Source of the DNA: Candidatus Microgenomatus sp.
GTDB lineage: Bacteria; Patescibacteriota; Microgenomatia; UBA8517
Direction: 5' to 3'
Length of the DNA: 64,000 nucleotides
Assembly (NCBI GenBank): GCA_020724585.1
Contig: DYGS01000001.1
Coordinates: 219,139 to 283,138 of the forward strand
The translations under genes and the position numbers were made by a program. Below, piece by piece: positions 1-64,000 of the stretch (the first letter of the stretch is position 1; the number at the start of each line of letters is the position of its first letter). The notes under the pieces are model-generated. The model was given only the letters and a program-made list of their open reading frames with translations. It had not been told where the DNA came from and did not search any database.

Positions 1-1
1 A

Positions 2-1039
2 GGAGATCCTTCATCGGCACTTCTTGAGGCACTGGATCCGGAACAAAACAGAGAATTTTCGGATCATTATTTAGAAGTTCCTTTTGATTTGTCTGAAGTC
101 TTTTTTATAGCCACAGGAAATGTTTTGGATACCATTCCCCAGGCTTTAAGAGATAGGATGGAAATAATTCATTTTGCCGGCTACACAGAGGATGAAAAAT
201 ATCAAATCGCCAAAAAGTTTATTTGGCCAAAACAGTTAAAAAATCATGGAATTGACGATAAGAAAATTGACATATCAGATAAAGCATTGAGGGAAATTAT
301 AAACAGATACACAAGAGAGTCGGGTGTCAGGCATCTGGAGAGAAATTTAGCTTCAATTTTGCGAAAAATTGCAAAACTTGTTGCAGAGAAGAAGAAATAT
401 CCAAAACTTGTAAAGACGCACCATGTTTTAAAGTTTTTGGGACCTCACAAATATTCGTCGTTAATTGCTGAGAAGAAAAATGAGGTTGGAATGTCAACAG
501 GATTGGCTGTTACAAATGCTGGAGGAGAAATTTTATTTATAGAAGTTTCAGTTATGCCGGGAAGGGGAAGGCTAACGCTTACAGGTCAGCTTGGGGATGT
601 AATGAAAGAATCGGCTCAAGCGGCTTTTACCTGGACCAGGGCGAATCATAAACTTTTGGGTCTAAAACCTGATTTTTCCCATAAAATTGATGTTCATATC
701 CATGTTCCCGAGGGAGCCGTTCCAAAAGATGGGCCAAGTGCAGGAACTGCCATAACAACAGCACTTGTCTCCGCCTTAACTAAAATTGCGACAAAGAGAG
801 ATACGGGAATGACAGGTGAAATTACGCTTCGGGGCAAGGTTACAGAAATTGGAGGTTTGAAAGAGAAAACAATAGCAGGACATAGAGCAGGCTTAAAAAC
901 TATAATTATTCCAAAAGACAATAAAAAAGATATGATTGATGTCCCTGACAAAGTTAAGAAAGATATTGATTTTATTTATGCAACACAAGTTGAAGATGTA
1001 CTGTCAAATACTCTCACTAAATGGCCGATCAAAAATTAA
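2..1039 (+). CDS. lon: ATP-dependent Lon protease, C-terminal part (5' end outside window)
   Basis: Frame open from base 2. GDPSSALLEALDPEQN...HYLEV..FIATGN matches the Lon AAA+/proteolytic region, and the catalytic KDGPSAG serine motif is present. Confidence 0.9.
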   Translation, partial: GDPSSALLEALDPEQNREFSDHYLEVPFDLSEVFFIATGNVLDTIPQALRDRMEIIHFAGYTEDEKYQIAKKFIWPKQLKNHGIDDKKIDISDKALREIINRYTRESGVRHLERNLASILRKIAKLVAEKKKYPKLVKTHHVLKFLGPHKYSSLIAEKKNEVGMSTGLAVTNAGGEILFIEVSVMPGRGRLTLTGQLGDVMKESAQAAFTWTRANHKLLGLKPDFSHKIDVHIHVPEGAVPKDGPSAGTAITTALVSALTKIATKRDTGMTGEITLRGKVTEIGGLKEKTIAGHRAGLKTIIIPKDNKKDMIDVPDKVKKDIDFIYATQVEDVLSNTLTKWPIKN

Positions 1040-1047
1040 CTGGATTA

Positions 1048-1554
1048 CTAATTTAAAGAATATCTTTTGGTTACTTCCTCAATAATTCTAGTAGTTGACT
1101 GAAGTTTATCATATTTGTGAGTTATTTTTTTGAAGACACAATCTTTAATATGTTTTTGACGCTCCTTAAAATCTATTTCGAATCCAAAATTACGCCCACA
1201 TGTTACATATGAAGGGTAAAACCTGTTGTAAAGGTCAATAAAATATCTATTATTCATATCCAAGCTATCATTGATTGCAAAAACAAAATCAATAGACTTG
1301 TTTTCTAATAAGACTTCTATTCGCTGCTCTAAAGGAATTATTGGTCTATTACGACCTTTGTAACTTCTAATTCTTTCATCTGAATCTATTCCTACGATTA
1401 AATAATCTCCAAATCTTTTAGATTGTTTCAGAAATTCCATGTGCCCTATGTGGAGAAGATCGAAGGACCCGTGGGTTAAAACTATATTTTTACCATGATT
1501 TTTCAATTGGTTGGCTACATCTATTAGAGTGCTTGTTTTTAAATAACAGGCCAT
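1048..1554 (-). CDS. cytidylyl/adenylyltransferase-like nucleotidyltransferase (HxGH family)
   Basis: GSFDLLHIGH motif typical of TagD/RfaE-domain II/FMN-adenylyltransferase-type nucleotidyltransferases; 168 aa. Confidence 0.6.
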   Translation of the reverse strand: MACYLKTSTLIDVANQLKNHGKNIVLTHGSFDLLHIGHMEFLKQSKRFGDYLIVGIDSDERIRSYKGRNRPIIPLEQRIEVLLENKSIDFVFAINDSLDMNNRYFIDLYNRFYPSYVTCGRNFGFEIDFKERQKHIKDCVFKKITHKYDKLQSTTRIIEEVTKRYSLN

Positions 1555-1587
1555 ATGTGTTTATATTTGCTATAATACAACTTAATT

Positions 1588-1660
1588 GGCCCCATCGTCT
1601 AGTGGCCTAGGACACTTGGTTCTCATCCAAGAAACCTGGATTCGAATTCCAGTGGGGTCA
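1588..1660 (+). tRNA. tRNA-Glu (anticodon CUC), CCA not encoded
   Basis: Cloverleaf folded by hand: acceptor GGCCCCA/TGGGGTC, D-arm GTCT..GGAC, anticodon stem CTTGG/CCAAG with loop TTCTCAT, T-arm CTGGA-TTCGAAT-TCCAG. Preceded by a TATAAT box. Coordinates may be off by 1. Confidence 0.8.
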
Positions 1661-1745
1661 CACAATGAGAAGTTTCCTCAAAATATTGAGGCTAGAGTAA
1701 AATAGTTTTTATTGACAGTGAAAACTATTGATACAGTCTGATTGC

Positions 1746-1774
1746 TTGACAAAGGGGAATTTAGGAGTTACACT
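1746..1774 (+). promoter_or_regulatory. sigma70-like promoter (TTGACA, 16-17 bp spacer, TTACACT) for a greA leader transcript
   Basis: TTGACA then 17 bp then TACACT, about 155 bp upstream of the greA ATG. Confidence 0.35.
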
Positions 1775-1877
1775 CGAAACCGTTATTAATTTTTATGACT
1801 ACTTTTTCCAACACATTTGCCGCTATAAGCCTTATTATTAAGGTCGGGTAATTTGTTGGAGAGAGCAAAAGTTTTAA

Positions 1878-1908
1878 GTCTCTCCAAGAAGGAGAGATTA
1901 TTTTTTTT
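1878..1908 (+). terminator. intrinsic terminator in the greA leader (7-9 bp stem TCTCTCC/GGAGAGA plus UUAUUUUUUUU), with an upstream alternative pairing segment GGAGAGAG at 1858-1865
   Basis: Hairpin followed by a T-run, about 20 nt before the greA RBS (GAGGAAG). The segment at 1858-1865 can pair with the 5' arm as an antiterminator. Confidence 0.5.
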
Positions 1909-1929
1909 GAGACGAGGAAGTAAAAAAAT

Positions 1930-2391
1930 ATGAGAAAAAATATACAACTTACAGCAAAGGGGCTAGAGGCTCTAAAAAAAGAGCTTGAAGATTTGGTTAA
2001 AAATAAAAGACCAAAACTAGTAGACAGGCTATCAAATGCTCGAGCTCAAGGTGATTTGTCCGAAAATAGCGATTATCAAAATGCCAAAGAAGAACTGGAG
2101 TTCTTGGATGGTAAAATTGAAGAACTTGAAAATGTGGTTAAAAATGCCAAAGTCGTTGAGGAATTTAAAGGCGGCAAAGGTGTGAACATTGGTACAAAAG
2201 TAACTGTTCGCGTAAATGGCGTTAAAAATACATTTGAAATAGTTGGTGAATGGGAAGCTGACTTAAAATCGAAAAAGATAAGCCACACCTCACCTCTTGG
2301 CGAGGCGCTAGTCGGTAGAAATGTTGGTGATAAATTTGAAGTTGAAGCGCCTGCTGGCAAGTTGCAATATGAAATAATTGCCATTGAATAG
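1930..2391 (+). CDS. greA: transcription elongation factor GreA
   Basis: 153 aa with an N-terminal coiled coil and the acidic DLSENSDY tip motif, followed by a C-terminal FKBP-like domain. Confidence 0.9.
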   Translation: MRKNIQLTAKGLEALKKELEDLVKNKRPKLVDRLSNARAQGDLSENSDYQNAKEELEFLDGKIEELENVVKNAKVVEEFKGGKGVNIGTKVTVRVNGVKNTFEIVGEWEADLKSKKISHTSPLGEALVGRNVGDKFEVEAPAGKLQYEIIAIE

Positions 2392-2416
2392 GCTTTTGGA
2401 ATATAATTATCTTTAA

Positions 2417-3862
2417 ATGAATGTCCAGAATAATGTTTACGAAGAAAGACTTTTAAAACTTCAAGAAATCAAAAAATTGGGAATTGATCCTTACCCTTCC
2501 CAAATTTCACTTGCCGGTCAAAGAATTTCAACCATTGGTGCAAAAGAGCTTATGGGTGAAATAGTTCTCGTTGCGGGCCGTGTAATGTCTATTCGTTTGC
2601 ATGGCGGTGTTTCATTCGTGGATTTGAAGGATGAGGAAGGTAATATTCAACTTTTTTTCCAGAAAAAAACTTTAGGAGAAAAATATAATTTAATTAAACT
2701 TGTAGACACAGGAGATTTTGTGGCTGCAAAAGGTGAAGTTATTAAAACTATTGCGGGAGAAATATCTGTTTTGGCATCAAATTTCGAGCTTTTGACAAAA
2801 TCTATTCGTCAACTGCCAAACACTTGGCATGGATTGAAAGATGTTGAAGAGAGGTATAGACAAAGATATGTGGATCTCTTGTTAAATGACGATCTAAAAA
2901 ATGTTTTTCGTAAAAAAGCCATTTTTTGGAATAGTTTTAGAAAATTCCTGCAAGAAAGGGATTTTTTAGAAGTTGAAACTCCAGTTTTGGAAAATACGGC
3001 AGGTGGAGCTGATGCTAACCCATTCGTTACCCACCATGATGCTTTGGATATTGATTTATATTTGAGAATTTCAATGGGTGAATTGTGGCAAAAAAGATTA
3101 ATGGTTGCTGGTTTTGAAAAAACTTTTGAAATAGGGAGGCAATTTAGAAACGAAGGACTTTCCCGTGAGCATCTCCAGGATTATACTCAAATGGAATTTT
3201 ACTGGGCCTATGCAAATTATGAGGATTCAATGGCCTTGGTTGAAGAGATGTATAAGTATGTTGCTAAAGAGACTTTTGGAAAATTAGAATTTGATATAAA
3301 CGGCCACAAAGTAAATATGAATGGCAAATGGAAAAAAATCGATTATACCTTAACAATCAAAAAGGAAACGGGGGTTGATATTGGTAAGGCTAGCGTTTCA
3401 GAGATCAAGGAGAAATTAAAAAATCTCAAAATTGAATTTGATGCAAAACTTGATAAACCAAGATTAATTGACCTGCTTTGGAAGAAAGTCAGAAAAGGAA
3501 TTGTGGGGCCAGTTTTTTTAGTTGGGCATCCAGTTGAAATTTCGCCGCTCGCCAAGCGGATGAAAAGTGATCCTGAAAAAGTTGAAAGGTATCAGGTTAT
3601 TATTGCTGGGAGCGAGATGGGAAATGGATACTCTGAGTTAAATGACCCGATTGATCAAGCAAAAAGATTTGAAGAACAACAAAAATTAAGAGACGCTGGT
3701 GATATTGAAGCGCAAATGAATGATTGGGATTTTGTAAGGGCTTTGGAGTATGGAATGCCGCCGGTTACAGGATTTGGAGTATCTGAAAGGTTATTTTCAT
3801 TTTTGGCAGATAAATCAATCAAAGAAACTGTTTTGTTCCCATTATTAAGGCCTGAAAATTGA
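2417..3862 (+). CDS. lysS: lysyl-tRNA synthetase (class II)
   Basis: OB-fold N-terminus, ERYRQRYVDLL, GFEKTFEIGRQFRNEG (motif 2) and GMPPVTGFGVSERL (motif 3). Confidence 0.95.
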   Translation: MNVQNNVYEERLLKLQEIKKLGIDPYPSQISLAGQRISTIGAKELMGEIVLVAGRVMSIRLHGGVSFVDLKDEEGNIQLFFQKKTLGEKYNLIKLVDTGDFVAAKGEVIKTIAGEISVLASNFELLTKSIRQLPNTWHGLKDVEERYRQRYVDLLLNDDLKNVFRKKAIFWNSFRKFLQERDFLEVETPVLENTAGGADANPFVTHHDALDIDLYLRISMGELWQKRLMVAGFEKTFEIGRQFRNEGLSREHLQDYTQMEFYWAYANYEDSMALVEEMYKYVAKETFGKLEFDINGHKVNMNGKWKKIDYTLTIKKETGVDIGKASVSEIKEKLKNLKIEFDAKLDKPRLIDLLWKKVRKGIVGPVFLVGHPVEISPLAKRMKSDPEKVERYQVIIAGSEMGNGYSELNDPIDQAKRFEEQQKLRDAGDIEAQMNDWDFVRALEYGMPPVTGFGVSERLFSFLADKSIKETVLFPLLRPEN

Positions 3863-3898
3863 CGATTTACTTTTTATAAAAAAGTTTGTAAACTGCAT

Positions 3899-4225
3899 TT
3901 GGGTAAAATGGCAAAAAGAGTTATCAAAAAAACAATTAAAAAAGAAACGCTTGGACCAGACGAGGCTAAAATGAAAATTTATGAGCTTCGCGGTGAGATG
4001 ACCCATGCAGTGATTGAATCTGTTGCAATTACAATTTTAGCTCTACTTTTGTTTATCGGTGCACCGTCGGTTTTCCCTGAGGTTATAAATCCCTACCTTC
4101 CATCGTCTCTTAAAATAATGCAGGCATTTATTGCAGTTCCTGCGGTTTTTTGGCTGGTTACAGTTTTTGGCAACATGGTTAGATATTTTAAGATTCTTAA
4201 ACTTCAAGATCTACTTAAAAAATAA
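3899..4225 (+). CDS. hypothetical small membrane protein
   Basis: 108 aa, lysine-rich N-terminus then two hydrophobic segments; stop overlaps the next start (TAATG). Confidence 0.5.
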   Translation: MGKMAKRVIKKTIKKETLGPDEAKMKIYELRGEMTHAVIESVAITILALLLFIGAPSVFPEVINPYLPSSLKIMQAFIAVPAVFWLVTVFGNMVRYFKILKLQDLLKK

Positions 4226-4785
4226 TGGTTTTGACACGAGAAGACGCATATAAATTGGTTACTTCATGGACAGAAAACAAAAATCTTATTAAACACATGC
4301 TTGCAGTTGAGGCTGCAATGGGTGGACTAGCAGAATATTTTAAAGAAGATCAGGCTTTGTGGAAATTAGTAGGACTTCTTCATGATGCAGACTATGAAAA
4401 ATATCCAGATCAACATCCAAAAATATTAATAGATGAGTTGGTAAAGAGGAAAGAGGATGAAGTGGTAATTAACGCTATAAAAGCTCATGCTTGGAAATAT
4501 AATAGCATGGACAGAGAGCCACAAAGTAGATTAGAATGGGCAATTTATACTTGTGATGAATTAACGGGACTTATCATTGCAGTAACACTTGTAAGACCAG
4601 AAAAGAAATTATCCGTGGTTACTGTTGATAATATCCTTTCAAAATGGGATAAAAAAGACTTTGCAAAAGGTGTAGAAAGATCCCAAATAGCAATGTGTGA
4701 AGAAAAACTAGGAATTAAACTAAATGACTTTATTCAAATCGTCTTAACTTCAATGCAAAGAATTTCGAACGATTTAGGGTTGTAA
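4225..4785 (+). CDS. HD-domain phosphohydrolase
   Basis: H...LLHDADYEKYPDQHP matches the HD metal-binding motif; 186 aa. Confidence 0.7.
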   Translation: MVLTREDAYKLVTSWTENKNLIKHMLAVEAAMGGLAEYFKEDQALWKLVGLLHDADYEKYPDQHPKILIDELVKRKEDEVVINAIKAHAWKYNSMDREPQSRLEWAIYTCDELTGLIIAVTLVRPEKKLSVVTVDNILSKWDKKDFAKGVERSQIAMCEEKLGIKLNDFIQIVLTSMQRISNDLGL

Positions 4786-4811
4786 TATAAATACTTTTTA
4801 AAAATTTTCAG

Positions 4812-5090
4812 TTATGGAAATTGAGTGAATTTGCCAAAGTCTAATCTTGAAGATTTTAAGAATTTGGCGGCTTTTTCTGGAGACATGATACCATTTATCA
4901 CTTCACACTCTAATATTGGAGCTAGACTCGAAAACTCACGAGTTCTACCGTCATCCATTTCGATTGTTGCCGTTCTGGTTTCACCAAACCCCATAAAGCC
5001 CTCTTTCCTTCTACATGTAACTCCTTGTGCTTTGCAAATTGTGCAATCAGCCATATATTGGGATTTTATCACTTCTTGAGATATAATCAA
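4812..5090 (-). CDS. hypothetical small Cys-containing protein
   Basis: 92-aa ORF that exactly fills the gap between the HD gene and serS; CTICK...C spacing hints at a metal site. No recognised family. Confidence 0.3.
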   Translation of the reverse strand: MIISQEVIKSQYMADCTICKAQGVTCRRKEGFMGFGETRTATIEMDDGRTREFSSLAPILECEVINGIMSPEKAAKFLKSSRLDFGKFTQFP

Positions 5091-5093
5091 ATA

Positions 5094-6329
5094 ATGTTGG
5101 ATATTAAATTCATTAGAGAAAATGTTGATTTTGTAAAAACTTCAACAAAAAACAAAGGATTTGATGAGACTGTTGTTGATAGGCTTCTTGCTGTGGATGA
5201 AAATAGAAGGAAATTAATCCAAGAAACAGAAGAATTAAGGGCTAAAAGAAACAAATTAACTAAAAATGATATTGAGGAAGGTAAAAAATTAAAAGAATCC
5301 TTAAAGGTAAAAGAATCTGAATTAGAAATAATTGAAAAGGATTTTAATGAACTAATTAATCAGATACCTAACCCTGCATTAAAAGATGCTCCAGTTGGTA
5401 AAAACGATAAAGAAAATGTAGAAATAAAAAAGTGGGGAGAAATTAGAAAATTTGATTTTTCTCCAAAAGACCATCTTGAATTGGGTACTAATTTGGGAAT
5501 TATAGATTTTGAAAGTGGGGCAAAAGTTGCAGGTTCTCAATTTTATTATTTATATGGTGATGGAGCACTACTTGAGCTCTCACTTACTATGTATGCATTA
5601 GAAAAATTGTCTAAAAAAGGTTTTCTTCCAGTAATTACTCCTGATTTGGCAAAAGCTAAATTTTATTTGGGTACAGGATACGTACCTAAAGGAGAAGAAG
5701 CTCAAACATATACAATTGAAAATGAAGACTTAGGTTTAATTGCAACTGCAGAAGTCACTTTAGCAGGAAAACATTCTGATGAAGTTATTCCTGAAGAGAA
5801 ACTTCCGATTAAATATGTTGGTTATTCACATTGTTTCAGGCAAGAAGCAGGAGCGTATGGAAAATACTCAAAAGGACTATATAGAGTTCATCAATTTAGT
5901 AAGGTAGAAATGTTTGTTTACTGTACACCTGAGAGTTCAGAAAAAATACATCAAGAGCTTTTAGCAATAGAAGAAGAAATCTATCAAGAACTGGGAATCC
6001 CATATAGAGTTTTGGATATGTGTACAGGAGACCTAGGAGCAATGGCTGCAAGAAAATATGATGTGGAGGCTTGGATGCCTGGAAGAAATGATTATGGTGA
6101 GATAACATCAACATCAAATGTTACTGATTATCAGGCAAGGAATTTAAACATCAAATACAAGAAAAAAGATGGAACAAATGAATTTGTGCACATGTTAAAC
6201 GGGACTGCAATTGTAATGTCTAGAGTTCCAATAGCAATTCTTGAAAATTATCAAAATGAAGATGGTAGTATTGATATTCCTCAAGTACTTCAAAAATGGA
6301 TGGGAAAGACAAAAATAGAAGCTAAATGA
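5094..6329 (+). CDS. serS: seryl-tRNA synthetase
   Basis: MLDIKFIREN start, N-terminal coiled coil, and class II motifs FRQEAGAYGKYSKGLYRVHQFSKVE and GTAIVMSRV. The track ORF starts 23 codons further upstream. Confidence 0.95.
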   Translation: MLDIKFIRENVDFVKTSTKNKGFDETVVDRLLAVDENRRKLIQETEELRAKRNKLTKNDIEEGKKLKESLKVKESELEIIEKDFNELINQIPNPALKDAPVGKNDKENVEIKKWGEIRKFDFSPKDHLELGTNLGIIDFESGAKVAGSQFYYLYGDGALLELSLTMYALEKLSKKGFLPVITPDLAKAKFYLGTGYVPKGEEAQTYTIENEDLGLIATAEVTLAGKHSDEVIPEEKLPIKYVGYSHCFRQEAGAYGKYSKGLYRVHQFSKVEMFVYCTPESSEKIHQELLAIEEEIYQELGIPYRVLDMCTGDLGAMAARKYDVEAWMPGRNDYGEITSTSNVTDYQARNLNIKYKKKDGTNEFVHMLNGTAIVMSRVPIAILENYQNEDGSIDIPQVLQKWMGKTKIEAK

Positions 6330-8122
6330 AAATAATAAAGTCCGAATTTTTAAGACTTTTTTCAATTACAAAATGGGTTGTATCAATCTATTTTAAAAAT
6401 CATCCTTTTCATATGGTCGTAAACCTGATTACGCATATGATTAATTCACTGTCAAATTTGACTAATGCCTATATTATTGCCCTAGCAACGGACAGAGCAA
6501 TTTATATTTTGGGACAAAAAAATTATGGAATTTATGATTTTTTACCGATTGTAATATTGATTATTGGTTCATATCTCTTCTTTCAATTTTCGGGGATCAT
6601 AAATACTTATGCTTGGAGGATTATATCCTATAAAGACTATTTTGTATTAAGAAAAATATTAATTAATAGGCTATCTAAACTTGGCATTCAAAATTTGGAA
6701 AATCCAGAGGTTGCAAATAAAACTCAAAGATTCAATGAAGAGCAAAATAACATTTTAGGTTATATGCAAAGTTTATTAAATATTGCCTCTGGTTTTATGA
6801 GTTTTATAGTTTCGGGATTAGTTATTGTAAGAACAATGCCTCTTGTTGCCGGCGCATTTTTTGTTGTGATGGTGGTTAAATTTATGGCAAACCAAAAATA
6901 CATAAGATTGTTGTGGGTTTTAAATAGGAATTTAACGGAGGAGAGAAGAAAAAATATTGGAGCGATGAATTATCTGGCCGAACCCGCCCCCCTAAAAGAG
7001 TTGATTTTGTCTCAGGGAACGAAATTTCTAGAGAATAAAATTGACAAATATGTAAACTTTGTTGTTGACCAAGTTGTGTCAATTAGAAAAAGATGGAATT
7101 TATCAAAGATAATTGGATCGATCTTGGATTCAGGTGTTTTTGGTTGGGGAATTATTGTTGTTTTACAAAGATTAGTTAATGGAATTATTAGTATTGGGCA
7201 ATTAACTTTTGAAATAAGGGCGTTAAGAATTTTCTCTGATTCATTTGGTAATTTTATGGGAGATTTGGTGGCACTTCGAGAGTCCTCAATTAAAATAGGT
7301 GACATATTAGATCTTTTTACCAAATATGAAGCGGATAAAGATGGAAACAAAATACTTAAGCAAAAATTGCCACTCATTAAATTTAATAATGTTAGTTTTA
7401 AATATCCAAATTCTGATAAATACATCTTTAAAGATCTTAATTTAGAAATTAAACCGGGAGAAAAAATTGCAATAGTTGGGGAAAATGGCGCAGGAAAAAC
7501 GACTTTAATTAAACTTCTCTGCCGTTTTTATAGAGTTAACAGAGGTAGAATTTTATTGTCAGAAGTAAATGTCAACGATTTAAAAATAAAAAGCTGGTAT
7601 AAAAAGCTTGGTGTTTTGTTTCAGGATTATAATGTCTATGGAGTATTAACTGTTAGAGAGAACATTGAAATTGACAGCACGGATAAAAAAGTAACAGAGG
7701 AAAGTTTGATAAAAGCGCTAAAAGAAGCAAACGCGATTTCTTTTGTGCAAAAATACAAAAATAAACTTAATCAAATACTTTCAGAAAGATTTAGCGGCGG
7801 AACCAGGCCGTCAACAGGACAATGGCAAAAAATTGCGATTGCTAGAGTGTTTCATAGAAATGCACCAATTCTTATTTTAGATGAACCAACGGCTTCAATT
7901 GATGCGGTGGCAGAAGCCAAAATTTTTGACAATATTTATAAATTTTCAAAAAATAAGACAGTTATTATTATTTCACATAGATTTTCAACTGTTAGAAATG
8001 CAGACAGAATAATAGTTTTAGACAAAGGAAAAATTATTGAACAAGGAAGCCATGAAGAATTATTAAAAATAAATGGAAAATATGCCAATGCTTTTAAACT
8101 ACAAGCAAGAGGGTATCAATAA
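6326..8122 (+). CDS. ABC transporter, fused permease/ATP-binding (exporter type)
   Basis: About 340 aa of TM domain, then Walker A GENGAGKTTL, Walker B ILILDEP, H-loop ISHR, and a signature motif carrying an insertion (FSGG-TRPST-GQWQKIAIARV). Confidence 0.85.
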   Translation: MKIIKSEFLRLFSITKWVVSIYFKNHPFHMVVNLITHMINSLSNLTNAYIIALATDRAIYILGQKNYGIYDFLPIVILIIGSYLFFQFSGIINTYAWRIISYKDYFVLRKILINRLSKLGIQNLENPEVANKTQRFNEEQNNILGYMQSLLNIASGFMSFIVSGLVIVRTMPLVAGAFFVVMVVKFMANQKYIRLLWVLNRNLTEERRKNIGAMNYLAEPAPLKELILSQGTKFLENKIDKYVNFVVDQVVSIRKRWNLSKIIGSILDSGVFGWGIIVVLQRLVNGIISIGQLTFEIRALRIFSDSFGNFMGDLVALRESSIKIGDILDLFTKYEADKDGNKILKQKLPLIKFNNVSFKYPNSDKYIFKDLNLEIKPGEKIAIVGENGAGKTTLIKLLCRFYRVNRGRILLSEVNVNDLKIKSWYKKLGVLFQDYNVYGVLTVRENIEIDSTDKKVTEESLIKALKEANAISFVQKYKNKLNQILSERFSGGTRPSTGQWQKIAIARVFHRNAPILILDEPTASIDAVAEAKIFDNIYKFSKNKTVIIISHRFSTVRNADRIIVLDKGKIIEQGSHEELLKINGKYANAFKLQARGYQ

Positions 8123-8128
8123 TTACAT

Positions 8129-8317
8129 TTAACTTGGCTTGCTAGCTCCATTATTTTGAGTGCCACAATGTTCGTCAATAATCATATCTAACTCTTTTTG
8201 ACCTATTCCTAATGTTTTTGCTAGCGCATTTAGTGTTAGTTCCCTAGACGAAAGGAAAATAATCATTTGTTCATATAATGTTTTTGGATCAGGTTTCTTA
8301 GGAAGATCGTTTTCCAT
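8129..8317 (-). CDS. hypothetical small HTH-like protein
   Basis: 62 aa with an LTLNALAKTLGIGQKEL helix-turn-helix-like segment; sits in a 215-bp gap, divergent from the next gene. Confidence 0.3.
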   Translation of the reverse strand: MENDLPKKPDPKTLYEQMIIFLSSRELTLNALAKTLGIGQKELDMIIDEHCGTQNNGASKPS

Positions 8318-8337
8318 TTTGGGAATTGTAGTACAAT

Positions 8338-8940
8338 TTGATGATGCTTGGAACTACGATTTTAGAAGAAAGGGAATCTAAATATAATGGCCATATAAGA
8401 GTGCTTCGTACTTGGGGAATGGGTACTTATATTCAATCAGATGGTTTAACCCAAAGTGGGGGAATAGTAGAAAGCATCTGGCGACAGACGCTTGAAAATA
8501 TAAATTTCAAAAAACTAAATGCTAAATCAATTTTGATTTTGGGATTGGGTGGGGGCACCGTTGCAAAACTGCTTCGCAAAAAATATCCCAAAGCCAATAT
8601 TATTGGAGTTGAAATTGATCCAATAATGATTGAATTGGGTAGAAAATATTTAGATTTAGATAAATATGATCTGGATATAAAAATTTGCGATGCTGTTAAA
8701 TTTTTAAAAAATAATCGCAAAAAATATGACTTGTTAATAGTAGATACATATTTAGGGGATAAGTTTGTCGAGATCACAGGGTTGCACCCTGTGATTGCCG
8801 AAATTACGGTGTTTAATAGACTTTATTTTAAAAACAAAAAACAAGAAGCAATTGATTTTGGAAAAAAACTGGAAACGATGTACAGAAATGTAACTTGGTT
8901 TTATCCAACAACAAACCTCATGTTCATTTGCGAGTCTTAA
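8338..8940 (+). CDS. spermidine synthase-like class I SAM-dependent methyltransferase fold protein
   Basis: ILILGLGGGTVAKLL glycine-rich loop, GVEIDPIMIELGRKY and IVDTYLGD resemble SpeE-family motifs. Confidence 0.55.
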   Translation: MMMLGTTILEERESKYNGHIRVLRTWGMGTYIQSDGLTQSGGIVESIWRQTLENINFKKLNAKSILILGLGGGTVAKLLRKKYPKANIIGVEIDPIMIELGRKYLDLDKYDLDIKICDAVKFLKNNRKKYDLLIVDTYLGDKFVEITGLHPVIAEITVFNRLYFKNKKQEAIDFGKKLETMYRNVTWFYPTTNLMFICES

Positions 8941-8968
8941 CCTGTTAGAATTACATTGCGATAAAAAT

Positions 8969-11611
8969 ATGTTTAAATTTTTAAATAAAATATTTGATTT
9001 AAATCAAAAAGAATTAAATCGTCTTGTCCAAATTGTTGAAAAGATAAATAGTCTTGACGGTAAATATAAAACGAGAAATATCAGTGAATTTAAGAAAAAA
9101 ACTGAGGATTTTAAAAAAAGAATTAAAAACGGAGAAGATTTAACTTCCCTAATTCCTGAAACATATGCCCTAGCAAGAGAAGCATCTTATAGAGTTTTGG
9201 GACAGAGACACTACGATGTCCAGTTAATGGCTGCAATTGCTCTTTTTGAAGGTAAAATTATTGAGCAAAAAACAGGAGAGGGAAAAACATTGTCTGCTGT
9301 GCCGGCGCTTTATCTTAGATCGTTAACAGGAAAAGGAGCGCACCTTGTAACTGTCAATGATTTTTTAGCAAGATTGGGTGCGGGTTGGAATGGACCTATT
9401 TTTGAAGCTCTTGGTATAAGCGCTGGTGTCGTTATTCAGGAAGGCAAATCATATATCTATGATCCAAAATACAGTGATACAAGCCATGGTGACCCAAGGC
9501 TATCACATCTCAGGCCTGTTGATAGAAAAGAGGCTTATGCCTGCGACATCACCTACGGTACAAACAATGAGTTTGGTTTTGATTATTTGCGGGATAACAT
9601 GGTTTCATCGCTTGATGAAATGGTTCAGAGAGGTCATTATTTTGCAATAGTTGACGAAGTTGACTCTATTCTAATTGATGAGGCCAGGACTCCTCTTATA
9701 ATATCAGCTCCAGATACTGATCCGACCGATAAATACTATAAATTTGCCAAAATTGCGGCTAATTTACAGCAGGATACAGATTTTAAAGTTGATGAAAAAG
9801 CCAAAAGCGCTTCCTTGACTGAAACGGGTATAAGTAAAGTGGAAAAGATATTAGGCGTTGATAATTTATATGAAAAAGATTTTGACTCAATTAGGCATAT
9901 TGAAAACGCTCTTCGGGCAAAGTCGCTTTACTTAAAAGATCGGGATTATGTGATTAAAGATGGCGAAGTTGTCATCGTTGATGAATTTACAGGGAGGCTT
10001 ATGGTTGGCAGGCGGTGGAGCGACGGACTTCATCAAGCTGTTGAGGCTAAAGAAGGTGTGGTTATAAAACAAGAAAGCAAGACTTTGGCAACAATCTCGT
10101 TTCAGAACTATTTTAGGATGTATCAACATTTATCGGGTATGACTGGAACGGCAGTAACTGAAGCTGAAGAATTTAAAAAAATATATAAGCTTGATGTTGT
10201 TGCAATTCCAACTCATAGAGAAAATGTAAGAATTGACCATGGAGATGTAATCTACAAGACACTATCTGCCAAGTACAGAGCAATTGCAAATGAAGTAGAA
10301 GAAAAATATAAAAATGGCCAGCCCGTCTTGGTTGGAACAACCTCGATTGAAAAAAATGAAATTATAAGTGAGTTATTAAAAAGAAAAAAAATTCCACACA
10401 ATGTTTTAAATGCCAAAAATCATGAAAAAGAGGCTGAAATTATTGCCAATGCAGGTAAACTCAAAGCAGTAACGGTTGCAACCAATATGGCAGGTCGAGG
10501 AGTAGATATTATATTGGGCGGAGCAAGGCCTGAGACAAAATCAAAATATGAACTTAAAAAATGGGAGGAAAATCACCGCGAAGTTGTTGAGGTTGGGGGG
10601 CTTCATGTAATAGGAACAGAAAGGCATGAATCAAGAAGAATAGATAACCAATTAAGAGGTCGAGCGGGAAGGCAGGGTGATCCGGGTTCTTCTAAGTTTT
10701 ATCTGTCTTTAGAGGATGATTTAATGCGCATTTTTGGCGGTGAGCAAATAAAATCCTTAATGGATAGACTTTCTATTCCTGATGATCAGCCTATTGAAAA
10801 CTCATTGGTAAGTCGTGCTATTGAACAGTCTCAAGTTAAAGTTGAGGGTTTCCATTTTGATACAAGAAAAAGATTGGTTGAATTTGATGATGTTGCCAAT
10901 CAACAAAGAGATGTTGTTTATAAGCTCAGACGAAAAGTTTTAGAGAGTGAAATTGTCAAAGACGAAATTTTGGAAAAGCTTGGAATATATGCTGGCGCGA
11001 TTTCTGCGAATGAACTAGGGGAAGTTGATTATGAAGCAGTTACGGCAAAATTTTTGGAAGCAGTTCCCTTTGATCCCGATTCAATTAAGAAATTTAAATC
11101 GGAACTTAAAAAAAGAAAAACGAGCCAAGAAGTTGAGGAATTTTTGGAAGGTGTATTTAAAGATGTTCATAAATTAAGAGAGGTTGAAGTTGGTTCACAG
11201 ACTATGCGTCAAATTGAAAAATTTGCTTATCTTGGGGCAATCGACCATCATTTTATAAACCATATTGACGCGATTGATGACCTTCGGGGTGCAATAAGTC
11301 TTCGTGCATATGGACAAAGAGATCCTTTGGTTGAATTTAAACAAGAAGCATATCAGATGTTTGAAGATTTATTAAAACGAATTGATGAGGAAGTTGTAAA
11401 AAGGATATTCAGGATTGGAGTTGCCCAAAAACCCCAAGAAATACCCACTAATTTAATGAGAGAAAACATTGATATAAATGATGGAACAGGACTTGTTTCA
11501 AATCCTAAATCCGAGATCTTAAATCTAAAATCTAAGTTGGGACGCAACGACCCTTGTTGGTGCGGGTCGGGCAAAAAATGGAAAAAATGTCATTATCCTC
11601 AAGAAGGATAA
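8969..11611 (+). CDS. secA: preprotein translocase ATPase SecA
   Basis: 880 aa with DEAD-like motor motifs (MKTGEGKT-like GEGKTL, DEVDSILIDEARTPLIIS) and a C-terminal zinc finger CWCGSGKKWKKCH. Confidence 0.95.
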   Translation: MFKFLNKIFDLNQKELNRLVQIVEKINSLDGKYKTRNISEFKKKTEDFKKRIKNGEDLTSLIPETYALAREASYRVLGQRHYDVQLMAAIALFEGKIIEQKTGEGKTLSAVPALYLRSLTGKGAHLVTVNDFLARLGAGWNGPIFEALGISAGVVIQEGKSYIYDPKYSDTSHGDPRLSHLRPVDRKEAYACDITYGTNNEFGFDYLRDNMVSSLDEMVQRGHYFAIVDEVDSILIDEARTPLIISAPDTDPTDKYYKFAKIAANLQQDTDFKVDEKAKSASLTETGISKVEKILGVDNLYEKDFDSIRHIENALRAKSLYLKDRDYVIKDGEVVIVDEFTGRLMVGRRWSDGLHQAVEAKEGVVIKQESKTLATISFQNYFRMYQHLSGMTGTAVTEAEEFKKIYKLDVVAIPTHRENVRIDHGDVIYKTLSAKYRAIANEVEEKYKNGQPVLVGTTSIEKNEIISELLKRKKIPHNVLNAKNHEKEAEIIANAGKLKAVTVATNMAGRGVDIILGGARPETKSKYELKKWEENHREVVEVGGLHVIGTERHESRRIDNQLRGRAGRQGDPGSSKFYLSLEDDLMRIFGGEQIKSLMDRLSIPDDQPIENSLVSRAIEQSQVKVEGFHFDTRKRLVEFDDVANQQRDVVYKLRRKVLESEIVKDEILEKLGIYAGAISANELGEVDYEAVTAKFLEAVPFDPDSIKKFKSELKKRKTSQEVEEFLEGVFKDVHKLREVEVGSQTMRQIEKFAYLGAIDHHFINHIDAIDDLRGAISLRAYGQRDPLVEFKQEAYQMFEDLLKRIDEEVVKRIFRIGVAQKPQEIPTNLMRENIDINDGTGLVSNPKSEILNLKSKLGRNDPCWCGSGKKWKKCHYPQEG

Positions 11612-11634
11612 TATAGTGTATACTTAGACAGTAT

Positions 11635-12111
11635 ATGCAGGAAGGCGATAGCATTATAAAATCGTTTTTGGGGTATTTAGTAGTTGTGGGTGTTGTAACT
11701 GTTGGAATCGTTTATCTTTTGAATTATACAAAAGATCCAGTTGTTAACAATCAGACAGTAGTAGAAAATAGTAATAACAAAATGAATGAAGAATTAAAAA
11801 TTGAGGATTTAGTTGTTGGAACGGGCGAAGAAGCAGTTTCTGGTAGGCTGATATCTGTGCATTACACAGGAACACTTGCTGATGGAACAAAGTTTGATTC
11901 TTCGAAAGATCGTGGGACACCTTTTGAGTTTACTTTGGGGGCTGGGGAAGTAATTCAAGGTTGGGATCAGGGATTTAACGGAATGAAAGTCGGAGGAAAG
12001 AGAAGATTAACAATACCTCCTTCTCTTGGATATGGGGAGGCTGGAGCGGGGGATGTTATTCCCCCAAATGCCACGCTTATTTTTGAGGTAGAACTTCTTG
12101 CTGTGAAATAA
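11635..12111 (+). CDS. FKBP-type peptidyl-prolyl cis-trans isomerase, membrane anchored
   Basis: N-terminal TM segment, then [43 protein letters not shown] core. Confidence 0.85.
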
Positions 12112-12138
12112 TTTGCGATTTTGTGATAGTATTTATTT

Positions 12139-12762
12139 ATGCCCGAAGACGGTAAACTAAAAAAGAAGAAAGTTTTGGTTGTTGAAGAAGTTGCCGATGC
12201 AACCAAAGAGGTGGAAGACAAAAAATCAGTTGATGATACTAAATCAGAAGCTCCCCAGGAAATTGAACCTGTCATCGAAGAGTCTCAGGAAAAGCCAAAT
12301 TATCTTTGGATAATTATTCCAACAACACTTTTGGTTGGTGCGTTAGTTGGAGGGTTTATTACTTATTTTTCAGGAATTGCAAGTTTGAGCCAAACTCAAG
12401 TCACCCCAGTTCCTACAGTTGAACCCGTTGTCGAAACTCCAACCCCAAAAGCGTCTACAACACCTTCATCAGCTATTAAAAAAGAGGATTTAAAAATACA
12501 AGTTTTGAATGGCAGTGGAGTGCCGGGAGCGGCGGGTGAAGCGAAGGCATTTCTTGAGGGCTTAGGCTACAAAAATATTGAGGTGGGAAATGCTCAGTCT
12601 TCTAATTTTGAAACCACCGAGGTTTCAATTAAAGAGGTAAAGAAAGATTATTTGGATGTGTTAGTTAAGGATTTATCTGAGGAATATGAAGTCAATAAAA
12701 AGACAGGGACGGTTCCTGCTTCAGGCAAGTTTGATATAATAATTACTCTTGGTAAAAAATGA
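12139..12762 (+). CDS. membrane-anchored LytR_C (LytR/CpsA/Psr C-terminal) domain protein
   Basis: Acidic N-terminus, one TM, Thr/Pro linker, then IQVLNGSGVPGAAGEAKAFLEGLGYKNIEVGNA. Confidence 0.6.
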   Translation: MPEDGKLKKKKVLVVEEVADATKEVEDKKSVDDTKSEAPQEIEPVIEESQEKPNYLWIIIPTTLLVGALVGGFITYFSGIASLSQTQVTPVPTVEPVVETPTPKASTTPSSAIKKEDLKIQVLNGSGVPGAAGEAKAFLEGLGYKNIEVGNAQSSNFETTEVSIKEVKKDYLDVLVKDLSEEYEVNKKTGTVPASGKFDIIITLGKK

Positions 12763-13856
12763 TTTCTCCTAAATTTTTCCGATCCAGCACAGGTGAGATA
12801 CCTTTGCCTGTATTTTTTCCTGATGCAACAAGGGCTGTTGTAAAGTTGCTTGATACAAAAGACCTTGAATCAACAAAAACCAACGGACTCTTGATAAATA
12901 CATATCATTTATATAAGGAATTAGGGTTACCCTTTATTAAAAAACTGGGTGGAATTAGGAAGTTTATGGGCTGGGATGGCGCTCTAATTTCTGATTCCGG
13001 CGGCTTTCAGGTTGGAAGTTTAATCAAGAAGCATGGTACAAGGCTTGGAAAAGTAACTGATGACGGAGCAATGTTTAGGCTTGATGGCAAGAAGATTTTA
13101 TTAACTCCCGAACTTTCAATTCAAATACAAATGGAATTAGGCGTCGATATGGTTGTGGTATTGGATGATTTTACGGATCCGTTAGTCCCGCGTCAAAACG
13201 CAAAGGAAAGTGTTAATAGGACTATAAATTGGGCACATAGATCAAAAATTGAATTTGAGAAAATCAATAGAAAAAGTATGAGAAATAGTCGAAGACCTTA
13301 TTTGTTGGGTATTGTTCAGGGAGGTTACTATCAAGATTTGAGAAAGCACTGTATTGAAGAGTTGCTGAAAATAGGTTTTGACGGTTTGGGTTATGGAGGT
13401 TGGCCATTAAAGCAAAACATGACTTTTGACTACGAAAGTGCAAAAACTATTTCAGAAAATACCCCCAGTAATTATTTATTATACGGTTTAGGCGTCGGTA
13501 AACCATGTGAGATAGTCAATTTGTATAAATTGGGATATACGATTTTTGATTGCGTTTTGCCAACAAGGGATGCAAGACATGGCAGGCTTTATGTCTATAA
13601 GGCCGATTCAATTGAAGAAATTGATATATCAAAAAATGATTTTTACGAATTCTATTACCCCACAAAGTCAAAACACCAAGATGATTTTTCTCCAGTAAGT
13701 ATGGCCTGTGATTGTCTGACATGTAAAAACTACTCGCGAAGTTACTTGCGGCATCTTTTTAAAATTAAAGACGCAACTGCAGGGAGGCTTGCAACAATCC
13801 ATAATCTTCGTTTTTATTCGATTTTGATGGAGAAACTAAGTCTTTTTAATATTTGA
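12759..13856 (+). CDS. tgt: queuine tRNA-ribosyltransferase (tRNA-guanine transglycosylase)
   Basis: DSGGFQ, LGVGKP, LPTRDARHG and zinc site CDCLTCKNYSRSYLRHL. Confidence 0.9.
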   Translation: MISPKFFRSSTGEIPLPVFFPDATRAVVKLLDTKDLESTKTNGLLINTYHLYKELGLPFIKKLGGIRKFMGWDGALISDSGGFQVGSLIKKHGTRLGKVTDDGAMFRLDGKKILLTPELSIQIQMELGVDMVVVLDDFTDPLVPRQNAKESVNRTINWAHRSKIEFEKINRKSMRNSRRPYLLGIVQGGYYQDLRKHCIEELLKIGFDGLGYGGWPLKQNMTFDYESAKTISENTPSNYLLYGLGVGKPCEIVNLYKLGYTIFDCVLPTRDARHGRLYVYKADSIEEIDISKNDFYEFYYPTKSKHQDDFSPVSMACDCLTCKNYSRSYLRHLFKIKDATAGRLATIHNLRFYSILMEKLSLFNI

Positions 13857-13880
13857 CACTTGATACTTGACACTTGATAC
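13857..13880. repeat. short tandem repeat (ACTTGATACTTGAC x2)
   Basis: cacttgatacttgacacttgatacttg lies between the tgt stop and the next gene. Confidence 0.5.
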
Positions 13881-13907
13881 TTGTTATATGTATACTCGGC
13901 CGACAGT

Positions 13908-14552
13908 ATGGAAGAGGCACAAACACAAGATCAAATAGCAAAAGAGGGCCCAATGCCCGTTTCCTCATTTTCTCCAACAGTAAGATCGCAATCTAGTGGA
14001 ACAAAGTGGCTTGTGATTTTTATAATCCTTTTAGTTTTGGGTGGTGCTGGGGTTTTCTTCTTTACAAAGTCGAGTTCAATGCCGATTGCCACGCCAACTC
14101 CATCTTTTGGTGTTGTTCCAATTGAGGATAATGCTGAAATAGAGCCAACCCAGACACCAACTTCATCTCCTGCGGCTGTTGATAAGGAAGATGTTTCAAT
14201 TGAAGTCCAAAACGGAACAGGGATAACTGGAGAGGCTGCGTTTTTGCAGGGAAAGTTAAAGACTTTAGGCTATAGCGATATTAAAGTCGGAAATGCTCCA
14301 ACAACTGATAACACAGAGACAACTGTAACATTTTCTAAATCCTTATCTTCTACTGTCCAAGCCGAAATTAAGAAAGAGCTTGAGTCAATCTACAAAACTG
14401 TTAATGTCAAAACTTCTTCAACTCAAACAACTGATGTTGTTATCGTAACGGGCTTGAGAGGTTCACAAACTGCAAAGCCAACAACTTCGTCAACATCAAG
14501 TCCAAAACCAACATCAACAAGTTCTGCTTCACCCACAGCTTCGCCTAATTAA
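13908..14552 (+). CDS. membrane-anchored LytR_C domain protein (paralog of 12139-12762)
   Basis: TM segment, Pro/Thr linker, IEVQNGTGITGEAAFLQGKLKTLGYSDIKVGNA, Ser/Thr-rich tail. The track start at 13881 is TTG; ATG at 13908 preferred. Confidence 0.6.
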   Translation: MEEAQTQDQIAKEGPMPVSSFSPTVRSQSSGTKWLVIFIILLVLGGAGVFFFTKSSSMPIATPTPSFGVVPIEDNAEIEPTQTPTSSPAAVDKEDVSIEVQNGTGITGEAAFLQGKLKTLGYSDIKVGNAPTTDNTETTVTFSKSLSSTVQAEIKKELESIYKTVNVKTSSTQTTDVVIVTGLRGSQTAKPTTSSTSSPKPTSTSSASPTASPN

Positions 14553-14600
14553 TTTTTTCGTTTCTGAAAAGGTATATAAGGTATATAATGTATATTAAAG

Positions 14601-15041
14601 ATGCAGAATTTTTTTGAGTTTTTTTCCAAAATAGATTTTGATTTGGGGCAAAATCAGACGAAAGCAATTTTAATAGCAGGATTGTTTTTTTTGGCGGTTG
14701 TTTTGTTTGCATATATCAGAAAGTATTTTGTCAAGTCAACACTTGATGGAGTGTTATTAGGAATTTTTTTTGGTTTTTTACTAACGCTTCTTTTGGAGGG
14801 GTTTTTGTTAATTGCGGGAAAAACCGCGGTAACTGAACTTTTGGGATGGGAAAAAGCGCCTAAACCCATTTCAACAGCTCTTGATTTAGGAAGAGAAAGA
14901 CTTAAAAATGTCCTGGGCGAAGAACGCGAAATTCCAATTTCCAATGCCAAGGATCCAGTTTATGAAGACGCAATATCGGTTTATCAAAGTCTTGACCCGC
15001 TTGAACAGCAAAAAGTGAAAAAGATAATTTGTGCTCCGTGA
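14601..15041 (+). CDS. hypothetical membrane protein
   Basis: 146 aa with two hydrophobic helices; no recognised motif. Confidence 0.45.
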   Translation: MQNFFEFFSKIDFDLGQNQTKAILIAGLFFLAVVLFAYIRKYFVKSTLDGVLLGIFFGFLLTLLLEGFLLIAGKTAVTELLGWEKAPKPISTALDLGRERLKNVLGEEREIPISNAKDPVYEDAISVYQSLDPLEQQKVKKIICAP

Positions 15042-16113
15042 TATACTAAAAAAATTTAATATGCCCAACCAAAATCTATCTATTGAAAGTTTAAATCTGC
15101 GCATGCAAAAGTTTTTAGAAGTTTTTAGTCTGTCCAAGAAGGAAGATGAACTAAAACAACTTGAAGCAGAGTCGTTAGAACCAAATCTTTGGAGTGATCA
15201 GGGCAGAGCAAGAAAACTTCTGCAAAACATCAGCAGTTTAAAATCAGAAATTGAGGAGGTTAAAGATATTATATCCACTCTCGAGATTTTAAATGAAGTT
15301 GAGGATGAGAAGGAGATGGCTAAGCTCGAAAAAGTTATTTCAAAATTAGAATTGAAGTCTTATTTATCGAGTCCATATGATATAAAAAATGCAGTTATTA
15401 CTCTTCATGCCGGCCAAGGTGGTACAGAAGCAATGGATTGGACATCTATGCTTTACAGAATGTATCTAAGGTATGCAGAAAATAAAGGTTTTTCGGTTGA
15501 AACAATTGACCAGACTTTCGGAGAAGAGGCGGGTATTAAAAGTATTACCTTTATTGTCAAAGGAAGGTATGCATATGGTTATCTTAAAAACGAAGCTGGA
15601 ACCCACAGATTGGTTAGACAATCTCCTTTTAACGCAAATAATTTAAGACAAACTTCTTTTTCTTTGGTTGAAGTTTTACCTGATCTTGAGGATATTGAAT
15701 TACCCGATATTGAAATTAAAGATGACGATCTTGATTGGCAGTTTACAAGAGCAGGTGGACATGGGGGGCAGAATGTCAATAAAGTTTCGACTGCCGTCAG
15801 GCTTACCCATATTCCAACCGGCATCGTTGTAACTGCAAGGACTGAAAGATTTCAAGAACAAAATAGAAAAATTGCCCTTGGCCTTCTTCGCGCCAAACTT
15901 TGGCTTCGACAAAAAGAAGTAGAGAAGAATCACATTAAAGATATAAAAGGAGAATACAGGCCGCCTTCTTGGGGAAATCAGATTAGAAGCTATGTCCTGC
16001 ATCCTTATAAAATGGTAAAGGATTTAAGAACAGGAGTGGAATCAGGCAATCCCGACTCTGTTCTTGATGGAAATTTAGATGAATTTGTTGCAGAAGAACT
16101 AAAATTGAAGTAG
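15031..16113 (+). CDS. prfB: peptide chain release factor 2 (single frame, no programmed frameshift)
   Basis: SPF tripeptide (RQSPFNANN) and GGQ motif (GGHGGQNVNKVSTAVRLTHIPTGIVV); the likely start is ATG at 15061 (MPNQ). Confidence 0.9.
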   Translation: MLRDILKKFNMPNQNLSIESLNLRMQKFLEVFSLSKKEDELKQLEAESLEPNLWSDQGRARKLLQNISSLKSEIEEVKDIISTLEILNEVEDEKEMAKLEKVISKLELKSYLSSPYDIKNAVITLHAGQGGTEAMDWTSMLYRMYLRYAENKGFSVETIDQTFGEEAGIKSITFIVKGRYAYGYLKNEAGTHRLVRQSPFNANNLRQTSFSLVEVLPDLEDIELPDIEIKDDDLDWQFTRAGGHGGQNVNKVSTAVRLTHIPTGIVVTARTERFQEQNRKIALGLLRAKLWLRQKEVEKNHIKDIKGEYRPPSWGNQIRSYVLHPYKMVKDLRTGVESGNPDSVLDGNLDEFVAEELKLK

Positions 16114-16120
16114 TATAAAA

Positions 16121-16768
16121 TTGGTGACTTTTATGGAGAATCAAGATCAAATACAACAGCCGCAAATGTTCCAGGAAAAGCCAAAACAAAATGGAAGCGG
16201 ATTTTTGGTTGGTTTGCTTTCAACTTTACTTCTTTTGGCCAGTATTATTGCAGGTTTTTTTGCATATCAAACACAAAAATTAGTTAGTGAGTTGAGAGTT
16301 ATGAGTGAAGAGTTAAAACAGGCCGCAAAAACTCCCGAACCAACAACCTCACCTCTTGCAACCCCTGACCCGACTGCAGATTGGAAAACCTACACAAATA
16401 CGAAATATGGTTATTCGTTTAAGTATTCGGGTGAATTTGAACTTAAAAATATTTCAGGTGAGTCCATAACTGTACCGCAAAATACAAGTGGCGTCTACTT
16501 AGTAAAAAAATCTTATCCTGATTATGCAAATCGTGTCCTTGAGGTGCAATATTTAGATATATTTGTACCACCCGTTGGTTGGACATCAGCCAATGTTGTT
16601 GTTGGTGGCCAAAATGCCAAAAGATATATGTTTGTTGGCGGGGATGCTACAATTAAGTTTGATATTTATCAGGTTCCTTTGACTTCTGGTGGAATTGAAA
16701 TCATGGTCAATAAGCAAATGTTGGAGGACATTGACCAAATTCTTTCCACCTTTAAATTTACAAATTAA
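16121..16768 (+). CDS. hypothetical membrane-anchored extracytoplasmic protein
   Basis: N-terminal TM, Pro/Thr linker, beta-rich C-terminus. Confidence 0.45.
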   Translation: MVTFMENQDQIQQPQMFQEKPKQNGSGFLVGLLSTLLLLASIIAGFFAYQTQKLVSELRVMSEELKQAAKTPEPTTSPLATPDPTADWKTYTNTKYGYSFKYSGEFELKNISGESITVPQNTSGVYLVKKSYPDYANRVLEVQYLDIFVPPVGWTSANVVVGGQNAKRYMFVGGDATIKFDIYQVPLTSGGIEIMVNKQMLEDIDQILSTFKFTN

Positions 16769-16813
16769 TCTCTCCCTTGTTTTTGGTTTGTCAGTTATGG
16801 TACTTTAATATGT

Positions 16814-17290
16814 ATGGAAAGTGTTTTAAATCCAGTTGATCCAAACAGCAGTCAACAATCAGTTGTCAGAAAGATTAAGGTAAAATCTGATTTATTAAAA
16901 AACAATTTGGTTTTAGCCGTAATATCTGTAATTGTTGTTTTAGCAGGAATTGGGACGGGCTACTATTTTTCTGGAGCCTATAAAAATCCAGACTATGGAG
17001 GCATAAATATATCTTCAGATTTAAAGACAGGTGAAAGCGAGGCTGGCATTGCCGATGAATCAACATTTCCCGACTCGACGGAGGGGATATTGGAAGAGGG
17101 AGGAATAAATGGCGAAGGAACCCATCATTTGGTTAGAGGTTCCGGTCCTGCACAGTATGCTTATCTTACATCAACTGTTATAAATCTTGATAATTTTGTT
17201 GGCAAAAAAGTTCAAGTTTGGGGCCAGACAATTGCTGGTAAGAAGGCGGGTTGGCTGATGGATGTAGGTAAAATCAAAGTTATAGAATGA
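16814..17290 (+). CDS. hypothetical membrane-anchored protein
   Basis: N-terminal TM segment; no recognised family. Confidence 0.45.
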   Translation: MESVLNPVDPNSSQQSVVRKIKVKSDLLKNNLVLAVISVIVVLAGIGTGYYFSGAYKNPDYGGINISSDLKTGESEAGIADESTFPDSTEGILEEGGINGEGTHHLVRGSGPAQYAYLTSTVINLDNFVGKKVQVWGQTIAGKKAGWLMDVGKIKVIE

Positions 17291-17940
17291 TCATTTTCAA
17301 AAATGTCTCCAAGTCTTTTGGTTTAATAAAAGCCTTAACCAATGTAAGTTTTGAGGTTAATAAAGGCGAGTTCGTCTATTTAACAGGACCTTCAGGTTCG
17401 GGCAAAACAACAATATTAAAAATAATACAAAGAGAGGTTTTGCCTGATTCAGGCCAGGTTCTATTTGATAATGTTGATATTACGCAAATTCCGCTTCACG
17501 ATATTCCAACACTTCGTCAAAATATGGGTGTGGTTTTCCAAGATTTTAAGGTTTTAATGGAGAGAACAGTTTCTGAAAATGTTTCAGTTGCTCTGGCTGT
17601 TTTAGAAGTTGATGAAGCCGAATGGGCTAAACGAGTAGAGCATGTTTTGAAGCTGGTTGGGCTTTTAAAACAGAAAAATATGTTTCCGAGCCAGCTTTCA
17701 GGAGGAGAACTGCAAAGGGTATCTTTGGCTCGTGCATTGGTTATAAATCCAAAAATAATCTTAGCCGACGAACCAACGGGTAATCTTGATTGGAAAACGG
17801 CTGACGGGATCATGGATTTGTTAGAAAAAATTAATAAAGAAGGTAAAACGATAATTATGGCCACTCACCATGCAGGGATTTTGAAGGAATACAAGCACAG
17901 AATTATACATATTGAAAATGGTAAAATAATCAAGAATTAG
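17287..17940 (+). CDS. ftsE: cell division ABC ATPase FtsE
   Basis: [35 protein letters not shown]; 217 aa, directly upstream of the FtsX-like permease. Confidence 0.85.
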
Positions 17941-17946
17941 AAAACT

Positions 17947-18864
17947 ATGAGTATTCATACAAAAACGGCAATTGAAGCAGTAAAAAGATCTCCCTTTCAA
18001 GCGTTTTCTGCAATTTTTGTAACAAGTCTAACTTTTTTTATTGCTTCATTTGTTGCAGTTTTGGTATATGCATCAAATCAGGCTTTAAATTTCTTTGAAA
18101 CAAGACCTCAGATAATCGCTTTTTTGAAAGATTCTGCAAAAGAAAGCGATATTTCAGGTTTGAAGTCAAAACTGGAGAGAGATATCCGAATCAGAGATTT
18201 AAAATTTGTCTCAAAAGAAGAGGCTCTAAATATCTATAAAGAAGCAACTGCTGATAATCCTTTGCTTTCGGAATTAGTCAATCCTTCAATTTTTCCCGCC
18301 TCTTTAGAATTTTCGGTTGTTGAACTAGATTTAGCATCGACTGTCATCGAAGAAGTTAAGAAGGAGCCTGCTGTAGACCAGGTTGGGTTTACTGCAAATT
18401 TGGGTAGTGAAAAGACTCTAAACGATGTCGTATCAAGACTTAAAATGGTTGCTAATTATTTAAGATATGGTGGATTGGCTTTTGTGCTAGTACTTGGAAT
18501 GGTCTCATTTGTGGTATTGACAGTAATTATTACCATGCGAATGATTGCTAGAAGAAATGAAGTGGAAATATTGTCTTTGATTGGGGCAAAGCCTAGCTTT
18601 ATTAGAAGCCCTATTATGTTTGAGGCAATAATTTATGTTGTTTCAGGCGTTTTTATAGGCTGGGTTTCAAGTTTTATAATTTGGCTTTATTTTGCTCCAA
18701 GCGCGATTAAATATTTCGGCCAGATTCCAATACTGCCTAAAGACCCAGTGATGTTTTTTGCAATGTTTTTGATAATTCTTCTGGGAGAGATCTTTTTGGG
18801 CCTCACAATGGCCTTTTTAGGCAGTTTGATCGCGGTTAATCGCGTGCTTAAAAAGTTAAAATGA
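17947..18864 (+). CDS. ftsX: cell division permease FtsX
   Basis: N-terminal TM, periplasmic domain, then three C-terminal TM helices; operon position after ftsE. Confidence 0.8.
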   Translation: MSIHTKTAIEAVKRSPFQAFSAIFVTSLTFFIASFVAVLVYASNQALNFFETRPQIIAFLKDSAKESDISGLKSKLERDIRIRDLKFVSKEEALNIYKEATADNPLLSELVNPSIFPASLEFSVVELDLASTVIEEVKKEPAVDQVGFTANLGSEKTLNDVVSRLKMVANYLRYGGLAFVLVLGMVSFVVLTVIITMRMIARRNEVEILSLIGAKPSFIRSPIMFEAIIYVVSGVFIGWVSSFIIWLYFAPSAIKYFGQIPILPKDPVMFFAMFLIILLGEIFLGLTMAFLGSLIAVNRVLKKLK

Positions 18865-20006
18865 GAATATTTTTTGCCATTTTTATCGCAGTAATTGCTT
18901 TCCTCTTAAACTTTTTGAACCGCGGCGTATATGCTCAGGAATGCAGTGGAGATTTAGAGTCAAGAATTGCATGTTATGAATCAAACATAGTAAAACTTAA
19001 AGAATCTTCAAAAACTCTATCAAATCAAATTGCTCAATTTGATGCACAAATTAGGTTAACTACGCTAAAAATTTCTCAAACTGAAGCAAAAATAAATTTA
19101 TTAAGCGGTAGAATCGATCAATTAACAGGATCACTTGAATCGTTAAATAATGCTTTTAATAAAAGGGTCGTCGAGACTTATAAAATGGCAAGGATGGGAA
19201 GTCCTCTTGCTCTTGCTTTTTCCCAATCCAGCTTATCTGAGGTTTTTTCCACCTACTCATATTTGAAAAAAATTCAGGATGCTGACAGAAATCTTCTTGT
19301 GAGACTTCAAAAAGCGCAAGATGCATATGAAGAAGAAAAACTTGACCAGGAAGATTTGCAAAGACAGCTGGAAGAACAAAAGAAAAATTTAGATAATCAA
19401 AAGGCCGCAAAAGCTTATTTTTTAGCAGCGACTAAAAATGACGAAAAGAAATATCAGCAGTTGTTGGCACAGGCAAGGGCAGAATATGAAGCTATTCAGG
19501 CTATTATTGCTGGTCGTGGAACAGAGACCGAAGTAGGAAATGTTAACGAAGGTCAGAAGATTGCAACTATTATCCAAGGTGCGTCGTGCAATTCTGGCGG
19601 AACCCACCTCCATTTTATTGTAAGAAAGCAGAATAATTCGACTGAAAATCCATTTAATTACCTTCGCGGAGGAATTGATTTTGAAAATTGTTCTGGTTCA
19701 TCGTGTGGAAGCTCAGACGGTGATTTATTTAACCCTAGTGGTTCTTGGAATTGGCCTGTGCAACCCAAAATTAAATTTACTCAAGGTTATGGAAATACTT
19801 GGGCCATCAAAAATACTTGGGTAGGGAGAATTTATAATTTTCATAACGGTATAGATATAAATAGCTTATCTTCAAGCGAAGTAAAGGCGGTAAGGGCGGG
19901 GAAACTTTATCAAGGCAGTTATAATGTTGGATGCAAGTTGAAATATGTAAGAGTTGATCATGACGATAGTGACCTAGACACTCTATATTTACATATAAAT
20001 TATTAA
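18861..20006 (+). CDS. EnvC-like coiled-coil protein with M23 (LytM) peptidase-related domain
   Basis: Signal/TM, about 200 aa of coiled coil, then M23-like segments (GGTHLHFIV...NPFNYL; FHNGIDI; LYLHINY) in an unusual order. Confidence 0.7.
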   Translation: MRIFFAIFIAVIAFLLNFLNRGVYAQECSGDLESRIACYESNIVKLKESSKTLSNQIAQFDAQIRLTTLKISQTEAKINLLSGRIDQLTGSLESLNNAFNKRVVETYKMARMGSPLALAFSQSSLSEVFSTYSYLKKIQDADRNLLVRLQKAQDAYEEEKLDQEDLQRQLEEQKKNLDNQKAAKAYFLAATKNDEKKYQQLLAQARAEYEAIQAIIAGRGTETEVGNVNEGQKIATIIQGASCNSGGTHLHFIVRKQNNSTENPFNYLRGGIDFENCSGSSCGSSDGDLFNPSGSWNWPVQPKIKFTQGYGNTWAIKNTWVGRIYNFHNGIDINSLSSSEVKAVRAGKLYQGSYNVGCKLKYVRVDHDDSDLDTLYLHINY

Positions 20007-20080
20007 ATCTACAACAAGTACAAACCAAAACGCCACTCTTTTTATGCGAGATCTAAGTCGTTTTATCTCGAAATGACCAT

Positions 20081-20106
20081 GTATCGATGTTTTAATACAT
20101 CGGTAC
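20081..20106. repeat. 26-bp palindrome GTATCGATGTTTTAATACATCG(G/A)TAC, copy 1 (upstream of the yerC-like gene)
   Basis: Perfect inverted arms GTATCGATGT/ACATCGATAC; a second copy lies at 20604-20629. Confidence 0.6.
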
Positions 20107-20153
20107 AAAAAGATTGCAGACAATTTAAAACTGAATGTGATACAGTTAAATAA

Positions 20154-20594
20154 ATGACACAAGTCTCAAAATATAGACTTTCGGAAGAAATTAAAAAACA
20201 AATTGAAGATTTATTTTTTCAAACGATCGCTTCCCTAACTTCAAAAGAGAAGGTAAAAGAATTTTTTGATGAATTTTTGACGAAGAATGAAAAAGTTATG
20301 TTTTCAAAAAGACTGGCAATTGGTATTTTTCTTGCCAGAGGCCATGAGTATAGAGAGATATCGAGAGTACTTAAGGTAAGTACTTCAACAATTACATCAT
20401 TTGCGGCAATTTACAAACTTGAATCAAATTACAAAAGAATAGTGGATAGAGTGAATAAAAATATAGAGAGTAAGAAAAATATTTTAGAAATTGCAGAATC
20501 GATTGCTTCTATTGGTGCAGTAGGCGGTGCCAAATCTGCGGGTTGGTTTGAAACGAGAAATGAAATTAGAAAAAGGAAGAATAAATTGCTTTAA
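20154..20594 (+). CDS. YerC/YecD (TrpR-like) family DNA-binding protein
   Basis: LTSKEKVKEFFDEFL...RLAIGIFLARGHEYREISRVLKVSTSTITS matches the TrpR-like YerC family architecture. Confidence 0.65.
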   Translation: MTQVSKYRLSEEIKKQIEDLFFQTIASLTSKEKVKEFFDEFLTKNEKVMFSKRLAIGIFLARGHEYREISRVLKVSTSTITSFAAIYKLESNYKRIVDRVNKNIESKKNILEIAESIASIGAVGGAKSAGWFETRNEIRKRKNKLL

Positions 20595-20603
20595 GCTGTT
20601 TTT

Positions 20604-20629
20604 GTATCGATGTTTTAATACATCGATAC
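20604..20629. repeat. 26-bp palindrome copy 2 (downstream of the yerC-like gene, in the 5' region of the next gene)
   Basis: One mismatch to copy 1; 523 bp apart. Confidence 0.6.
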
Positions 20630-20637
20630 TGGTGGTA

Positions 20638-21423
20638 ATGTTGTTTATTTTATTTACAAAAGATATAGCAGCTGCGAGAAAAATCACCATAAGTTCTGAT
20701 AAATCATCCCTAAAAGGAGATGAAGAATCAATAATTACAGTTCAGTTGTTAGACTTTGTTTCTGGCGAATCAATATATATAAAGGGAGCTTTCTATCATG
20801 AATTGACCCCAACAAATTATTTTGGGTTGACATTAAAGGATACAAGTTGGATAAAAAATAGTCAGCAAACCACAGATCAGCTATCAGTCGTAATTGACCA
20901 ATGGAATGGACAGTTAAAAATAAGAAGTGATTTTTTAGATTCAGGGTACAAAGGTGAAGGGGATTATAAATTTAAAGTTGGTTTTTACTATACCACTACA
21001 GGCGGAAATTTATCGTCAATTAACTGGTCAGAGAATATTTTAAGCTATATTATTAACGAGCCGGATCCAACTCCATCTCCAACAGTTGCTCCAACGATTG
21101 CTGCAACAGTCACCGCAACAGCAACACCCACCATTTCTCCGACCAAAACACCTACTCCAAAACCTACTCCCACCAAGACATCAACAGCAACTCCAAGCCC
21201 GACTGAGGAATCTCGTGAAACAGATGAGCCCGTAAGTTTCATAACCGATACAGATATTAAACTCGTTAAGGATTCACCAACAGGTATTGTTGCGGGTGCT
21301 AAGGATGCGAAGAAAACACCGATCTTGGCTATTTTTTTAATTGTTGCCGGTCTTGGATTCTTGGGATATGTGGGTTATATGATATATAATCAAAGACATG
21401 CAAATGATCAAAAAGAAGTTTAA
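20638..21423 (+). CDS. secreted/surface protein with Thr/Pro-rich linker and C-terminal TM anchor
   Basis: PTPSPTVAPTIAATVTATATPTISPTKTPTPKPTPTKTSTATPSPTEE linker and a C-terminal hydrophobic helix. The track start at 20527 overlaps the regulator gene, so ATG at 20638 is preferred. Confidence 0.5.
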   Translation: MLFILFTKDIAAARKITISSDKSSLKGDEESIITVQLLDFVSGESIYIKGAFYHELTPTNYFGLTLKDTSWIKNSQQTTDQLSVVIDQWNGQLKIRSDFLDSGYKGEGDYKFKVGFYYTTTGGNLSSINWSENILSYIINEPDPTPSPTVAPTIAATVTATATPTISPTKTPTPKPTPTKTSTATPSPTEESRETDEPVSFITDTDIKLVKDSPTGIVAGAKDAKKTPILAIFLIVAGLGFLGYVGYMIYNQRHANDQKEV

Positions 21424-21814
21424 TAATTGGTATCCGGTTGTTCTTTGGGCTATGGTGATTTTTTTCTTTTCAAGTCTTCCAACTATTGTGACAACTAAGT
21501 TTTTTCTTTGGGACTTTTTATTTAAAAAAAGTGCCCATTTTGTAGAGTATGCGATCCTTGCGACTTTAACTTACAGAGCTTTTTTGAAAGAGAAAGTAAA
21601 AAATCAAAGAGCAATATTTTTTGCAGTTATATTCTCATTTATCTATGCAATAACGGATGAGTACCATCAGTCTTTTGTTCCAGGTCGCGGACCTGCTGTC
21701 CGCGATATAATAATTGATACGCTTGGGGCCATTTTTGCAACTTACGGCCTTATTCTTAACAAAAGCAAACTCCCGATCTCTTTACAAAACATGTATAATA
21801 AATTTATATTATGA
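21398..21814 (+). CDS. VanZ-like family membrane protein
   Basis: HFVEYAILATL...AITDEYHQSFVPGR(G) matches the VanZ signature; four TM helices. Confidence 0.7.
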   Translation: MQMIKKKFNNWYPVVLWAMVIFFFSSLPTIVTTKFFLWDFLFKKSAHFVEYAILATLTYRAFLKEKVKNQRAIFFAVIFSFIYAITDEYHQSFVPGRGPAVRDIIIDTLGAIFATYGLILNKSKLPISLQNMYNKFIL

Positions 21815-22572
21815 AAAAGTTGTTGTACGGCCTTATCTCTAGTTTGTTTTTGCTATCTGTTGTTGCTTCAGATGCTTTAGCTAGCCACTCTTGGGGAAAT
21901 TACCATTGGGCAAGAATAGCAAATCCCTTTACTTTGAAATTCGGTGATAATTTATCGTCAGCCTGGAAGCCTTATTTAGCGACAACTACTAATGATTGGA
22001 ATCAATCGTCTGTTTTGGAGGCTCAAACAGAAGCTGGACAATCTGGAAAAAACTGTTCATCAACAACTGGCCGTGTTGAAGTTTGCAACAAGAAATATGG
22101 CAATAATGGTTGGTTGGGGATAGCTCAAATTTGGGTGAGCGGCGATCACATAACAAAAGGTGTTGTAAAAGTAAATGACACTTATTTCAACACTGCAAAG
22201 TACAACAAACCTGAATGGAGGAATTTAGTAATGTGTCAGGAGGTTGGACACACATTAGGGCTTGACCATCAAGATGAAAAATTTGATAATCCAAATCTTG
22301 GATCGTGCATGGACTACACAAGTAATCCCGATTCAAATCAACATCCCAACACTCATGATTATGAACAGCTCGAAGTAATTTATTCTCATCTTGATTCATT
22401 TTCAACCATAGGTGCATTGGCCGTTAAAAATTTTGGCCAATATTTAACTGAAAACCTTGAGAATCCGAATGAATGGGGTCAAAAAATAAAAGATAATGGA
22501 GCAATTGCAGAATATGAAAGACGACTTCCGACTGGTCTAAAGCTTCACACTTTTGTTATCTGGGCAAATTAA
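21811..22572 (+). CDS. secreted metzincin-like protein (QExxHxxGxxH variant)
   Basis: Signal peptide; QEVGHTLGLDH aligns to matrixin HEFGHSLGLSH but with Gln at the first His; Met-containing segment SCMDY downstream. Confidence 0.5.
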   Translation: MKKLLYGLISSLFLLSVVASDALASHSWGNYHWARIANPFTLKFGDNLSSAWKPYLATTTNDWNQSSVLEAQTEAGQSGKNCSSTTGRVEVCNKKYGNNGWLGIAQIWVSGDHITKGVVKVNDTYFNTAKYNKPEWRNLVMCQEVGHTLGLDHQDEKFDNPNLGSCMDYTSNPDSNQHPNTHDYEQLEVIYSHLDSFSTIGALAVKNFGQYLTENLENPNEWGQKIKDNGAIAEYERRLPTGLKLHTFVIWAN

Positions 22573-23138
22573 TGAAAAAAATTGCAAATATTTTAATTTT
22601 TGCTTCAACAGTTTTACTATTGGTTATTTTTTGGCCGGTAGCTAAAGAAGAAACAAAATATCAAATAAATCAGACTTTTCAAAAAAGAGTTGAAGTAACT
22701 CCGCCTAACAGAGATTTTTCTATAGTCATCCCAAAAATCGGGGCCAGCCAAAAAATAATTAGAAATGTTGATCCATATAACAAGGCAGAATTTTTAAAAG
22801 CATTAAAAAATGGAGTTGCTCATGCTAAAAATACTTCATTCCCCGACAAAAACGGAAATATATATCTTTTTGCGCACTCAACCGACGCTTTTTATAATGT
22901 TTTAAATTATAATGCAGTTTTTTATCTTATAGGTAAACTTGAAAAGGACGACGAAATAAAATTATATTACCAAGATAATGAATATCGCTATAAAGTTATC
23001 GAAAAAAAGATTGTATCGGCCAGTGATACTTATTATTTAACGAGAAAAACACAAGATAATATTCTAACTCTACAAACATGCTATCCACCCGGAACAACAC
23101 TTAAAAGACTTATAGTCGTTGCAAAAGTTGACAAGTAG
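22572..23138 (+). CDS. sortase (transpeptidase)
   Basis: N-terminal TM; LFAHST catalytic His region; ILTLQTCYP matches the TLxTC active-site Cys motif; Arg in LKRLIVVAKV. Confidence 0.8.
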   Translation: MKKIANILIFASTVLLLVIFWPVAKEETKYQINQTFQKRVEVTPPNRDFSIVIPKIGASQKIIRNVDPYNKAEFLKALKNGVAHAKNTSFPDKNGNIYLFAHSTDAFYNVLNYNAVFYLIGKLEKDDEIKLYYQDNEYRYKVIEKKIVSASDTYYLTRKTQDNILTLQTCYPPGTTLKRLIVVAKVDK

Positions 23139-23158
23139 TAGTAAAATCGCCCAAAAGG

Positions 23159-26100
23159 ATGAAAAAAATTTGGTTTGGGCTATCGCTGTTTTCAATTCTG
23201 ATAAATTCCTTGTTTGTACCGGTTACCGCCGTTGCACAGGAATTTTCTCCATCGCCAGAACCGACGCCAGTAGTTGAGGAATCTCCAACTCCAGAGACTG
23301 TTGCGACTGAAACATCGCAACTGACCGAAACACCAACACCCGAGCCCACAAACAGCGCACAACCAACCGAAATACCGTCAGAAACAGTAGAACCAACTAC
23401 TCAATCCACAGAAAGTGCAGTAACAGAAAACAGCCAGACAACAACTGAAACATCAACGCCAACTTCAACACCTGTTATAACAACTGACAAAGATGACTAT
23501 CATCCAGGGGAAACAGCAACGATTACGGGACATTTTTTTGAGTCATTGCAAAACCTTGTTTTGAAAGTTTTTGGCGGGACAGTAGAAGAAGGCAATTACA
23601 AAGAAGATAGCTACAATGTAACAACTGATGTTTTGGGAAGTTTTATTTTTCAATATGTTTTGGATAATGTCTTCAGACCACTTTATTCGGTTGAAGTTTC
23701 AGATTCCCAAGATACCAAACTCGCCGAAACCACCTTCACTGATAGTCCTCTTTGTCAAAATGATGTCGAGGGGGCGAACGATTTACCAGGACAAAAGGAT
23801 TTAACAAGAATGTGTGCGGATTATGCCGCACTCCCAACAACTCTTAGTATTGACTGGAACTGGGATGATTCTGCTTGGTCTGGAGGTAATACAGGCGATG
23901 GATGTGCGCTTTTTGATACTGATGACGATGGAGATGTTAATTACGCACTATGTATCACCGTAGGAGGAAATCCTGCGGCGTTTATATCAAAACAACTTTA
24001 TTCGTGTAATGATACTAAGTCAGATCGATGTGCCGGAAAAGTTGCTATTTCATCGAGTGCATCAACAACTTGTACCGCTTCTATACAAAGTACGGATCCA
24101 TTTCCTCTTGGATCTAGCTTCCCCAGTGACACAACTGGTAGTTGCACGATTTTAATGTCTGATATTTCATCAACGACCGTAGACCTTGTTGATGTTTGTT
24201 CTTATCCCTCTAATGAACCAAATTCCGATCCGTCCGATTGTATAGTTGCAACACAACAACATACAGCAAAGTTGGAAATTGTTAAAGATCTCATTCCATC
24301 TAGTGATCCTGGATTGTTCAATTTGCAAATTGATGGTTCGACATTAGTTAGTAATGTTTCAGACAATGGGACAACAGGGGAAATTGTAGTTTTAGCCTCT
24401 GGTGGTTCTGGAACTGCGCATACATTTTCAGAGACAGCGGGTATAGGGACTAGTTTAAGTAATTATACGACCACTGTCCAGTGTAGGGATAATAACGGAT
24501 CGGGTTCAGTTATTTCTACAACTGGAAGTAATCCCTGGACGATAAATATTGTTAAAGATAAAGACATTGTTTGCACAATTACAAACACAAGAATAAATAA
24601 TGCATCGTTAACAATTGTTAAAGATGCGGTTCCAAACGATGCACAGGATTTTTCGTTTACTACAACTGGCACAGGATTATCTAATTTCACACTAGATGAT
24701 GATAGTGATAACACACTTTCTAATACGAAGGTATTTAGCAATCTTGCCTCTGGTATATATTCGGTTTCTGAAACAGCGGTTGCTGGTTGGGACCAAACAA
24801 GCGCAACATGTACAGATGGAAGTACATTAAATTCCATTAACTTGTCACCAGGGGAAAATGTTACATGTACAATTACAAACTCGAGGTTGCCAAAACTTAC
24901 AGTTGTTAAACAAGTCATAAATGATAATGGAGGTACAAAACAAATTTCTGATTTTCCACTTTTTGTAAATGGAAGTTCTGTTACAAGCGGCACAACAAAT
25001 ATTTATTCAACTGGATCATATGTTGTTTCAGAAACAACCGATAATGGTTATACTGCTACTTTTTTAGGAGATTGCGATGCGCAAGGCAATGTTTCTTTAA
25101 GTTACGGAGATGATAAAACATGTACTATCACAAACAATGATAAACCGGGACATTTGATTGTATATAAAGTTACTGTTCCAAATAACACGCAAGAAGTGTT
25201 TACAATTACACCAACAGGTTTGTCATCAGATACTGTTGCAACAGGCAGCCCAAGAGACTTCACGGTAAACGCAGGAATATATAGTGTTATTGAAACTGCA
25301 AAAACAGGATGGGAGGAAACCGGGAATACTTGCAGCAATATTACAGTTGCAAATGGGGAGACAAAAGAATGTACGATAACGAATACTCAAAAGGGTAAAA
25401 TCATTGTTAAAAAGGAAACATTACCCGATGGAGATTCCCAAAGTTTTGAATTTGTAGCCAACTACAGTTCAAACTTTAATTTAAGCGATGGACAGCAAAA
25501 TGATAGTGATTATTTATCACCCTCAATTTATTCAGTTTCTGAAAATGTACCTTCAGGTTGGGATTTAACATCAGCTACTTGTGATGATGGCAGTTCAATC
25601 AATCGAATTGAACTAGGCGCAGGCGAGATAGTTACTTGTACTTTCAATAACACAAAAAGAGGCAGTATTTTTGGGTACAAGTATGAGGATTTAAATGGGA
25701 ACGGAACAAACGATAACGATTGGATCCCTGTATTAGGCTGGACGATTGAATTATGGCAAGGACAAACAAAACTTGAACAAACCTCTACAGATGCAAGTGG
25801 TTATTATTCATTCACAAATCTAATTCAGGGTGTTTATTCAGTCGTTGAACAAATGCTATCAGGATGGGACAATGCCACAGCCGATAGCCTGAATATTAGT
25901 TTGACTGCAGGTGAAAACGATGGACCAAATAATTTTGTTAATTTTGAAAAAGCTACTATAGTGGTCCATAAAGATGTGGTTAATCCTGACGGAGGCCAAA
26001 CAGTTGATAATACTTCTTTTAAAGTCAAGTTGAATGGTAGTGATGAAAAAACAATTTCAGAAGATACAACTGCAACATATTCAGATCTAGTTCCGGGGTC

Positions 26101-27772
26101 TTATACAATTACAGAGAGTTTTGTTCCAAGTGGGTATGAATTAGTATCATTGACAGACGGTGGAATAGTAAATATTCAAAGCGGCGAAACACACCATGTT
26201 TATGTAGTTAATAAACAAAATCCAGCAAAATTAACTGTTATTAAAAATGTTATTAATAACAACGGTGGAGCGCTTGGTGCTGATGATTTTACAATGACGG
26301 TTGCTGGTAATAATCCTTCAGATACATCTTTTGCAGGATCAGAAACAGGTGTAACAATTGATTTATATGCAGGGAATTATTCAGTCGATGAAATTGAAAT
26401 TTCAGGTTATACGAAGTCATTATCAACAGATTGTAGCGGCACAATAAATTGGGGTGAAGAAAAAACTTGCACAATTACTAACACGAGAGACATGGGAGAG
26501 ATAATAATTAAGAAAGTTATTGATGAAGACGGCGATTTGAATACAATTAATGATCAAATTTTGGCTTCAGGGTGGGAGATTAATGTCGATGGATTAAGCG
26601 GTGATGTTGATGATCCTGCATCAGGCAGTACAGATTCAAACGGAGAATATAAAACAGGTAAAATCAAAACGGGCGTATATAGTGCTAGTGAAACAAGTCA
26701 GTCTGGATTTGATTTTGTTTCCGCTGTCTGTTCTGACCAAAGTCCAATAAATAATATAACTCTGGGTAAAGACGAGACAATAACTTGTATATTCTACAAC
26801 ACCCCAAATGGGACAATTCATGGCTATAAATGGAATGATTTAAATGGAGATGGTGTTAGCGATCTAGGTGAGAACAGATTGGGTGGATGGACTATAAATT
26901 TGTATGGCTGGGACGAAGAAGATAAGGATTACACTAATCTAGTAAAATCAACAGTTACAGATTCAAATCCCGGGATTGATTTTGGCTGGTATTGGTTCAC
27001 TCACATTTACCCTGGAGATTATAAAGTCTGTGAGGTCAATCAAAATGGTTGGCAGCAGACATATCCAACAAATAACAACGGTTGTCATCTTGTTTCTATT
27101 CCTGATACTAATCCAAACAATTTTGAATTATTGGAAAATTTTGTAGAAGTTAGCCCTGTTTATAACTTCGGCAACATGGAAGATGATCCGGAAGTTGAAA
27201 TTGAGAAGTCCAACAGTGCTTTAACTTCAGTTAATATAAATAGTGAGGTCACCTACACGCTTCTCGTCAAAAATACGGGAAATGTCAATTTAACCGATCT
27301 GAAAGTGTATGACGCAATTCCTGGAGGATTTGAATATGTGTTGGGGTCGAGTTATTTGAATGGCTTTCTACATTCCGATCCGAATGTCTTTGGTGGGCTT
27401 CTTTCGTGGAATATTGGAAATTTAGGTAAAGGTGAAAATGCAGAGATTGTATATAAACTAAAAGTTGGAGACTCTGTTTTGGGGGGCGGTTCATACGATA
27501 ATTTTGCAACTTGCGAGGCTTATTATACTACAATTGCTTCAAATGAACTTTTAAGAGTTGAACTGGATCAATTTACTCGAAATAAAATAGAATGTAATAT
27601 TGCCAGCTCTAAAGTGTTGATTAGTACATCAAATAGTTACGGAGGAAGCCTAACTGGTCAGGTATTGGGAGCATCAACGGAGCTTCCCGCAACAGGCAAT
27701 CCATCGTGGGCATTGGCTTTTGCACTGTTAGGCTTGGCAGGAGGATTAATTTTAAAAAAGAAATATGTCTAA
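23159..27772 (+). CDS. giant sortase-anchored surface adhesin (1537 aa) with multiple Ig-like/Cna-B/SdrD-B-like and DUF11-like repeats and an LPATG sorting signal
   Basis: Signal peptide; Thr/Pro-rich stalk; repeated C-T-I-T-N repeat ends; GYKYEDLNGNG...TDASGYYSF SdrD-B-like modules; C-terminal LPATGN plus hydrophobic stretch plus KKKYV. Confidence 0.85.
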   Translation: MKKIWFGLSLFSILINSLFVPVTAVAQEFSPSPEPTPVVEESPTPETVATETSQLTETPTPEPTNSAQPTEIPSETVEPTTQSTESAVTENSQTTTETSTPTSTPVITTDKDDYHPGETATITGHFFESLQNLVLKVFGGTVEEGNYKEDSYNVTTDVLGSFIFQYVLDNVFRPLYSVEVSDSQDTKLAETTFTDSPLCQNDVEGANDLPGQKDLTRMCADYAALPTTLSIDWNWDDSAWSGGNTGDGCALFDTDDDGDVNYALCITVGGNPAAFISKQLYSCNDTKSDRCAGKVAISSSASTTCTASIQSTDPFPLGSSFPSDTTGSCTILMSDISSTTVDLVDVCSYPSNEPNSDPSDCIVATQQHTAKLEIVKDLIPSSDPGLFNLQIDGSTLVSNVSDNGTTGEIVVLASGGSGTAHTFSETAGIGTSLSNYTTTVQCRDNNGSGSVISTTGSNPWTINIVKDKDIVCTITNTRINNASLTIVKDAVPNDAQDFSFTTTGTGLSNFTLDDDSDNTLSNTKVFSNLASGIYSVSETAVAGWDQTSATCTDGSTLNSINLSPGENVTCTITNSRLPKLTVVKQVINDNGGTKQISDFPLFVNGSSVTSGTTNIYSTGSYVVSETTDNGYTATFLGDCDAQGNVSLSYGDDKTCTITNNDKPGHLIVYKVTVPNNTQEVFTITPTGLSSDTVATGSPRDFTVNAGIYSVIETAKTGWEETGNTCSNITVANGETKECTITNTQKGKIIVKKETLPDGDSQSFEFVANYSSNFNLSDGQQNDSDYLSPSIYSVSENVPSGWDLTSATCDDGSSINRIELGAGEIVTCTFNNTKRGSIFGYKYEDLNGNGTNDNDWIPVLGWTIELWQGQTKLEQTSTDASGYYSFTNLIQGVYSVVEQMLSGWDNATADSLNISLTAGENDGPNNFVNFEKATIVVHKDVVNPDGGQTVDNTSFKVKLNGSDEKTISEDTTATYSDLVPGSYTITESFVPSGYELVSLTDGGIVNIQSGETHHVYVVNKQNPAKLTVIKNVINNNGGALGADDFTMTVAGNNPSDTSFAGSETGVTIDLYAGNYSVDEIEISGYTKSLSTDCSGTINWGEEKTCTITNTRDMGEIIIKKVIDEDGDLNTINDQILASGWEINVDGLSGDVDDPASGSTDSNGEYKTGKIKTGVYSASETSQSGFDFVSAVCSDQSPINNITLGKDETITCIFYNTPNGTIHGYKWNDLNGDGVSDLGENRLGGWTINLYGWDEEDKDYTNLVKSTVTDSNPGIDFGWYWFTHIYPGDYKVCEVNQNGWQQTYPTNNNGCHLVSIPDTNPNNFELLENFVEVSPVYNFGNMEDDPEVEIEKSNSALTSVNINSEVTYTLLVKNTGNVNLTDLKVYDAIPGGFEYVLGSSYLNGFLHSDPNVFGGLLSWNIGNLGKGENAEIVYKLKVGDSVLGGGSYDNFATCEAYYTTIASNELLRVELDQFTRNKIECNIASSKVLISTSNSYGGSLTGQVLGASTELPATGNPSWALAFALLGLAGGLILKKKYV

Positions 27773-28658
27773 ATTATTAACAGTATTAATTATACTTGGC
27801 TCGTTTTTATTTAGTGTTTTGGATGTTTTGGCGATTGAGCCCAGAATCTCCATTTCAAAACTACCAAGTTATATAAATAATGATAATTTCAAATTATCTT
27901 GTAGCGCCATTGGCGGCACCAATGTTCAATTTTCCTACAAAAAAGAAGGAGGGAGCTATCAAGATTTTGGCAGTGTAAATATTACAAGCAATCCATGCCA
28001 AATCCAGGTTACCGGCAGTCAAGTTAATGAACAGACAAAATATTATTTTAAAGTTACTTTAGATGGAAGCGTTTTTGATGAAACGGTCGCTATTTATGAT
28101 GTTTCAGGGCCATCTCCCGTGTCCGGATTTAGAATAGATAACGGTGATAACAATACTGTTATTATTCACTGGAGAAACCCCAATAATGAGGATTTTAGTA
28201 AAGTGATTATTTATCGGGGTGAAACAGCAGATTTTTCGGCAGATAGCAATCATGAAATAGCAACTGTTTTAGGGTCGCCAGATTCAGAGATGACTTATTC
28301 AGTGAATGTTGATTCATTAAAACTTTATTATGCAATAAGGGCTATTGATAAAGCAGGCAACTCATCAAGCCTTGTGGGTAATGGAGGCAGTATTTCAACC
28401 ACAGCAACTGTTTCTGCCAAACCTTCTAGCGGTCGAAATGAGACTGTAACAGCACTACCTAAAGAAGGAAGCGTCTTGGCTGAGGAAACATCCGTCCCTG
28501 AACCTTCTTCGCTTGATTTGAGAGAAAAAGAGGGATTAGTCAATAATTTAAGAGATTTGGTTTCTGATAATCCAAAAATCTCTCTTTACCTTGGCCTGGC
28601 CTTAGTTTTATTGGGAATTGTGATCTACTTTATTCGAACAAAAAAGAAAATCCGCTAA
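27765..28658 (+). CDS. secreted FN3-like domain protein with C-terminal TM anchor
   Basis: Signal peptide, beta-rich region (GFRIDNGDNNTVIIHWRNPNNEDF...YRGE), C-terminal LYLGLALVLLGIVIYFIRTKKKIR. Confidence 0.5.
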   Translation: MSKLLTVLIILGSFLFSVLDVLAIEPRISISKLPSYINNDNFKLSCSAIGGTNVQFSYKKEGGSYQDFGSVNITSNPCQIQVTGSQVNEQTKYYFKVTLDGSVFDETVAIYDVSGPSPVSGFRIDNGDNNTVIIHWRNPNNEDFSKVIIYRGETADFSADSNHEIATVLGSPDSEMTYSVNVDSLKLYYAIRAIDKAGNSSSLVGNGGSISTTATVSAKPSSGRNETVTALPKEGSVLAEETSVPEPSSLDLREKEGLVNNLRDLVSDNPKISLYLGLALVLLGIVIYFIRTKKKIR

Positions 28659-28673
28659 AATATGCTAATATAA

Positions 28674-29630
28674 ATGCATATGAGTTTGATTGACAAACTG
28701 GTGCATTTATTAATCCCTCGGGAAAGCAATAATCATAAAGCTAAGATTTTACATCCATCAGGACTTTTTGCTCTGGCGTTATTTTTAATAATATTTCAAG
28801 GGGTGCTGGGATTTGCTGAAAAAAAAGCTCCATCTGTGCTTGGCTTTGCCGCTCAGATTTCAATTGATGAAGTTGTTGCTCTCACCAATTCCAAAAGGGC
28901 AGAAAAAGGTCTTCCGCCGCTAACTTTAAATCAAACTTTGTCATCAGCCGCATTTACCAAGGGCAGAGATATGATTGATAGGGATTATTGGGCTCATACA
29001 GCACCTGACGGCACAACGCCGTGGAGTTTTTTTAATCGTTTCGGTTATAAATACCGCTATGCGGGCGAAAATTTGGCTAGAGATTTTAACAGTGCATCAG
29101 CTGCTGTTGAAGCTTGGATGAATTCTCCAACACATAGGGATAATATTTTAAATCCTAAATATAAAGAGATAGGCATCGGAATTACAGAAGGTGATTTGGC
29201 AGGAAGCGACACAACTATTATAGTTCAATTTTTTGGTGCAACTTCAGGTACACAAGTTAGAGTTGCAGAAGCTGCTAGTACAACTCAAACTCCCGTGCTT
29301 GCAAGACAGGTATCACCAAGACCGACAGTTGTACCCACCCAAACTCTTGAGATAGTTGCCGCCAAACCTGTTGCATCTGCCGCCCCTGTCTTAATCACGA
29401 ATTTGCCTTTGGAGCAGGAAGATCAAAAAGTATTAATATCTCCTTTTAATACGACAAAAACATTATCATTTGGGGTTGCAGTTTTATTATTGGTCGTATT
29501 TTTGGCTGATGCTTATCTGGTGTCGAAGAGAAGAATTACAAGAATTGCGGGCAGATCATTTGCACATTTTATATTTTTGTTGATGTTGCTATCGATAGTT
29601 ATAATAATAAGGTCAGGACAGATATTGTAA
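28674..29630 (+). CDS. CAP/SCP (PR-1-like, YkwD-type) domain protein, membrane anchored
   Basis: HTAPDGTTPW...GENLARDF...AVEAWMNSPTHRDNIL CAP motifs; N- and C-terminal hydrophobic segments. Confidence 0.7.
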   Translation: MHMSLIDKLVHLLIPRESNNHKAKILHPSGLFALALFLIIFQGVLGFAEKKAPSVLGFAAQISIDEVVALTNSKRAEKGLPPLTLNQTLSSAAFTKGRDMIDRDYWAHTAPDGTTPWSFFNRFGYKYRYAGENLARDFNSASAAVEAWMNSPTHRDNILNPKYKEIGIGITEGDLAGSDTTIIVQFFGATSGTQVRVAEAASTTQTPVLARQVSPRPTVVPTQTLEIVAAKPVASAAPVLITNLPLEQEDQKVLISPFNTTKTLSFGVAVLLLVVFLADAYLVSKRRITRIAGRSFAHFIFLLMLLSIVIIIRSGQIL

Positions 29631-29633
29631 ATT

Positions 29634-29894
29634 ATGGAAAAATTTAAAAAGCATATACCTCATTATTTCCCGCTTGCTGGAATTTTGGCGGCGGGGATTT
29701 TTGCATTCTATTTTTTTTCATATGATAGGTTTTTTCAGATAGGGGTAGTAGTCGCTCTTGCCATGGCTTATGTTTCATGGGGAGTGATACACCACACCAT
29801 CCATAAAGATATAAGTTTGGGGGTAGTTTTGGAATACTTGGCAGTTGCGGTTTTAGGTGTTATTATGCTCTTGTCATTGATTTTTAGGAGCTGA
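29634..29894 (+). CDS. hypothetical small membrane protein
   Basis: 86 aa, three hydrophobic helices. Confidence 0.4.
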   Translation: MEKFKKHIPHYFPLAGILAAGIFAFYFFSYDRFFQIGVVVALAMAYVSWGVIHHTIHKDISLGVVLEYLAVAVLGVIMLLSLIFRS

Positions 29895-29916
29895 TGGGGT
29901 AGCATACAGAAAATTT

Positions 29917-30774
29917 ATGAAGGGTATAATTTTGGCAGGAGGAAGTGGTACAAGGCTTTACCCTATTACTCGGGCCATCAGTAAACAACTAATGCCCATT
30001 TTTGATAAGCCAATGATTTATTACCCTCTTTCCACTCTTCTATCAGCAGGAATTAATGAAATATTAATAATATCAACACCAGAGGACATACCACTTTTTA
30101 AAAGACTTTTGGGTGATGGTAAAAATTTAGGTTGTAAATTTAGTTACAAAGTTCAAGAAATGCCAAGAGGTCTTGCTGATGCTTTTATCGTTGGCGAAGA
30201 TTTTATTGGGAAAGACAAAGTAGCAATGATTTTAGGAGATAATATTTTTTATGGATCACAAATTGATAACGAACTTTCAAAATACACTAATATTGATGGG
30301 GCTTTAGGCTTTGCAGCTTATGTCAAAGATCCACAAAGGTATGGTGTTTATGAATTTGATAAAAATATGAATGTTGTATCAATTGAGGAAAAGCCTAAAA
30401 GACCTAAAAGTAATTATGCAAATTCAGGACTTTATTTTTTTGATAACAATGTTTCAAAAATTGCCAAACATGTGGCACCAAGTAAAAGAGGCGAAATTGA
30501 AATAACAAGCGTATTAGATAGTTATTTAAAGCAAGGTAACTTAAAAGTATGTTTACTTGAAAAAGGTACCGCATGGCTTGATACGGGTACTTTTGACTCT
30601 ATGATGAAAGCCGCACAGTTTGTACAAGTAATTGAAGAAAGGCAGGGGATTAAAATTGGATGCATTGAAGAAATTGCCTATAAAAAAGGATTTATAAATA
30701 AAAAACAACTTAAAAAATTAGCAGAAAGCCAGATAAAAAGTGGTTATGGAAAGTATTTATTAGATTTAATATGA
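29917..30774 (+). CDS. rmlA: glucose-1-phosphate thymidylyltransferase
   Basis: MKGIILAGGSGTRLYPIT...KQLMPIFDKPMIYYPLS. Confidence 0.95.
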   Translation: MKGIILAGGSGTRLYPITRAISKQLMPIFDKPMIYYPLSTLLSAGINEILIISTPEDIPLFKRLLGDGKNLGCKFSYKVQEMPRGLADAFIVGEDFIGKDKVAMILGDNIFYGSQIDNELSKYTNIDGALGFAAYVKDPQRYGVYEFDKNMNVVSIEEKPKRPKSNYANSGLYFFDNNVSKIAKHVAPSKRGEIEITSVLDSYLKQGNLKVCLLEKGTAWLDTGTFDSMMKAAQFVQVIEERQGIKIGCIEEIAYKKGFINKKQLKKLAESQIKSGYGKYLLDLI

Positions 30775-31772
30775 GAAATATATTAGTAACAGGTGGATGC
30801 GGATTTATTGGAAGTAATTTTATTGGTTACTGGCTTAAAAAACATCCAAAAGATAAAATAATAAATTTAGATAAACTAACTTATGCTGGCCATTTATCTT
30901 CTACAAAAGCGTTCTCCGAACTAAAAAATTACAAATTTGTAAAAGGTGATATTTGTGATGAAAAAGTAGTTGATAGATTGATGAAAGGAGTTGATATTGT
31001 TGTTCATTTTGCTGCTGAAAGCCATGTTGATAGATCTATTAAAGATCCAAATGTTTTTATCAAAACAAATATGCTAGGAACTGCAAATTTACTAAATTTT
31101 GCATTAAAACATAATGTAAAAAGATTCCATCATATTTCAACAGATGAAGTTTTTGGTGAATTGCCTCTTGGAAAGGGAAAATTTGACGAGAAAACTCCAT
31201 ATGACCCAAGAAGCCCATATTCTGCAAGTAAGGCCTCATCAGATTATTTAGTGAGGTCATACTACCACACATTTGGGTTACCTATAACAATTTCAAATTG
31301 TTCAAATAATTATGGACCATATCAAGACACTGAAAAATTTATACCAAGAATGATCACAAACATAATGAAGGGTGATCCGGTTTTAATTTATGGTGATGGA
31401 AAATATGTTCGTGATTGGCTTTTTGTAGAAGATCATGTCAGGGCAATCGAATTAATAATTAAAAAAGGAAAAATTGGAGAAACTTATTTGGTTGGAGGGC
31501 AAACAAAAGATGTTAATAATCTACAAATTGCAAAGATAATATTAAAAATTTTTGGCAAAGATTTTAAGTCTAATATTAAATTTATCAAGGATAGACCGGG
31601 ACATGACAGAAGATACGCAGTTAATTGGGTAAAAATAAATAAAGAATTAGGCTGGAAACCAAAGCATAATTTTGACAAATGGTTGCAAAAGACAGTTGAC
31701 TGGTATATAAAGAATGAGTGGTGGTGGGGTGATATGAAAAAAGTGTCTGAAAAGTTTTACGCGAAGCGATGA
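30771..31772 (+). CDS. rmlB: dTDP-glucose 4,6-dehydratase
   Basis: VTGGCGFIGSNF, ESHVDRS, YSASKASSDYLVRSY (YxxxK). Confidence 0.95.
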   Translation: MRNILVTGGCGFIGSNFIGYWLKKHPKDKIINLDKLTYAGHLSSTKAFSELKNYKFVKGDICDEKVVDRLMKGVDIVVHFAAESHVDRSIKDPNVFIKTNMLGTANLLNFALKHNVKRFHHISTDEVFGELPLGKGKFDEKTPYDPRSPYSASKASSDYLVRSYYHTFGLPITISNCSNNYGPYQDTEKFIPRMITNIMKGDPVLIYGDGKYVRDWLFVEDHVRAIELIIKKGKIGETYLVGGQTKDVNNLQIAKIILKIFGKDFKSNIKFIKDRPGHDRRYAVNWVKINKELGWKPKHNFDKWLQKTVDWYIKNEWWWGDMKKVSEKFYAKR

Positions 31773-31804
31773 AATACGCAAAGCGATGAAATATTCAAAA
31801 AAAT

Positions 31805-32383
31805 ATGGGATTTATTAAAACAAAAAACGATTCGATAAAACTTCCAAAAAATATTGACTTGTATCAACAAACCTATGATAAGCAAGAATTGCCTGATGGT
31901 GTTGTAATAATAAAACTTAATGTTTTTTTTGATGATCAGGGGGGCTGGTTTAAAGAAGCTCTAAGAATAAATGATAAAGGCAATGTTGAGTCGCTAGAAT
32001 CTCAAAATATAGAATTTAAAATAAAGCAAACGAATGTTTCATACTTAGGTGCTAATGCAAAAAGATTTTGGCATATACATCCTAAAACAAAAGAAAATGT
32101 AGGGCAAAATGAAATTTGGACAACAAACAATACTCTACTTCTTGGAATGATAGATTTAAGAAAAGATTCTAAAACTTATAATATGAAATCAAAAATTGTC
32201 CTGTCATCTGAAAAGGCTGTTTATATTCCTTCGGGTGTTGCACATGGACTTCTAAACCCAAATAATTATCCTGTAACTCTTATTTATTACACTGACCAAT
32301 ATTTTTCAGTTGAAAATACACAAGAATATAGAATTGACCCTAAAGATTTAAGTTTTGACTTTATAGAACCCGAATTAATGTAA
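31805..32383 (+). CDS. rmlC: dTDP-4-dehydrorhamnose 3,5-epimerase-like cupin
   Basis: FFDDQGGWFKE, RFWHIH, VYIPSGVAHGLLN align to RmlC FGDERGFF / RGLHFQ / WIPAGFAHGF; lies between rmlB and rmlD. Confidence 0.6.
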   Translation: MGFIKTKNDSIKLPKNIDLYQQTYDKQELPDGVVIIKLNVFFDDQGGWFKEALRINDKGNVESLESQNIEFKIKQTNVSYLGANAKRFWHIHPKTKENVGQNEIWTTNNTLLLGMIDLRKDSKTYNMKSKIVLSSEKAVYIPSGVAHGLLNPNNYPVTLIYYTDQYFSVENTQEYRIDPKDLSFDFIEPELM

Positions 32384-33273
32384 TGAAAATATTAATAACT
32401 GGTGCATCGGGATTGGTAGGTTCTAGATTTGTTGATTTATATCCAGAAAAAGAAAAGTTATTGATACCTGAACTTGCAGAATTAGACATAACTTCATTAG
32501 AAAGTGTCAAAAAATATTTTGATGAGAATAAACCAGAAGCTGTGATTAATTTTGCTGCATTTACGAATGTTGATGGAGCAGAAAAAGAAAGAGGGGATGA
32601 AAATGGAATTGTTTGGAAACTAAATGTTGAAGGTGTAAAAAATTTAATTGAAGTATGTAAAGAGAGGGATATATTTTTAGTCCAAATTTCTACAGATTTC
32701 GTTTTTATAGGTGATGAGCCTGATGCGGGGCCATATTCTGAAGACAAAAGTTTACCAGAAAGTAATGAAGGGATTGGTTGGTATGGTTGGACAAAGAACA
32801 GAGCAGAAAAGTTACTCAACGAATCTGGGATTGATTTTGCCATTGTGAGAATTGCATATCCTTTTTATGGTGCAAATTATGATGGAAAATTAGATTTTGC
32901 CAAAGGATTTTTAAAACTATTTGATGAGGGTAAACTGTATCCAGTCTTTTCTGATCAAATACATTCAGTATTAAATGTAGATTATTTAGTTGAACCATTA
33001 ACAAAGATTGTGAAAGATAAAATTAGAGGAACTTTCCATATTGTTACTAGTGATACAACTACACCATTTGAATTTGTAAATTATCTGTTAGAAAAGGCTA
33101 GAGGAGCTAAAAATGTTTTACAAAAAGGATCTATGAAAGAATTTTTAAGTAAAGAAGGAAGAACTCCAAGGCCTAGGTTGGGGGGATTAAAAACTGAAAT
33201 TACAGAAGAAAAATTGGGCGTTACACTAAAAACTTGGAGAGAAATGGTTGATGAGTTTGTTAAAACTATTTAG
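32383..33273 (+). CDS. rmlD: dTDP-4-dehydrorhamnose reductase
   Basis: MKILITGASGLVGSRF, ISTDFVF, YGWTKNRAEK, FSDQIHSV align to RmlD motifs. Confidence 0.8.
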   Translation: MKILITGASGLVGSRFVDLYPEKEKLLIPELAELDITSLESVKKYFDENKPEAVINFAAFTNVDGAEKERGDENGIVWKLNVEGVKNLIEVCKERDIFLVQISTDFVFIGDEPDAGPYSEDKSLPESNEGIGWYGWTKNRAEKLLNESGIDFAIVRIAYPFYGANYDGKLDFAKGFLKLFDEGKLYPVFSDQIHSVLNVDYLVEPLTKIVKDKIRGTFHIVTSDTTTPFEFVNYLLEKARGAKNVLQKGSMKEFLSKEGRTPRPRLGGLKTEITEEKLGVTLKTWREMVDEFVKTI

Positions 33274-33934
33274 ATTTTCTCCACTTTTCAATCTTTGGGT
33301 GGTTGCCGGTTAGGAGGATTTCTGGGACTTTCCAGTTATTGTAAACTTCTGGTCTTGTGTATTGGGGATACTCTGTGTCTAAATTCGAAGCACGAAATCC
33401 GAAATTCGAAAAAGATTCCTCTGCAAGAGATTCTGGTTTTATTACATTTGGTATAAGCCTTGTGACAGCGTCAGTTATTACCATTGCAGGTATTTCACCA
33501 CCTGTTAGGACATAATCACCAATTGAAATAACTTCATCCACTAAATTTTCATGTACTCTATGGTCAACTCCTTCATAATGACCACAAATTAAAGTCAATT
33601 CGTCTAATTTTGAATATTCATATGCTTTTTTTTGGGTAAATTTTTCCCCACCTGCATCCAAAAGTATTATTTTTGATTTTTTGAGTTTTTGATTTTTTGA
33701 GTTTTTTAGGCTTTGTATAGCGGAGTCGATTACATCCACTCGGAGGATCATCCCAGCCCCACCACCATATGGTCTATCATCAACCGTTTTTCTTTTATCT
33801 ATCCCAAATTGTTTCAAGTCAACAATGTTTAATTTTAAAAAATTTTTGTCTTGGGCTCTCCACATGACAGAATGATTAAGCGGACTACCCACGAACATTT
33901 TTGGAAACAGAGTTAATATATTAATTTTCACCAT
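33266..33934 (-). CDS. trmD: tRNA (guanine37-N1)-methyltransferase
   Basis: INILTLFPKMF, GGGAGMI, SPOUT knot region; the only clear minus-strand housekeeping gene; carries a short Lys-rich insertion encoded by a ttttgagtttt repeat. Confidence 0.9.
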   Translation of the reverse strand: MVKINILTLFPKMFVGSPLNHSVMWRAQDKNFLKLNIVDLKQFGIDKRKTVDDRPYGGGAGMILRVDVIDSAIQSLKNSKNQKLKKSKIILLDAGGEKFTQKKAYEYSKLDELTLICGHYEGVDHRVHENLVDEVISIGDYVLTGGEIPAMVITDAVTRLIPNVIKPESLAEESFSNFGFRASNLDTEYPQYTRPEVYNNWKVPEILLTGNHPKIEKWRKSK

Positions 33935-33971
33935 TGTATTTTACCAGCTGTGGGTATAAATTAAAAATTGT

Positions 33972-35093
33972 ATGCAGAGAGTTGTGATTGTTATGCCAGC
34001 TTGGAATGAGGGAGAATCGATAGCAAAAATGGTCGATGTTCTTTTTAATAACGAATTTCCCAAAATCGATGCCGAAATGCACTTGCTGATAGTTGATAAT
34101 CATTCTCAAGATGGGATGACAGAGACAGTTACAAAATTAACTCAAAAATACAAAAATTTAAAAATTATACAGCAGGAAAATAAAGGTCTTGGTTGGGCAT
34201 ATGTTACAGGGATGGAGTACGCGATGAAAAATTTAAAAGCAGATGCTATTTTGGAAATGGATGCCGATTTCCAGCACCCACCAAGATTTGTAAAACCAAT
34301 GGTAGACGCATATTTATCAGGTGCTGAATATGTAATCGGTAGTAGATATGTCAAAGGTGGCTCGATTCCTGGGCAGTGGGAGCTTCTAAGAAAGGCAGTT
34401 TCTTATTTTGGGAATCTTTTTATAAGGGTTGTACTGTTGAAACCTTGGATCCACGATTTAACAACCGGATTTAGACTGGCAAAAGTTAAAGGTGTTCTCG
34501 ATAAAATTGACCTGCGAAATTTAATGGAACTTAATAGGTTTGCTTACAAAGTTGATCTATTATATCAATGCATGAAGTTTTCCAAAAAAACAGTTGAAGT
34601 GCCGCTTCAATTTGAGCCAAGAAAAACTGATAGATCGAAATTTAACCCCAAGGAAATGATATCAACTTTCAAAGTAGCAATAATACTTGGGATAAAAGAT
34701 AAAATTAAGTTTATTAAATTTGCGATAGTTGGAGGAACGGGATTTATTGTCAATTTCATAGCCCTTAGATTATTTAGAAATTTAGGGCTAACTGAAACCC
34801 TGTCTTGGGCTTTTTCTACAGAACTTGCAATTGTTAATAACTACATTTTTAATAACATTTGGACTTTTAAAGATCAAGAAATAAAAGGATTAAAGCAAAC
34901 TTTAGTTAAATTTTTCCAGTTTAACCTAACTTCAGCTGGTGCACTTTTAATTCAGTCTATTGCAGGTCCAATTGGAGTTAGACTTGTTGGTGTTCAATAT
35001 GACGCTTTAGTATTGGCCTTTATAGTACTATTTTTGGTGCTTCCATATAACTTCACAATGTATAACCTAGTAATTTGGAGGAAGAAAAAGTAA
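33972..35093 (+). CDS. GT2 polyprenyl-phosphate glycosyltransferase (Dpm1-like) fused to a GtrA-like membrane domain
   Basis: IVMPAWNEGESI, DNHSQDG, EMDADFQHPP; C-terminal four-TM GtrA-like segment. Confidence 0.8.
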   Translation: MQRVVIVMPAWNEGESIAKMVDVLFNNEFPKIDAEMHLLIVDNHSQDGMTETVTKLTQKYKNLKIIQQENKGLGWAYVTGMEYAMKNLKADAILEMDADFQHPPRFVKPMVDAYLSGAEYVIGSRYVKGGSIPGQWELLRKAVSYFGNLFIRVVLLKPWIHDLTTGFRLAKVKGVLDKIDLRNLMELNRFAYKVDLLYQCMKFSKKTVEVPLQFEPRKTDRSKFNPKEMISTFKVAIILGIKDKIKFIKFAIVGGTGFIVNFIALRLFRNLGLTETLSWAFSTELAIVNNYIFNNIWTFKDQEIKGLKQTLVKFFQFNLTSAGALLIQSIAGPIGVRLVGVQYDALVLAFIVLFLVLPYNFTMYNLVIWRKKK

Positions 35094-35109
35094 GTTTTAA
35101 AATATTTTT

Positions 35110-35934
35110 ATGCTTTTTAGTGAATCTCAAATAAGAGAACGCGAAGACAACTTTTACAAGGAACTCATTAAATTATATTTAAAATATGGATCTGTTGATA
35201 CTATATTTAAAGTTAAAAAATATAATCTTCCAATTTCATATCCGTCACTTCATAGGCTTATTAAAAGATGGGGAATAGTAAAATCAGTGGGACCAAATAG
35301 CAAACTTTCTGAAACTTTAACTATTTTAAATTTAATGACAAAACATCAAAGCATTGATAGATTGTATAAATCATTGCCGTTATCATTTCAAACATCATTA
35401 ACAAGTCTTCATAGAATTGCACATAATATAAAAGAAGGATTAATTACAAGATATGGTACAGCCTTAGTAATAACACTTAATAACAAAAATAAAATTTTGG
35501 TGGGATACGATAATAAAAATAAAGCCCTAACAATTCCCATGACCTACTCCTCGCCAAAAGAAAGTCCTAAAGAATCAATTTTAAGAGTGTTACAACAAGA
35601 AGTTTATACAGATTTAGCAGTTGAGAAAAAGTTGCCAAAAAAAATTATACCCAAAAAACCAAAACCCTTTATGCATTTATTAATAGGGAATATTAAAGTA
35701 TCTGTATATCAGATTGAACTTGCAAAAAAATATTTGGAAAATTTTAAATTTTCAAGCTACAAAGTTACAAACCATAAATTTATGAATATAGACGAAATTA
35801 CTAACTTAAAAATATCTGTTAGATTGGGAGTAAAAGAAATTATTAAGTATTATTACGATTCTTCGTTTGATACTACTACTTCAACTTTTTCAGTTACATT
35901 TGCGCCGTCTTTGGTTACAATTATGGGGAGTTGA
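35110..35934 (+). CDS. hypothetical protein, possible wHTH plus degenerate Nudix-like fold
   Basis: N-terminal HTH-like region; ESILRVLQQEVYTD weakly resembles a Nudix box lacking the Gly/Glu residues. Confidence 0.35.
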   Translation: MLFSESQIREREDNFYKELIKLYLKYGSVDTIFKVKKYNLPISYPSLHRLIKRWGIVKSVGPNSKLSETLTILNLMTKHQSIDRLYKSLPLSFQTSLTSLHRIAHNIKEGLITRYGTALVITLNNKNKILVGYDNKNKALTIPMTYSSPKESPKESILRVLQQEVYTDLAVEKKLPKKIIPKKPKPFMHLLIGNIKVSVYQIELAKKYLENFKFSSYKVTNHKFMNIDEITNLKISVRLGVKEIIKYYYDSSFDTTTSTFSVTFAPSLVTIMGS

Positions 35935-36174
35935 TGTAATGGGTGAATTGAGGTTTTATGCCCATCTTTACAAAACGGCTTGGGAGGAAAGACAGGGTGA
36001 CCTTTTTCACATAAAACACCATTCATTGACAATCGTTGTTTTCTAGTTCTCCAAAACCTAGGAATTTCCATGTGAGAATATACTTTAACCCTTAGTTGTT
36101 ACCAGAAGCTATCAAGTTTGGTAAAGTCGGCTTTACTAGATTATTTATAAACAGTTATTAAAATAATAGATAAT

Positions 36175-36390
36175 ATGGAAAAGTGTGACAAAAAGGGTAT
36201 AATTGTCGAGCCTGAGTCAACATTTGAAAGTATGATGAAGCTTTGGGAACAGGTAAATGAGTTGGAAGATGTTAATCCTGACTTGGGTGTGGCATGTACG
36301 GTTTGGTTTTTTGAAAAATTAGAATCAATTAAAGACGGTGAATTGGTTAAAAAGATTAGAAGACAAATTTTTCCTTATTTAGAACAATAA
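36175..36390 (+). CDS. hypothetical small protein
   Basis: 71-aa ORF with a tight junction to the next gene. Confidence 0.35.
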   Translation: MEKCDKKGIIVEPESTFESMMKLWEQVNELEDVNPDLGVACTVWFFEKLESIKDGELVKKIRRQIFPYLEQ

Positions 36391-36392
36391 AA

Positions 36393-37088
36393 ATGTTAGA
36401 CATAAAAATACATGACTTTCAAATATCAATTTTAAAAGAGTTGCTTTTTAAGCCTAATGCACGGTTTAGAGATTTGAAAAAGTTTGACGTAACAAATGAT
36501 CATTTTACCTTCCATGTTAATCATTTGGTTAAAGAAGGATTAGTAATAAAAGAAGATGGCAGATACAGTTTATCTGATGAGGGTAAAGAATTTGCCAATA
36601 GAATGGATACTGATTCGCTTAAACTCGAAAGACAAGCAAAGTTAGCAGTCGCCCTGCATGCAGTCAGAATCAAAAATGGAAAAAGGGAAATTTTAATACA
36701 TCAACGACTTAAAGAACCTTTTTATGGTTGGTATGGTTCACACTCTGGAAAAATAAGATGGGGAGAAACTCCATTAGACTGTGCAGTTCGTGAATTTAGG
36801 GAAGAAACCGGACTTCACGGCGACTTTACTTTAAAAGGGATTGTTCACTATCACCACTTTCATGTAGACGGAAGGCTTTTAGAAGATAAATATTTTTGGG
36901 TTTATAAAATTGAAAATGTAAAAGGAGAATTAAAAGAAGTTGTTCCTGAAGGTAAAAATATTTGGATGGGAGAAAGGGAATTTAAAAAATTAAAAAATAC
37001 TTTCGCAACTTATGCTGAAATAGTGGATGTAATTGATTCAAAACGGATAGTTTGTATAGATAGAAAAAGAATGGTTCAAGAATATTAA
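36393..37088 (+). CDS. wHTH-Nudix hydrolase
   Basis: N-terminal winged-helix region; Nudix box GKIRWGETPLDCAVREFREETGL. Confidence 0.8.
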   Translation: MLDIKIHDFQISILKELLFKPNARFRDLKKFDVTNDHFTFHVNHLVKEGLVIKEDGRYSLSDEGKEFANRMDTDSLKLERQAKLAVALHAVRIKNGKREILIHQRLKEPFYGWYGSHSGKIRWGETPLDCAVREFREETGLHGDFTLKGIVHYHHFHVDGRLLEDKYFWVYKIENVKGELKEVVPEGKNIWMGEREFKKLKNTFATYAEIVDVIDSKRIVCIDRKRMVQEY

Positions 37089-37089
37089 T

Positions 37090-37332
37090 ATGATAAAAGA
37101 TCGCCCTCCACTTGGTGATGGTATAAACATTAGGTATTATGTCGTGTGTAACACCTGTCTCGGTATTAGAGAAGAAGATGGTGCTTTTATGGATCCACCC
37201 AACACGATTTTAGATTTCGACAATAGAACTACACGAGAAGAAGCTTTGCGAATTGCTAAATCCCACGAGAAAGAGTATTTGCAACGGGGACATGATCATG
37301 AGATTGAGGTACGAGCTGTTGCTGAATACTAA
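37090..37332 (+). CDS. hypothetical small protein
   Basis: 80 aa; CNTC pair; stop lies 1 nt from the convergent gene's stop. Confidence 0.35.
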   Translation: MIKDRPPLGDGINIRYYVVCNTCLGIREEDGAFMDPPNTILDFDNRTTREEALRIAKSHEKEYLQRGHDHEIEVRAVAEY

Positions 37333-37333
37333 T

Positions 37334-38470
37334 TTACAAAAATGGGGTCCAGTTGGCAATTGGCATGGTGTTTTGTGAAATGAAGGCAAGACTATAAAGA
37401 AAAATTGGAATAATAATAACAGTTAGGGCAATTTTAAATTCCTTTTTAATCAATAGTTCTCGAGCAGTAAAAATAATAAATGGAATTATAGGTATGGCGT
37501 ATCTTAATAAATCTCTGTGGCTGACAAAAAGAAGTGAGGTAAAAAATACCAGAGTAAAATAAAAGTATGTGTATAGTTTTTGTTGGTAAAGTTTATAGAT
37601 TGCAAGCACGCCTACAAGATAGAAAAATATAACTTCCTCTATCCAAAATGTACCTACCCAAGGGGCCGAATAATTAAATATTTGAAATGGCGGGAAGAAA
37701 AGATGAATGTTATCTCCTGATTTGAAATATACCCAAAAATCCCCATATCTAAAAAAGTAAAAACTAAAGACCAAAACCAGTCCAAACGGGATTAAAAGTA
37801 TTGGGAGATATTTTTTTAAGTTTATCTCCTGCCATTTGTGAGATTTAATTAAAGGCACAAGCATGCTTAAAAAGTAACCAATAAAAAGTAAAATTCCAGG
37901 GGATTTTGTCATTTGGGCCAACAGCCCCCAGAGACCTGCTAAAAAGTATTTTTTATCGGCAAAATAGTATGTTGAAGCAAGAATTGTTGCTACAAAAAGC
38001 GGTTCAGCTGACCCAACACTTCTAACAATTAGCCACCTTGCAGGGAATATTGAAAAAATAAATGTCAAAAATAAAGCCTGGTTTTTATCAACAAGTTTAA
38101 CTGAGTGGAGGTAGAAAAAATAAATTGCAAGAAATGATGACAATACGGTTACCAGAAGCATTGAGTATGGGTAGCCCAGAAGCGGAGAAAAAGCTTTAAT
38201 TAAAAACGGAAAAAGGGGAAAATGGGCGGAGTAATATTCATTGGAAAGCGGGAATTGGTAGTTTGATCCAATTTGTTCGGGATTATATAGGGTCTTGGCG
38301 GCAATTAGATATAAAGGTCCATCGAAATTGGCAACTATTGTTGCCATACCATCTTTATTAAGAGGAATTGACCAAAAAGTATCCAATCTAAGGTAAAACG
38401 GAAGCCAGATTATAATTGTGGGTACAATAGTCAGGCAGACAAGTATTAATATATTAGAGACTTTTTTCAC
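37334..38470 (-). CDS. polytopic membrane protein, putative GT-C-type glycosyltransferase
   Basis: 378 aa, about 10 TM helices; placed in the glycosylation island. Confidence 0.5.
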   Translation of the reverse strand: MKKVSNILILVCLTIVPTIIIWLPFYLRLDTFWSIPLNKDGMATIVANFDGPLYLIAAKTLYNPEQIGSNYQFPLSNEYYSAHFPLFPFLIKAFSPLLGYPYSMLLVTVLSSFLAIYFFYLHSVKLVDKNQALFLTFIFSIFPARWLIVRSVGSAEPLFVATILASTYYFADKKYFLAGLWGLLAQMTKSPGILLFIGYFLSMLVPLIKSHKWQEINLKKYLPILLIPFGLVLVFSFYFFRYGDFWVYFKSGDNIHLFFPPFQIFNYSAPWVGTFWIEEVIFFYLVGVLAIYKLYQQKLYTYFYFTLVFFTSLLFVSHRDLLRYAIPIIPFIIFTARELLIKKEFKIALTVIIIPIFLYSLAFISQNTMPIANWTPFL

Positions 38471-38492
38471 ACCTTCATGATATCATAATGAT

Positions 38493-39203
38493 ATGTCTTA
38501 TAAAATAGATGAGCTTTCGGTTTTCTTTCCAACCTATAATGAGGAAAAAAATATAAGAAGAACAGTGTTAAGGGCCAGGGCGGTTTTGACAAAAACAGCC
38601 AAAGTGTGGGAAATGCTTATAGTAAATGACGGTTCAAAGGACAAGACTTTCGAGATAGCCAAAAAATTAAGCCAAGAAGACAAGAGGATAAAATTAATTA
38701 ATCATGAGGTTAATAGAGGTTACGGTGCCGCTTTTAAATCCGGTTTTTATAATGCCAGTTATAGGTGGATTGCATTTACTGATTCTGATGGGCAGTTTGA
38801 TTTTTCTGAAATTGTTAATTTTATAGACAAGCAAAGGGAAACTAATGCAGATTTGGTAATAGGTTATTATAAAAAAAGACAAGTTTCAAAATTTAAGATT
38901 ATAACTTCAAAAATGTGGGAGCTGGCAGTTTTTTTGCTTTTTGGACTTCATGCGCGGGATATTGATTGCGGTTTCAAATTGGTTTCAAAGAAGGTTATTG
39001 AAAATATTCCAAAGTTGGAAAGTGAAAGAGGAGCTTTTATATCAAGTGAATTTTTAATAAAAGCCAAAAAAACAGGATTTAAAATAGTTGAAATTCCAGT
39101 TACGCATTACCCCAGAATTGCAGGTAAAGGCACAGGGAGAGATATTAAAGTAATTATTCAAAGTTTTGTTGATTTATTCAAATTATGGCACAAATTAAAT
39201 TAA
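38493..39203 (+). CDS. GT2 glycosyltransferase (dolichyl/polyprenyl-phosphate sugar synthase-like)
   Basis: LSVFFPTYNEE, VNDGSKDKT, FTDSDGQ. Confidence 0.85.
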   Translation: MSYKIDELSVFFPTYNEEKNIRRTVLRARAVLTKTAKVWEMLIVNDGSKDKTFEIAKKLSQEDKRIKLINHEVNRGYGAAFKSGFYNASYRWIAFTDSDGQFDFSEIVNFIDKQRETNADLVIGYYKKRQVSKFKIITSKMWELAVFLLFGLHARDIDCGFKLVSKKVIENIPKLESERGAFISSEFLIKAKKTGFKIVEIPVTHYPRIAGKGTGRDIKVIIQSFVDLFKLWHKLN

Positions 39204-40714
39204 AAATTAAAAATTTAAAATTTAAAATTGTCGATTTTGCAAAAGCAAATTGGATAATGATTCTAATTCTATTAATAGGTAGCTTCTTAAGATTATATAA
39301 AATTGACTCGTACATGACATTTCTTGGTGATGAGGGAAGGGATGTTTTAATTGTTAGAAATTTGTTAGTCAAAGCTGATCCAATTTTAATTGGTCCGGGG
39401 ACATCAGTTGGAGGAATGTATTTGGGGCCTCTTTATTACTATTTTATGGCACCATTTTTACTTCTTTCAAATTTTAATCCGGTTGGACCCGCAATTGCGG
39501 TTGCACTTTTAGGTATATTAACAATTTTTTTGGTTTATAAATTTGCCAAAGAGCTGTTCGGTGAAAGGATAGCTTTTATAGCATCCCTGCTATACGCCGT
39601 TTCACCCACGATTATTGTCTACTCGAGGTCTTCTTGGAATCCAAACATAATGCCATTTTTCTCACTTCTATCAATTTATTCTATTTGGAAAGTTTACAAA
39701 GAGAAAAAATACAACTGGCTAATTGTGACTGCCGTATCTTTTGCGTTTGTCATGCAATCTCACTACTTAGGGGTTTTGCTTGCACCGGTTATCTTATTGT
39801 ATTGGATTCTGACATTTAGAAATCATAAAAACTATGAACTAAAAACTAAAAACTTAATTCAAAAATCTGTTTTTTCTATTTTGATTTTTGGATTTCTCAT
39901 GTCTCCCCTTTTGATTTTTGACTTCCGCCACAATTTTTTGAATTCAAAAGCATTATACAAGTTTTTAACTGTCAGGGAGGAAACTGTTTCTATAAAGCCC
40001 TGGACGGCAATCCCCAAAAGTTATCCTATCTTTGAGCAAATCAATACCAGTCTGATAGCGGCAGGAAATAAAAAAATAGGAACTATTTCGACTTTAGCGA
40101 TTACAATTTTTGTTTTGTACAAATTATTAATTGACCGCAAAAAGAAAGATGAGTCGTTTCATTTGATAATATTCTGGTTGGCATTTGGCCTTATTGGATT
40201 TGGGTTATATAAACAGAATATTTATGATCATTATTTTGGTTTTTTGTTTCCAGTTGTTGTTATTTTAGCATCATATGTTTTGGGTCATATTTATTCAAGT
40301 CATTCAAAATTCTTAGTAATAATTATTTTGATAATTTTAATTTTTATAAATATAGATAATAGCCCGCTTAAATACCATCCAAATAATCAGATGCAAAGAA
40401 GTATTAATGTTGCCAATAAAATACTCGAAGTCACAAATGGCAAGCCATTTAACTTGGCGGTTTTGGCCGAAAGAAATTATGAGGATGGTTATAGATACTT
40501 TTTGGAATTAAATTCTGCCAAGGTACTGCATGCTGATAGGTGGGATAAATCAACAATATCTGATACCCTAATTGTAGTTTGCGAGATGGCTGAATCTAAA
40601 TGTGATCCTACTCATTCGCCAAAGGCTGAAGTTGCAAATTTTGGCTGGAGTAAAATCGAGTCGAAATGGATTGTTGATGGAGTTATAATATACAAATTGC
40701 TACACAATAAATAA
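39185..40714 (+). CDS. GT39/ArnT-like membrane glycosyltransferase (DxGRD motif)
   Basis: SYMTFLGDEGRDVLIVRNL first-loop motif; more than 10 TM helices. Confidence 0.75.
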   Translation: MAQIKLKIKNLKFKIVDFAKANWIMILILLIGSFLRLYKIDSYMTFLGDEGRDVLIVRNLLVKADPILIGPGTSVGGMYLGPLYYYFMAPFLLLSNFNPVGPAIAVALLGILTIFLVYKFAKELFGERIAFIASLLYAVSPTIIVYSRSSWNPNIMPFFSLLSIYSIWKVYKEKKYNWLIVTAVSFAFVMQSHYLGVLLAPVILLYWILTFRNHKNYELKTKNLIQKSVFSILIFGFLMSPLLIFDFRHNFLNSKALYKFLTVREETVSIKPWTAIPKSYPIFEQINTSLIAAGNKKIGTISTLAITIFVLYKLLIDRKKKDESFHLIIFWLAFGLIGFGLYKQNIYDHYFGFLFPVVVILASYVLGHIYSSHSKFLVIIILIILIFINIDNSPLKYHPNNQMQRSINVANKILEVTNGKPFNLAVLAERNYEDGYRYFLELNSAKVLHADRWDKSTISDTLIVVCEMAESKCDPTHSPKAEVANFGWSKIESKWIVDGVIIYKLLHNK

Positions 40715-40715
40715 T

Positions 40716-41723
40716 ATGAGATACATCCAATCCAATGAATTTAAAAAACTGATCGAAGATAATAATAAATTTGTTTTAAATTGTCATATTTCTCCTGACT
40801 TAGATTCTGTAGCAAGCGTTTGTGCAATGTCACAATACTTAAAATCGATAGATAAAGAATTTGATATTATATCAACCGATGTTATTCCTGAATCCTATAA
40901 ATACCTTCCTTACGCAGATAAAATAATACAGACAAAATTTGAAGATATAGAATTTAGTAAATATGATTGTTGGATTAGTCTTGATTCTGAACGATTAAAT
41001 CAAACAGGTTTATCATTCAAGCCAAAAATAAATATAATAAACATTGACCATCATCCAAAAAATGATATTGAAGGGACTGTAAATGTTGTGAATATTGAAT
41101 CCAGTTCTACTTGCGAGTTGCTGTTTGAATTATTTAATGATATCGATTTTAAAATTGATAAAACATTAGCAACTACATTACTATCTGGTGTTGTTTATGA
41201 TACAAACTTTTTCCAACAAAAAAATACTACGGCAGTAACACATTTTGTAGCATATAAATTAATGGAGTTGGGCGCTGACAATAATTATATAAATTTTAAG
41301 GTTAAAAGAAGTAATAGTATTGGAGTGATTAAATTGTGGGGAGAGTTCAATAAAAGACTGAAATTTGACAAGAGATATAATTTTGTTTGGACAGCAATAC
41401 CTTATAAGGTATATAGTAAAAATTTGGAAGATGTTAGCTCTACGGCCGAGTATTCAAATATGATTGCACGAACTGTTGTAGGTTCGAAATTTAGCATGGT
41501 AATGTCTGAAAAGTTGCCGAACAATTTAACTATGAGTATTAGATCAAGAGTTCCTGGTTTTGATGTTTCATTAATTGCACAGGAAATGGATGGAGGTGGG
41601 CACAAAGATGCAAGTGGTGCAGTAGTTAAAGGCCTTCCTTTCAAAGAAGCTGTAAAGGTTGCTTTAAAATATGCTAGAAAACATGCAAAACAAAATTTTG
41701 TTCCCGAAATACCTTTAGATTAA
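40716..41723 (+). CDS. DHH/DHHA1 phosphoesterase (NrnA-like)
   Basis: ISPDLDSVASV, NIDHHPKN, GGGHKDASG. Confidence 0.8.
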   Translation: MRYIQSNEFKKLIEDNNKFVLNCHISPDLDSVASVCAMSQYLKSIDKEFDIISTDVIPESYKYLPYADKIIQTKFEDIEFSKYDCWISLDSERLNQTGLSFKPKINIINIDHHPKNDIEGTVNVVNIESSSTCELLFELFNDIDFKIDKTLATTLLSGVVYDTNFFQQKNTTAVTHFVAYKLMELGADNNYINFKVKRSNSIGVIKLWGEFNKRLKFDKRYNFVWTAIPYKVYSKNLEDVSSTAEYSNMIARTVVGSKFSMVMSEKLPNNLTMSIRSRVPGFDVSLIAQEMDGGGHKDASGAVVKGLPFKEAVKVALKYARKHAKQNFVPEIPLD

Positions 41724-41725
41724 AT

Positions 41726-42742
41726 ATGAATTACCCTGAGTCTCAACTTGTTTTAGATGAAATTAAAAAGGCAAAAAGAATACTTCTAAATTGCCATACT
41801 AATCCTGATGCTGACAGTGTAGCGAGCGCATTTGCTTTAAATGAAGTTCTTAAGGTTCATTTTGAAAAGGATGTTACTATAATTTATCCAGATGGTCTCC
41901 CAGAAAATACAATGTTTATTAAAGATAGTTTGGAGGGAGAAGTTGTTTTAAAGAAAATTGATTTTAATACCTTCAATTTTTCAGAATATGATTTATTCAT
42001 TGCGCTTGATTCGAGTAGTTGGGACAGAGTTAGGGGTGGAGGTAATAATGAAAAAATTGATATAAAAACAATCGTTATAGACCATCATCACACAAACACG
42101 CGTTTTGGTAAAATTAACATCGTAGATGACGCTATGAGTTCTACTGCCGAACTATTATATTTTATATTTAATGACTGGGGTATAAACCCTGATGGCGAAT
42201 TTAATTACTCTTTTTATCAAACTGCATTATTGACTGGGATAATCAATGATACAGAGTGTTTCAGAACTAAGGTAGCTGATAGCAAAACGATGAAAGTTGT
42301 CTCTGACCTCATGAGATATTCTTCAAAAGATTTAATAATTCAGAATCTTTATCAGTCAAATTCTGTTACGACGTTAAAGTCAGTAAGTGATATGCTTGCA
42401 AACATTTCTATGGATGAGTCTAATAATTTTTGCTATACGTATATTAATTATGAAGAATACGTAAAAAATAATTTAGAAAGCTTTGCAAAAGATATGGTGG
42501 CCGACTTCTTTATTAATAGCGTAAACAAAACAGATTTTGGTTTTATTGCCGTTGAAAAGCAAAAGAATGAAATTTCTGTTAGTTTTAGAGCTAGGACAGA
42601 TTTTGATACCTCGGTAATTGCAATGGAATTAGGTGGGGGTGGCCACAAGATTAGATCTGCGGCAACTCTACGAAATATTAAATTTGAGGATGCATTGGAT
42701 AAAATACTAAGTACTTGTAGAAAATATGCTAGCAACAATTAA
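41726..42742 (+). CDS. DHH/DHHA1 phosphoesterase (NrnA-like), tandem paralog
   Basis: NPDADSVASA, VIDHHHTN, GGGGHKIRSAAT. Confidence 0.8.
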   Translation: MNYPESQLVLDEIKKAKRILLNCHTNPDADSVASAFALNEVLKVHFEKDVTIIYPDGLPENTMFIKDSLEGEVVLKKIDFNTFNFSEYDLFIALDSSSWDRVRGGGNNEKIDIKTIVIDHHHTNTRFGKINIVDDAMSSTAELLYFIFNDWGINPDGEFNYSFYQTALLTGIINDTECFRTKVADSKTMKVVSDLMRYSSKDLIIQNLYQSNSVTTLKSVSDMLANISMDESNNFCYTYINYEEYVKNNLESFAKDMVADFFINSVNKTDFGFIAVEKQKNEISVSFRARTDFDTSVIAMELGGGGHKIRSAATLRNIKFEDALDKILSTCRKYASNN

Positions 42743-44183
42743 GCGGTTGTATACACCTTGGAATTTGTTGATTTTAATTATTCTTCTAGTTGCTTTTGTC
42801 CTTCGTACTTATAGAATTTCTGAACTTTTGGGATTTTGGTACGACCAAGGGAGGGACGCTTTAGTTATTTGGGACCTTATTCACAATGGAAAGATGTTTT
42901 TGATAGGACCAATGATGGGTAATACGGGTATTTTTAGAGGTCCTTGGTATTATTATATGCTTGCTCCGTTTTACTATATTGGGGAAGGAAATCCCGTAAT
43001 TCCAGCTGTTTTTCTGGTTTTTCTTTCTGTAGTTGGTTTATATGTTTTATATAAGATAGCCGTTGAATTAGATGGAATAAAGCTGGCAGTTTTGTCAGTT
43101 ACTATTGCTTCGGTTTCATCTTATATAATCGGGGCATCAAGATGGCTTTCAAATCCTACCCCGACTCTATTAACCGGAGTCTTGTTTATTTATTTTATGT
43201 ATAGATTTTTGGAGAAAAAGAAATGGGCATTGCCCTTGGCTGTTTTTACAATTGGCATGGGATTAAACTTCGGTGCGGCAACGGAAGTTTATTTGGTACC
43301 TGCTCTTTTATTTATTCTTTATATTTTTAGAAAGAAATTAACATTTGATTGGAAAATTATTTCATTTTCCATTGGTTTGTTTGTTTTTTCATTTTTACCG
43401 CAGATTTTATTTGAAGTAAGACATGGCGGAGTTATGTCAAAAGCCTTTTATGATTTTGTAATAAACAAAAATTCATTTACATATAAGTTTTGGGAAATAC
43501 TGCCGCATAGAATGTTGGAATTTTATAATTTATTTTACTCAAAGTTTTGGGTAGATGGCGCACTTACATTTTTACCATTTTTTATAATATTTATTTTTTA
43601 TTTAGTTATTAATTTAAAGAGATATTGGGTTGACGATAAATTTAAGATATTGTTTATCGTATTTTTGTCTCCGTTTTTAGGAACTCTGTTTTTCGTGAGC
43701 AATCTTGGCGGATTTTATGATTATTATTTTACTGCATTTTATTTTATTTTTATATTATTTTTTTCATTTGTTTTACTGAAGACCAACAAAATATTTGTTT
43801 GCTTATTTTTATTAATCCTTATTTTTAAAAACACCTCAAATTATATGGAGAACTATTCTGTTGATATAAATAAATCTGATTTAATTTCGCTTAAAAGTCA
43901 AATTAGCGCAATTGAGTGGATCAGAAAAGATAGTGAAGGCAGTCAATTTAATGTAGATGTTTATGTTCCGCCTGTTGTCCCATATGCCTATGAATATCTG
44001 TTTTTATGGAGGAATTTAAGACAAAGCGAAAATCAAACAAGCCTGCTTTATACTTTAGTAGAAGCAGATCTCAATCACCCCGCTAGAATTGAGGCTTGGC
44101 TTAAAAGACAGGAAAAAATCGGCAACATTATATATGAACAAAGATTTGGGGGCATAACCGTACAAAGAAGAGAAAGAATATGA
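42726..44183 (+). CDS. GT39/ArnT-like membrane glycosyltransferase (DxGRD motif)
   Basis: LGFWYDQGRDALVIWDL; multi-TM. Confidence 0.75.
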   Translation: MLATIKRLYTPWNLLILIILLVAFVLRTYRISELLGFWYDQGRDALVIWDLIHNGKMFLIGPMMGNTGIFRGPWYYYMLAPFYYIGEGNPVIPAVFLVFLSVVGLYVLYKIAVELDGIKLAVLSVTIASVSSYIIGASRWLSNPTPTLLTGVLFIYFMYRFLEKKKWALPLAVFTIGMGLNFGAATEVYLVPALLFILYIFRKKLTFDWKIISFSIGLFVFSFLPQILFEVRHGGVMSKAFYDFVINKNSFTYKFWEILPHRMLEFYNLFYSKFWVDGALTFLPFFIIFIFYLVINLKRYWVDDKFKILFIVFLSPFLGTLFFVSNLGGFYDYYFTAFYFIFILFFSFVLLKTNKIFVCLFLLILIFKNTSNYMENYSVDINKSDLISLKSQISAIEWIRKDSEGSQFNVDVYVPPVVPYAYEYLFLWRNLRQSENQTSLLYTLVEADLNHPARIEAWLKRQEKIGNIIYEQRFGGITVQRRERI

Positions 44184-47100
44184 GTTTAAAAAAAATAGCA
44201 GTTATTTTCTTTTTGATAGTTGCCGTCGTTTGGGCAGGTAAAGGAATTTTTAAATATAATATTTTTAGTACTCATGACGGCAACCACCACTTATCAAGAG
44301 CCTATGATGCAATTCAAACAATTAAAGAAGGACATTTTCCTCTTCGTTGGGCGGGCAGTCTAAATTATCTCTGCGGGGTGCCTATTTTTAATTTTTTCTA
44401 CCCTTTAATTTATTATTTAGTAATTGGAATTAACTTTATCGGTTTTGATGTTATCCTCAGCTTTAAGCTTATTTATTTTTTATCGCTTCTTGTTGGTACT
44501 TTATTTTTCTATTTCTGGATGATGGTGGAAACAAAAAACAAACTGCCGTCGCTGGGCGGCGCATTTTTATATCTTTATGCTCCTTATAGATTTTCACTTA
44601 TTTTTGTAAGAGGCAGTCCAGAATTTTTAGCCTATGCCATTTTACCTGTTGTTTTGTATTTTTATTCAAAACTTGTATATGAAAAAGAAAACAAAAGTAT
44701 TTACTATGCTTTCGCCGCTAGTATTTCTGGCGCACTCCTTGCAATATCTCATAACTTTACCGTTATGTTTTTATTCCCGATAATACTTGGATATTTATTC
44801 CTTAAATATTTAACTGAAAAAATATCATTTTTAAAATTAAAATGGATCGCGCTTTCATTTATTAGTAGCTTTGGATTTTCAGCCTTTTTTATAGGCCCTG
44901 CTATTTTAGAGAAAAGATTTACCAGAATTGGAGAAAATTTTTTAATCTGGCAAGAACACTTTCCAACTTTAGGGCAATTAATAAGATCTCCTTGGGGTTA
45001 TTTTTATTCGTCTCAAGGGACTATCAATGACGGTATGAGTTTTATGCTGGGTTATGCCCATTGGGTAGTTTTATTGCTAGCCGCTGTCTTTATTATTTAT
45101 AGTCTTTTCAAGAATAAAGTTGATAAATGGTCAATATCTTTATTTGTTGTTTCCCTCTTTGTAATTTATTTAATCCTGCCCATTTCGATTCCTCTTTGGG
45201 AAAAGTTGCCTCTTTTGCAGGAAATTCAATTTTCTTGGAGGCTTTTAGGAGTTGCTGTTTTTACAATTAGCGCCTTATTTTCGTTTGTTTTAAATAGGAT
45301 TGAAAATAAAAAAATTATGGCTTTAATTTTTATCTTTATATCATTGCTGGCATATTATGGAAACAGGAATCATTTACTGCCGCAACCGGTTTCTGTTGAA
45401 GAAGTATATAAATATGATGACTACAATAAACTGCATCAACACCGATATTCAACCACCACGCTAGGCGATGATGTAATAGCTAAAGGCGCTAAGACTGCTT
45501 GCTGGTTTAATGATCCTTTTTTGTCAACGGATAGGGGAGAAATTAAACATAAAATTGTCGAGCAAGGAAATACTTATGGTTTTGTTAAATATGATCTAAG
45601 TCAAAAAAATTTAGAAACAAGTAAATTCGTAAAAGTTAAGCTGGGATTTTTCCCTGGCGCTTATAACTTTGAAGTTAATGGGCAAAAAGCAGATTCGTTT
45701 TCGTGTGATGGTAAAAACTGTTTTGATATTAGTTATTTTAAGACTGGTGAAAACACTTTGTCGTGGAAGATTGTTCAGACTCCAACACAAAAAATGTTTA
45801 ATATCTTAACCATATTGTTTTTGATAATGTGGATAATATTATTATTAATAAACAAATTTGGAAAAGATAAAAAAGGAAAAACATTTTTGCTTTCTCTTGT
45901 TATTGTTTTTCTGATATTTATTTTTTTTAGAACATATAACCTTGAAGGCAGACTTGGCTTTGGCTGGGATCAGGAAAGGGATATTATCGCAGTTAAGGAA
46001 ATACTTTCAGGTGATCTAAAATTAATTGGTCCAAGAGTCTATGGACCCGCAGGTTTTTTCCTGCCGCCATACTTTTTCTACATACTTGCGCCATTTTATT
46101 TTGCAGGCAATTTAAATCCATTTTCTGTTATTTGGTTTATCGCGGCCTCGTCCGTTTTATTTTTCATTTTGAGCTTCAAGATAATAACTCAAGTATTTAA
46201 TCAAAAAACCGCATTGTTTTTCTTGGGTTTATGGGCTGTCAATCCTCTTGCAATTTCGATTGATACAATAGCTTGGAATCCGATTTTTGTACCTCTATTA
46301 TTTTTGGCGGTGATTTACTTTTTCTATATTAGCTTAAAGACTTTGTCAGACAAAAACATTTTTCTATTGGGATTGTTTTTTGGTTTCGGAGTCAGTTTTC
46401 ATCTTCAGTTTATTTTTATATTTCCAATGCTTTTGCCAATTTTTTATAACATTTTTAATAATCGCGATCCCGCAAAATTTTTAAAGTTTCTAATAGGGGC
46501 CATTATTCCATTTCTGCCGATATTGATTTTTGATTTAAGACATGATTTCTTGAATTTTAAGCAGATATTTTTATTTGAAGGATTTGGCGGAAATTCTGTA
46601 AATAGACTTTTACCTGTTTGGGGAAATGTATCATCATTTATCTTTGGTGTGAATTCAAATATTTCTGTGGGGGTGATTGGCTACATCTTACTAATAGTCG
46701 GCTATTTACTGCTTTTTATAACAGCATTCAAGAAAACCACGGGCGATAAGCCTGTGGATGAATTGAACGCTGATATGTCATCCTCGTTTAGACGGATACC
46801 CCGCCAGTATGGTGGGGAGGATGTCATTAACGAAAAAAATAAAGAGCTAAAGCAAGTTTATTTAGGCTTATTTTTGGTAGTTATGGTTTCTCTTCCAATA
46901 TTTCGGTTTTTGATTAAAAATCCATCTGAATATTATTTTAATTATTTGATAGTTCCAATAATGATTTTAATTTCTATTTTATTCTCAAGATTGAAAAGAT
47001 CAGGTGTGGTGATATGCATCTTTATAATAATATATTTAGCTTTTAAAAGTTTTCCATTATTAAATGATGCGAATTTGGGATTGAAGCAAAAAAATAATGC

Positions 47101-47353
47101 CGTAGTTTTCTTAAATAAAATAACGAAAGATTCAGGGGCCTTTAATGTTTCTTTTGATGTGCCATTTAATGAAGATTCCGGTTTCAGGTATTTGCTAAAA
47201 TATAATAATGTTCCTGTAAGCGGGAAAGATAGTGATCCGTTAATTGAATTTGTTATACCTAGCAATAGAAAGAAAACCAGTTTTACCGTAGGTAGAATTG
47301 GTATAAGTATTCCTAGGGACTTTTTAAATGTTGGTTGGTTAGGTAAAATGTAA
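44180..47353 (+). CDS. fused double GT-C membrane protein: N-terminal half of the QFPWRF-type paralog family plus C-terminal GT39-like half
   Basis: N half: HDGNHH...RW...IQFSWRLLGVAVF, paralogous to the 59515, 61214 and 62863 genes. C half: GFGWDQERDIIAVKEIL, paralogous to the 39185 and 42726 genes. Confidence 0.7.
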   Translation: MSLKKIAVIFFLIVAVVWAGKGIFKYNIFSTHDGNHHLSRAYDAIQTIKEGHFPLRWAGSLNYLCGVPIFNFFYPLIYYLVIGINFIGFDVILSFKLIYFLSLLVGTLFFYFWMMVETKNKLPSLGGAFLYLYAPYRFSLIFVRGSPEFLAYAILPVVLYFYSKLVYEKENKSIYYAFAASISGALLAISHNFTVMFLFPIILGYLFLKYLTEKISFLKLKWIALSFISSFGFSAFFIGPAILEKRFTRIGENFLIWQEHFPTLGQLIRSPWGYFYSSQGTINDGMSFMLGYAHWVVLLLAAVFIIYSLFKNKVDKWSISLFVVSLFVIYLILPISIPLWEKLPLLQEIQFSWRLLGVAVFTISALFSFVLNRIENKKIMALIFIFISLLAYYGNRNHLLPQPVSVEEVYKYDDYNKLHQHRYSTTTLGDDVIAKGAKTACWFNDPFLSTDRGEIKHKIVEQGNTYGFVKYDLSQKNLETSKFVKVKLGFFPGAYNFEVNGQKADSFSCDGKNCFDISYFKTGENTLSWKIVQTPTQKMFNILTILFLIMWIILLLINKFGKDKKGKTFLLSLVIVFLIFIFFRTYNLEGRLGFGWDQERDIIAVKEILSGDLKLIGPRVYGPAGFFLPPYFFYILAPFYFAGNLNPFSVIWFIAASSVLFFILSFKIITQVFNQKTALFFLGLWAVNPLAISIDTIAWNPIFVPLLFLAVIYFFYISLKTLSDKNIFLLGLFFGFGVSFHLQFIFIFPMLLPIFYNIFNNRDPAKFLKFLIGAIIPFLPILIFDLRHDFLNFKQIFLFEGFGGNSVNRLLPVWGNVSSFIFGVNSNISVGVIGYILLIVGYLLLFITAFKKTTGDKPVDELNADMSSSFRRIPRQYGGEDVINEKNKELKQVYLGLFLVVMVSLPIFRFLIKNPSEYYFNYLIVPIMILISILFSRLKRSGVVICIFIIIYLAFKSFPLLNDANLGLKQKNNAVVFLNKITKDSGAFNVSFDVPFNEDSGFRYLLKYNNVPVSGKDSDPLIEFVIPSNRKKTSFTVGRIGISIPRDFLNVGWLGKM

Positions 47354-47355
47354 AT

Positions 47356-48111
47356 ATGGCTAAAAATATATATCTCTCGGTTGTTATTCCTGCATATAAC
47401 GAGGAGATAAACTTAAAAAGAGGAGTTCTTGACTCGGTTTTTAACTATCTGATAGCTAAGAAATTTATCTGGGAAGTAATAATTTCAAATGATTGTTCCA
47501 ATGATAAAACAAAGGAAATCGCGGAGGAATTTGTCAAAAAACACAAAGGTTTTAGACTTATAAACCAACCTGTTAATTTGGGCAAGGGCGGGAATGTCAT
47601 AGCAGGAATAAAAGAGGCAAGGGGAGAACATATCTTGTTTGCTGATATGGATCAATCAACCCCTATAAATCAGTTTGAATTGTTTATACCAAAATTTAAT
47701 GAAGGTTTTGATGTAGTTATTGGTTCAAGAAGTGGAAGACCTGGGCAGTCAATAATTAGAAAATTAATGGCCTATGGGTTTGTATTTTTGAGAACCATAA
47801 TTTTACGCCTTCCTTATAAAGATACACAATGCGGTTTTAAGGCTTTTACAAAAGAAGCTGCTAATAAAATATTTGAGAGAATGAAAATTTTTGGTCAAAA
47901 ACCAAGGTCGGGCAGGGGGTCAGTTACTGCTGGTTTTGATCTTGAAATGCTTTATATAGCGAGAAAATTGAAGCTTAAAGTTGCAGAGGTTCCTGTTGAG
48001 TGGTATGAATACGGACAGAGAAAGGAAGTCAACCCAATCAAGGATTCATGGGAGGGTTTGGTTGATCTTCTCAAAATTCGACTTAATGCAATTTTAGGAA
48101 GGTACAAATAA
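47356..48111 (+). CDS. GT2 glycosyltransferase (polyprenyl-phosphate sugar synthase-like)
   Basis: LSVVIPAYNEE, FADMDQS, VIGSR. Confidence 0.85.
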   Translation: MAKNIYLSVVIPAYNEEINLKRGVLDSVFNYLIAKKFIWEVIISNDCSNDKTKEIAEEFVKKHKGFRLINQPVNLGKGGNVIAGIKEARGEHILFADMDQSTPINQFELFIPKFNEGFDVVIGSRSGRPGQSIIRKLMAYGFVFLRTIILRLPYKDTQCGFKAFTKEAANKIFERMKIFGQKPRSGRGSVTAGFDLEMLYIARKLKLKVAEVPVEWYEYGQRKEVNPIKDSWEGLVDLLKIRLNAILGRYK

Positions 48112-49634
48112 TGAGATTTAGAGAAGCTATTGGTAGGTGGAAATGGGTGATTGGAGGATTATTTGCTGTTTTGTTAGTTGGCTACATAGTTAGATCAATT
48201 AATCTAACCTTGCTCCCAATTTTTGTTGATGAGGCAATATATGTAAGATGGGCGCAAATTATGTCATCAGAGCCAACATTGCGTTTTTTACCTCTTTCTG
48301 ATGGAAAACAACCGCTCTATATGTGGATTTTAATGTTTTTGATTAAATATTTTTCAGATCCTTTATTTATTGGAAGAATGGTATCGGTCATGACGGGGGT
48401 AGGAACAGCATTGGGGGTATTTGTTTTTAGTTACATATTATTTAAAAATAAATCGGTTTCATTAGTCTCTTTGTTTCTTTATATAATATCGCCTTTCTCA
48501 GTTTTTTTTGATCGGTTGGCATTAGTTGATTCAATGCTTTCAATGTTTTGCCTATGGACCGCAATATTGGGTTATTTGACTGCAAAATATGATAGATGGG
48601 ATCTAGCCATGTTGACGGGTTTTTCGCTGGGTTTTGGGTTATTAACAAAATCTCCCGCCATTTTTATTGCATTTTTGCTTCCAACATTTTGGCTGTTATT
48701 AAATATTAGAGGCATCTTAAAGCTTAGCGCGACATATATTATCGCATACCTGATGTACAACATTCAAAGACTTGGTCCCAATTTTGATTTATTAAGTTCG
48801 CGAACAGCTGATTATGTTAGACCGATAAATCATATATTTATAAGTTTTTTTGATCCCCTGATTCCCCATCTTAAAGATTTCTTGGTCTGGGTTGGAAGTC
48901 TCGGTCCATCTGCTATCATCCCTATTTTTTTAGTTGGGATATATTTCGGACTTAAAGAAAAATTAAGAGTAACGATTGTTCTATTAATTTGGTTTCTGGC
49001 TCCAGTTTTTGTTCAAGCTGAGTATGCACTGGCTTTCACCGCTAGATATGTTTACTTTGTTATCCCTTATCTATTTATACTTGCAGGCTTGGCAATAATG
49101 ATAAACCAGAAAGTTATAAGATTCTTCGTTTTGGGATTTATTGTGATATTTGTTGTCCAAAGTATTATTTTTAATTTTTATCTACTGACAAATCCTGAAA
49201 AAGCCCAATTACCAAGAGGGGAAAGGTCAGGATACTTGGAAGAATGGACTGCTGGCCAGGGAATAGCCGAGATAGCAAGCTACCTCAAGAACCAATCATC
49301 AATAATCAATAACCAACAGATTATCGTTGGGACAGAGGGATATTTTGGAACACTACCTGACGGATTACAAATTTATGTTAATGATTACCCAAATATTATT
49401 GTTATAGGCGTGGGTGTAATAATTACTGAAACGCCGCAAAGTTTAAGGGAAGCGGTTGAAGCGGGTAATAAAACATATTTAGTTGTTAATAAGTCTAGAT
49501 TTAGAGCAAATTATGAAGATTTGGGTTATAAGTTAATTTCAAAATACCCGAAAGCGCTAAGGTTGGCTGATTCTGATCAATATGCTAAATTTGGACCGCG
49601 GGAAGAACTTTTCTTTTTCGAAATTACAAAATGA
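48111..49634 (+). CDS. ArnT/GT83-like polytopic membrane glycosyltransferase
   Basis: LLPIFVDEAIYVRWAQ first-loop acidic motif; more than 10 TM helices. Confidence 0.7.
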   Translation: MRFREAIGRWKWVIGGLFAVLLVGYIVRSINLTLLPIFVDEAIYVRWAQIMSSEPTLRFLPLSDGKQPLYMWILMFLIKYFSDPLFIGRMVSVMTGVGTALGVFVFSYILFKNKSVSLVSLFLYIISPFSVFFDRLALVDSMLSMFCLWTAILGYLTAKYDRWDLAMLTGFSLGFGLLTKSPAIFIAFLLPTFWLLLNIRGILKLSATYIIAYLMYNIQRLGPNFDLLSSRTADYVRPINHIFISFFDPLIPHLKDFLVWVGSLGPSAIIPIFLVGIYFGLKEKLRVTIVLLIWFLAPVFVQAEYALAFTARYVYFVIPYLFILAGLAIMINQKVIRFFVLGFIVIFVVQSIIFNFYLLTNPEKAQLPRGERSGYLEEWTAGQGIAEIASYLKNQSSIINNQQIIVGTEGYFGTLPDGLQIYVNDYPNIIVIGVGVIITETPQSLREAVEAGNKTYLVVNKSRFRANYEDLGYKLISKYPKALRLADSDQYAKFGPREELFFFEITK

Positions 49635-49647
49635 TACAATTTAAACT

Positions 49648-51108
49648 GTGGAACAAGAAATTGCAGTAGAAGAAGTCAAATCAAGGTCGGCAAAAGGAAT
49701 AATAGTCTTAACCGGCAGAACTTTTATTTTGCAGCTCATTTCATTTGCGGCCCAACTGTTTCTTTTTGCCTATCTTGATATCTCGGATTTTGGCATTTTT
49801 GCCCTAGTTTCGGCAGTTGTTAATTTTTTGACATACTTTAGCGATATAGGTCTTGCCGCTTCGCTGATTCAAAAGAAAAGTGAGCCAACGCTTCAGGATT
49901 ATAGGACAACATTTACAATTCAACAGACATTGGTGCTAATTTTAATAATTTTGCTATTTTTGTTTTCGGGGAAGATAAGCGGTTATTATGATTTAAATAT
50001 CAATGGTTTATATCTTCTTTATGCTTTAGGCATTTCGCTTTTTTTATCATCGCTTAAAAGCATCCCTTCAGTTATTTTGGAAAGAAAACTTGAATTTACA
50101 AAGTTGGTTATTCCTCAAGTTGCTGAACAAATTATCTACAATGTTTCTCTAGTTTTACTTGCCATGAATGGATTTGGCATTGCAAGTTTTACATACTCTG
50201 TTTTACTTCGAAGTTTTGCAGGTTTGATAATTATTTACTATATAAGTCCATGGAAAGTAGGATTTGATTTTTCAATATCTTCTCTTAAAGAGTTGTTTAA
50301 ATTTGGAATTCCATACCAATTAAATACTTTTTTGGCAACAATTAAAGATGATGGCATGACAATTGTTTTAGGTAGCATTCTTGGTTCAACTGGGATCGGC
50401 ATCCTTTCTTTTGCTCAAAGAATTGGGCGATATCCATTAACTTTTTTTATGGATGCTGTGACAAAGGTTACATTTCCGGCATTTTCAAGGCTTCAGGATA
50501 GTAAGAATGACTTGGAAAAAACCGTAACAAGGTCAATATTTTTCATTTGTTTTCTTGTTTTTCCATCTCTTGTTAGTTTGGTAATTCTTTTGCCTGTAAT
50601 AACCGAGGTTATTCCAAGATATTCCAAGTGGTCTGCGGCATTTTGGCCGCTTTTGCTGATTTCAATAAATTACATGTTTGCGGCGGCAACGACACAATTA
50701 ACCAACTTATTAAGTGCAATTGGAAAAATAAAAATTACCTTCTTTTTAATGATAATGTGGACAGTTTTGACTTGGATTTTTGTGCCGTTTTTGGCATATA
50801 AATTCGGCGTAAATGGCGCATCTTCTGGCTACATGTTGGTGGGTTTGTCGTCTGTTGCCGCCGTGGTTATTGCGAAAAGGTATGTTGATTTTTCAATTAT
50901 CGATTCGATAATAAAACCCTTGCTGGGATCCATAATTATGGGGGTTACCCTCATAGTTTCTACCCGTTTATTGCCTTACAATTTTAATTCTTTGATTATG
51001 CTGGTAATTATAGGCGGGGTATCGTATTTAATATCAATGGTTTCGATAATAGGGGTTAGTTTAATTGAAGATGCTAAAAAAAGTTTTAAGCAAGTGTTTA
51101 ATAAATAA
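49648..51108 (+). CDS. PST-family polysaccharide/oligosaccharide flippase (Wzx-like)
   Basis: 486 aa, about 12-14 TM; N-terminus typical of Wzx-like 'polysaccharide biosynthesis protein' flippases. Confidence 0.7.
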   Translation: MEQEIAVEEVKSRSAKGIIVLTGRTFILQLISFAAQLFLFAYLDISDFGIFALVSAVVNFLTYFSDIGLAASLIQKKSEPTLQDYRTTFTIQQTLVLILIILLFLFSGKISGYYDLNINGLYLLYALGISLFLSSLKSIPSVILERKLEFTKLVIPQVAEQIIYNVSLVLLAMNGFGIASFTYSVLLRSFAGLIIIYYISPWKVGFDFSISSLKELFKFGIPYQLNTFLATIKDDGMTIVLGSILGSTGIGILSFAQRIGRYPLTFFMDAVTKVTFPAFSRLQDSKNDLEKTVTRSIFFICFLVFPSLVSLVILLPVITEVIPRYSKWSAAFWPLLLISINYMFAAATTQLTNLLSAIGKIKITFFLMIMWTVLTWIFVPFLAYKFGVNGASSGYMLVGLSSVAAVVIAKRYVDFSIIDSIIKPLLGSIIMGVTLIVSTRLLPYNFNSLIMLVIIGGVSYLISMVSIIGVSLIEDAKKSFKQVFNK

Positions 51109-52750
51109 TAAATTAGCTGCGTTTCTGATTATTCTTGGATCGATATCGTGGTCGTCTACGATGATTAAAAGCGGCTTCAAATATGAATATGGCTATGGTT
51201 TTTGGGGTGCAAACGGCTATGACGGCGTTTGGCATATAGCTTTAATTAATAATTTGGCAAGATTCAATTTTGAAAATCCGGTTCTTTCCGGAGAATTGAT
51301 TAAAAATTATCACATAGGTTTTGATTTATTCATAGCTATTTTGCATCTAATAACATCAATTCCGGTGAAAACAATTTACTTTCAGCTATTTCCTCCATTT
51401 GCATCGATTATTTTAGGGTTTTTAACTTATCACTTTGTTTATAATTGGACTAAAAGTATAAAATCATCACTTTTTGCGCTATTTTTTATCTATTTTGGAG
51501 GTTCAGCGGCTTGGATTCTCAATTTAGGTGAGTCGGCTTTTTGGTCTCAACAATCAATTTCAACACTGATTAATCCGCCTTTTGCACTTTCTTTGATTTT
51601 TATATTGCTCGGACTTATCTTCATGCAAAAGGGGAAAATTCTTCTTGCGATTTTATCTTTTGGAGTCCTGATCCAGATAAAGGCTTATGCAGCGATTCTA
51701 GTTTTAGGGGGTTTGTTTGTTTCTATTTTTTATTCTTACATCTTACATCATACATCTTATATCTTAAAAATTTTCTTAGGCTCCCTTATTCTTAATCTTT
51801 TACTGTTTTTTTTAGTTAAAAATGATGGACTATCAACTTTTGTCTGGCAGCCATTCTGGTTTTTGGAGACAATGTTTGCTGCGAGCGATCGACTTCCCTG
51901 GCCAAAGATGGCTGAAGCTATGCTTTCTTATAAAAATCAGTCCGTGATTACAAAATTTATATTATCTTATGGTTTGGCTTTTGCAATTTTTATTTTTGGC
52001 AATTTTTGGACACGACTTCTTTTAGTAAAAGATTTATTTAAAAAAATTGATCTTTACAAAATATTTATGTTAAGCATTGTTCTTGCTGGAACCATTGTTC
52101 CCACTTTTTTTGTTCAAACAGGCACGCCATGGAACACTATACAATTTATGTATTATTCTCTATTTTTTGCAGGGATTTTGGCAGGAATTTCTGTTTCCCA
52201 ATTAGTAACATATCGCAAATCAATAATGTTAATTGTTGTTTTATTAACAATTCCTACTTCGTTTTTTAGTTTAATAAATAATTATCTTACAAAGATTCCA
52301 CCCGCAATTGTTTCCAACCAAGAACTGGTTGCACTGGATTTTTTAAATATGCAGGAAGACGGGGTTGTTTTGACATATCCCTTTGATACGGCTTATAACC
52401 CAAAGCAGATTCCGAATAAGATACCTCTTTTTAAATATTCAAACACATCATATGTCCCAGCTTTTAGTAGAAAAAATATCTACTTTGAAAGAACAAATGT
52501 TGAAATTATGGGATACAATTGGGAAGAAAGGAGAAAAAAAGCTCTTGATTTTTTTATAACTACAGATATTGATAAGGCTGGAGAATTCTTAAATAAAAAT
52601 AAGATTAAATACTTATATTTAGTGAAGGAAATGTCTCCTCTTTATGGCGAGCTTTTTAAAGTCGATTCTTCAAAATTAGGGTTAGTAAAGATTTTTGAGA
52701 ATGAAGTAAGTATAATATATAAATATGACAAAAATTTCGGCGGTAGTTAA
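51065..52750 (+). CDS. polytopic membrane protein, possible polymerase/GT-C-type
   Basis: 561 aa, more than 10 TM, large C-terminal soluble domain; no named motif. Confidence 0.5.
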   Translation: MKMLKKVLSKCLINNKLAAFLIILGSISWSSTMIKSGFKYEYGYGFWGANGYDGVWHIALINNLARFNFENPVLSGELIKNYHIGFDLFIAILHLITSIPVKTIYFQLFPPFASIILGFLTYHFVYNWTKSIKSSLFALFFIYFGGSAAWILNLGESAFWSQQSISTLINPPFALSLIFILLGLIFMQKGKILLAILSFGVLIQIKAYAAILVLGGLFVSIFYSYILHHTSYILKIFLGSLILNLLLFFLVKNDGLSTFVWQPFWFLETMFAASDRLPWPKMAEAMLSYKNQSVITKFILSYGLAFAIFIFGNFWTRLLLVKDLFKKIDLYKIFMLSIVLAGTIVPTFFVQTGTPWNTIQFMYYSLFFAGILAGISVSQLVTYRKSIMLIVVLLTIPTSFFSLINNYLTKIPPAIVSNQELVALDFLNMQEDGVVLTYPFDTAYNPKQIPNKIPLFKYSNTSYVPAFSRKNIYFERTNVEIMGYNWEERRKKALDFFITTDIDKAGEFLNKNKIKYLYLVKEMSPLYGELFKVDSSKLGLVKIFENEVSIIYKYDKNFGGS

Positions 52751-53633
52751 TACCCTAAATGAGGAGAAAAAAATTGAAAGGTGTTTATCTTCTCTGAAAG
52801 GTTTTGCTCATGAGATTGTTGTTGTTGATATGATGTCAACGGATAAAACACGCGAAATTGCCAAAAGATTTGGTGCGAAGATTTATAAACACAAAAGATT
52901 GGGCTATGTTGAGCCGGCTAGAAATTTTGCAATTGAGAAGGCTAAATATGATTGGGTTTTTGTGATTGATGCTGATGAAGAAATTAAGAACGATTTAAAA
53001 ACCTACATTAAAAAAGAATTAAAAGATCCAAGGGCCTCTTTTTATAGAATACCCAGAAAAAATATGATCTTTGGCAAATGGATGAAGCATTCCGGCTGGT
53101 GGCCTGATTATAACATCAGACTTTTTAAGAAAGGAAGCGTTTCTTGGAATGAAGTTATTCATTCGGTTCCAATGACGCTTGGGCGGGGATTTGATATACC
53201 TTCCTTAGAGAATTTGGCGATTGTTCACAGACACTATCAATCTATTGAAGAATATCTTCTTAGGATGAACAGGTATACGACAATACAGGCGCGAGACCTA
53301 AACAAAAAAGGCATTGAGTTTAAGTGGAGAATGCTTTTAACAAAGCCGTTGTCCGAGTTTTTACGGAGGTATTTTGCTGAGGATGGTTATAAAGACGGTT
53401 TGCACGGACTTTCTTTAAGTGTTTTGCAGGCTTTTTCAGAGGCAATTCTTTATCTTAAGCTTTGGCAAAAACAAAGATTTTACAAGAAAAAGATTCCGCT
53501 GGGTTTGGTTTTGAAAGAAAAGCAGAAAATTGATAGAGAGATAAAATGGTGGTTTTTAACAAGCAGCCTCAGTGAAAGGAAGCCAATTGTGGAGAGAATA
53601 TGGCTAAGAATACAAAGAAAGTTTCTATCATAG
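52725..53633 (+). CDS. GT2 glycosyltransferase (WaaE/KdtX-like)
   Basis: ISAVVNTLNEE, VIDADEE, WWPDYNIRLF. Confidence 0.8.
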   Translation: MTKISAVVNTLNEEKKIERCLSSLKGFAHEIVVVDMMSTDKTREIAKRFGAKIYKHKRLGYVEPARNFAIEKAKYDWVFVIDADEEIKNDLKTYIKKELKDPRASFYRIPRKNMIFGKWMKHSGWWPDYNIRLFKKGSVSWNEVIHSVPMTLGRGFDIPSLENLAIVHRHYQSIEEYLLRMNRYTTIQARDLNKKGIEFKWRMLLTKPLSEFLRRYFAEDGYKDGLHGLSLSVLQAFSEAILYLKLWQKQRFYKKKIPLGLVLKEKQKIDREIKWWFLTSSLSERKPIVERIWLRIQRKFLS

Positions 53634-54529
53634 TTTTAAGCATTAATTCATATGAAATGCTTAAAAGTTTTGTTGATAATTTAAAAGAACTTGATTTTAA
53701 TGGATTAAGAGTTGATCTTAAAATTATTAACAACGGCAGCAGTGACAAGCGTTATCTTAATTTTAAAAATCTTAAACTTCCCAAAATTGCAATTCATTAT
53801 TTTGATAACGATAAAAATCTGGGATTTGCCGCGGGTAATAATATTGGCATCAAAAAATCACAGGATTCTGATTATCTTTTTTTTGTTAATGATGATGTCT
53901 TTTTATCTAAAAACACTTTAAAAAATTTACTTAACTTTTTGGAAGAAAATAAAAATTGTGGTTTAGTTTCGCCAAAAATTTATTTTGCCAAAGGGTATGA
54001 GTTTCATAAGGATAGATATAAAAAGAATGACTTAGGAAAAGTAATTTGGTATGCGGGTGGAGAAATTGATTGGAAAAATATTCATACAGATCATCTAGGA
54101 GTTGATGTTGTTGATAGGGGTCAATTTGAAAAAATTCAAGAAACAGAACTTATAAGCGGGGCTTGTTTTTTAGCAAGAAATGAAGTTTTTAAAAAACTTG
54201 CAGGTTTTGAAGAAAAATATTTTTTATATTGGGAAGATGCTGACTTGAGTATAAGAGCTAGAATGGCAGGGTTTGGTGTTTATTTTAATCCCAAAGCTCA
54301 TTGTTGGCACAAAGTATCGGTGTCGGCAGGTGGTTCTGGAAGCCTTTCAAATGATTATTTTTTGATTCGAAACAGATATTTTTTTGCAATGAGATATGCC
54401 TCGTTTAGGACAAAATTGGCAGTTTTCAAAGATACTTTAAGACTAATGTTTTTTGGAAGGCCTTGGCAAAAAATTGGGGCAAGAGATGCATTATTTGGTA
54501 TCATGGGGAGGGGGTCATGGCTAGGGTGA
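53600..54529 (+). CDS. GT2 glycosyltransferase (rhamnosyl/galactosyltransferase-like)
   Basis: VSIIVLSINS, FVNDDV, YWEDADLSIRA. Confidence 0.8.
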   Translation: MAKNTKKVSIIVLSINSYEMLKSFVDNLKELDFNGLRVDLKIINNGSSDKRYLNFKNLKLPKIAIHYFDNDKNLGFAAGNNIGIKKSQDSDYLFFVNDDVFLSKNTLKNLLNFLEENKNCGLVSPKIYFAKGYEFHKDRYKKNDLGKVIWYAGGEIDWKNIHTDHLGVDVVDRGQFEKIQETELISGACFLARNEVFKKLAGFEEKYFLYWEDADLSIRARMAGFGVYFNPKAHCWHKVSVSAGGSGSLSNDYFLIRNRYFFAMRYASFRTKLAVFKDTLRLMFFGRPWQKIGARDALFGIMGRGSWLG

Positions 54530-55239
54530 AAATTTCTGCAGTAATTATATATGCGAGCGATTGTGATAAAAAGCTTTTTAGTTTGGCCAAAAAATCAGTT
54601 GTGTGGTGTGATGAACTAGTTTTGATTAATGGCAAGAAAGGTAGTTTTAATGATTGGCGAAATGAAGGTTTAAAAAAAGCCAAAGGTGATTGGGTATTAT
54701 ACCTAGATAGTGATGAAGAAATTACAAAAGATTTAGAAAAAGAAATAGCTGAGACCATAAATACAGCAAATCAGAGATTTAATTATTTTGCTATTCCAAG
54801 GAGAAACAGAATTTTTGGAAAAGAATTTAAATATTCTGGCCAATATCCAGATTATCAAAAAAGACTATTTAAACGAATTGCAATAAAAAGATGGACAGGT
54901 GAGGTTCATGAAGAACCAGAGGTAGAAGGTAAAATGGGACACCTTAAAAATCCAATACTGCACCATAAAAACATGACCATATCTCAAATGGTTGAAAAAA
55001 CAAACAAATGGAGTGAAATAGAAGCCAAATTAATGTTTGAGGCAAATCATCCGCCTATGAATTTTTTAAGGTTTATGTCGGCAGGTTTTCGTGAATTGTG
55101 GTTGAGATTTGTTAAGCAAAGAGCATTTCTTGATGGAAAAGAAGGAATCATATATGGAATTTATCAAATTTATAGTAAACTAATCAGCTATTCAAAATTG
55201 TGGGAAATGCAAATAAAAAGTAGATCCAAAATCATTTGA
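54517..55239 (+). CDS. GT2 glycosyltransferase (paralog of 52725-53633)
   Basis: ISAVIIYASD, LDSDEE, QYPDYQKRLF; ATG at 54517 preferred over the track's upstream start. Confidence 0.7.
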   Translation: MARVKISAVIIYASDCDKKLFSLAKKSVVWCDELVLINGKKGSFNDWRNEGLKKAKGDWVLYLDSDEEITKDLEKEIAETINTANQRFNYFAIPRRNRIFGKEFKYSGQYPDYQKRLFKRIAIKRWTGEVHEEPEVEGKMGHLKNPILHHKNMTISQMVEKTNKWSEIEAKLMFEANHPPMNFLRFMSAGFRELWLRFVKQRAFLDGKEGIIYGIYQIYSKLISYSKLWEMQIKSRSKII

Positions 55240-55270
55240 CTTCGGTATTGTTTTGGACTATTGTTAGTAT

Positions 55271-56083
55271 ATGACTACTTCAGAAGAAACAAGAATTGCA
55301 ATATTTAGACAGAAAGAAATTAGAAAAGTTATACACAAAAATGAATGGTGGTTTGTTGTAGAGGATGTTATTCAAGCGCTAACTGATTCTGTTGATCCAA
55401 AGCAGTATGTTAATAAAATGAAAATGCGTGATATTGAACTTAATAAAGGGTGGGTACAAATTGTACATACCCTTTTAATTCAAACTAAAGGAGGTAAACA
55501 AAATATGGTTTGTTCAAATACGGAAGGTGTTTTTAGAATTATACAGTCAATTCCATCGCCCAAAGCTGAGCCTTTTAAACGCTGGTTAGCTAAAGTTGGT
55601 TATGAAAGAGTACAAGAGATAGAAGATCCAGAACTTGCTCAAAAAAGGGCAAGGGCCATATATAAAGCAAAAGGCTATCCTGATACCTGGATTGAAAGAA
55701 GAATGAGAGGTATTGCAATCCGCGAAGAATTAACTGATGAGTGGAAAAAACATAATGTAAATTTGCCTAAAGAATATGAAATATTGACCGCAGAAATATC
55801 CAAAGCTACTTTTGGGGTAACTCCAAGTGAGTATAAAAAAATTAAAGGACTAAAAAGACAAAACTTAAGAGATCATATGAATGATCTTGAATTACTTTTT
55901 TCACAGCTTGGAGAAGCTGCAACAACAGAAATTACAAAAGTAGAAAATCCAATAGGCTTTAAGGAAAATAAAAAAACTTCATATAAAGGTGGTAGAATTG
56001 CAGGTGAAGCAAGGGAAAAATTAGAAAAAGCCATTAAAAGACCGATTGTATCCTCTGTAAAGTATTTGGATAGTTTGAAGTAA
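55271..56083 (+). CDS. Bro-N domain protein, DinD-like (DNA-damage-inducible protein D family)
   Basis: IAIFRQKEIRKVIHKNEWWFVVEDVIQAL has the Bro-N shape; the remainder resembles DinD-family proteins. Confidence 0.55.
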   Translation: MTTSEETRIAIFRQKEIRKVIHKNEWWFVVEDVIQALTDSVDPKQYVNKMKMRDIELNKGWVQIVHTLLIQTKGGKQNMVCSNTEGVFRIIQSIPSPKAEPFKRWLAKVGYERVQEIEDPELAQKRARAIYKAKGYPDTWIERRMRGIAIREELTDEWKKHNVNLPKEYEILTAEISKATFGVTPSEYKKIKGLKRQNLRDHMNDLELLFSQLGEAATTEITKVENPIGFKENKKTSYKGGRIAGEAREKLEKAIKRPIVSSVKYLDSLK

Positions 56084-56119
56084 TTAACCACAAATTTAGA
56101 CCTCGTCATGGTAAAATAG

Positions 56120-57166
56120 ATGGATACACATATGAAAGCAGCCATTTATAATCCATATCTTGATACTCTTGGTGGAGGAGAGAGGTATACTATCTTTTTT
56201 TGCACAACACTCGCTAAGTTTGGGTTTAATGTTGATATAGAATGGCGGGATAAAAATATTTTGGAGAAACTTAAAAATAGGTTTGGTATTCCAAGACTTA
56301 ATAATCTAAATATAGTTGATAGTATAAACAGGGGTGATGGTTATGATTTGTGCTTTTGGGTTAGCGATGGAAGCATCCCAACATTAAGGTCTAAAAATAA
56401 CATCATTCATTTTCAATTTCCGTTTAAGGATGTAAATGGAAATTCCTTGCTTAATAAAATGAAACTTTTTAGAGTTAATAATATAGTTTGCAATTCATAT
56501 TTTACAAAAGGGTTTATTGATAAGGAATATGGAGTTAACTCAATAGTAATTTATCCGCCGATTGATACTAAAAAATTTAAGGCTAGGCGCAAAGAAAACA
56601 TAATTTGCTATGTAGGCAGATTTTCAAGATTGACTCAGGCAAAAGGCCACAATTTTTTAATTGATGCTTTCAAAAATTTAACCCAAGACTCAAATTATAT
56701 GGATTGGAAGTTGGTTTTGGCGGGCGGTGTCGAAATTGGGGTCGATGATGAGCTTAAAAAACTTAAGAAAAAGGCAAAGAATCTAAAAGTTGAATTTTTG
56801 GAAAGTCCAGATTTTTCAACTATCGTTGATCTTTACGGCAAATCAAAATTTTTTTGGTCGGCAACCGGTTATAAAACTAATGAAAAGAAGGAGCCCCAAA
56901 AATCTGAGCACTTTGGAATGACCTTAGTTGAGGCGATGTCTGCCGGCGCTGTTCCCATTGTTTATAGATCAGGCGGCTTTAAAGAAATAATTAACTCTTC
57001 AGAAAATGGATATTTGTATGATAATATCAGTGATCTTGTTAAAATTACCAAGAATTTAATTACAAATGGGAAACTGACAAGAGAAATGTCAAAAAAGGCA
57101 ATTATAAGGTCTATGGATTTTGACTCAAAAATTTTTGAAAAGGAGGTTTTAAAGTTAATAAATTGA
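56120..57166 (+). CDS. GT4 (group 1) glycosyltransferase
   Basis: EHFGMTLVEAMSAGAVPIVYRSGG (E-x7-E region). Confidence 0.8.
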   Translation: MDTHMKAAIYNPYLDTLGGGERYTIFFCTTLAKFGFNVDIEWRDKNILEKLKNRFGIPRLNNLNIVDSINRGDGYDLCFWVSDGSIPTLRSKNNIIHFQFPFKDVNGNSLLNKMKLFRVNNIVCNSYFTKGFIDKEYGVNSIVIYPPIDTKKFKARRKENIICYVGRFSRLTQAKGHNFLIDAFKNLTQDSNYMDWKLVLAGGVEIGVDDELKKLKKKAKNLKVEFLESPDFSTIVDLYGKSKFFWSATGYKTNEKKEPQKSEHFGMTLVEAMSAGAVPIVYRSGGFKEIINSSENGYLYDNISDLVKITKNLITNGKLTREMSKKAIIRSMDFDSKIFEKEVLKLIN

Positions 57167-57813
57167 AAAAATCGAAAGCACTACTACTGCATGAACATGT
57201 TCCTGCCAATTGGTACCATGAATCTTTAAAAGTAGATTTATTGCAAAGGATTTGGCACGCGACAAGATTTAAGGCGGTCCAAAGATTTGCCTTGAAAGCG
57301 GATAAAGTTTTAGATATTGGGTGTGCTGACGGACTTTTTACAAGAGTTATTTTAAAAACCACCCAAGCCAAGAGAATCATCGGGATTGATGTTGTTAAGA
57401 CTTCTATTAAATGGGCAAAAAAACATTATGCCAAAAATTCCAAAATGAAGTTTATGGTTGGAGACGGACATAATTTAAAATTTAAAAGCGAAAGTTTTGA
57501 TGCGGTTTTTATAATGGAGGTATTAGAGCATGTCGAAAATCCTTTAAAAGTTCTTCTGGAGGTTAAACGAGTGCTTAAAAGGAAAGGCTATGGGATTTTT
57601 TTAGTGCCGTCTGACAATTGGTTATTTAAAATTGTTTGGTGGCTTTGGCTTAATTTTTACCCAAGAGGCTGGGTTTGGAAAGACACACATATACAGACTT
57701 ATAACGGCAATTTTTTGCCAAAACTTTGTAAAAAAGCGGGATTTGTTGTCGAAATTGATTACAAATTCAATTTGGGAATGTTGAATTTGGTAAGAGTAAG
57801 GAAAAAATCATGA
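57163..57813 (+). CDS. class I SAM-dependent methyltransferase
   Basis: VLDIGCADG, IMEVLEHVENP. Confidence 0.8.
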   Translation: MKKSKALLLHEHVPANWYHESLKVDLLQRIWHATRFKAVQRFALKADKVLDIGCADGLFTRVILKTTQAKRIIGIDVVKTSIKWAKKHYAKNSKMKFMVGDGHNLKFKSESFDAVFIMEVLEHVENPLKVLLEVKRVLKRKGYGIFLVPSDNWLFKIVWWLWLNFYPRGWVWKDTHIQTYNGNFLPKLCKKAGFVVEIDYKFNLGMLNLVRVRKKS

Positions 57814-58706
57814 AACTTTCAATTGTAATCCCAAATTATAACGGTAGACAGTTATTGGAGAGCAATTTTTCAAAAGTTATCTCCTTTGTAAAAAATCTAA
57901 AACCTGGCGATGCTGAAATAATCATAGTCGATGACTGTTCAAGAGATGATAGTATTTCATTTTTACAGCAGAATTATCAAAAAGAGATAAGACTCATAAA
58001 ACACACCCAAAATAGAGGTTTTTCGTCTGCTGTTAACACTGGAGTCAGAGCAGCAAATGGTGAATTTATATTTTTACTAAATAATGATGCGTATCCTAAA
58101 AATAATTTTTTTTATAATATTTTAGATCTTTTTGAAGACAAAAAAGTTTTTGCAATTTCTTTAAATGAAGAGAATGGATTTGGTCCTGCTAGTGCAAAAT
58201 TTGAGAATGGATTCGTTGAGCTTGTAAACAGAAAGCCGGTAAAAGGCATTGAAAAAAGCTTTTTTGTTAGCGGCGGTAGCGGAATATTTAGGAAGAGTAT
58301 ATGGAAAGAACTTGGGGGCCTGGATGAAAAACTATTCTCCCCGTATTATTGGGAAGATTTAGATATTTGCTACCGGGCAATGAAGAGGGGATATGTAAAT
58401 CTTTGGGATCCAAATTCAAAAGTTGTTCATAATCATGAATCAACAATTTCAAAGCTAAACAGAAACAAAGTTAATTTAATTCGCGAAAGAAATCAGATTT
58501 TATTTATCTGGAAAAATATATCAAGCAGTAGCTACATCAAAAAACATATAGGCGGTGTTTTTTCAAGAATTTCTGCCCACCCTGGATATTTAAAGGTCTT
58601 GGTTCTTGCAATAGTTAAGGTATTAGCTGTTTTAAAATTAAGGAGAAAAGAGATGAAAGAAACAACTGTAAGCGACGAAGCAATCTTTGCAATGTTTAAA
58701 AGTTGA
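57810..58706 (+). CDS. GT2 glycosyltransferase
   Basis: LSIVIPNYNG, VDDCSRDDS, LLNNDA. Confidence 0.8.
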   Translation: MKLSIVIPNYNGRQLLESNFSKVISFVKNLKPGDAEIIIVDDCSRDDSISFLQQNYQKEIRLIKHTQNRGFSSAVNTGVRAANGEFIFLLNNDAYPKNNFFYNILDLFEDKKVFAISLNEENGFGPASAKFENGFVELVNRKPVKGIEKSFFVSGGSGIFRKSIWKELGGLDEKLFSPYYWEDLDICYRAMKRGYVNLWDPNSKVVHNHESTISKLNRNKVNLIRERNQILFIWKNISSSSYIKKHIGGVFSRISAHPGYLKVLVLAIVKVLAVLKLRRKEMKETTVSDEAIFAMFKS

Positions 58707-59551
58707 CTAATATGGAAATTTCTATTGTTATTTCAAGTTATAACACTAAAGATATCACCTTAAAATGTATTGACTCGATTTATAAAAGTGGTTTGAAAAA
58801 GGGAAATTTTGAGCTAATAGTTATTGACGATGCATCAAACGATGGGTCATATGAGTCTATTTTGACTCTCAAGAAGAACTCAATTTTTAAAAAAAATCTT
58901 AGAGTTTTTCAAAACAAAAGGAATTTGGGTTATGTTAGGACTAATAATCGCGGTATAAGACTCGCGCGAGGTAAATTTGTACTGCTGTTAAATAGCGACA
59001 CGCAGGTTAAATATAGAGCCATTGATAAATTAATTGATTTTGCAAAAAAAACTCCTGACTCTGGGGTGGTTGGCGCTCGACTTTTGAATAAGGATGGAAG
59101 TGTCCAAGCCTCATGCTATCATTTTCCAACGATCAAGCGAGCTCTTCTTGAATTTTGGTTTGGCAGAAAAGGTTTTTTTGAAAAATATTATCCATCAGGG
59201 CTTATTCCCATTCAGGTAGAAGCACTTGTGGGAGCTGTTTTTTTAATTACACCTAAAGCTCTAAAAGAAGTCGGCTATTTGGATGAGAAATTTGTATCCT
59301 ATTATGAAGATCTTGATTATTGCAGACGGGTTTGGAAGAGCGGCTTAAAAGTTTATTATCTGCCGGAGTCAGAAGTTATTCATTTGCACGGAGAGTCATT
59401 TAAAAAACTTGCTGATTATAAAAATCAATGGAAGAAGTTAATTCCCGGAAGCATCGCATTTAATGGTTTATTTAAACATCTCTTGATAAATGCTATTATC
59501 TATACAGGCCAAAAATGGCAAAAATTCATGTCTGGGTTAAAGAAAATTTAA
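58703..59551 (+). CDS. GT2 glycosyltransferase
   Basis: ISIVISSYNT, IDDASNDGS, LLNSDT, YEDLDYC. Confidence 0.8.
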   Translation: MTNMEISIVISSYNTKDITLKCIDSIYKSGLKKGNFELIVIDDASNDGSYESILTLKKNSIFKKNLRVFQNKRNLGYVRTNNRGIRLARGKFVLLLNSDTQVKYRAIDKLIDFAKKTPDSGVVGARLLNKDGSVQASCYHFPTIKRALLEFWFGRKGFFEKYYPSGLIPIQVEALVGAVFLITPKALKEVGYLDEKFVSYYEDLDYCRRVWKSGLKVYYLPESEVIHLHGESFKKLADYKNQWKKLIPGSIAFNGLFKHLLINAIIYTGQKWQKFMSGLKKI

Positions 59552-61248
59552 AGACGATATATAACTATTTAAATAATATTGTCATTTTGATTATTCTAAT
59601 CATTTTGTTTACAGCCCCCACATATTTGGGTTTATTCCGTGATGGATATTTTTTTATGCAGGATGACCTGCAGGCTTTTAGAGTCCAGCAGATGGATAAA
59701 TGCTTTAATGATTTTCAAATTCCTTGTCGATGGATACCTGATGGCGGTTATGGTTATGGTTATCCTCAGTTTAATTATTACCCTCCATTTCCGTATTATT
59801 TAGGAGTTTTATTTGCGAAACTTGGCATGCAATACATAGATTCGGTGAAACTTCTTTTTATTCTCGGATATGTCCTATCTGCAATTTCCTTTTTTATTTT
59901 GGTGAAAGAACTTTTGGGGAAATTTCCTGCATTTATTTCAGCTCTTTTATATACATATATTCCATACAAAGCGGTTGAAGTTTATGTTCGAGGTGCCTTG
60001 AGTGAATTTTGGGCTCAGATATTTTTTCCGCTAATTTTACTTTTTATATATAAGTTAATTAAAACAAGAGAAGGTAAATTTATTTTATATCTTGGAGTTT
60101 CAATAGCTCTATTGGCAACAACGCATACATTAATGACGATTATTTTTGCTCCGTTTGCAATTTTTTGGGCAGTTTATTGGTTGCTGGAATCTAAATTTAC
60201 AAAAGACGATCTTTTAAATTTATTGTATAGCGGCTTTTTGGCTTTTGGTCTCTCTGCCTACTTTATGCTTCCGGTGGCTTTTGAAAGAAGTTTAGTTCAT
60301 ATTGAATCAATGCTTTCGGGGTATTTTGACTACAGAGCACACTTTGTATCACTTTACAAATTGCTTTTATCAACAGAATGGGGATACGGTTCATCAGGTT
60401 TTCCCGATGAAAAACTTAATTTGTCTATTGGCATAATTCAGTGGATTGTCGGTCTTGGAGCAATTATCTTAGCCTTTTTTAATCGGAAAAAATATAAAAG
60501 CGAGGCTGTTTTAACATTTTTAATTTTTATTTTTGCATTATTAACTTTGTTTATGATGCATTTAAAATCCAGCTTTATCTGGTCATTATTACCCTTTTTG
60601 TGGTATATGCAATTTCCTTGGAGGTTCTTGGCACTGTCAATATTTTTAATTTGTCTGCTTTCTGCATATTTTTTAAATTTTATTTCAGGGAACAAAAGGT
60701 ATGTAATTGGAATAATTATTGTTATTATTGCGTTTTTAACGACTAGAAATTATTTTGTACCGAAAGAATGGTATTACGGCATTACCGACAGGGATAAATT
60801 TAGCGGCAAATCATGGCAAAAACAGATGACAATTAGTATTTTTGATTATCTTCCCAAAACTGCGGTGCTCCCTCCAATAAATGAAGCGCCAGATTTACCC
60901 GAAGTTCTTGAGGGAGTTGTTAATTTTGCTTCTTATGAAAAAGGTAGTAATTTCCAGAAGGGTAAAATAGTTGTAGAGAAAGATGCGACTATTAGGCTTC
61001 CTATTATTGATTTTGCTGGGATGAAACTTTATGTTAATGGAAAAGAGTATGACTATATAAACAATGATTGCCGTGGACAGGAATTCTGTTATGGTCTTGT
61101 GACTTTTAGACTTCCAAGAGGAGAACATGATATTTTAGTGAAGCTGGGAGATACGCCGGTTAGAAAAATTGGTAATATTATCTCGTTATTGTCATTATTT
61201 ATCTTATTTACATATGTTTACAAATTTTTTTCAAAGGATAAGAAATAA
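59515..61248 (+). CDS. QFPWRF-type polytopic membrane protein, putative GT-C glycosyltransferase (paralog 1)
   Basis: QDDLQAFRV...IPCRW...WGYGSSG...MQFPWRFLALSIF; about 12 TM plus a C-terminal beta domain. Confidence 0.6.
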   Translation: MAKIHVWVKENLKTIYNYLNNIVILIILIILFTAPTYLGLFRDGYFFMQDDLQAFRVQQMDKCFNDFQIPCRWIPDGGYGYGYPQFNYYPPFPYYLGVLFAKLGMQYIDSVKLLFILGYVLSAISFFILVKELLGKFPAFISALLYTYIPYKAVEVYVRGALSEFWAQIFFPLILLFIYKLIKTREGKFILYLGVSIALLATTHTLMTIIFAPFAIFWAVYWLLESKFTKDDLLNLLYSGFLAFGLSAYFMLPVAFERSLVHIESMLSGYFDYRAHFVSLYKLLLSTEWGYGSSGFPDEKLNLSIGIIQWIVGLGAIILAFFNRKKYKSEAVLTFLIFIFALLTLFMMHLKSSFIWSLLPFLWYMQFPWRFLALSIFLICLLSAYFLNFISGNKRYVIGIIIVIIAFLTTRNYFVPKEWYYGITDRDKFSGKSWQKQMTISIFDYLPKTAVLPPINEAPDLPEVLEGVVNFASYEKGSNFQKGKIVVEKDATIRLPIIDFAGMKLYVNGKEYDYINNDCRGQEFCYGLVTFRLPRGEHDILVKLGDTPVRKIGNIISLLSLFILFTYVYKFFSKDKK

Positions 61249-62875
61249 TTTACATATCGTTATTTTTACAATGATGATATTGTTTGTATCTTTGCCGTTA
61301 TTTAAGTATGGTTATTTTTCTCATCAAGATGATTTGCATATTATAAGACTTTATGAAATGAGGCAGTGTATAGAATCCATGCAAATTCCTTGTAGATGGG
61401 TTTCGAATATGGGTTATGGCAATGGTTTCCCAATGTTTAATTATTATGCACCATCGATTTATTATCTGGGGGTTATCTTAACATATATAGTTGGATATAT
61501 AAACACTGCTAAGGTTATATTTTTCTTAAGCCTTAGTCTTGGAAGTTTTGGCATTTACTTATTTGTAAAACATGTTTTTGATAAACAAAGTGCCTTTATC
61601 TCTAGTGTTTTATATTTACTTGCGCCCTATAAAGCACTTGATATTTATGTGAGAGGCGCGCTATCTGAAGCATTTTCGTTGGCTATTATTCCCTTTGTTT
61701 TTTACTTTCTAACTAAAATAATTGATGGACCTATTAAAAAGAAAGACTTTTTACTTTTTACTTTATCTTTATTTTTATTTCTAATAACCCATAACATAAT
61801 GATTTTGGTTTTCGCCCCAGTTCTTTTAGTTTGGGCGCTTTTAAGACTTTATTTAAATAATTTCTCTAATTTAAAATTAGTTATTCTTGGAGGATTTATT
61901 TCATTTTTGCTTTCATCATTCTTTTTATTACCTGCATATTTTGAGAAAGATTTGATTCAAACAGATAGTTTGACAAGATTTGAACTTGATTTTAGAGCTA
62001 ATTTTGTTTCCCTTTACAAGATATTTATAGATAGAAGCTGGGGATATGGCACTTCAATTCCTGGTCCATTGGGCGGGATGTCATTTCAAGTTGGTATTTT
62101 CCATTGGATTTTATCTTTTATATCGATACTAATTCTATTTAAAAAGAATGTTTCAAAAGGTTTAAAAATGATAGTATCTTTATTTGTTATCTTTTTTGTG
62201 ACCTCTGTCTTTATGATGCATGTTAGATCTTCATTTGTTTGGGAAAGTATAAAGATTTTATCTTATTTCCAATTCCCATGGAGATTTTTATCACTTTCGA
62301 TATTCACATCATCTGTCCTTGGCGGTTTAGTTTTATATTTAGTTAAAGATAAATACAAAAATATTTTGATAATAGCTATAACTCTTTTAACCTTTATCTT
62401 AAATTATTCATATTTTAAGCCTCTAGAACAAATTAAAATAAATGACGAACAAAAATTGTCTGGCCAAAGTTATGAAATACAAATTAAAGGGTCGCTTTTA
62501 GATTATTTGCCCAAGACCGCGCTTGAGCCAAGAGAAAAAGCACTTAGTATGCCTTTGATTACAAGAGGCAGCGCGATTATTGAATCTTTTGAAAAGAAAT
62601 CAGATAAATTTAATGGCAGTATAAATGTTTTAGAAGATCAAACTGTTTTAGAATTTCCGATATTCTATTTTCCTAATTGGCAAGTTTTTGTTAATGGAAA
62701 GAAAAGCGATATAAGCTATGATAATTATATTGGTCGAATTGCAATTAGACTTGACAAAGGGGAGTATCAAATAGCTGGCAAGTTAAAAAATACTCCTATC
62801 AGAACTGTTTCAAACACACTCACAGCAGTAGGTTTTTTTTCGCTGTTGATAGTTATTAAAAAATGGAAAAAATAA
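61214..62875 (+). CDS. QFPWRF-type polytopic membrane protein (paralog 2)
   Basis: HQDDLHIIRL...IPCRW...WGYGTSIPGP...FQFPWRFLSLSIF. The track start at 61169 is TTG; ATG at 61214 is preferred by N-terminal length match to the paralogs. Confidence 0.6.
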   Translation: MFTNFFQRIRNNLHIVIFTMMILFVSLPLFKYGYFSHQDDLHIIRLYEMRQCIESMQIPCRWVSNMGYGNGFPMFNYYAPSIYYLGVILTYIVGYINTAKVIFFLSLSLGSFGIYLFVKHVFDKQSAFISSVLYLLAPYKALDIYVRGALSEAFSLAIIPFVFYFLTKIIDGPIKKKDFLLFTLSLFLFLITHNIMILVFAPVLLVWALLRLYLNNFSNLKLVILGGFISFLLSSFFLLPAYFEKDLIQTDSLTRFELDFRANFVSLYKIFIDRSWGYGTSIPGPLGGMSFQVGIFHWILSFISILILFKKNVSKGLKMIVSLFVIFFVTSVFMMHVRSSFVWESIKILSYFQFPWRFLSLSIFTSSVLGGLVLYLVKDKYKNILIIAITLLTFILNYSYFKPLEQIKINDEQKLSGQSYEIQIKGSLLDYLPKTALEPREKALSMPLITRGSAIIESFEKKSDKFNGSINVLEDQTVLEFPIFYFPNWQVFVNGKKSDISYDNYIGRIAIRLDKGEYQIAGKLKNTPIRTVSNTLTAVGFFSLLIVIKKWKK

Positions 62876-64000
62876 ACATTTTTTTTAAAAAATACATAAT
62901 TTTTTTGGTTATTTTATTTTCTATTCCAGCCGTTAGGTACTTTTTTGTTCCTGGTTTTTTTGGAGTTTCAGATGATTTGCATGTTGCTTGGCTGCATCAG
63001 ATGGTCAAAACGCTAGAGATGCTGCAAATTCCACCCCGATTTGTTCCAAACTTAAGTTTTAATTTTGGCTATCCGCTTTTTAATTTCGTCTACCCACTGC
63101 CCTTTTATATCGCAAGTATTTTTAGTTTTCTCGGATTTAGTTTAGTTGATAGCATTAAACTTGTTTTCGGTCTTTCCATACCTTTTTCAATCTATGCAAT
63201 GTATTTACTTCTTAATAGATTTGTTAATTCTTATCTATCATTATTGGGAGGACTAATTTATGTTTATGCCCCGTATAGGGCTTTGGAAATATTTGTTAGG
63301 GGAACAATTGGGGAAATTGTTGCTTTTGCCATTTTTCCTCTAATTATATTAACAACTCTAAAGATATTTGATAATCCAAAAGATAATAAAAACACAGCCT
63401 TTAATGGTTTGTTTATTGGTCTTCTGATACTATCCCACAACATCATGTCTTATATGTTTGCCCCATTTTTGATAGTTTTGATACTAATAAAACTTTTTGA
63501 AAATAAGTCTAAAGAATTAAAAAGTTATATTCTTTCAATTTTTAAATTTTTTATATTAGGTCTATCCTTATCATCTTATTTTTGGCTGCCGGCAATTGTT
63601 GAAAGCAAGCTAATGAAGTATGACACTGTTTTTAATTTTTATGACCATTATCCGACGCTTAAACAGTTTATAACACCTTATTGGGGCTATGGAGCCTCAG
63701 TTCCCGGGCCATATGACACCATGTCATTTTATTTGGGTTTTTTTCAAATTGCACTATTTTTAGTATCTACAGTTTATTTTCTTCTAAAGTTTAAAAAAAT
63801 AGATAGGGAAGTTAAAACCGTCTTCCTATGGTCATTAACTGTCGTCTTTATGTCAATCTTCATGATGAATCATAGATCAAGTTTTTTGTGGGAAAACCTA
63901 CCTCTTATTGGTTATTTCCAATTTCCATGGAGATTTATTGCTATGCTTGTCTTGTTTATACCACTTTTAATAGTCTTATTTAAAAATTTGTCTATCAAAA
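62863..64000 (+). CDS. QFPWRF-type polytopic membrane protein (paralog 3), 3' end outside window
   Basis: Hand translation from ATG at 62863 is open to the window end: SDDLHVAWL...IPPRF...WGYGASVPGP...FQFPWRFIAML. The start overlaps the previous stop (ATGGAAAAAATAA). It is absent from the ORF track because no stop falls inside the window. Confidence 0.55.
   Translation, partial: MEKINIFFKKYIIFLVILFSIPAVRYFFVPGFFGVSDDLHVAWLHQMVKTLEMLQIPPRFVPNLSFNFGYPLFNFVYPLPFYIASIFSFLGFSLVDSIKLVFGLSIPFSIYAMYLLLNRFVNSYLSLLGGLIYVYAPYRALEIFVRGTIGEIVAFAIFPLIILTTLKIFDNPKDNKNTAFNGLFIGLLILSHNIMSYMFAPFLIVLILIKLFENKSKELKSYILSIFKFFILGLSLSSYFWLPAIVESKLMKYDTVFNFYDHYPTLKQFITPYWGYGASVPGPYDTMSFYLGFFQIALFLVSTVYFLLKFKKIDREVKTVFLWSLTVVFMSIFMMNHRSSFLWENLPLIGYFQFPWRFIAMLVLFIPLLIVLFKNLSIK

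Follow-up and report, generated by a model that had tools for sequence, protein, structure and literature searches.

A dense, conserved cluster of membrane glycosyltransferases in Microgenomates as a candidate envelope-glycan pathway

What would a tiny-genome, uncultured bacterium of the Microgenomates (CPR/Patescibacteria) build with a cluster of about 40 kb that encodes some 15 membrane GT-C modules, and on which acceptor? An earlier note on the 64,000-nucleotide stretch analysed here (the window) called the region from 33972 on a glycosylation island, and saw in it the coupling of a donor synthase to an extracytoplasmic transferase, as in protein O-mannosylation. The explanation that we favour, with moderate confidence, is that the locus would be an 'envelope-glycan factory' acting at the inner and the outer face of the cytoplasmic membrane and vertically inherited in the Microgenomates.

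Gene content and conservation of the locus

The claim that almost every gene is glycan-related stands for 20 of the 25 open reading frames between 33972 and 64000 (by Pfam, NCBIfam or fold; genes are named by position, Table 1) and fails for five without an evident glycan role, namely 35110, the NUDIX gene 36393, the DHH pair 40716/41726 and the Bro-N gene 55271. From 38493 on, every gene is on the + strand and either overlaps the next or is separated from it by no more than 36 bp. We count eight GT2 genes (33972, 38493, 47356, 52725, 53600, 54463, 57810 and 58703) where about nine had been given, three of them polyprenyl-phosphate-sugar synthases of Dpm1/ArnC/GtrB type, and Pfam matches bear out the flippase, GT4, SAM methyltransferase and GtrA fusion named before. 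The window also holds ten GT-C modules in nine genes, including two proteins that the first tally had missed (51065 and, on the minus strand, 37334), neither of which has a Pfam match. Past position 64000 the cluster runs on for about 9.6 kb with five further GT-C genes (two GT87, one paralog of 51065 and two PMT_2-like).

In the proposed synteny comparison, about 76 species-level genomes from the Microgenomates (Woese-, Blackburn- and Amesbacteria) repeat the gene order, which puts the clustering far from chance. The CAP-rmlABCD-trmD-DPMS stretch is likewise conserved across Microgenomates as part of the locus, which in relatives also includes additional YfhO, GT87 and PMT_2 genes. No marked composition shift was seen across the locus; the word island misleads, for this is a core locus that Microgenomates inherit vertically, not a mobile one. 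Directly 5' of the cluster, rmlABCD (assigned by precomputed Pfam on the source contig) is its nucleotide-sugar supply, and stands in the same order in L093, a 57%-identical relative and the one whose upstream side was checked, over 10 kb, as far as the CAP-domain gene. A DHH gene is kept between the two DxxRD GT-C genes ('GTC_DRD1 DHH GTC_DRD2') in L009, L092, L093 and many of L010-L089. The Bro-N gene is an interloper in the cluster, and its homologs lie elsewhere within relatives' clusters (e.g. L012, L013, L017, L018, L022).

Table 1. Features of the cluster and its upstream side, in window positions
Position	Strand	Feature	Evidence
29917..33273	+	rmlA, rmlB, rmlC, rmlD (dTDP-L-rhamnose synthesis)	Pfam NTP_transferase, Epimerase/GDP_Man_Dehyd, dTDP_sugar_isom, RmlD_sub_bind
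33972..35093	+	DPMS-type polyprenyl-phosphate hexose synthase, GT2 with C-terminal 4-TM GtrA/DPMS_TM domain	Glycos_transf_2 81 bits, GtrA_DPMS_TM 61 bits
37334..38470	-	Polytopic membrane protein, 378 aa	Invariant D50 (NFDGPLY) after TM1
38493..39203	+	Soluble Dpm1/ArnC/GtrB-like GT2, no TM segment	Pfam GT2 110.9 bits
39185..40714	+	GT-C (PMT_2/PMT), D-x-x-R-D family	Pfam PMT_2 62.7 bits, PMT 41 bits
40716..42742	+	Two DHH/DHHA1 phosphoesterase paralogs	Pfam; embedded in cluster
42726..44183	+	GT-C (PMT_2), D-x-x-R-D family, DQGRD	Pfam PMT_2 41.2 bits
44180..47353	+	1057-aa fusion of two GT-C modules	PTPS_related 28.7 bits (residues 70-411), PMT_2 29.8 bits (629-783)
47356..48111	+	Second soluble Dpm1/GtrB-like GT2	Pfam GT2 104 bits
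48111..49634	+	GT-C (PMT_2/PMT), D40-E41 first-loop motif	Pfam PMT_2 39.6 bits, PMT 38.1 bits
49648..51108	+	Wzx-type MOP flippase	Pfam Polysacc_synt_3 187 bits
51065..52750	+	GT-C, 561 aa, STT3/AglB/PglB-like membrane domain and C-terminal globular domain	Predicted fold; no Pfam/NCBIfam match
52725..55239	+	Three cytoplasmic GT2s (52725, 53600, 54463)	Pfam GT2 76, 57, 32.5 bits
55271..56083	+	Bro-N domain protein, phage-associated DNA-binding type	Pfam Bro-N 57 bits
56120-57166	+	GT4 glycosyltransferase	Pfam Glycos_transf_1 89 bits
57163-57813	+	SAM-dependent methyltransferase	Pfam Methyltransf_11 87 bits
57810..59551	+	Two cytoplasmic GT2s (57810, 58703)	Pfam GT2 88, 94 bits
59515-61248	+	PTPS_related (PF10131) GT-C, QFPWRF	First of three tandem paralogs
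61169-62875	+	PTPS_related (PF10131) GT-C, QFPWRF	Second of three tandem paralogs
62863-64000	+	PTPS_related (PF10131) GT-C, QFPWRF	Third tandem paralog, cut by window edge; full length 558 aa

Donor synthases and their GT-C partners

The several Dpm1-type GT2s of the earlier note are three by their matches in the PDB. The 33972 protein (gene caller start 33993) aligns over its full length with the dolichol-P-mannose synthase of Pyrococcus furiosus, 5mlz (E=1.6e-37, residues 3-354 vs 24-364); 38493 is closest to ArnC (E=5.5e-17), GtrB (6.8e-16) and DPMS (1.6e-11), and 47356 to GtrB (E=4.6e-16) and DPMS (1.7e-12), with a D97-x-D99 conserved in 44 orthologs. As had been described, the latter two genes lie directly 5' of a GT-C gene and overlap it, by 19 bp at 38493/39185 and stop over start at 47356/48111; they are the predicted polyprenyl-P-sugar synthase partners of 39185 and 48111, respectively.

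Of 62 polyprenyl-P-sugar synthase genes in related genomes, 44 have a GT-C gene directly behind them, and in relatives the counterparts of 38493 and its PMT_2 partner also occur as one fused polypeptide (P0312, P0317, P0320, P0340). The acidic residues straight after TM1, whose inspection had been recommended, are invariant or near-invariant throughout the GT-C families (D49/D53, D40-E41, D39-D40, D51, D50). Because of the fusions, the adjacent pairs and these first-loop residues, we regard the proposed coupling of donor synthase and extracytoplasmic GT-C as well supported. The statement that no such system is biochemically described for this kind of organism agrees with the literature searched, in which we found no account of CPR GT-C systems. 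For Firmicutes, Actinobacteria and Archaea, however, systems of this type are well documented (PMC8035078, PMC12041528). The locus is an unusually dense, uncharacterised variant of a known system type. Against equivalog-level HMMs (ArnT, PgfS and similar families) all proteins score far below the cutoffs, 48111 for instance reaching 16.8 bits against an ArnT cutoff of 567.

Proposed pathway and its acceptor

The results above show enzyme classes, folds, catalytic-type residues, gene fusions and conserved synteny, whereas the sugars, step order and acceptor of the pathway that follows are inferred. RmlABCD would supply dTDP-rhamnose at the cytoplasmic face, where the GT2s 33972, 38493 and 47356 would charge polyprenyl phosphate with single sugars, and the five ordinary GT2s, the GT4 and the methyltransferase would build an oligosaccharide, probably rhamnose-containing and methylated, on a lipid carrier. 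Among these GT2s, 52725, 53600 and 54463 have weak similarity only, to the SunS, AglJ and rhamnosyltransferase families, and 57810 and 58703 are weakly similar to the MftF and rhamnosyltransferase families. The Wzx flippase would carry the lipid-linked glycan over the membrane to the outer face, where the adjacent STT3/AglB-like GT-C 51065 would transfer or polymerise it, and about a dozen further GT-Cs (D-x-x-R-D PMT_2, DE-type PMT_2 and PTPS_related, with GT87 and other PMT_2 just beyond the window) would extend and decorate the product with polyprenyl-P-sugars as donors. Against this pathway, neither the window nor the clusters of the sampled relatives showed a priming phosphoglycosyltransferase (WecA/MraY-like or WbaP-like), Wzy, WaaL, an LCP ligase or an ABC exporter, so that the first and the last step of the oligosaccharide branch are not accounted for.

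To O-mannosylate one adhesin with a single sugar would take far fewer than the roughly 15 diverse GT-C modules present, and for this reason we favour a complex surface glycan that is assembled mostly outside the cell. Candidates are a glycopolymer anchored in wall or membrane and long glycans carried by surface proteins; sequence alone does not decide between protein and glycopolymer as acceptor, nor does it give sugar identity and linkage. The logic would be comparable to that of mycobacterial lipomannan/arabinogalactan assembly and of the archaeal Agl pathways.

Protein glycosylation is the alternative that fares best, though we think it unlikely. The GT-Cs would then use GT2-made polyprenyl-P-sugars to glycosylate exported proteins, the sortase-anchored adhesin among them, on the model of the streptococcal GtrB/PgtC2 and Pgf systems or of actinobacterial Ppm1/Pmt. 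A direct precedent exists in S. mutans, where the pgf genes (GT-A PgfS and GT-C PgfM1/M2, YfhO family) adjoin LPXTG adhesin genes and Pgf glycosylates Ser/Thr-rich regions of these adhesins (PMC12041528). The neighbours named before are indeed present here: besides rmlABCD, there are a sortase (Pfam, 85.9 bits) and a 1537-aa SpaA/SdrD_B adhesin with an LPATG signal (23159-27772), which lie directly upstream together with a CAP-domain protein. The adhesin had been called Thr/Pro-rich, but its Ser/Thr/Pro-rich segment (up to 62% Ser/Thr/Pro, densest at about residues 27-110) is confined to the N-terminal part; an exported protein at 20527 has a stretch with 70% Ser/Thr/Pro. Linkers of this kind are, however, common in surface proteins, glycosylated or not. 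Among the NCBIfam models, PgfS ranks first or second for the three synthase-type GT2s, though with scores far below its cutoff, and 39185 and 48111 exceed the Pfam PMT gathering score, yet PMT_4TMC and MIR domains were absent from the Pfam search of the cluster. Known protein O-hexosylation systems have one or two GT-Cs, and the GT-C modules here, with five cytoplasmic GT2s, a GT4 and a methyltransferase, go far beyond them.

The flippase and the 51065 family

In its predicted structure the 51065 protein (gene caller start 51071) clearly has a GT-C fold. STT3A/B, AglB or PglB make up 11 of its top 14 Foldseek matches, and the likeness to oligosaccharyltransferases is found in the membrane domain and in the C-terminal domain. 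The family, with invariant D51, W54, H55, N79-Y80-H81, D85 and E154, is a new, previously unannotated GT-C family that resembles oligosaccharyltransferases. Wzx lies directly 5' of the 51065 homolog in 66 of 76 genomes (at most three genes away in 74), GT2a follows directly 3' in 57, and the pair persists where the GT2/GT4 block, kept in relatives as 'GT2a GT2b GT2c GT4', has moved (e.g. L055, L065, L074). Against NCBIfam, Wzx 49648 scores 114 bits as MOP flippase, 100 as O-glycosylation Wzx and 82 as TuaB, all below cutoffs. Since an STT3/AglB-like protein directly follows Wzx in those 66 genomes, the arrangement suggests that 51065 may transfer a flipped lipid-linked oligosaccharide en bloc.

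This invites a second alternative, to which we give slightly less credit than to protein glycosylation from polyprenyl-P-sugars: the Wzx-51065-GT2/GT4/methyltransferase block would be the bacterial counterpart of Agl in archaea or of Pgl in Campylobacter. Here 51065 would be a true oligosaccharyltransferase that moves a preassembled oligosaccharide from the lipid carrier onto proteins such as S-layer, pilin or adhesin, and other GT-Cs would add the last sugars on the outer side, in the manner of AglS in Haloferax. Besides the structural matches and the near-invariant adjacency to Wzx, the GT2/GT4/methyltransferase neighbours mirror the content of agl and pgl clusters, and the curated family nearest to the DxxRD GT-Cs is archaeal Agl23 (TIGR03663; 39185 scores 49 bits, below cutoff). 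However, the WWDYG motif that defines STT3/AglB/PglB is missing in 46 of 46 members of the family, 51065 has no Pfam STT3 match and no PDB sequence match even by profile, and STT3 also ranks first for the PTPS_related model. The missing WWDYG motif also counts against the envelope-glycan explanation that we prefer, as does the possibility that Wzx flips polyprenyl-P-monosaccharides, as proposed for GacK (PMC8035078); 51065 would then be just another monosaccharide transferase.

It is improbable that this is a streptococcal- or lactococcal-type locus for a rhamnose-rich cell-wall polysaccharide. In such a system a polyrhamnose backbone would be synthesised in the cytoplasm, exported and joined to peptidoglycan, before GacI/K/L-like three-component modules attach its side chains. 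Although rmlABCD adjoins the cluster, three GT2s are weakly similar to a rhamnosyltransferase (TIGR01556) and the GT-A / GT-C / Wzx order at 47356-48111-49648 recalls GacI/GacL/GacK (PMC8035078), the window and conserved cluster have no ABC exporter (RgpC/D-like), priming GT (GacO/WecA-like) or LCP catalytic domain, the GT-C count is far above that of Rgp, Gac and Cwps loci, and similarity to Rgp or Gac enzymes does not reach equivalog level.

Membrane glycosyltransferase families

Four enzymes with a DxGRD loop had been reported; a six-frame scan finds the strict motif in two proteins and D-x-x-R-D in three, 39185 (DEGRD, in the first loop after TM1), 42726 (DQGRD) and the C-terminal half of 44180 (DQERD). 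These are paralogs (42726 vs 39185, 28% identity, E=2.6e-32), with the catalytic-type residues D49, R52 and D53 invariant in 39 family members, and 39185 has more than 3800 homologs, labelled GT39 or ArnT-like in Patescibacteria. The further ArnT-like gene without DxGRD is 48111, which is PMT_2/PMT-positive and carries D40 and E41 instead, each at least 95% conserved in 56 orthologs. The four QFPWRF-type proteins are indeed four PTPS_related paralogs, one of which, the N-terminal half of 44180, reads QFSWR.

The 37334 protein is probably a small GT-C. It scores 34.9 bits, below cutoff, against the NCBIfam 'cell surface glycopolymer formation protein', and its family (656 representatives; invariant D50, Y62 and R323) aligns with the DxxRD family in hhalign at E=1.4e-4 and probability 52%. 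Weak PMT_2 matches occur in 6 of 55 family members, the L092 ortholog has one as well, and single members match GT87, Mannosyl_trans4 or EpsG.

Each half of 44180 has paralogs, and no fused relative was found in GTDB species genomes. In relatives, its position is taken by a separate gene of about 491 aa (weak PMT_2 match in L092, no Pfam match in L009). The gene contains an in-frame 112-nt structured repeat (46716-46827). In two Logan assemblies the contig stops within the gene before its reading frame closes (854 and 399 aa), and a JGI contig reads it at the full 1057 aa.

Gene content and genomic setting

The gene map was built from an ORF listing together with Pfam and NCBIfam scans (see table; genes are named by their start positions). 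It bears out in substance the earlier note's description of a glycan-related region with GT2 enzymes, GT-C transferases, a flippase, a GT4 and a methyltransferase, with 8 GT2 genes counted in place of about nine. From 38493 onward, all genes lie on the plus strand, and neighbours either overlap or are at most 36 bp apart. Housekeeping and envelope genes take up the first 30 kb of the window; among them are Lon, GreA, LysRS, SerRS, SecA, Tgt, a release factor and FtsEX, a sortase, an LPATG adhesin of 1537 aa and a protein with a CAP domain. The GC content is ~33%, homologs of the window proteins carry the names Woesebacteria, Microgenomates or Patescibacteria, and the glycan region sits within the core genome of a small-genome CPR bacterium.

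Genes of the glycan locus and its upstream border, named by family match or size
Feature	Position	Strand	Remark
rmlABCD	29917-33273
trmD	33266-33934	-	lies between rmlD and 33972 (DPMS-like); 8-bp overlap with rmlD
GT2 + GtrA/DPMS_TM	33972
Unassigned gene	35110
NUDIX	36393
378-aa membrane protein	37334	-
GT2	38493	+
PMT_2/PMT	39185	+
DHH/DHHA1 (two genes)	40716, 41726	+	together 40716-42742
PMT_2	42726	+
1057-aa fusion, PTPS_related + PMT_2	44180	+
GT2	47356	+
PMT_2/PMT	48111	+
Wzx (Polysacc_synt_3)	49648	+
561-aa membrane protein, no family match	51065	+
GT2 (three genes)	52725, 53600, 54463	+
Bro-N	55271	+	55271-56083
GT4	56120	+
SAM methyltransferase	57163	+
GT2 (two genes)	57810, 58703	+
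PTPS_related (three genes)	59515, 61169, 62863	+	last one cut by window edge

Past the window edge, the contig completes the third PTPS_related gene and goes on with two GT87 genes and a gene of 189 aa. Next comes a minus-strand gene for a 613-aa protein paralogous to 51065 (31.5% identity, E=1e-67), followed by a PMT_2-type pair of 549 and 547 aa and then an HD gene. This brings the total to ~15 GT-C modules within ~40 kb, or perhaps 5% of a genome whose size we estimate at roughly 0.65-0.9 Mb. A conserved locus of such length in a small genome implies that selection for a complex surface glycan is strong.

The trmD gene is a housekeeping gene on the opposite strand, and L093, a relative with 57% identity, has it in the same arrangement. 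Two LytR_C-only proteins without the LCP catalytic domain (12139-12762 and 13881-14552) flank tgt. The Bro-N gene, of a phage-associated DNA-binding family, lies between the third GT2 of the downstream triplet and the GT4; its homologs occupy differing positions within the same cluster in several relatives' loci (L012, L013, L017, L018, L022), which suggests a mobile or regulatory gene landing repeatedly in the glycan locus. The DHH/DHHA1 phosphoesterase paralogs are found between GT-C genes, and a DHH gene is kept at that position in many Microgenomates clusters, which hints that they are no chance neighbours but have a pathway-linked role, e.g. in the turnover of nucleotides or pyrophosphate.

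Donor synthases and their coupling to GT-C genes

The product of 33972 aligned over its full length, membrane domain included, with the dolichol-phosphate mannose synthase (DPMS) of Pyrococcus furiosus (5mlz, E=1.6e-37). The 'GtrA fusion' of the earlier note does carry a GtrA-like domain, and because of this alignment we regard it as the normal architecture for that enzyme type, with nothing unusual about it. Neither 38493 nor 47356 has a membrane segment; their best matches are ArnC, GtrB and DPMS (E ~1e-16 to 1e-17), and the DxD motif is kept in 47356 orthologs (D97, D99). Judged by sequence, these three proteins are candidate polyprenyl-phosphate monosaccharide synthases. The remaining five GT2s showed generic similarity only, with weak matches to rhamnosyltransferase, MftF and SunS families, and are treated here as presumptive ordinary cytoplasmic transferases. 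As for flippases, a Wzx/MOP protein is encoded at 49648 (Polysacc_synt_3, 187 bits), while a GtrA-like 4-TM domain occurs only as the C-terminal part of 33972.

The logic of a donor synthase working with a GT-C transferase, as the earlier note had proposed, is upheld by three independent observations: the genes overlap at 38493/39185 and at 47356/48111; in four relatives of 39185 (P0312, P0317, P0320 and P0340) a GT2 and a PMT_2 GT-C with the D-x-x-R-D loop motif form a single polypeptide of 715-730 aa; and a GT-C gene directly follows the synthase gene in 44 of 62 cases across 80 related genomes. Such natural GT2-PMT_2 fusions represent Rosetta-stone evidence and, at the same time, provide single-polypeptide constructs for biochemistry.

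PMT_2, PTPS_related and other GT-C proteins

PMT, PMT_2 and PTPS_related are members of the Pfam GT-C clan (PMC7801869). The PMT profile (PF02366) matched 39185 with 41 bits and 48111 with 38 bits, against a gathering score of 22.7; PMT_4TMC and MIR had no match in any scanned protein at E up to 0.01. The loop motif, written DxGRD by the earlier note and ascribed to four proteins, takes the form DEGRD, DQGRD or DQERD in only three paralogous proteins, and its D49, R52 and D53 are invariant among 39 family members. It is a variant of the acidic DE motif of loop 1, which is seen as D40-E41 in orthologs of 48111, a separate PMT_2/PMT protein (conservation of 95% or more among 56 orthologs). The four proteins that the earlier note had described as QFPWRF-type are indeed paralogs (motif QF[PS]WR, 27-37% identity), one of them forming the N-terminal half of the 44180 fusion.

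Searches of PDB sequences, with single sequences or profiles, returned nothing for 39185, 48111 and family profiles A3 and A4, and profile A5 gave only a marginal AglB match (E=0.028). Because sequence searches of solved structures were nearly blank, fold comparison was needed, and two families were modelled. In the model of the PTPS_related protein 61169 (pLDDT 84.8, pTM 0.88), the top 19 structural matches are all GT-C-fold proteins; H37, D39 and D40, directly past TM1, are nearly invariant in its family, and its PTPS_related (PF10131) match lies above the gathering score. The earlier note had made its reading depend on GT-C folds and acidic loops, and both are present, the former in the models of 61169 and of 51065 (below), the latter in the conserved loop residues.

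The family of the 378-aa protein encoded by 37334 on the minus strand has 656 representatives and an invariant D50. The links of this protein to PMT_2 are weak (6 of 55 members match, hhalign E=1.4e-4, and one ortholog has a weak PMT_2 match of its own), and it is probably a GT-C protein.

A Wzx-linked GT-C family resembling oligosaccharyltransferases

The protein encoded by 51065 was modelled with a pLDDT of 87.3 and a pTM of 0.90. Foldseek, an independent method, placed STT3A/B, AglB or PglB in 11 of the 14 top matches and DPY19 in the other 3, with AftA, ALG12 and Pmt4 far weaker. In its membrane domain the protein has the GT-C_A fold of STT3/AglB/PglB (GT66), its C-terminal globular domain is like that of AglB, and its invariant residues (D51, W54, H55, N79-Y80-H81, D85 and E154) are clustered in the first loops. 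It lies beside a Wzx-type flippase, GT2s and a GT4, and a methyltransferase, in the way that aglB accompanies aglR/J/G/I/E/P or pglB accompanies pglK/A/H/I/J. The family counts more than 1100 members and occurs in at least 284 GTDB species.

In contrast to the known oligosaccharyltransferases (OSTs), 51065 has no match in Pfam (STT3, PF02516) or NCBIfam, and its profile found nothing among PDB sequences, solved OSTs included, at E up to 5. The WWD of WWDYG occurs in 0 of 46 family members, which instead have motifs of their own (G-x-D-G-x-W-H, N-Y-H-x-G-x-D, G-E-S-x-F-W and N-P-P). We therefore reject a canonical N-oligosaccharyltransferase, as WWDYG is absent from all 46. Tentatively, and with more doubt than conviction, we can picture the family as oligosaccharyltransferases or glycan ligases of a new class, with STT3/AglB-like architecture and an acceptor-recognition motif unlike WWDYG, which would receive the product of the neighbouring Wzx and move a preassembled rhamnose-containing oligosaccharide en bloc to surface proteins or another envelope acceptor, with about a dozen further GT-Cs finishing the glycan outside the cell, so that CPR bacteria would have a general Agl/Pgl-like pathway evolved or retained independently of the WWDYG enzymes. 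Were this so, the known range of oligosaccharyltransferases would be wider and the enzyme could serve glycoengineering; if 51065 is not an en bloc transferase, the locus would still represent a well-documented known mechanism in an unstudied lineage.

Conservation of the locus

With the family alignment of 51065 as the query, GTDB species genomes yielded relatives in 284 stretches, and the best 80 of these 284 loci belong to Microgenomates throughout. ORFs were called in the relatives' loci and labelled by phmmer with the window proteins. The comparison of synteny, which the earlier note had called for, showed that Wzx directly precedes the 51065 homolog in 66 of 76 loci and lies no more than three genes away in 74, and that the first GT2 of the downstream triplet directly follows the homolog in 57 of the 76. 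The recurrent order is Wzx, 51065, three GT2s, GT4, methyltransferase and two GT2s; where the glycosyltransferase block is relocated (e.g. L055, L065, L074), Wzx and 51065 remain together. Extra ORFs in the relatives' clusters are again GT-Cs (YfhO of ~790 aa, PMT_2 and GT87), besides a methyltransferase and an aminotransferase. In L093 the order is CAP, rmlABCD, trmD(-), DPMS, a 376-aa gene(-), GT2, PMT_2, DHH, PMT_2 and GT2.

A horizontally acquired island is contradicted by this Microgenomates-wide synteny, which includes the flanking CAP-rmlABCD-trmD genes, and also by a GC content merely slightly below that of the rest of the window (0.30-0.35 vs 0.31-0.39). The region is a vertically inherited core locus, and the word 'island', used for it earlier, is a misnomer in the mobile sense.

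Many of the relatives' records, which are species-representative MAGs in GTDB (L011, L012, L016, L017 and many others among L010-L089) bear the title 'uncultured Gammaproteobacteria bacterium' (TPA assemblies). These titles are evidently placeholders or mislabels, as the genomes so named have the same synteny, 45-65% identical proteins and the Microgenomates-specific cluster.

Comparison with known systems

Three-component transmembrane glycosylation is known in Gram-positive bacteria from CsbB/GtcA/YfhO, GtlA/GtlB, CsdAB/CD/EF with CflA, and GacI/J/K/L (PMC8035078). The present locus resembles these systems in having GT-A (GT2) enzymes predicted to make a polyprenyl-P-sugar and polytopic GT-C-fold transferases with an acidic motif in an extracytoplasmic loop, which would transfer the sugar outside. 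A Wzx-type flippase is encoded as well and may act like the GtrA or Wzx flippases of those systems. The GT-A gene is genetically linked and adjacent to that of its GT-C partner, and another shared trait is the Pfam assignment of the GT-C, often PMT_2, YfhO or 'none' in those systems. The synthases 38493 and 47356 recall the variant 'cytoplasmic GT-A plus separate membrane protein'. However, the known systems consist of 1-3 dispersed pairs, whereas here ~15 GT-C modules and 3 synthases occupy one conserved locus, GtrA does not occur as a separate protein, the GT-Cs are of other families (D-x-x-R-D PMT_2, PTPS_related and that of 51065), and the organism is a CPR bacterium without a described teichoic acid or wall-polysaccharide acceptor.

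The Pgf (PgfS, PgfM1/M2), GtrB/PgtC2 (PMC12041528) and actinobacterial Ppm1/Pmt (GT39) systems share with this locus a lipid-P-sugar donor and a GT-C acting outside the membrane, glycosylation genes located by sortase-anchored Ser/Thr-rich adhesins, and PMT and PMT_2 domains. In contrast, the PgfS equivalog is not reached here (65-78 bits vs a cutoff of 500), and the window has PTPS_related instead of a YfhO-domain protein, no PMT_4TMC and far more enzymes. Mycobacterial and corynebacterial assembly (Ppm1, PimE/MptA/MptB of GT87, Emb/Aft GT-Cs and Pmt) likewise relies on many different GT-Cs, which take their sugars from polyprenyl-P-sugar donors and assemble a complex envelope glycan on the outer side of the membrane; GT87 genes also occur in the present cluster, just past the window, and a Dpm1-like synthase can be fused to a membrane protein in both. 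The locus differs in being one contiguous cluster, with no arabinose (DPA) genes, no mycolate context and no orthology at equivalog level.

Orthology to ArnT, PgfS, AglJ and similar enzymes was rejected, all scores being far below curated cutoffs; for ArnT (GT83), the NCBIfam equivalog (cutoff 567 bits) scored 16.8 bits, with 48111 only, and no PDB ArnT was matched. Family membership holds for GT2, DPMS-type, PMT_2, PF10131, GT87, GT4 and MOP flippase. It does not extend to ArnT, PgfS, canonical PMT (PMT_4TMC being absent) or STT3 (neither WWDYG nor a profile match).

Proposed pathway and acceptor

From the enzyme classes and folds, the conservation of catalytic-type residues, the fusions and the synteny, we infer a pathway in which three polyprenyl-P-sugars would be made at the inner face of the membrane, and five GT2s, the GT4 and the methyltransferase would assemble a lipid-linked oligosaccharide with rhamnose supplied by RmlABCD. 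Wzx would flip this oligosaccharide, 51065 would transfer or polymerise it, and the other GT-Cs would lengthen and decorate the product on the cell's outside with lipid-P-sugars as donors, the system being combined with an Agl/Pgl-like or Wzx-dependent branch. The general mechanism is well supported, although Wzx might instead flip monosaccharide carriers, as proposed for GacK. Of a Wzx/Wzy-dependent pathway the locus has the Wzx, but Pfam revealed no priming phosphoglycosyltransferase, Wzy or WaaL-type ligase among 55 scanned ORFs of the window and the sampled extra ORFs of relatives; genes of these kinds may lie in other parts of the genome. Of a rhamnose locus of the Rgp/Gac/Cwps kind it has rmlABCD, but neither a GacO-type primer, nor an ABC2-type exporter (RgpCD), nor an LCP catalytic domain was found in the cluster or among the relatives' unassigned ORFs, only the two LytR_C-only proteins at 12139 and 13881.

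Protein O-glycosylation, one of the functions suggested by the earlier note, has a close precedent in the pgf genes of S. mutans, where adjoining LPXTG adhesins are glycosylated in Ser/Thr-rich regions, and in other streptococci GtrB/PgtC2 glycosylates Ser/Thr-rich disordered regions (PMC12041528). In the adhesin of the window (23159-27772), Ser/Thr/Pro make up as much as 62% of an N-terminal stretch, which fits this precedent, but the three donors, the ~15 GT-C modules and the assembly line in the cytoplasm argue for a complex glycan, and we consider protein-only O-glycosylation to be unlikely. The carrier of the complex glycan that we favour may be protein, peptidoglycan or lipid.

Exported or membrane proteins encoded near the adhesin (27765-29630 and 20527-21423) are possible glycosylation substrates. 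Among the adhesin's neighbours are a 297-aa protein with weak Ig/fn3 matches and a C-terminal TM segment, and a protein that has a CAP (SCP/PR-1) domain and, at its C-terminus, a membrane region; the 298-aa protein at 20527 has a stretch with 70% Ser/Thr/Pro.

CPR bacteria, or Patescibacteria, are ultrasmall and mostly uncultured. To our knowledge their surface chemistry is essentially unknown, though it is central to their biology, since cultivated members live attached to host cells. Our literature search on GT-C or protein-glycosylation systems in CPR/Patescibacteria found nothing specific. The components of the locus are familiar, and the novelty lies in an unusually dense, lineage-wide supercluster centred on an unannotated, Wzx-tied, OST-like GT-C family; less obvious than the components are how large the locus is, that a minimal genome conserves it, and that it includes this Wzx-linked family. 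Testable entry points are the three candidate lipid-sugar synthases, the natural GT2-GT-C fusions and the OST-like family itself.

The fusion gene and its structured repeat

The gene at 44180-47353 is a single 1057-aa ORF that joins a PTPS_related GT-C module to a PMT_2 GT-C module with the D-x-x-R-D motif. In two other loci (L009, L092), a separate gene of ~491 aa is found between the second D-x-x-R-D gene and the second synthase. Our search of GTDB species genomes found no fused relative of the 1057-aa protein, which makes the fusion specific to the source lineage. The full ORF is present in JGI contig Ga0246236_1000003 (metagenome 3300029893), and in two Logan assemblies the contigs end inside 44180 with the frame still open.

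A 112-nt repeat lies within this gene (window 46716-46827) and again in locus L004 (18729-18840), within a 549-aa GT-C gene that lies ~18 kb past the end of the window. A search of 89 loci showed no other copy, scans of metagenome and viral contigs gave nothing beyond two 19-nt chance matches, and Rfam had no credible match. The two copies are 97% identical, in frame in both genes, GC-richer than their surroundings, and both encode ...KKTTGDKPVDELNADMSSSFRRIPRQYGGEDVI... in the protein. The predicted RNA forms two strong hairpins (-49.5 kcal/mol; z=-7.07 vs shuffles on the plus strand and z=-5.2 on the minus strand), and we liken the repeat to the Rickettsia palindromic elements, which insert in frame into coding genes.
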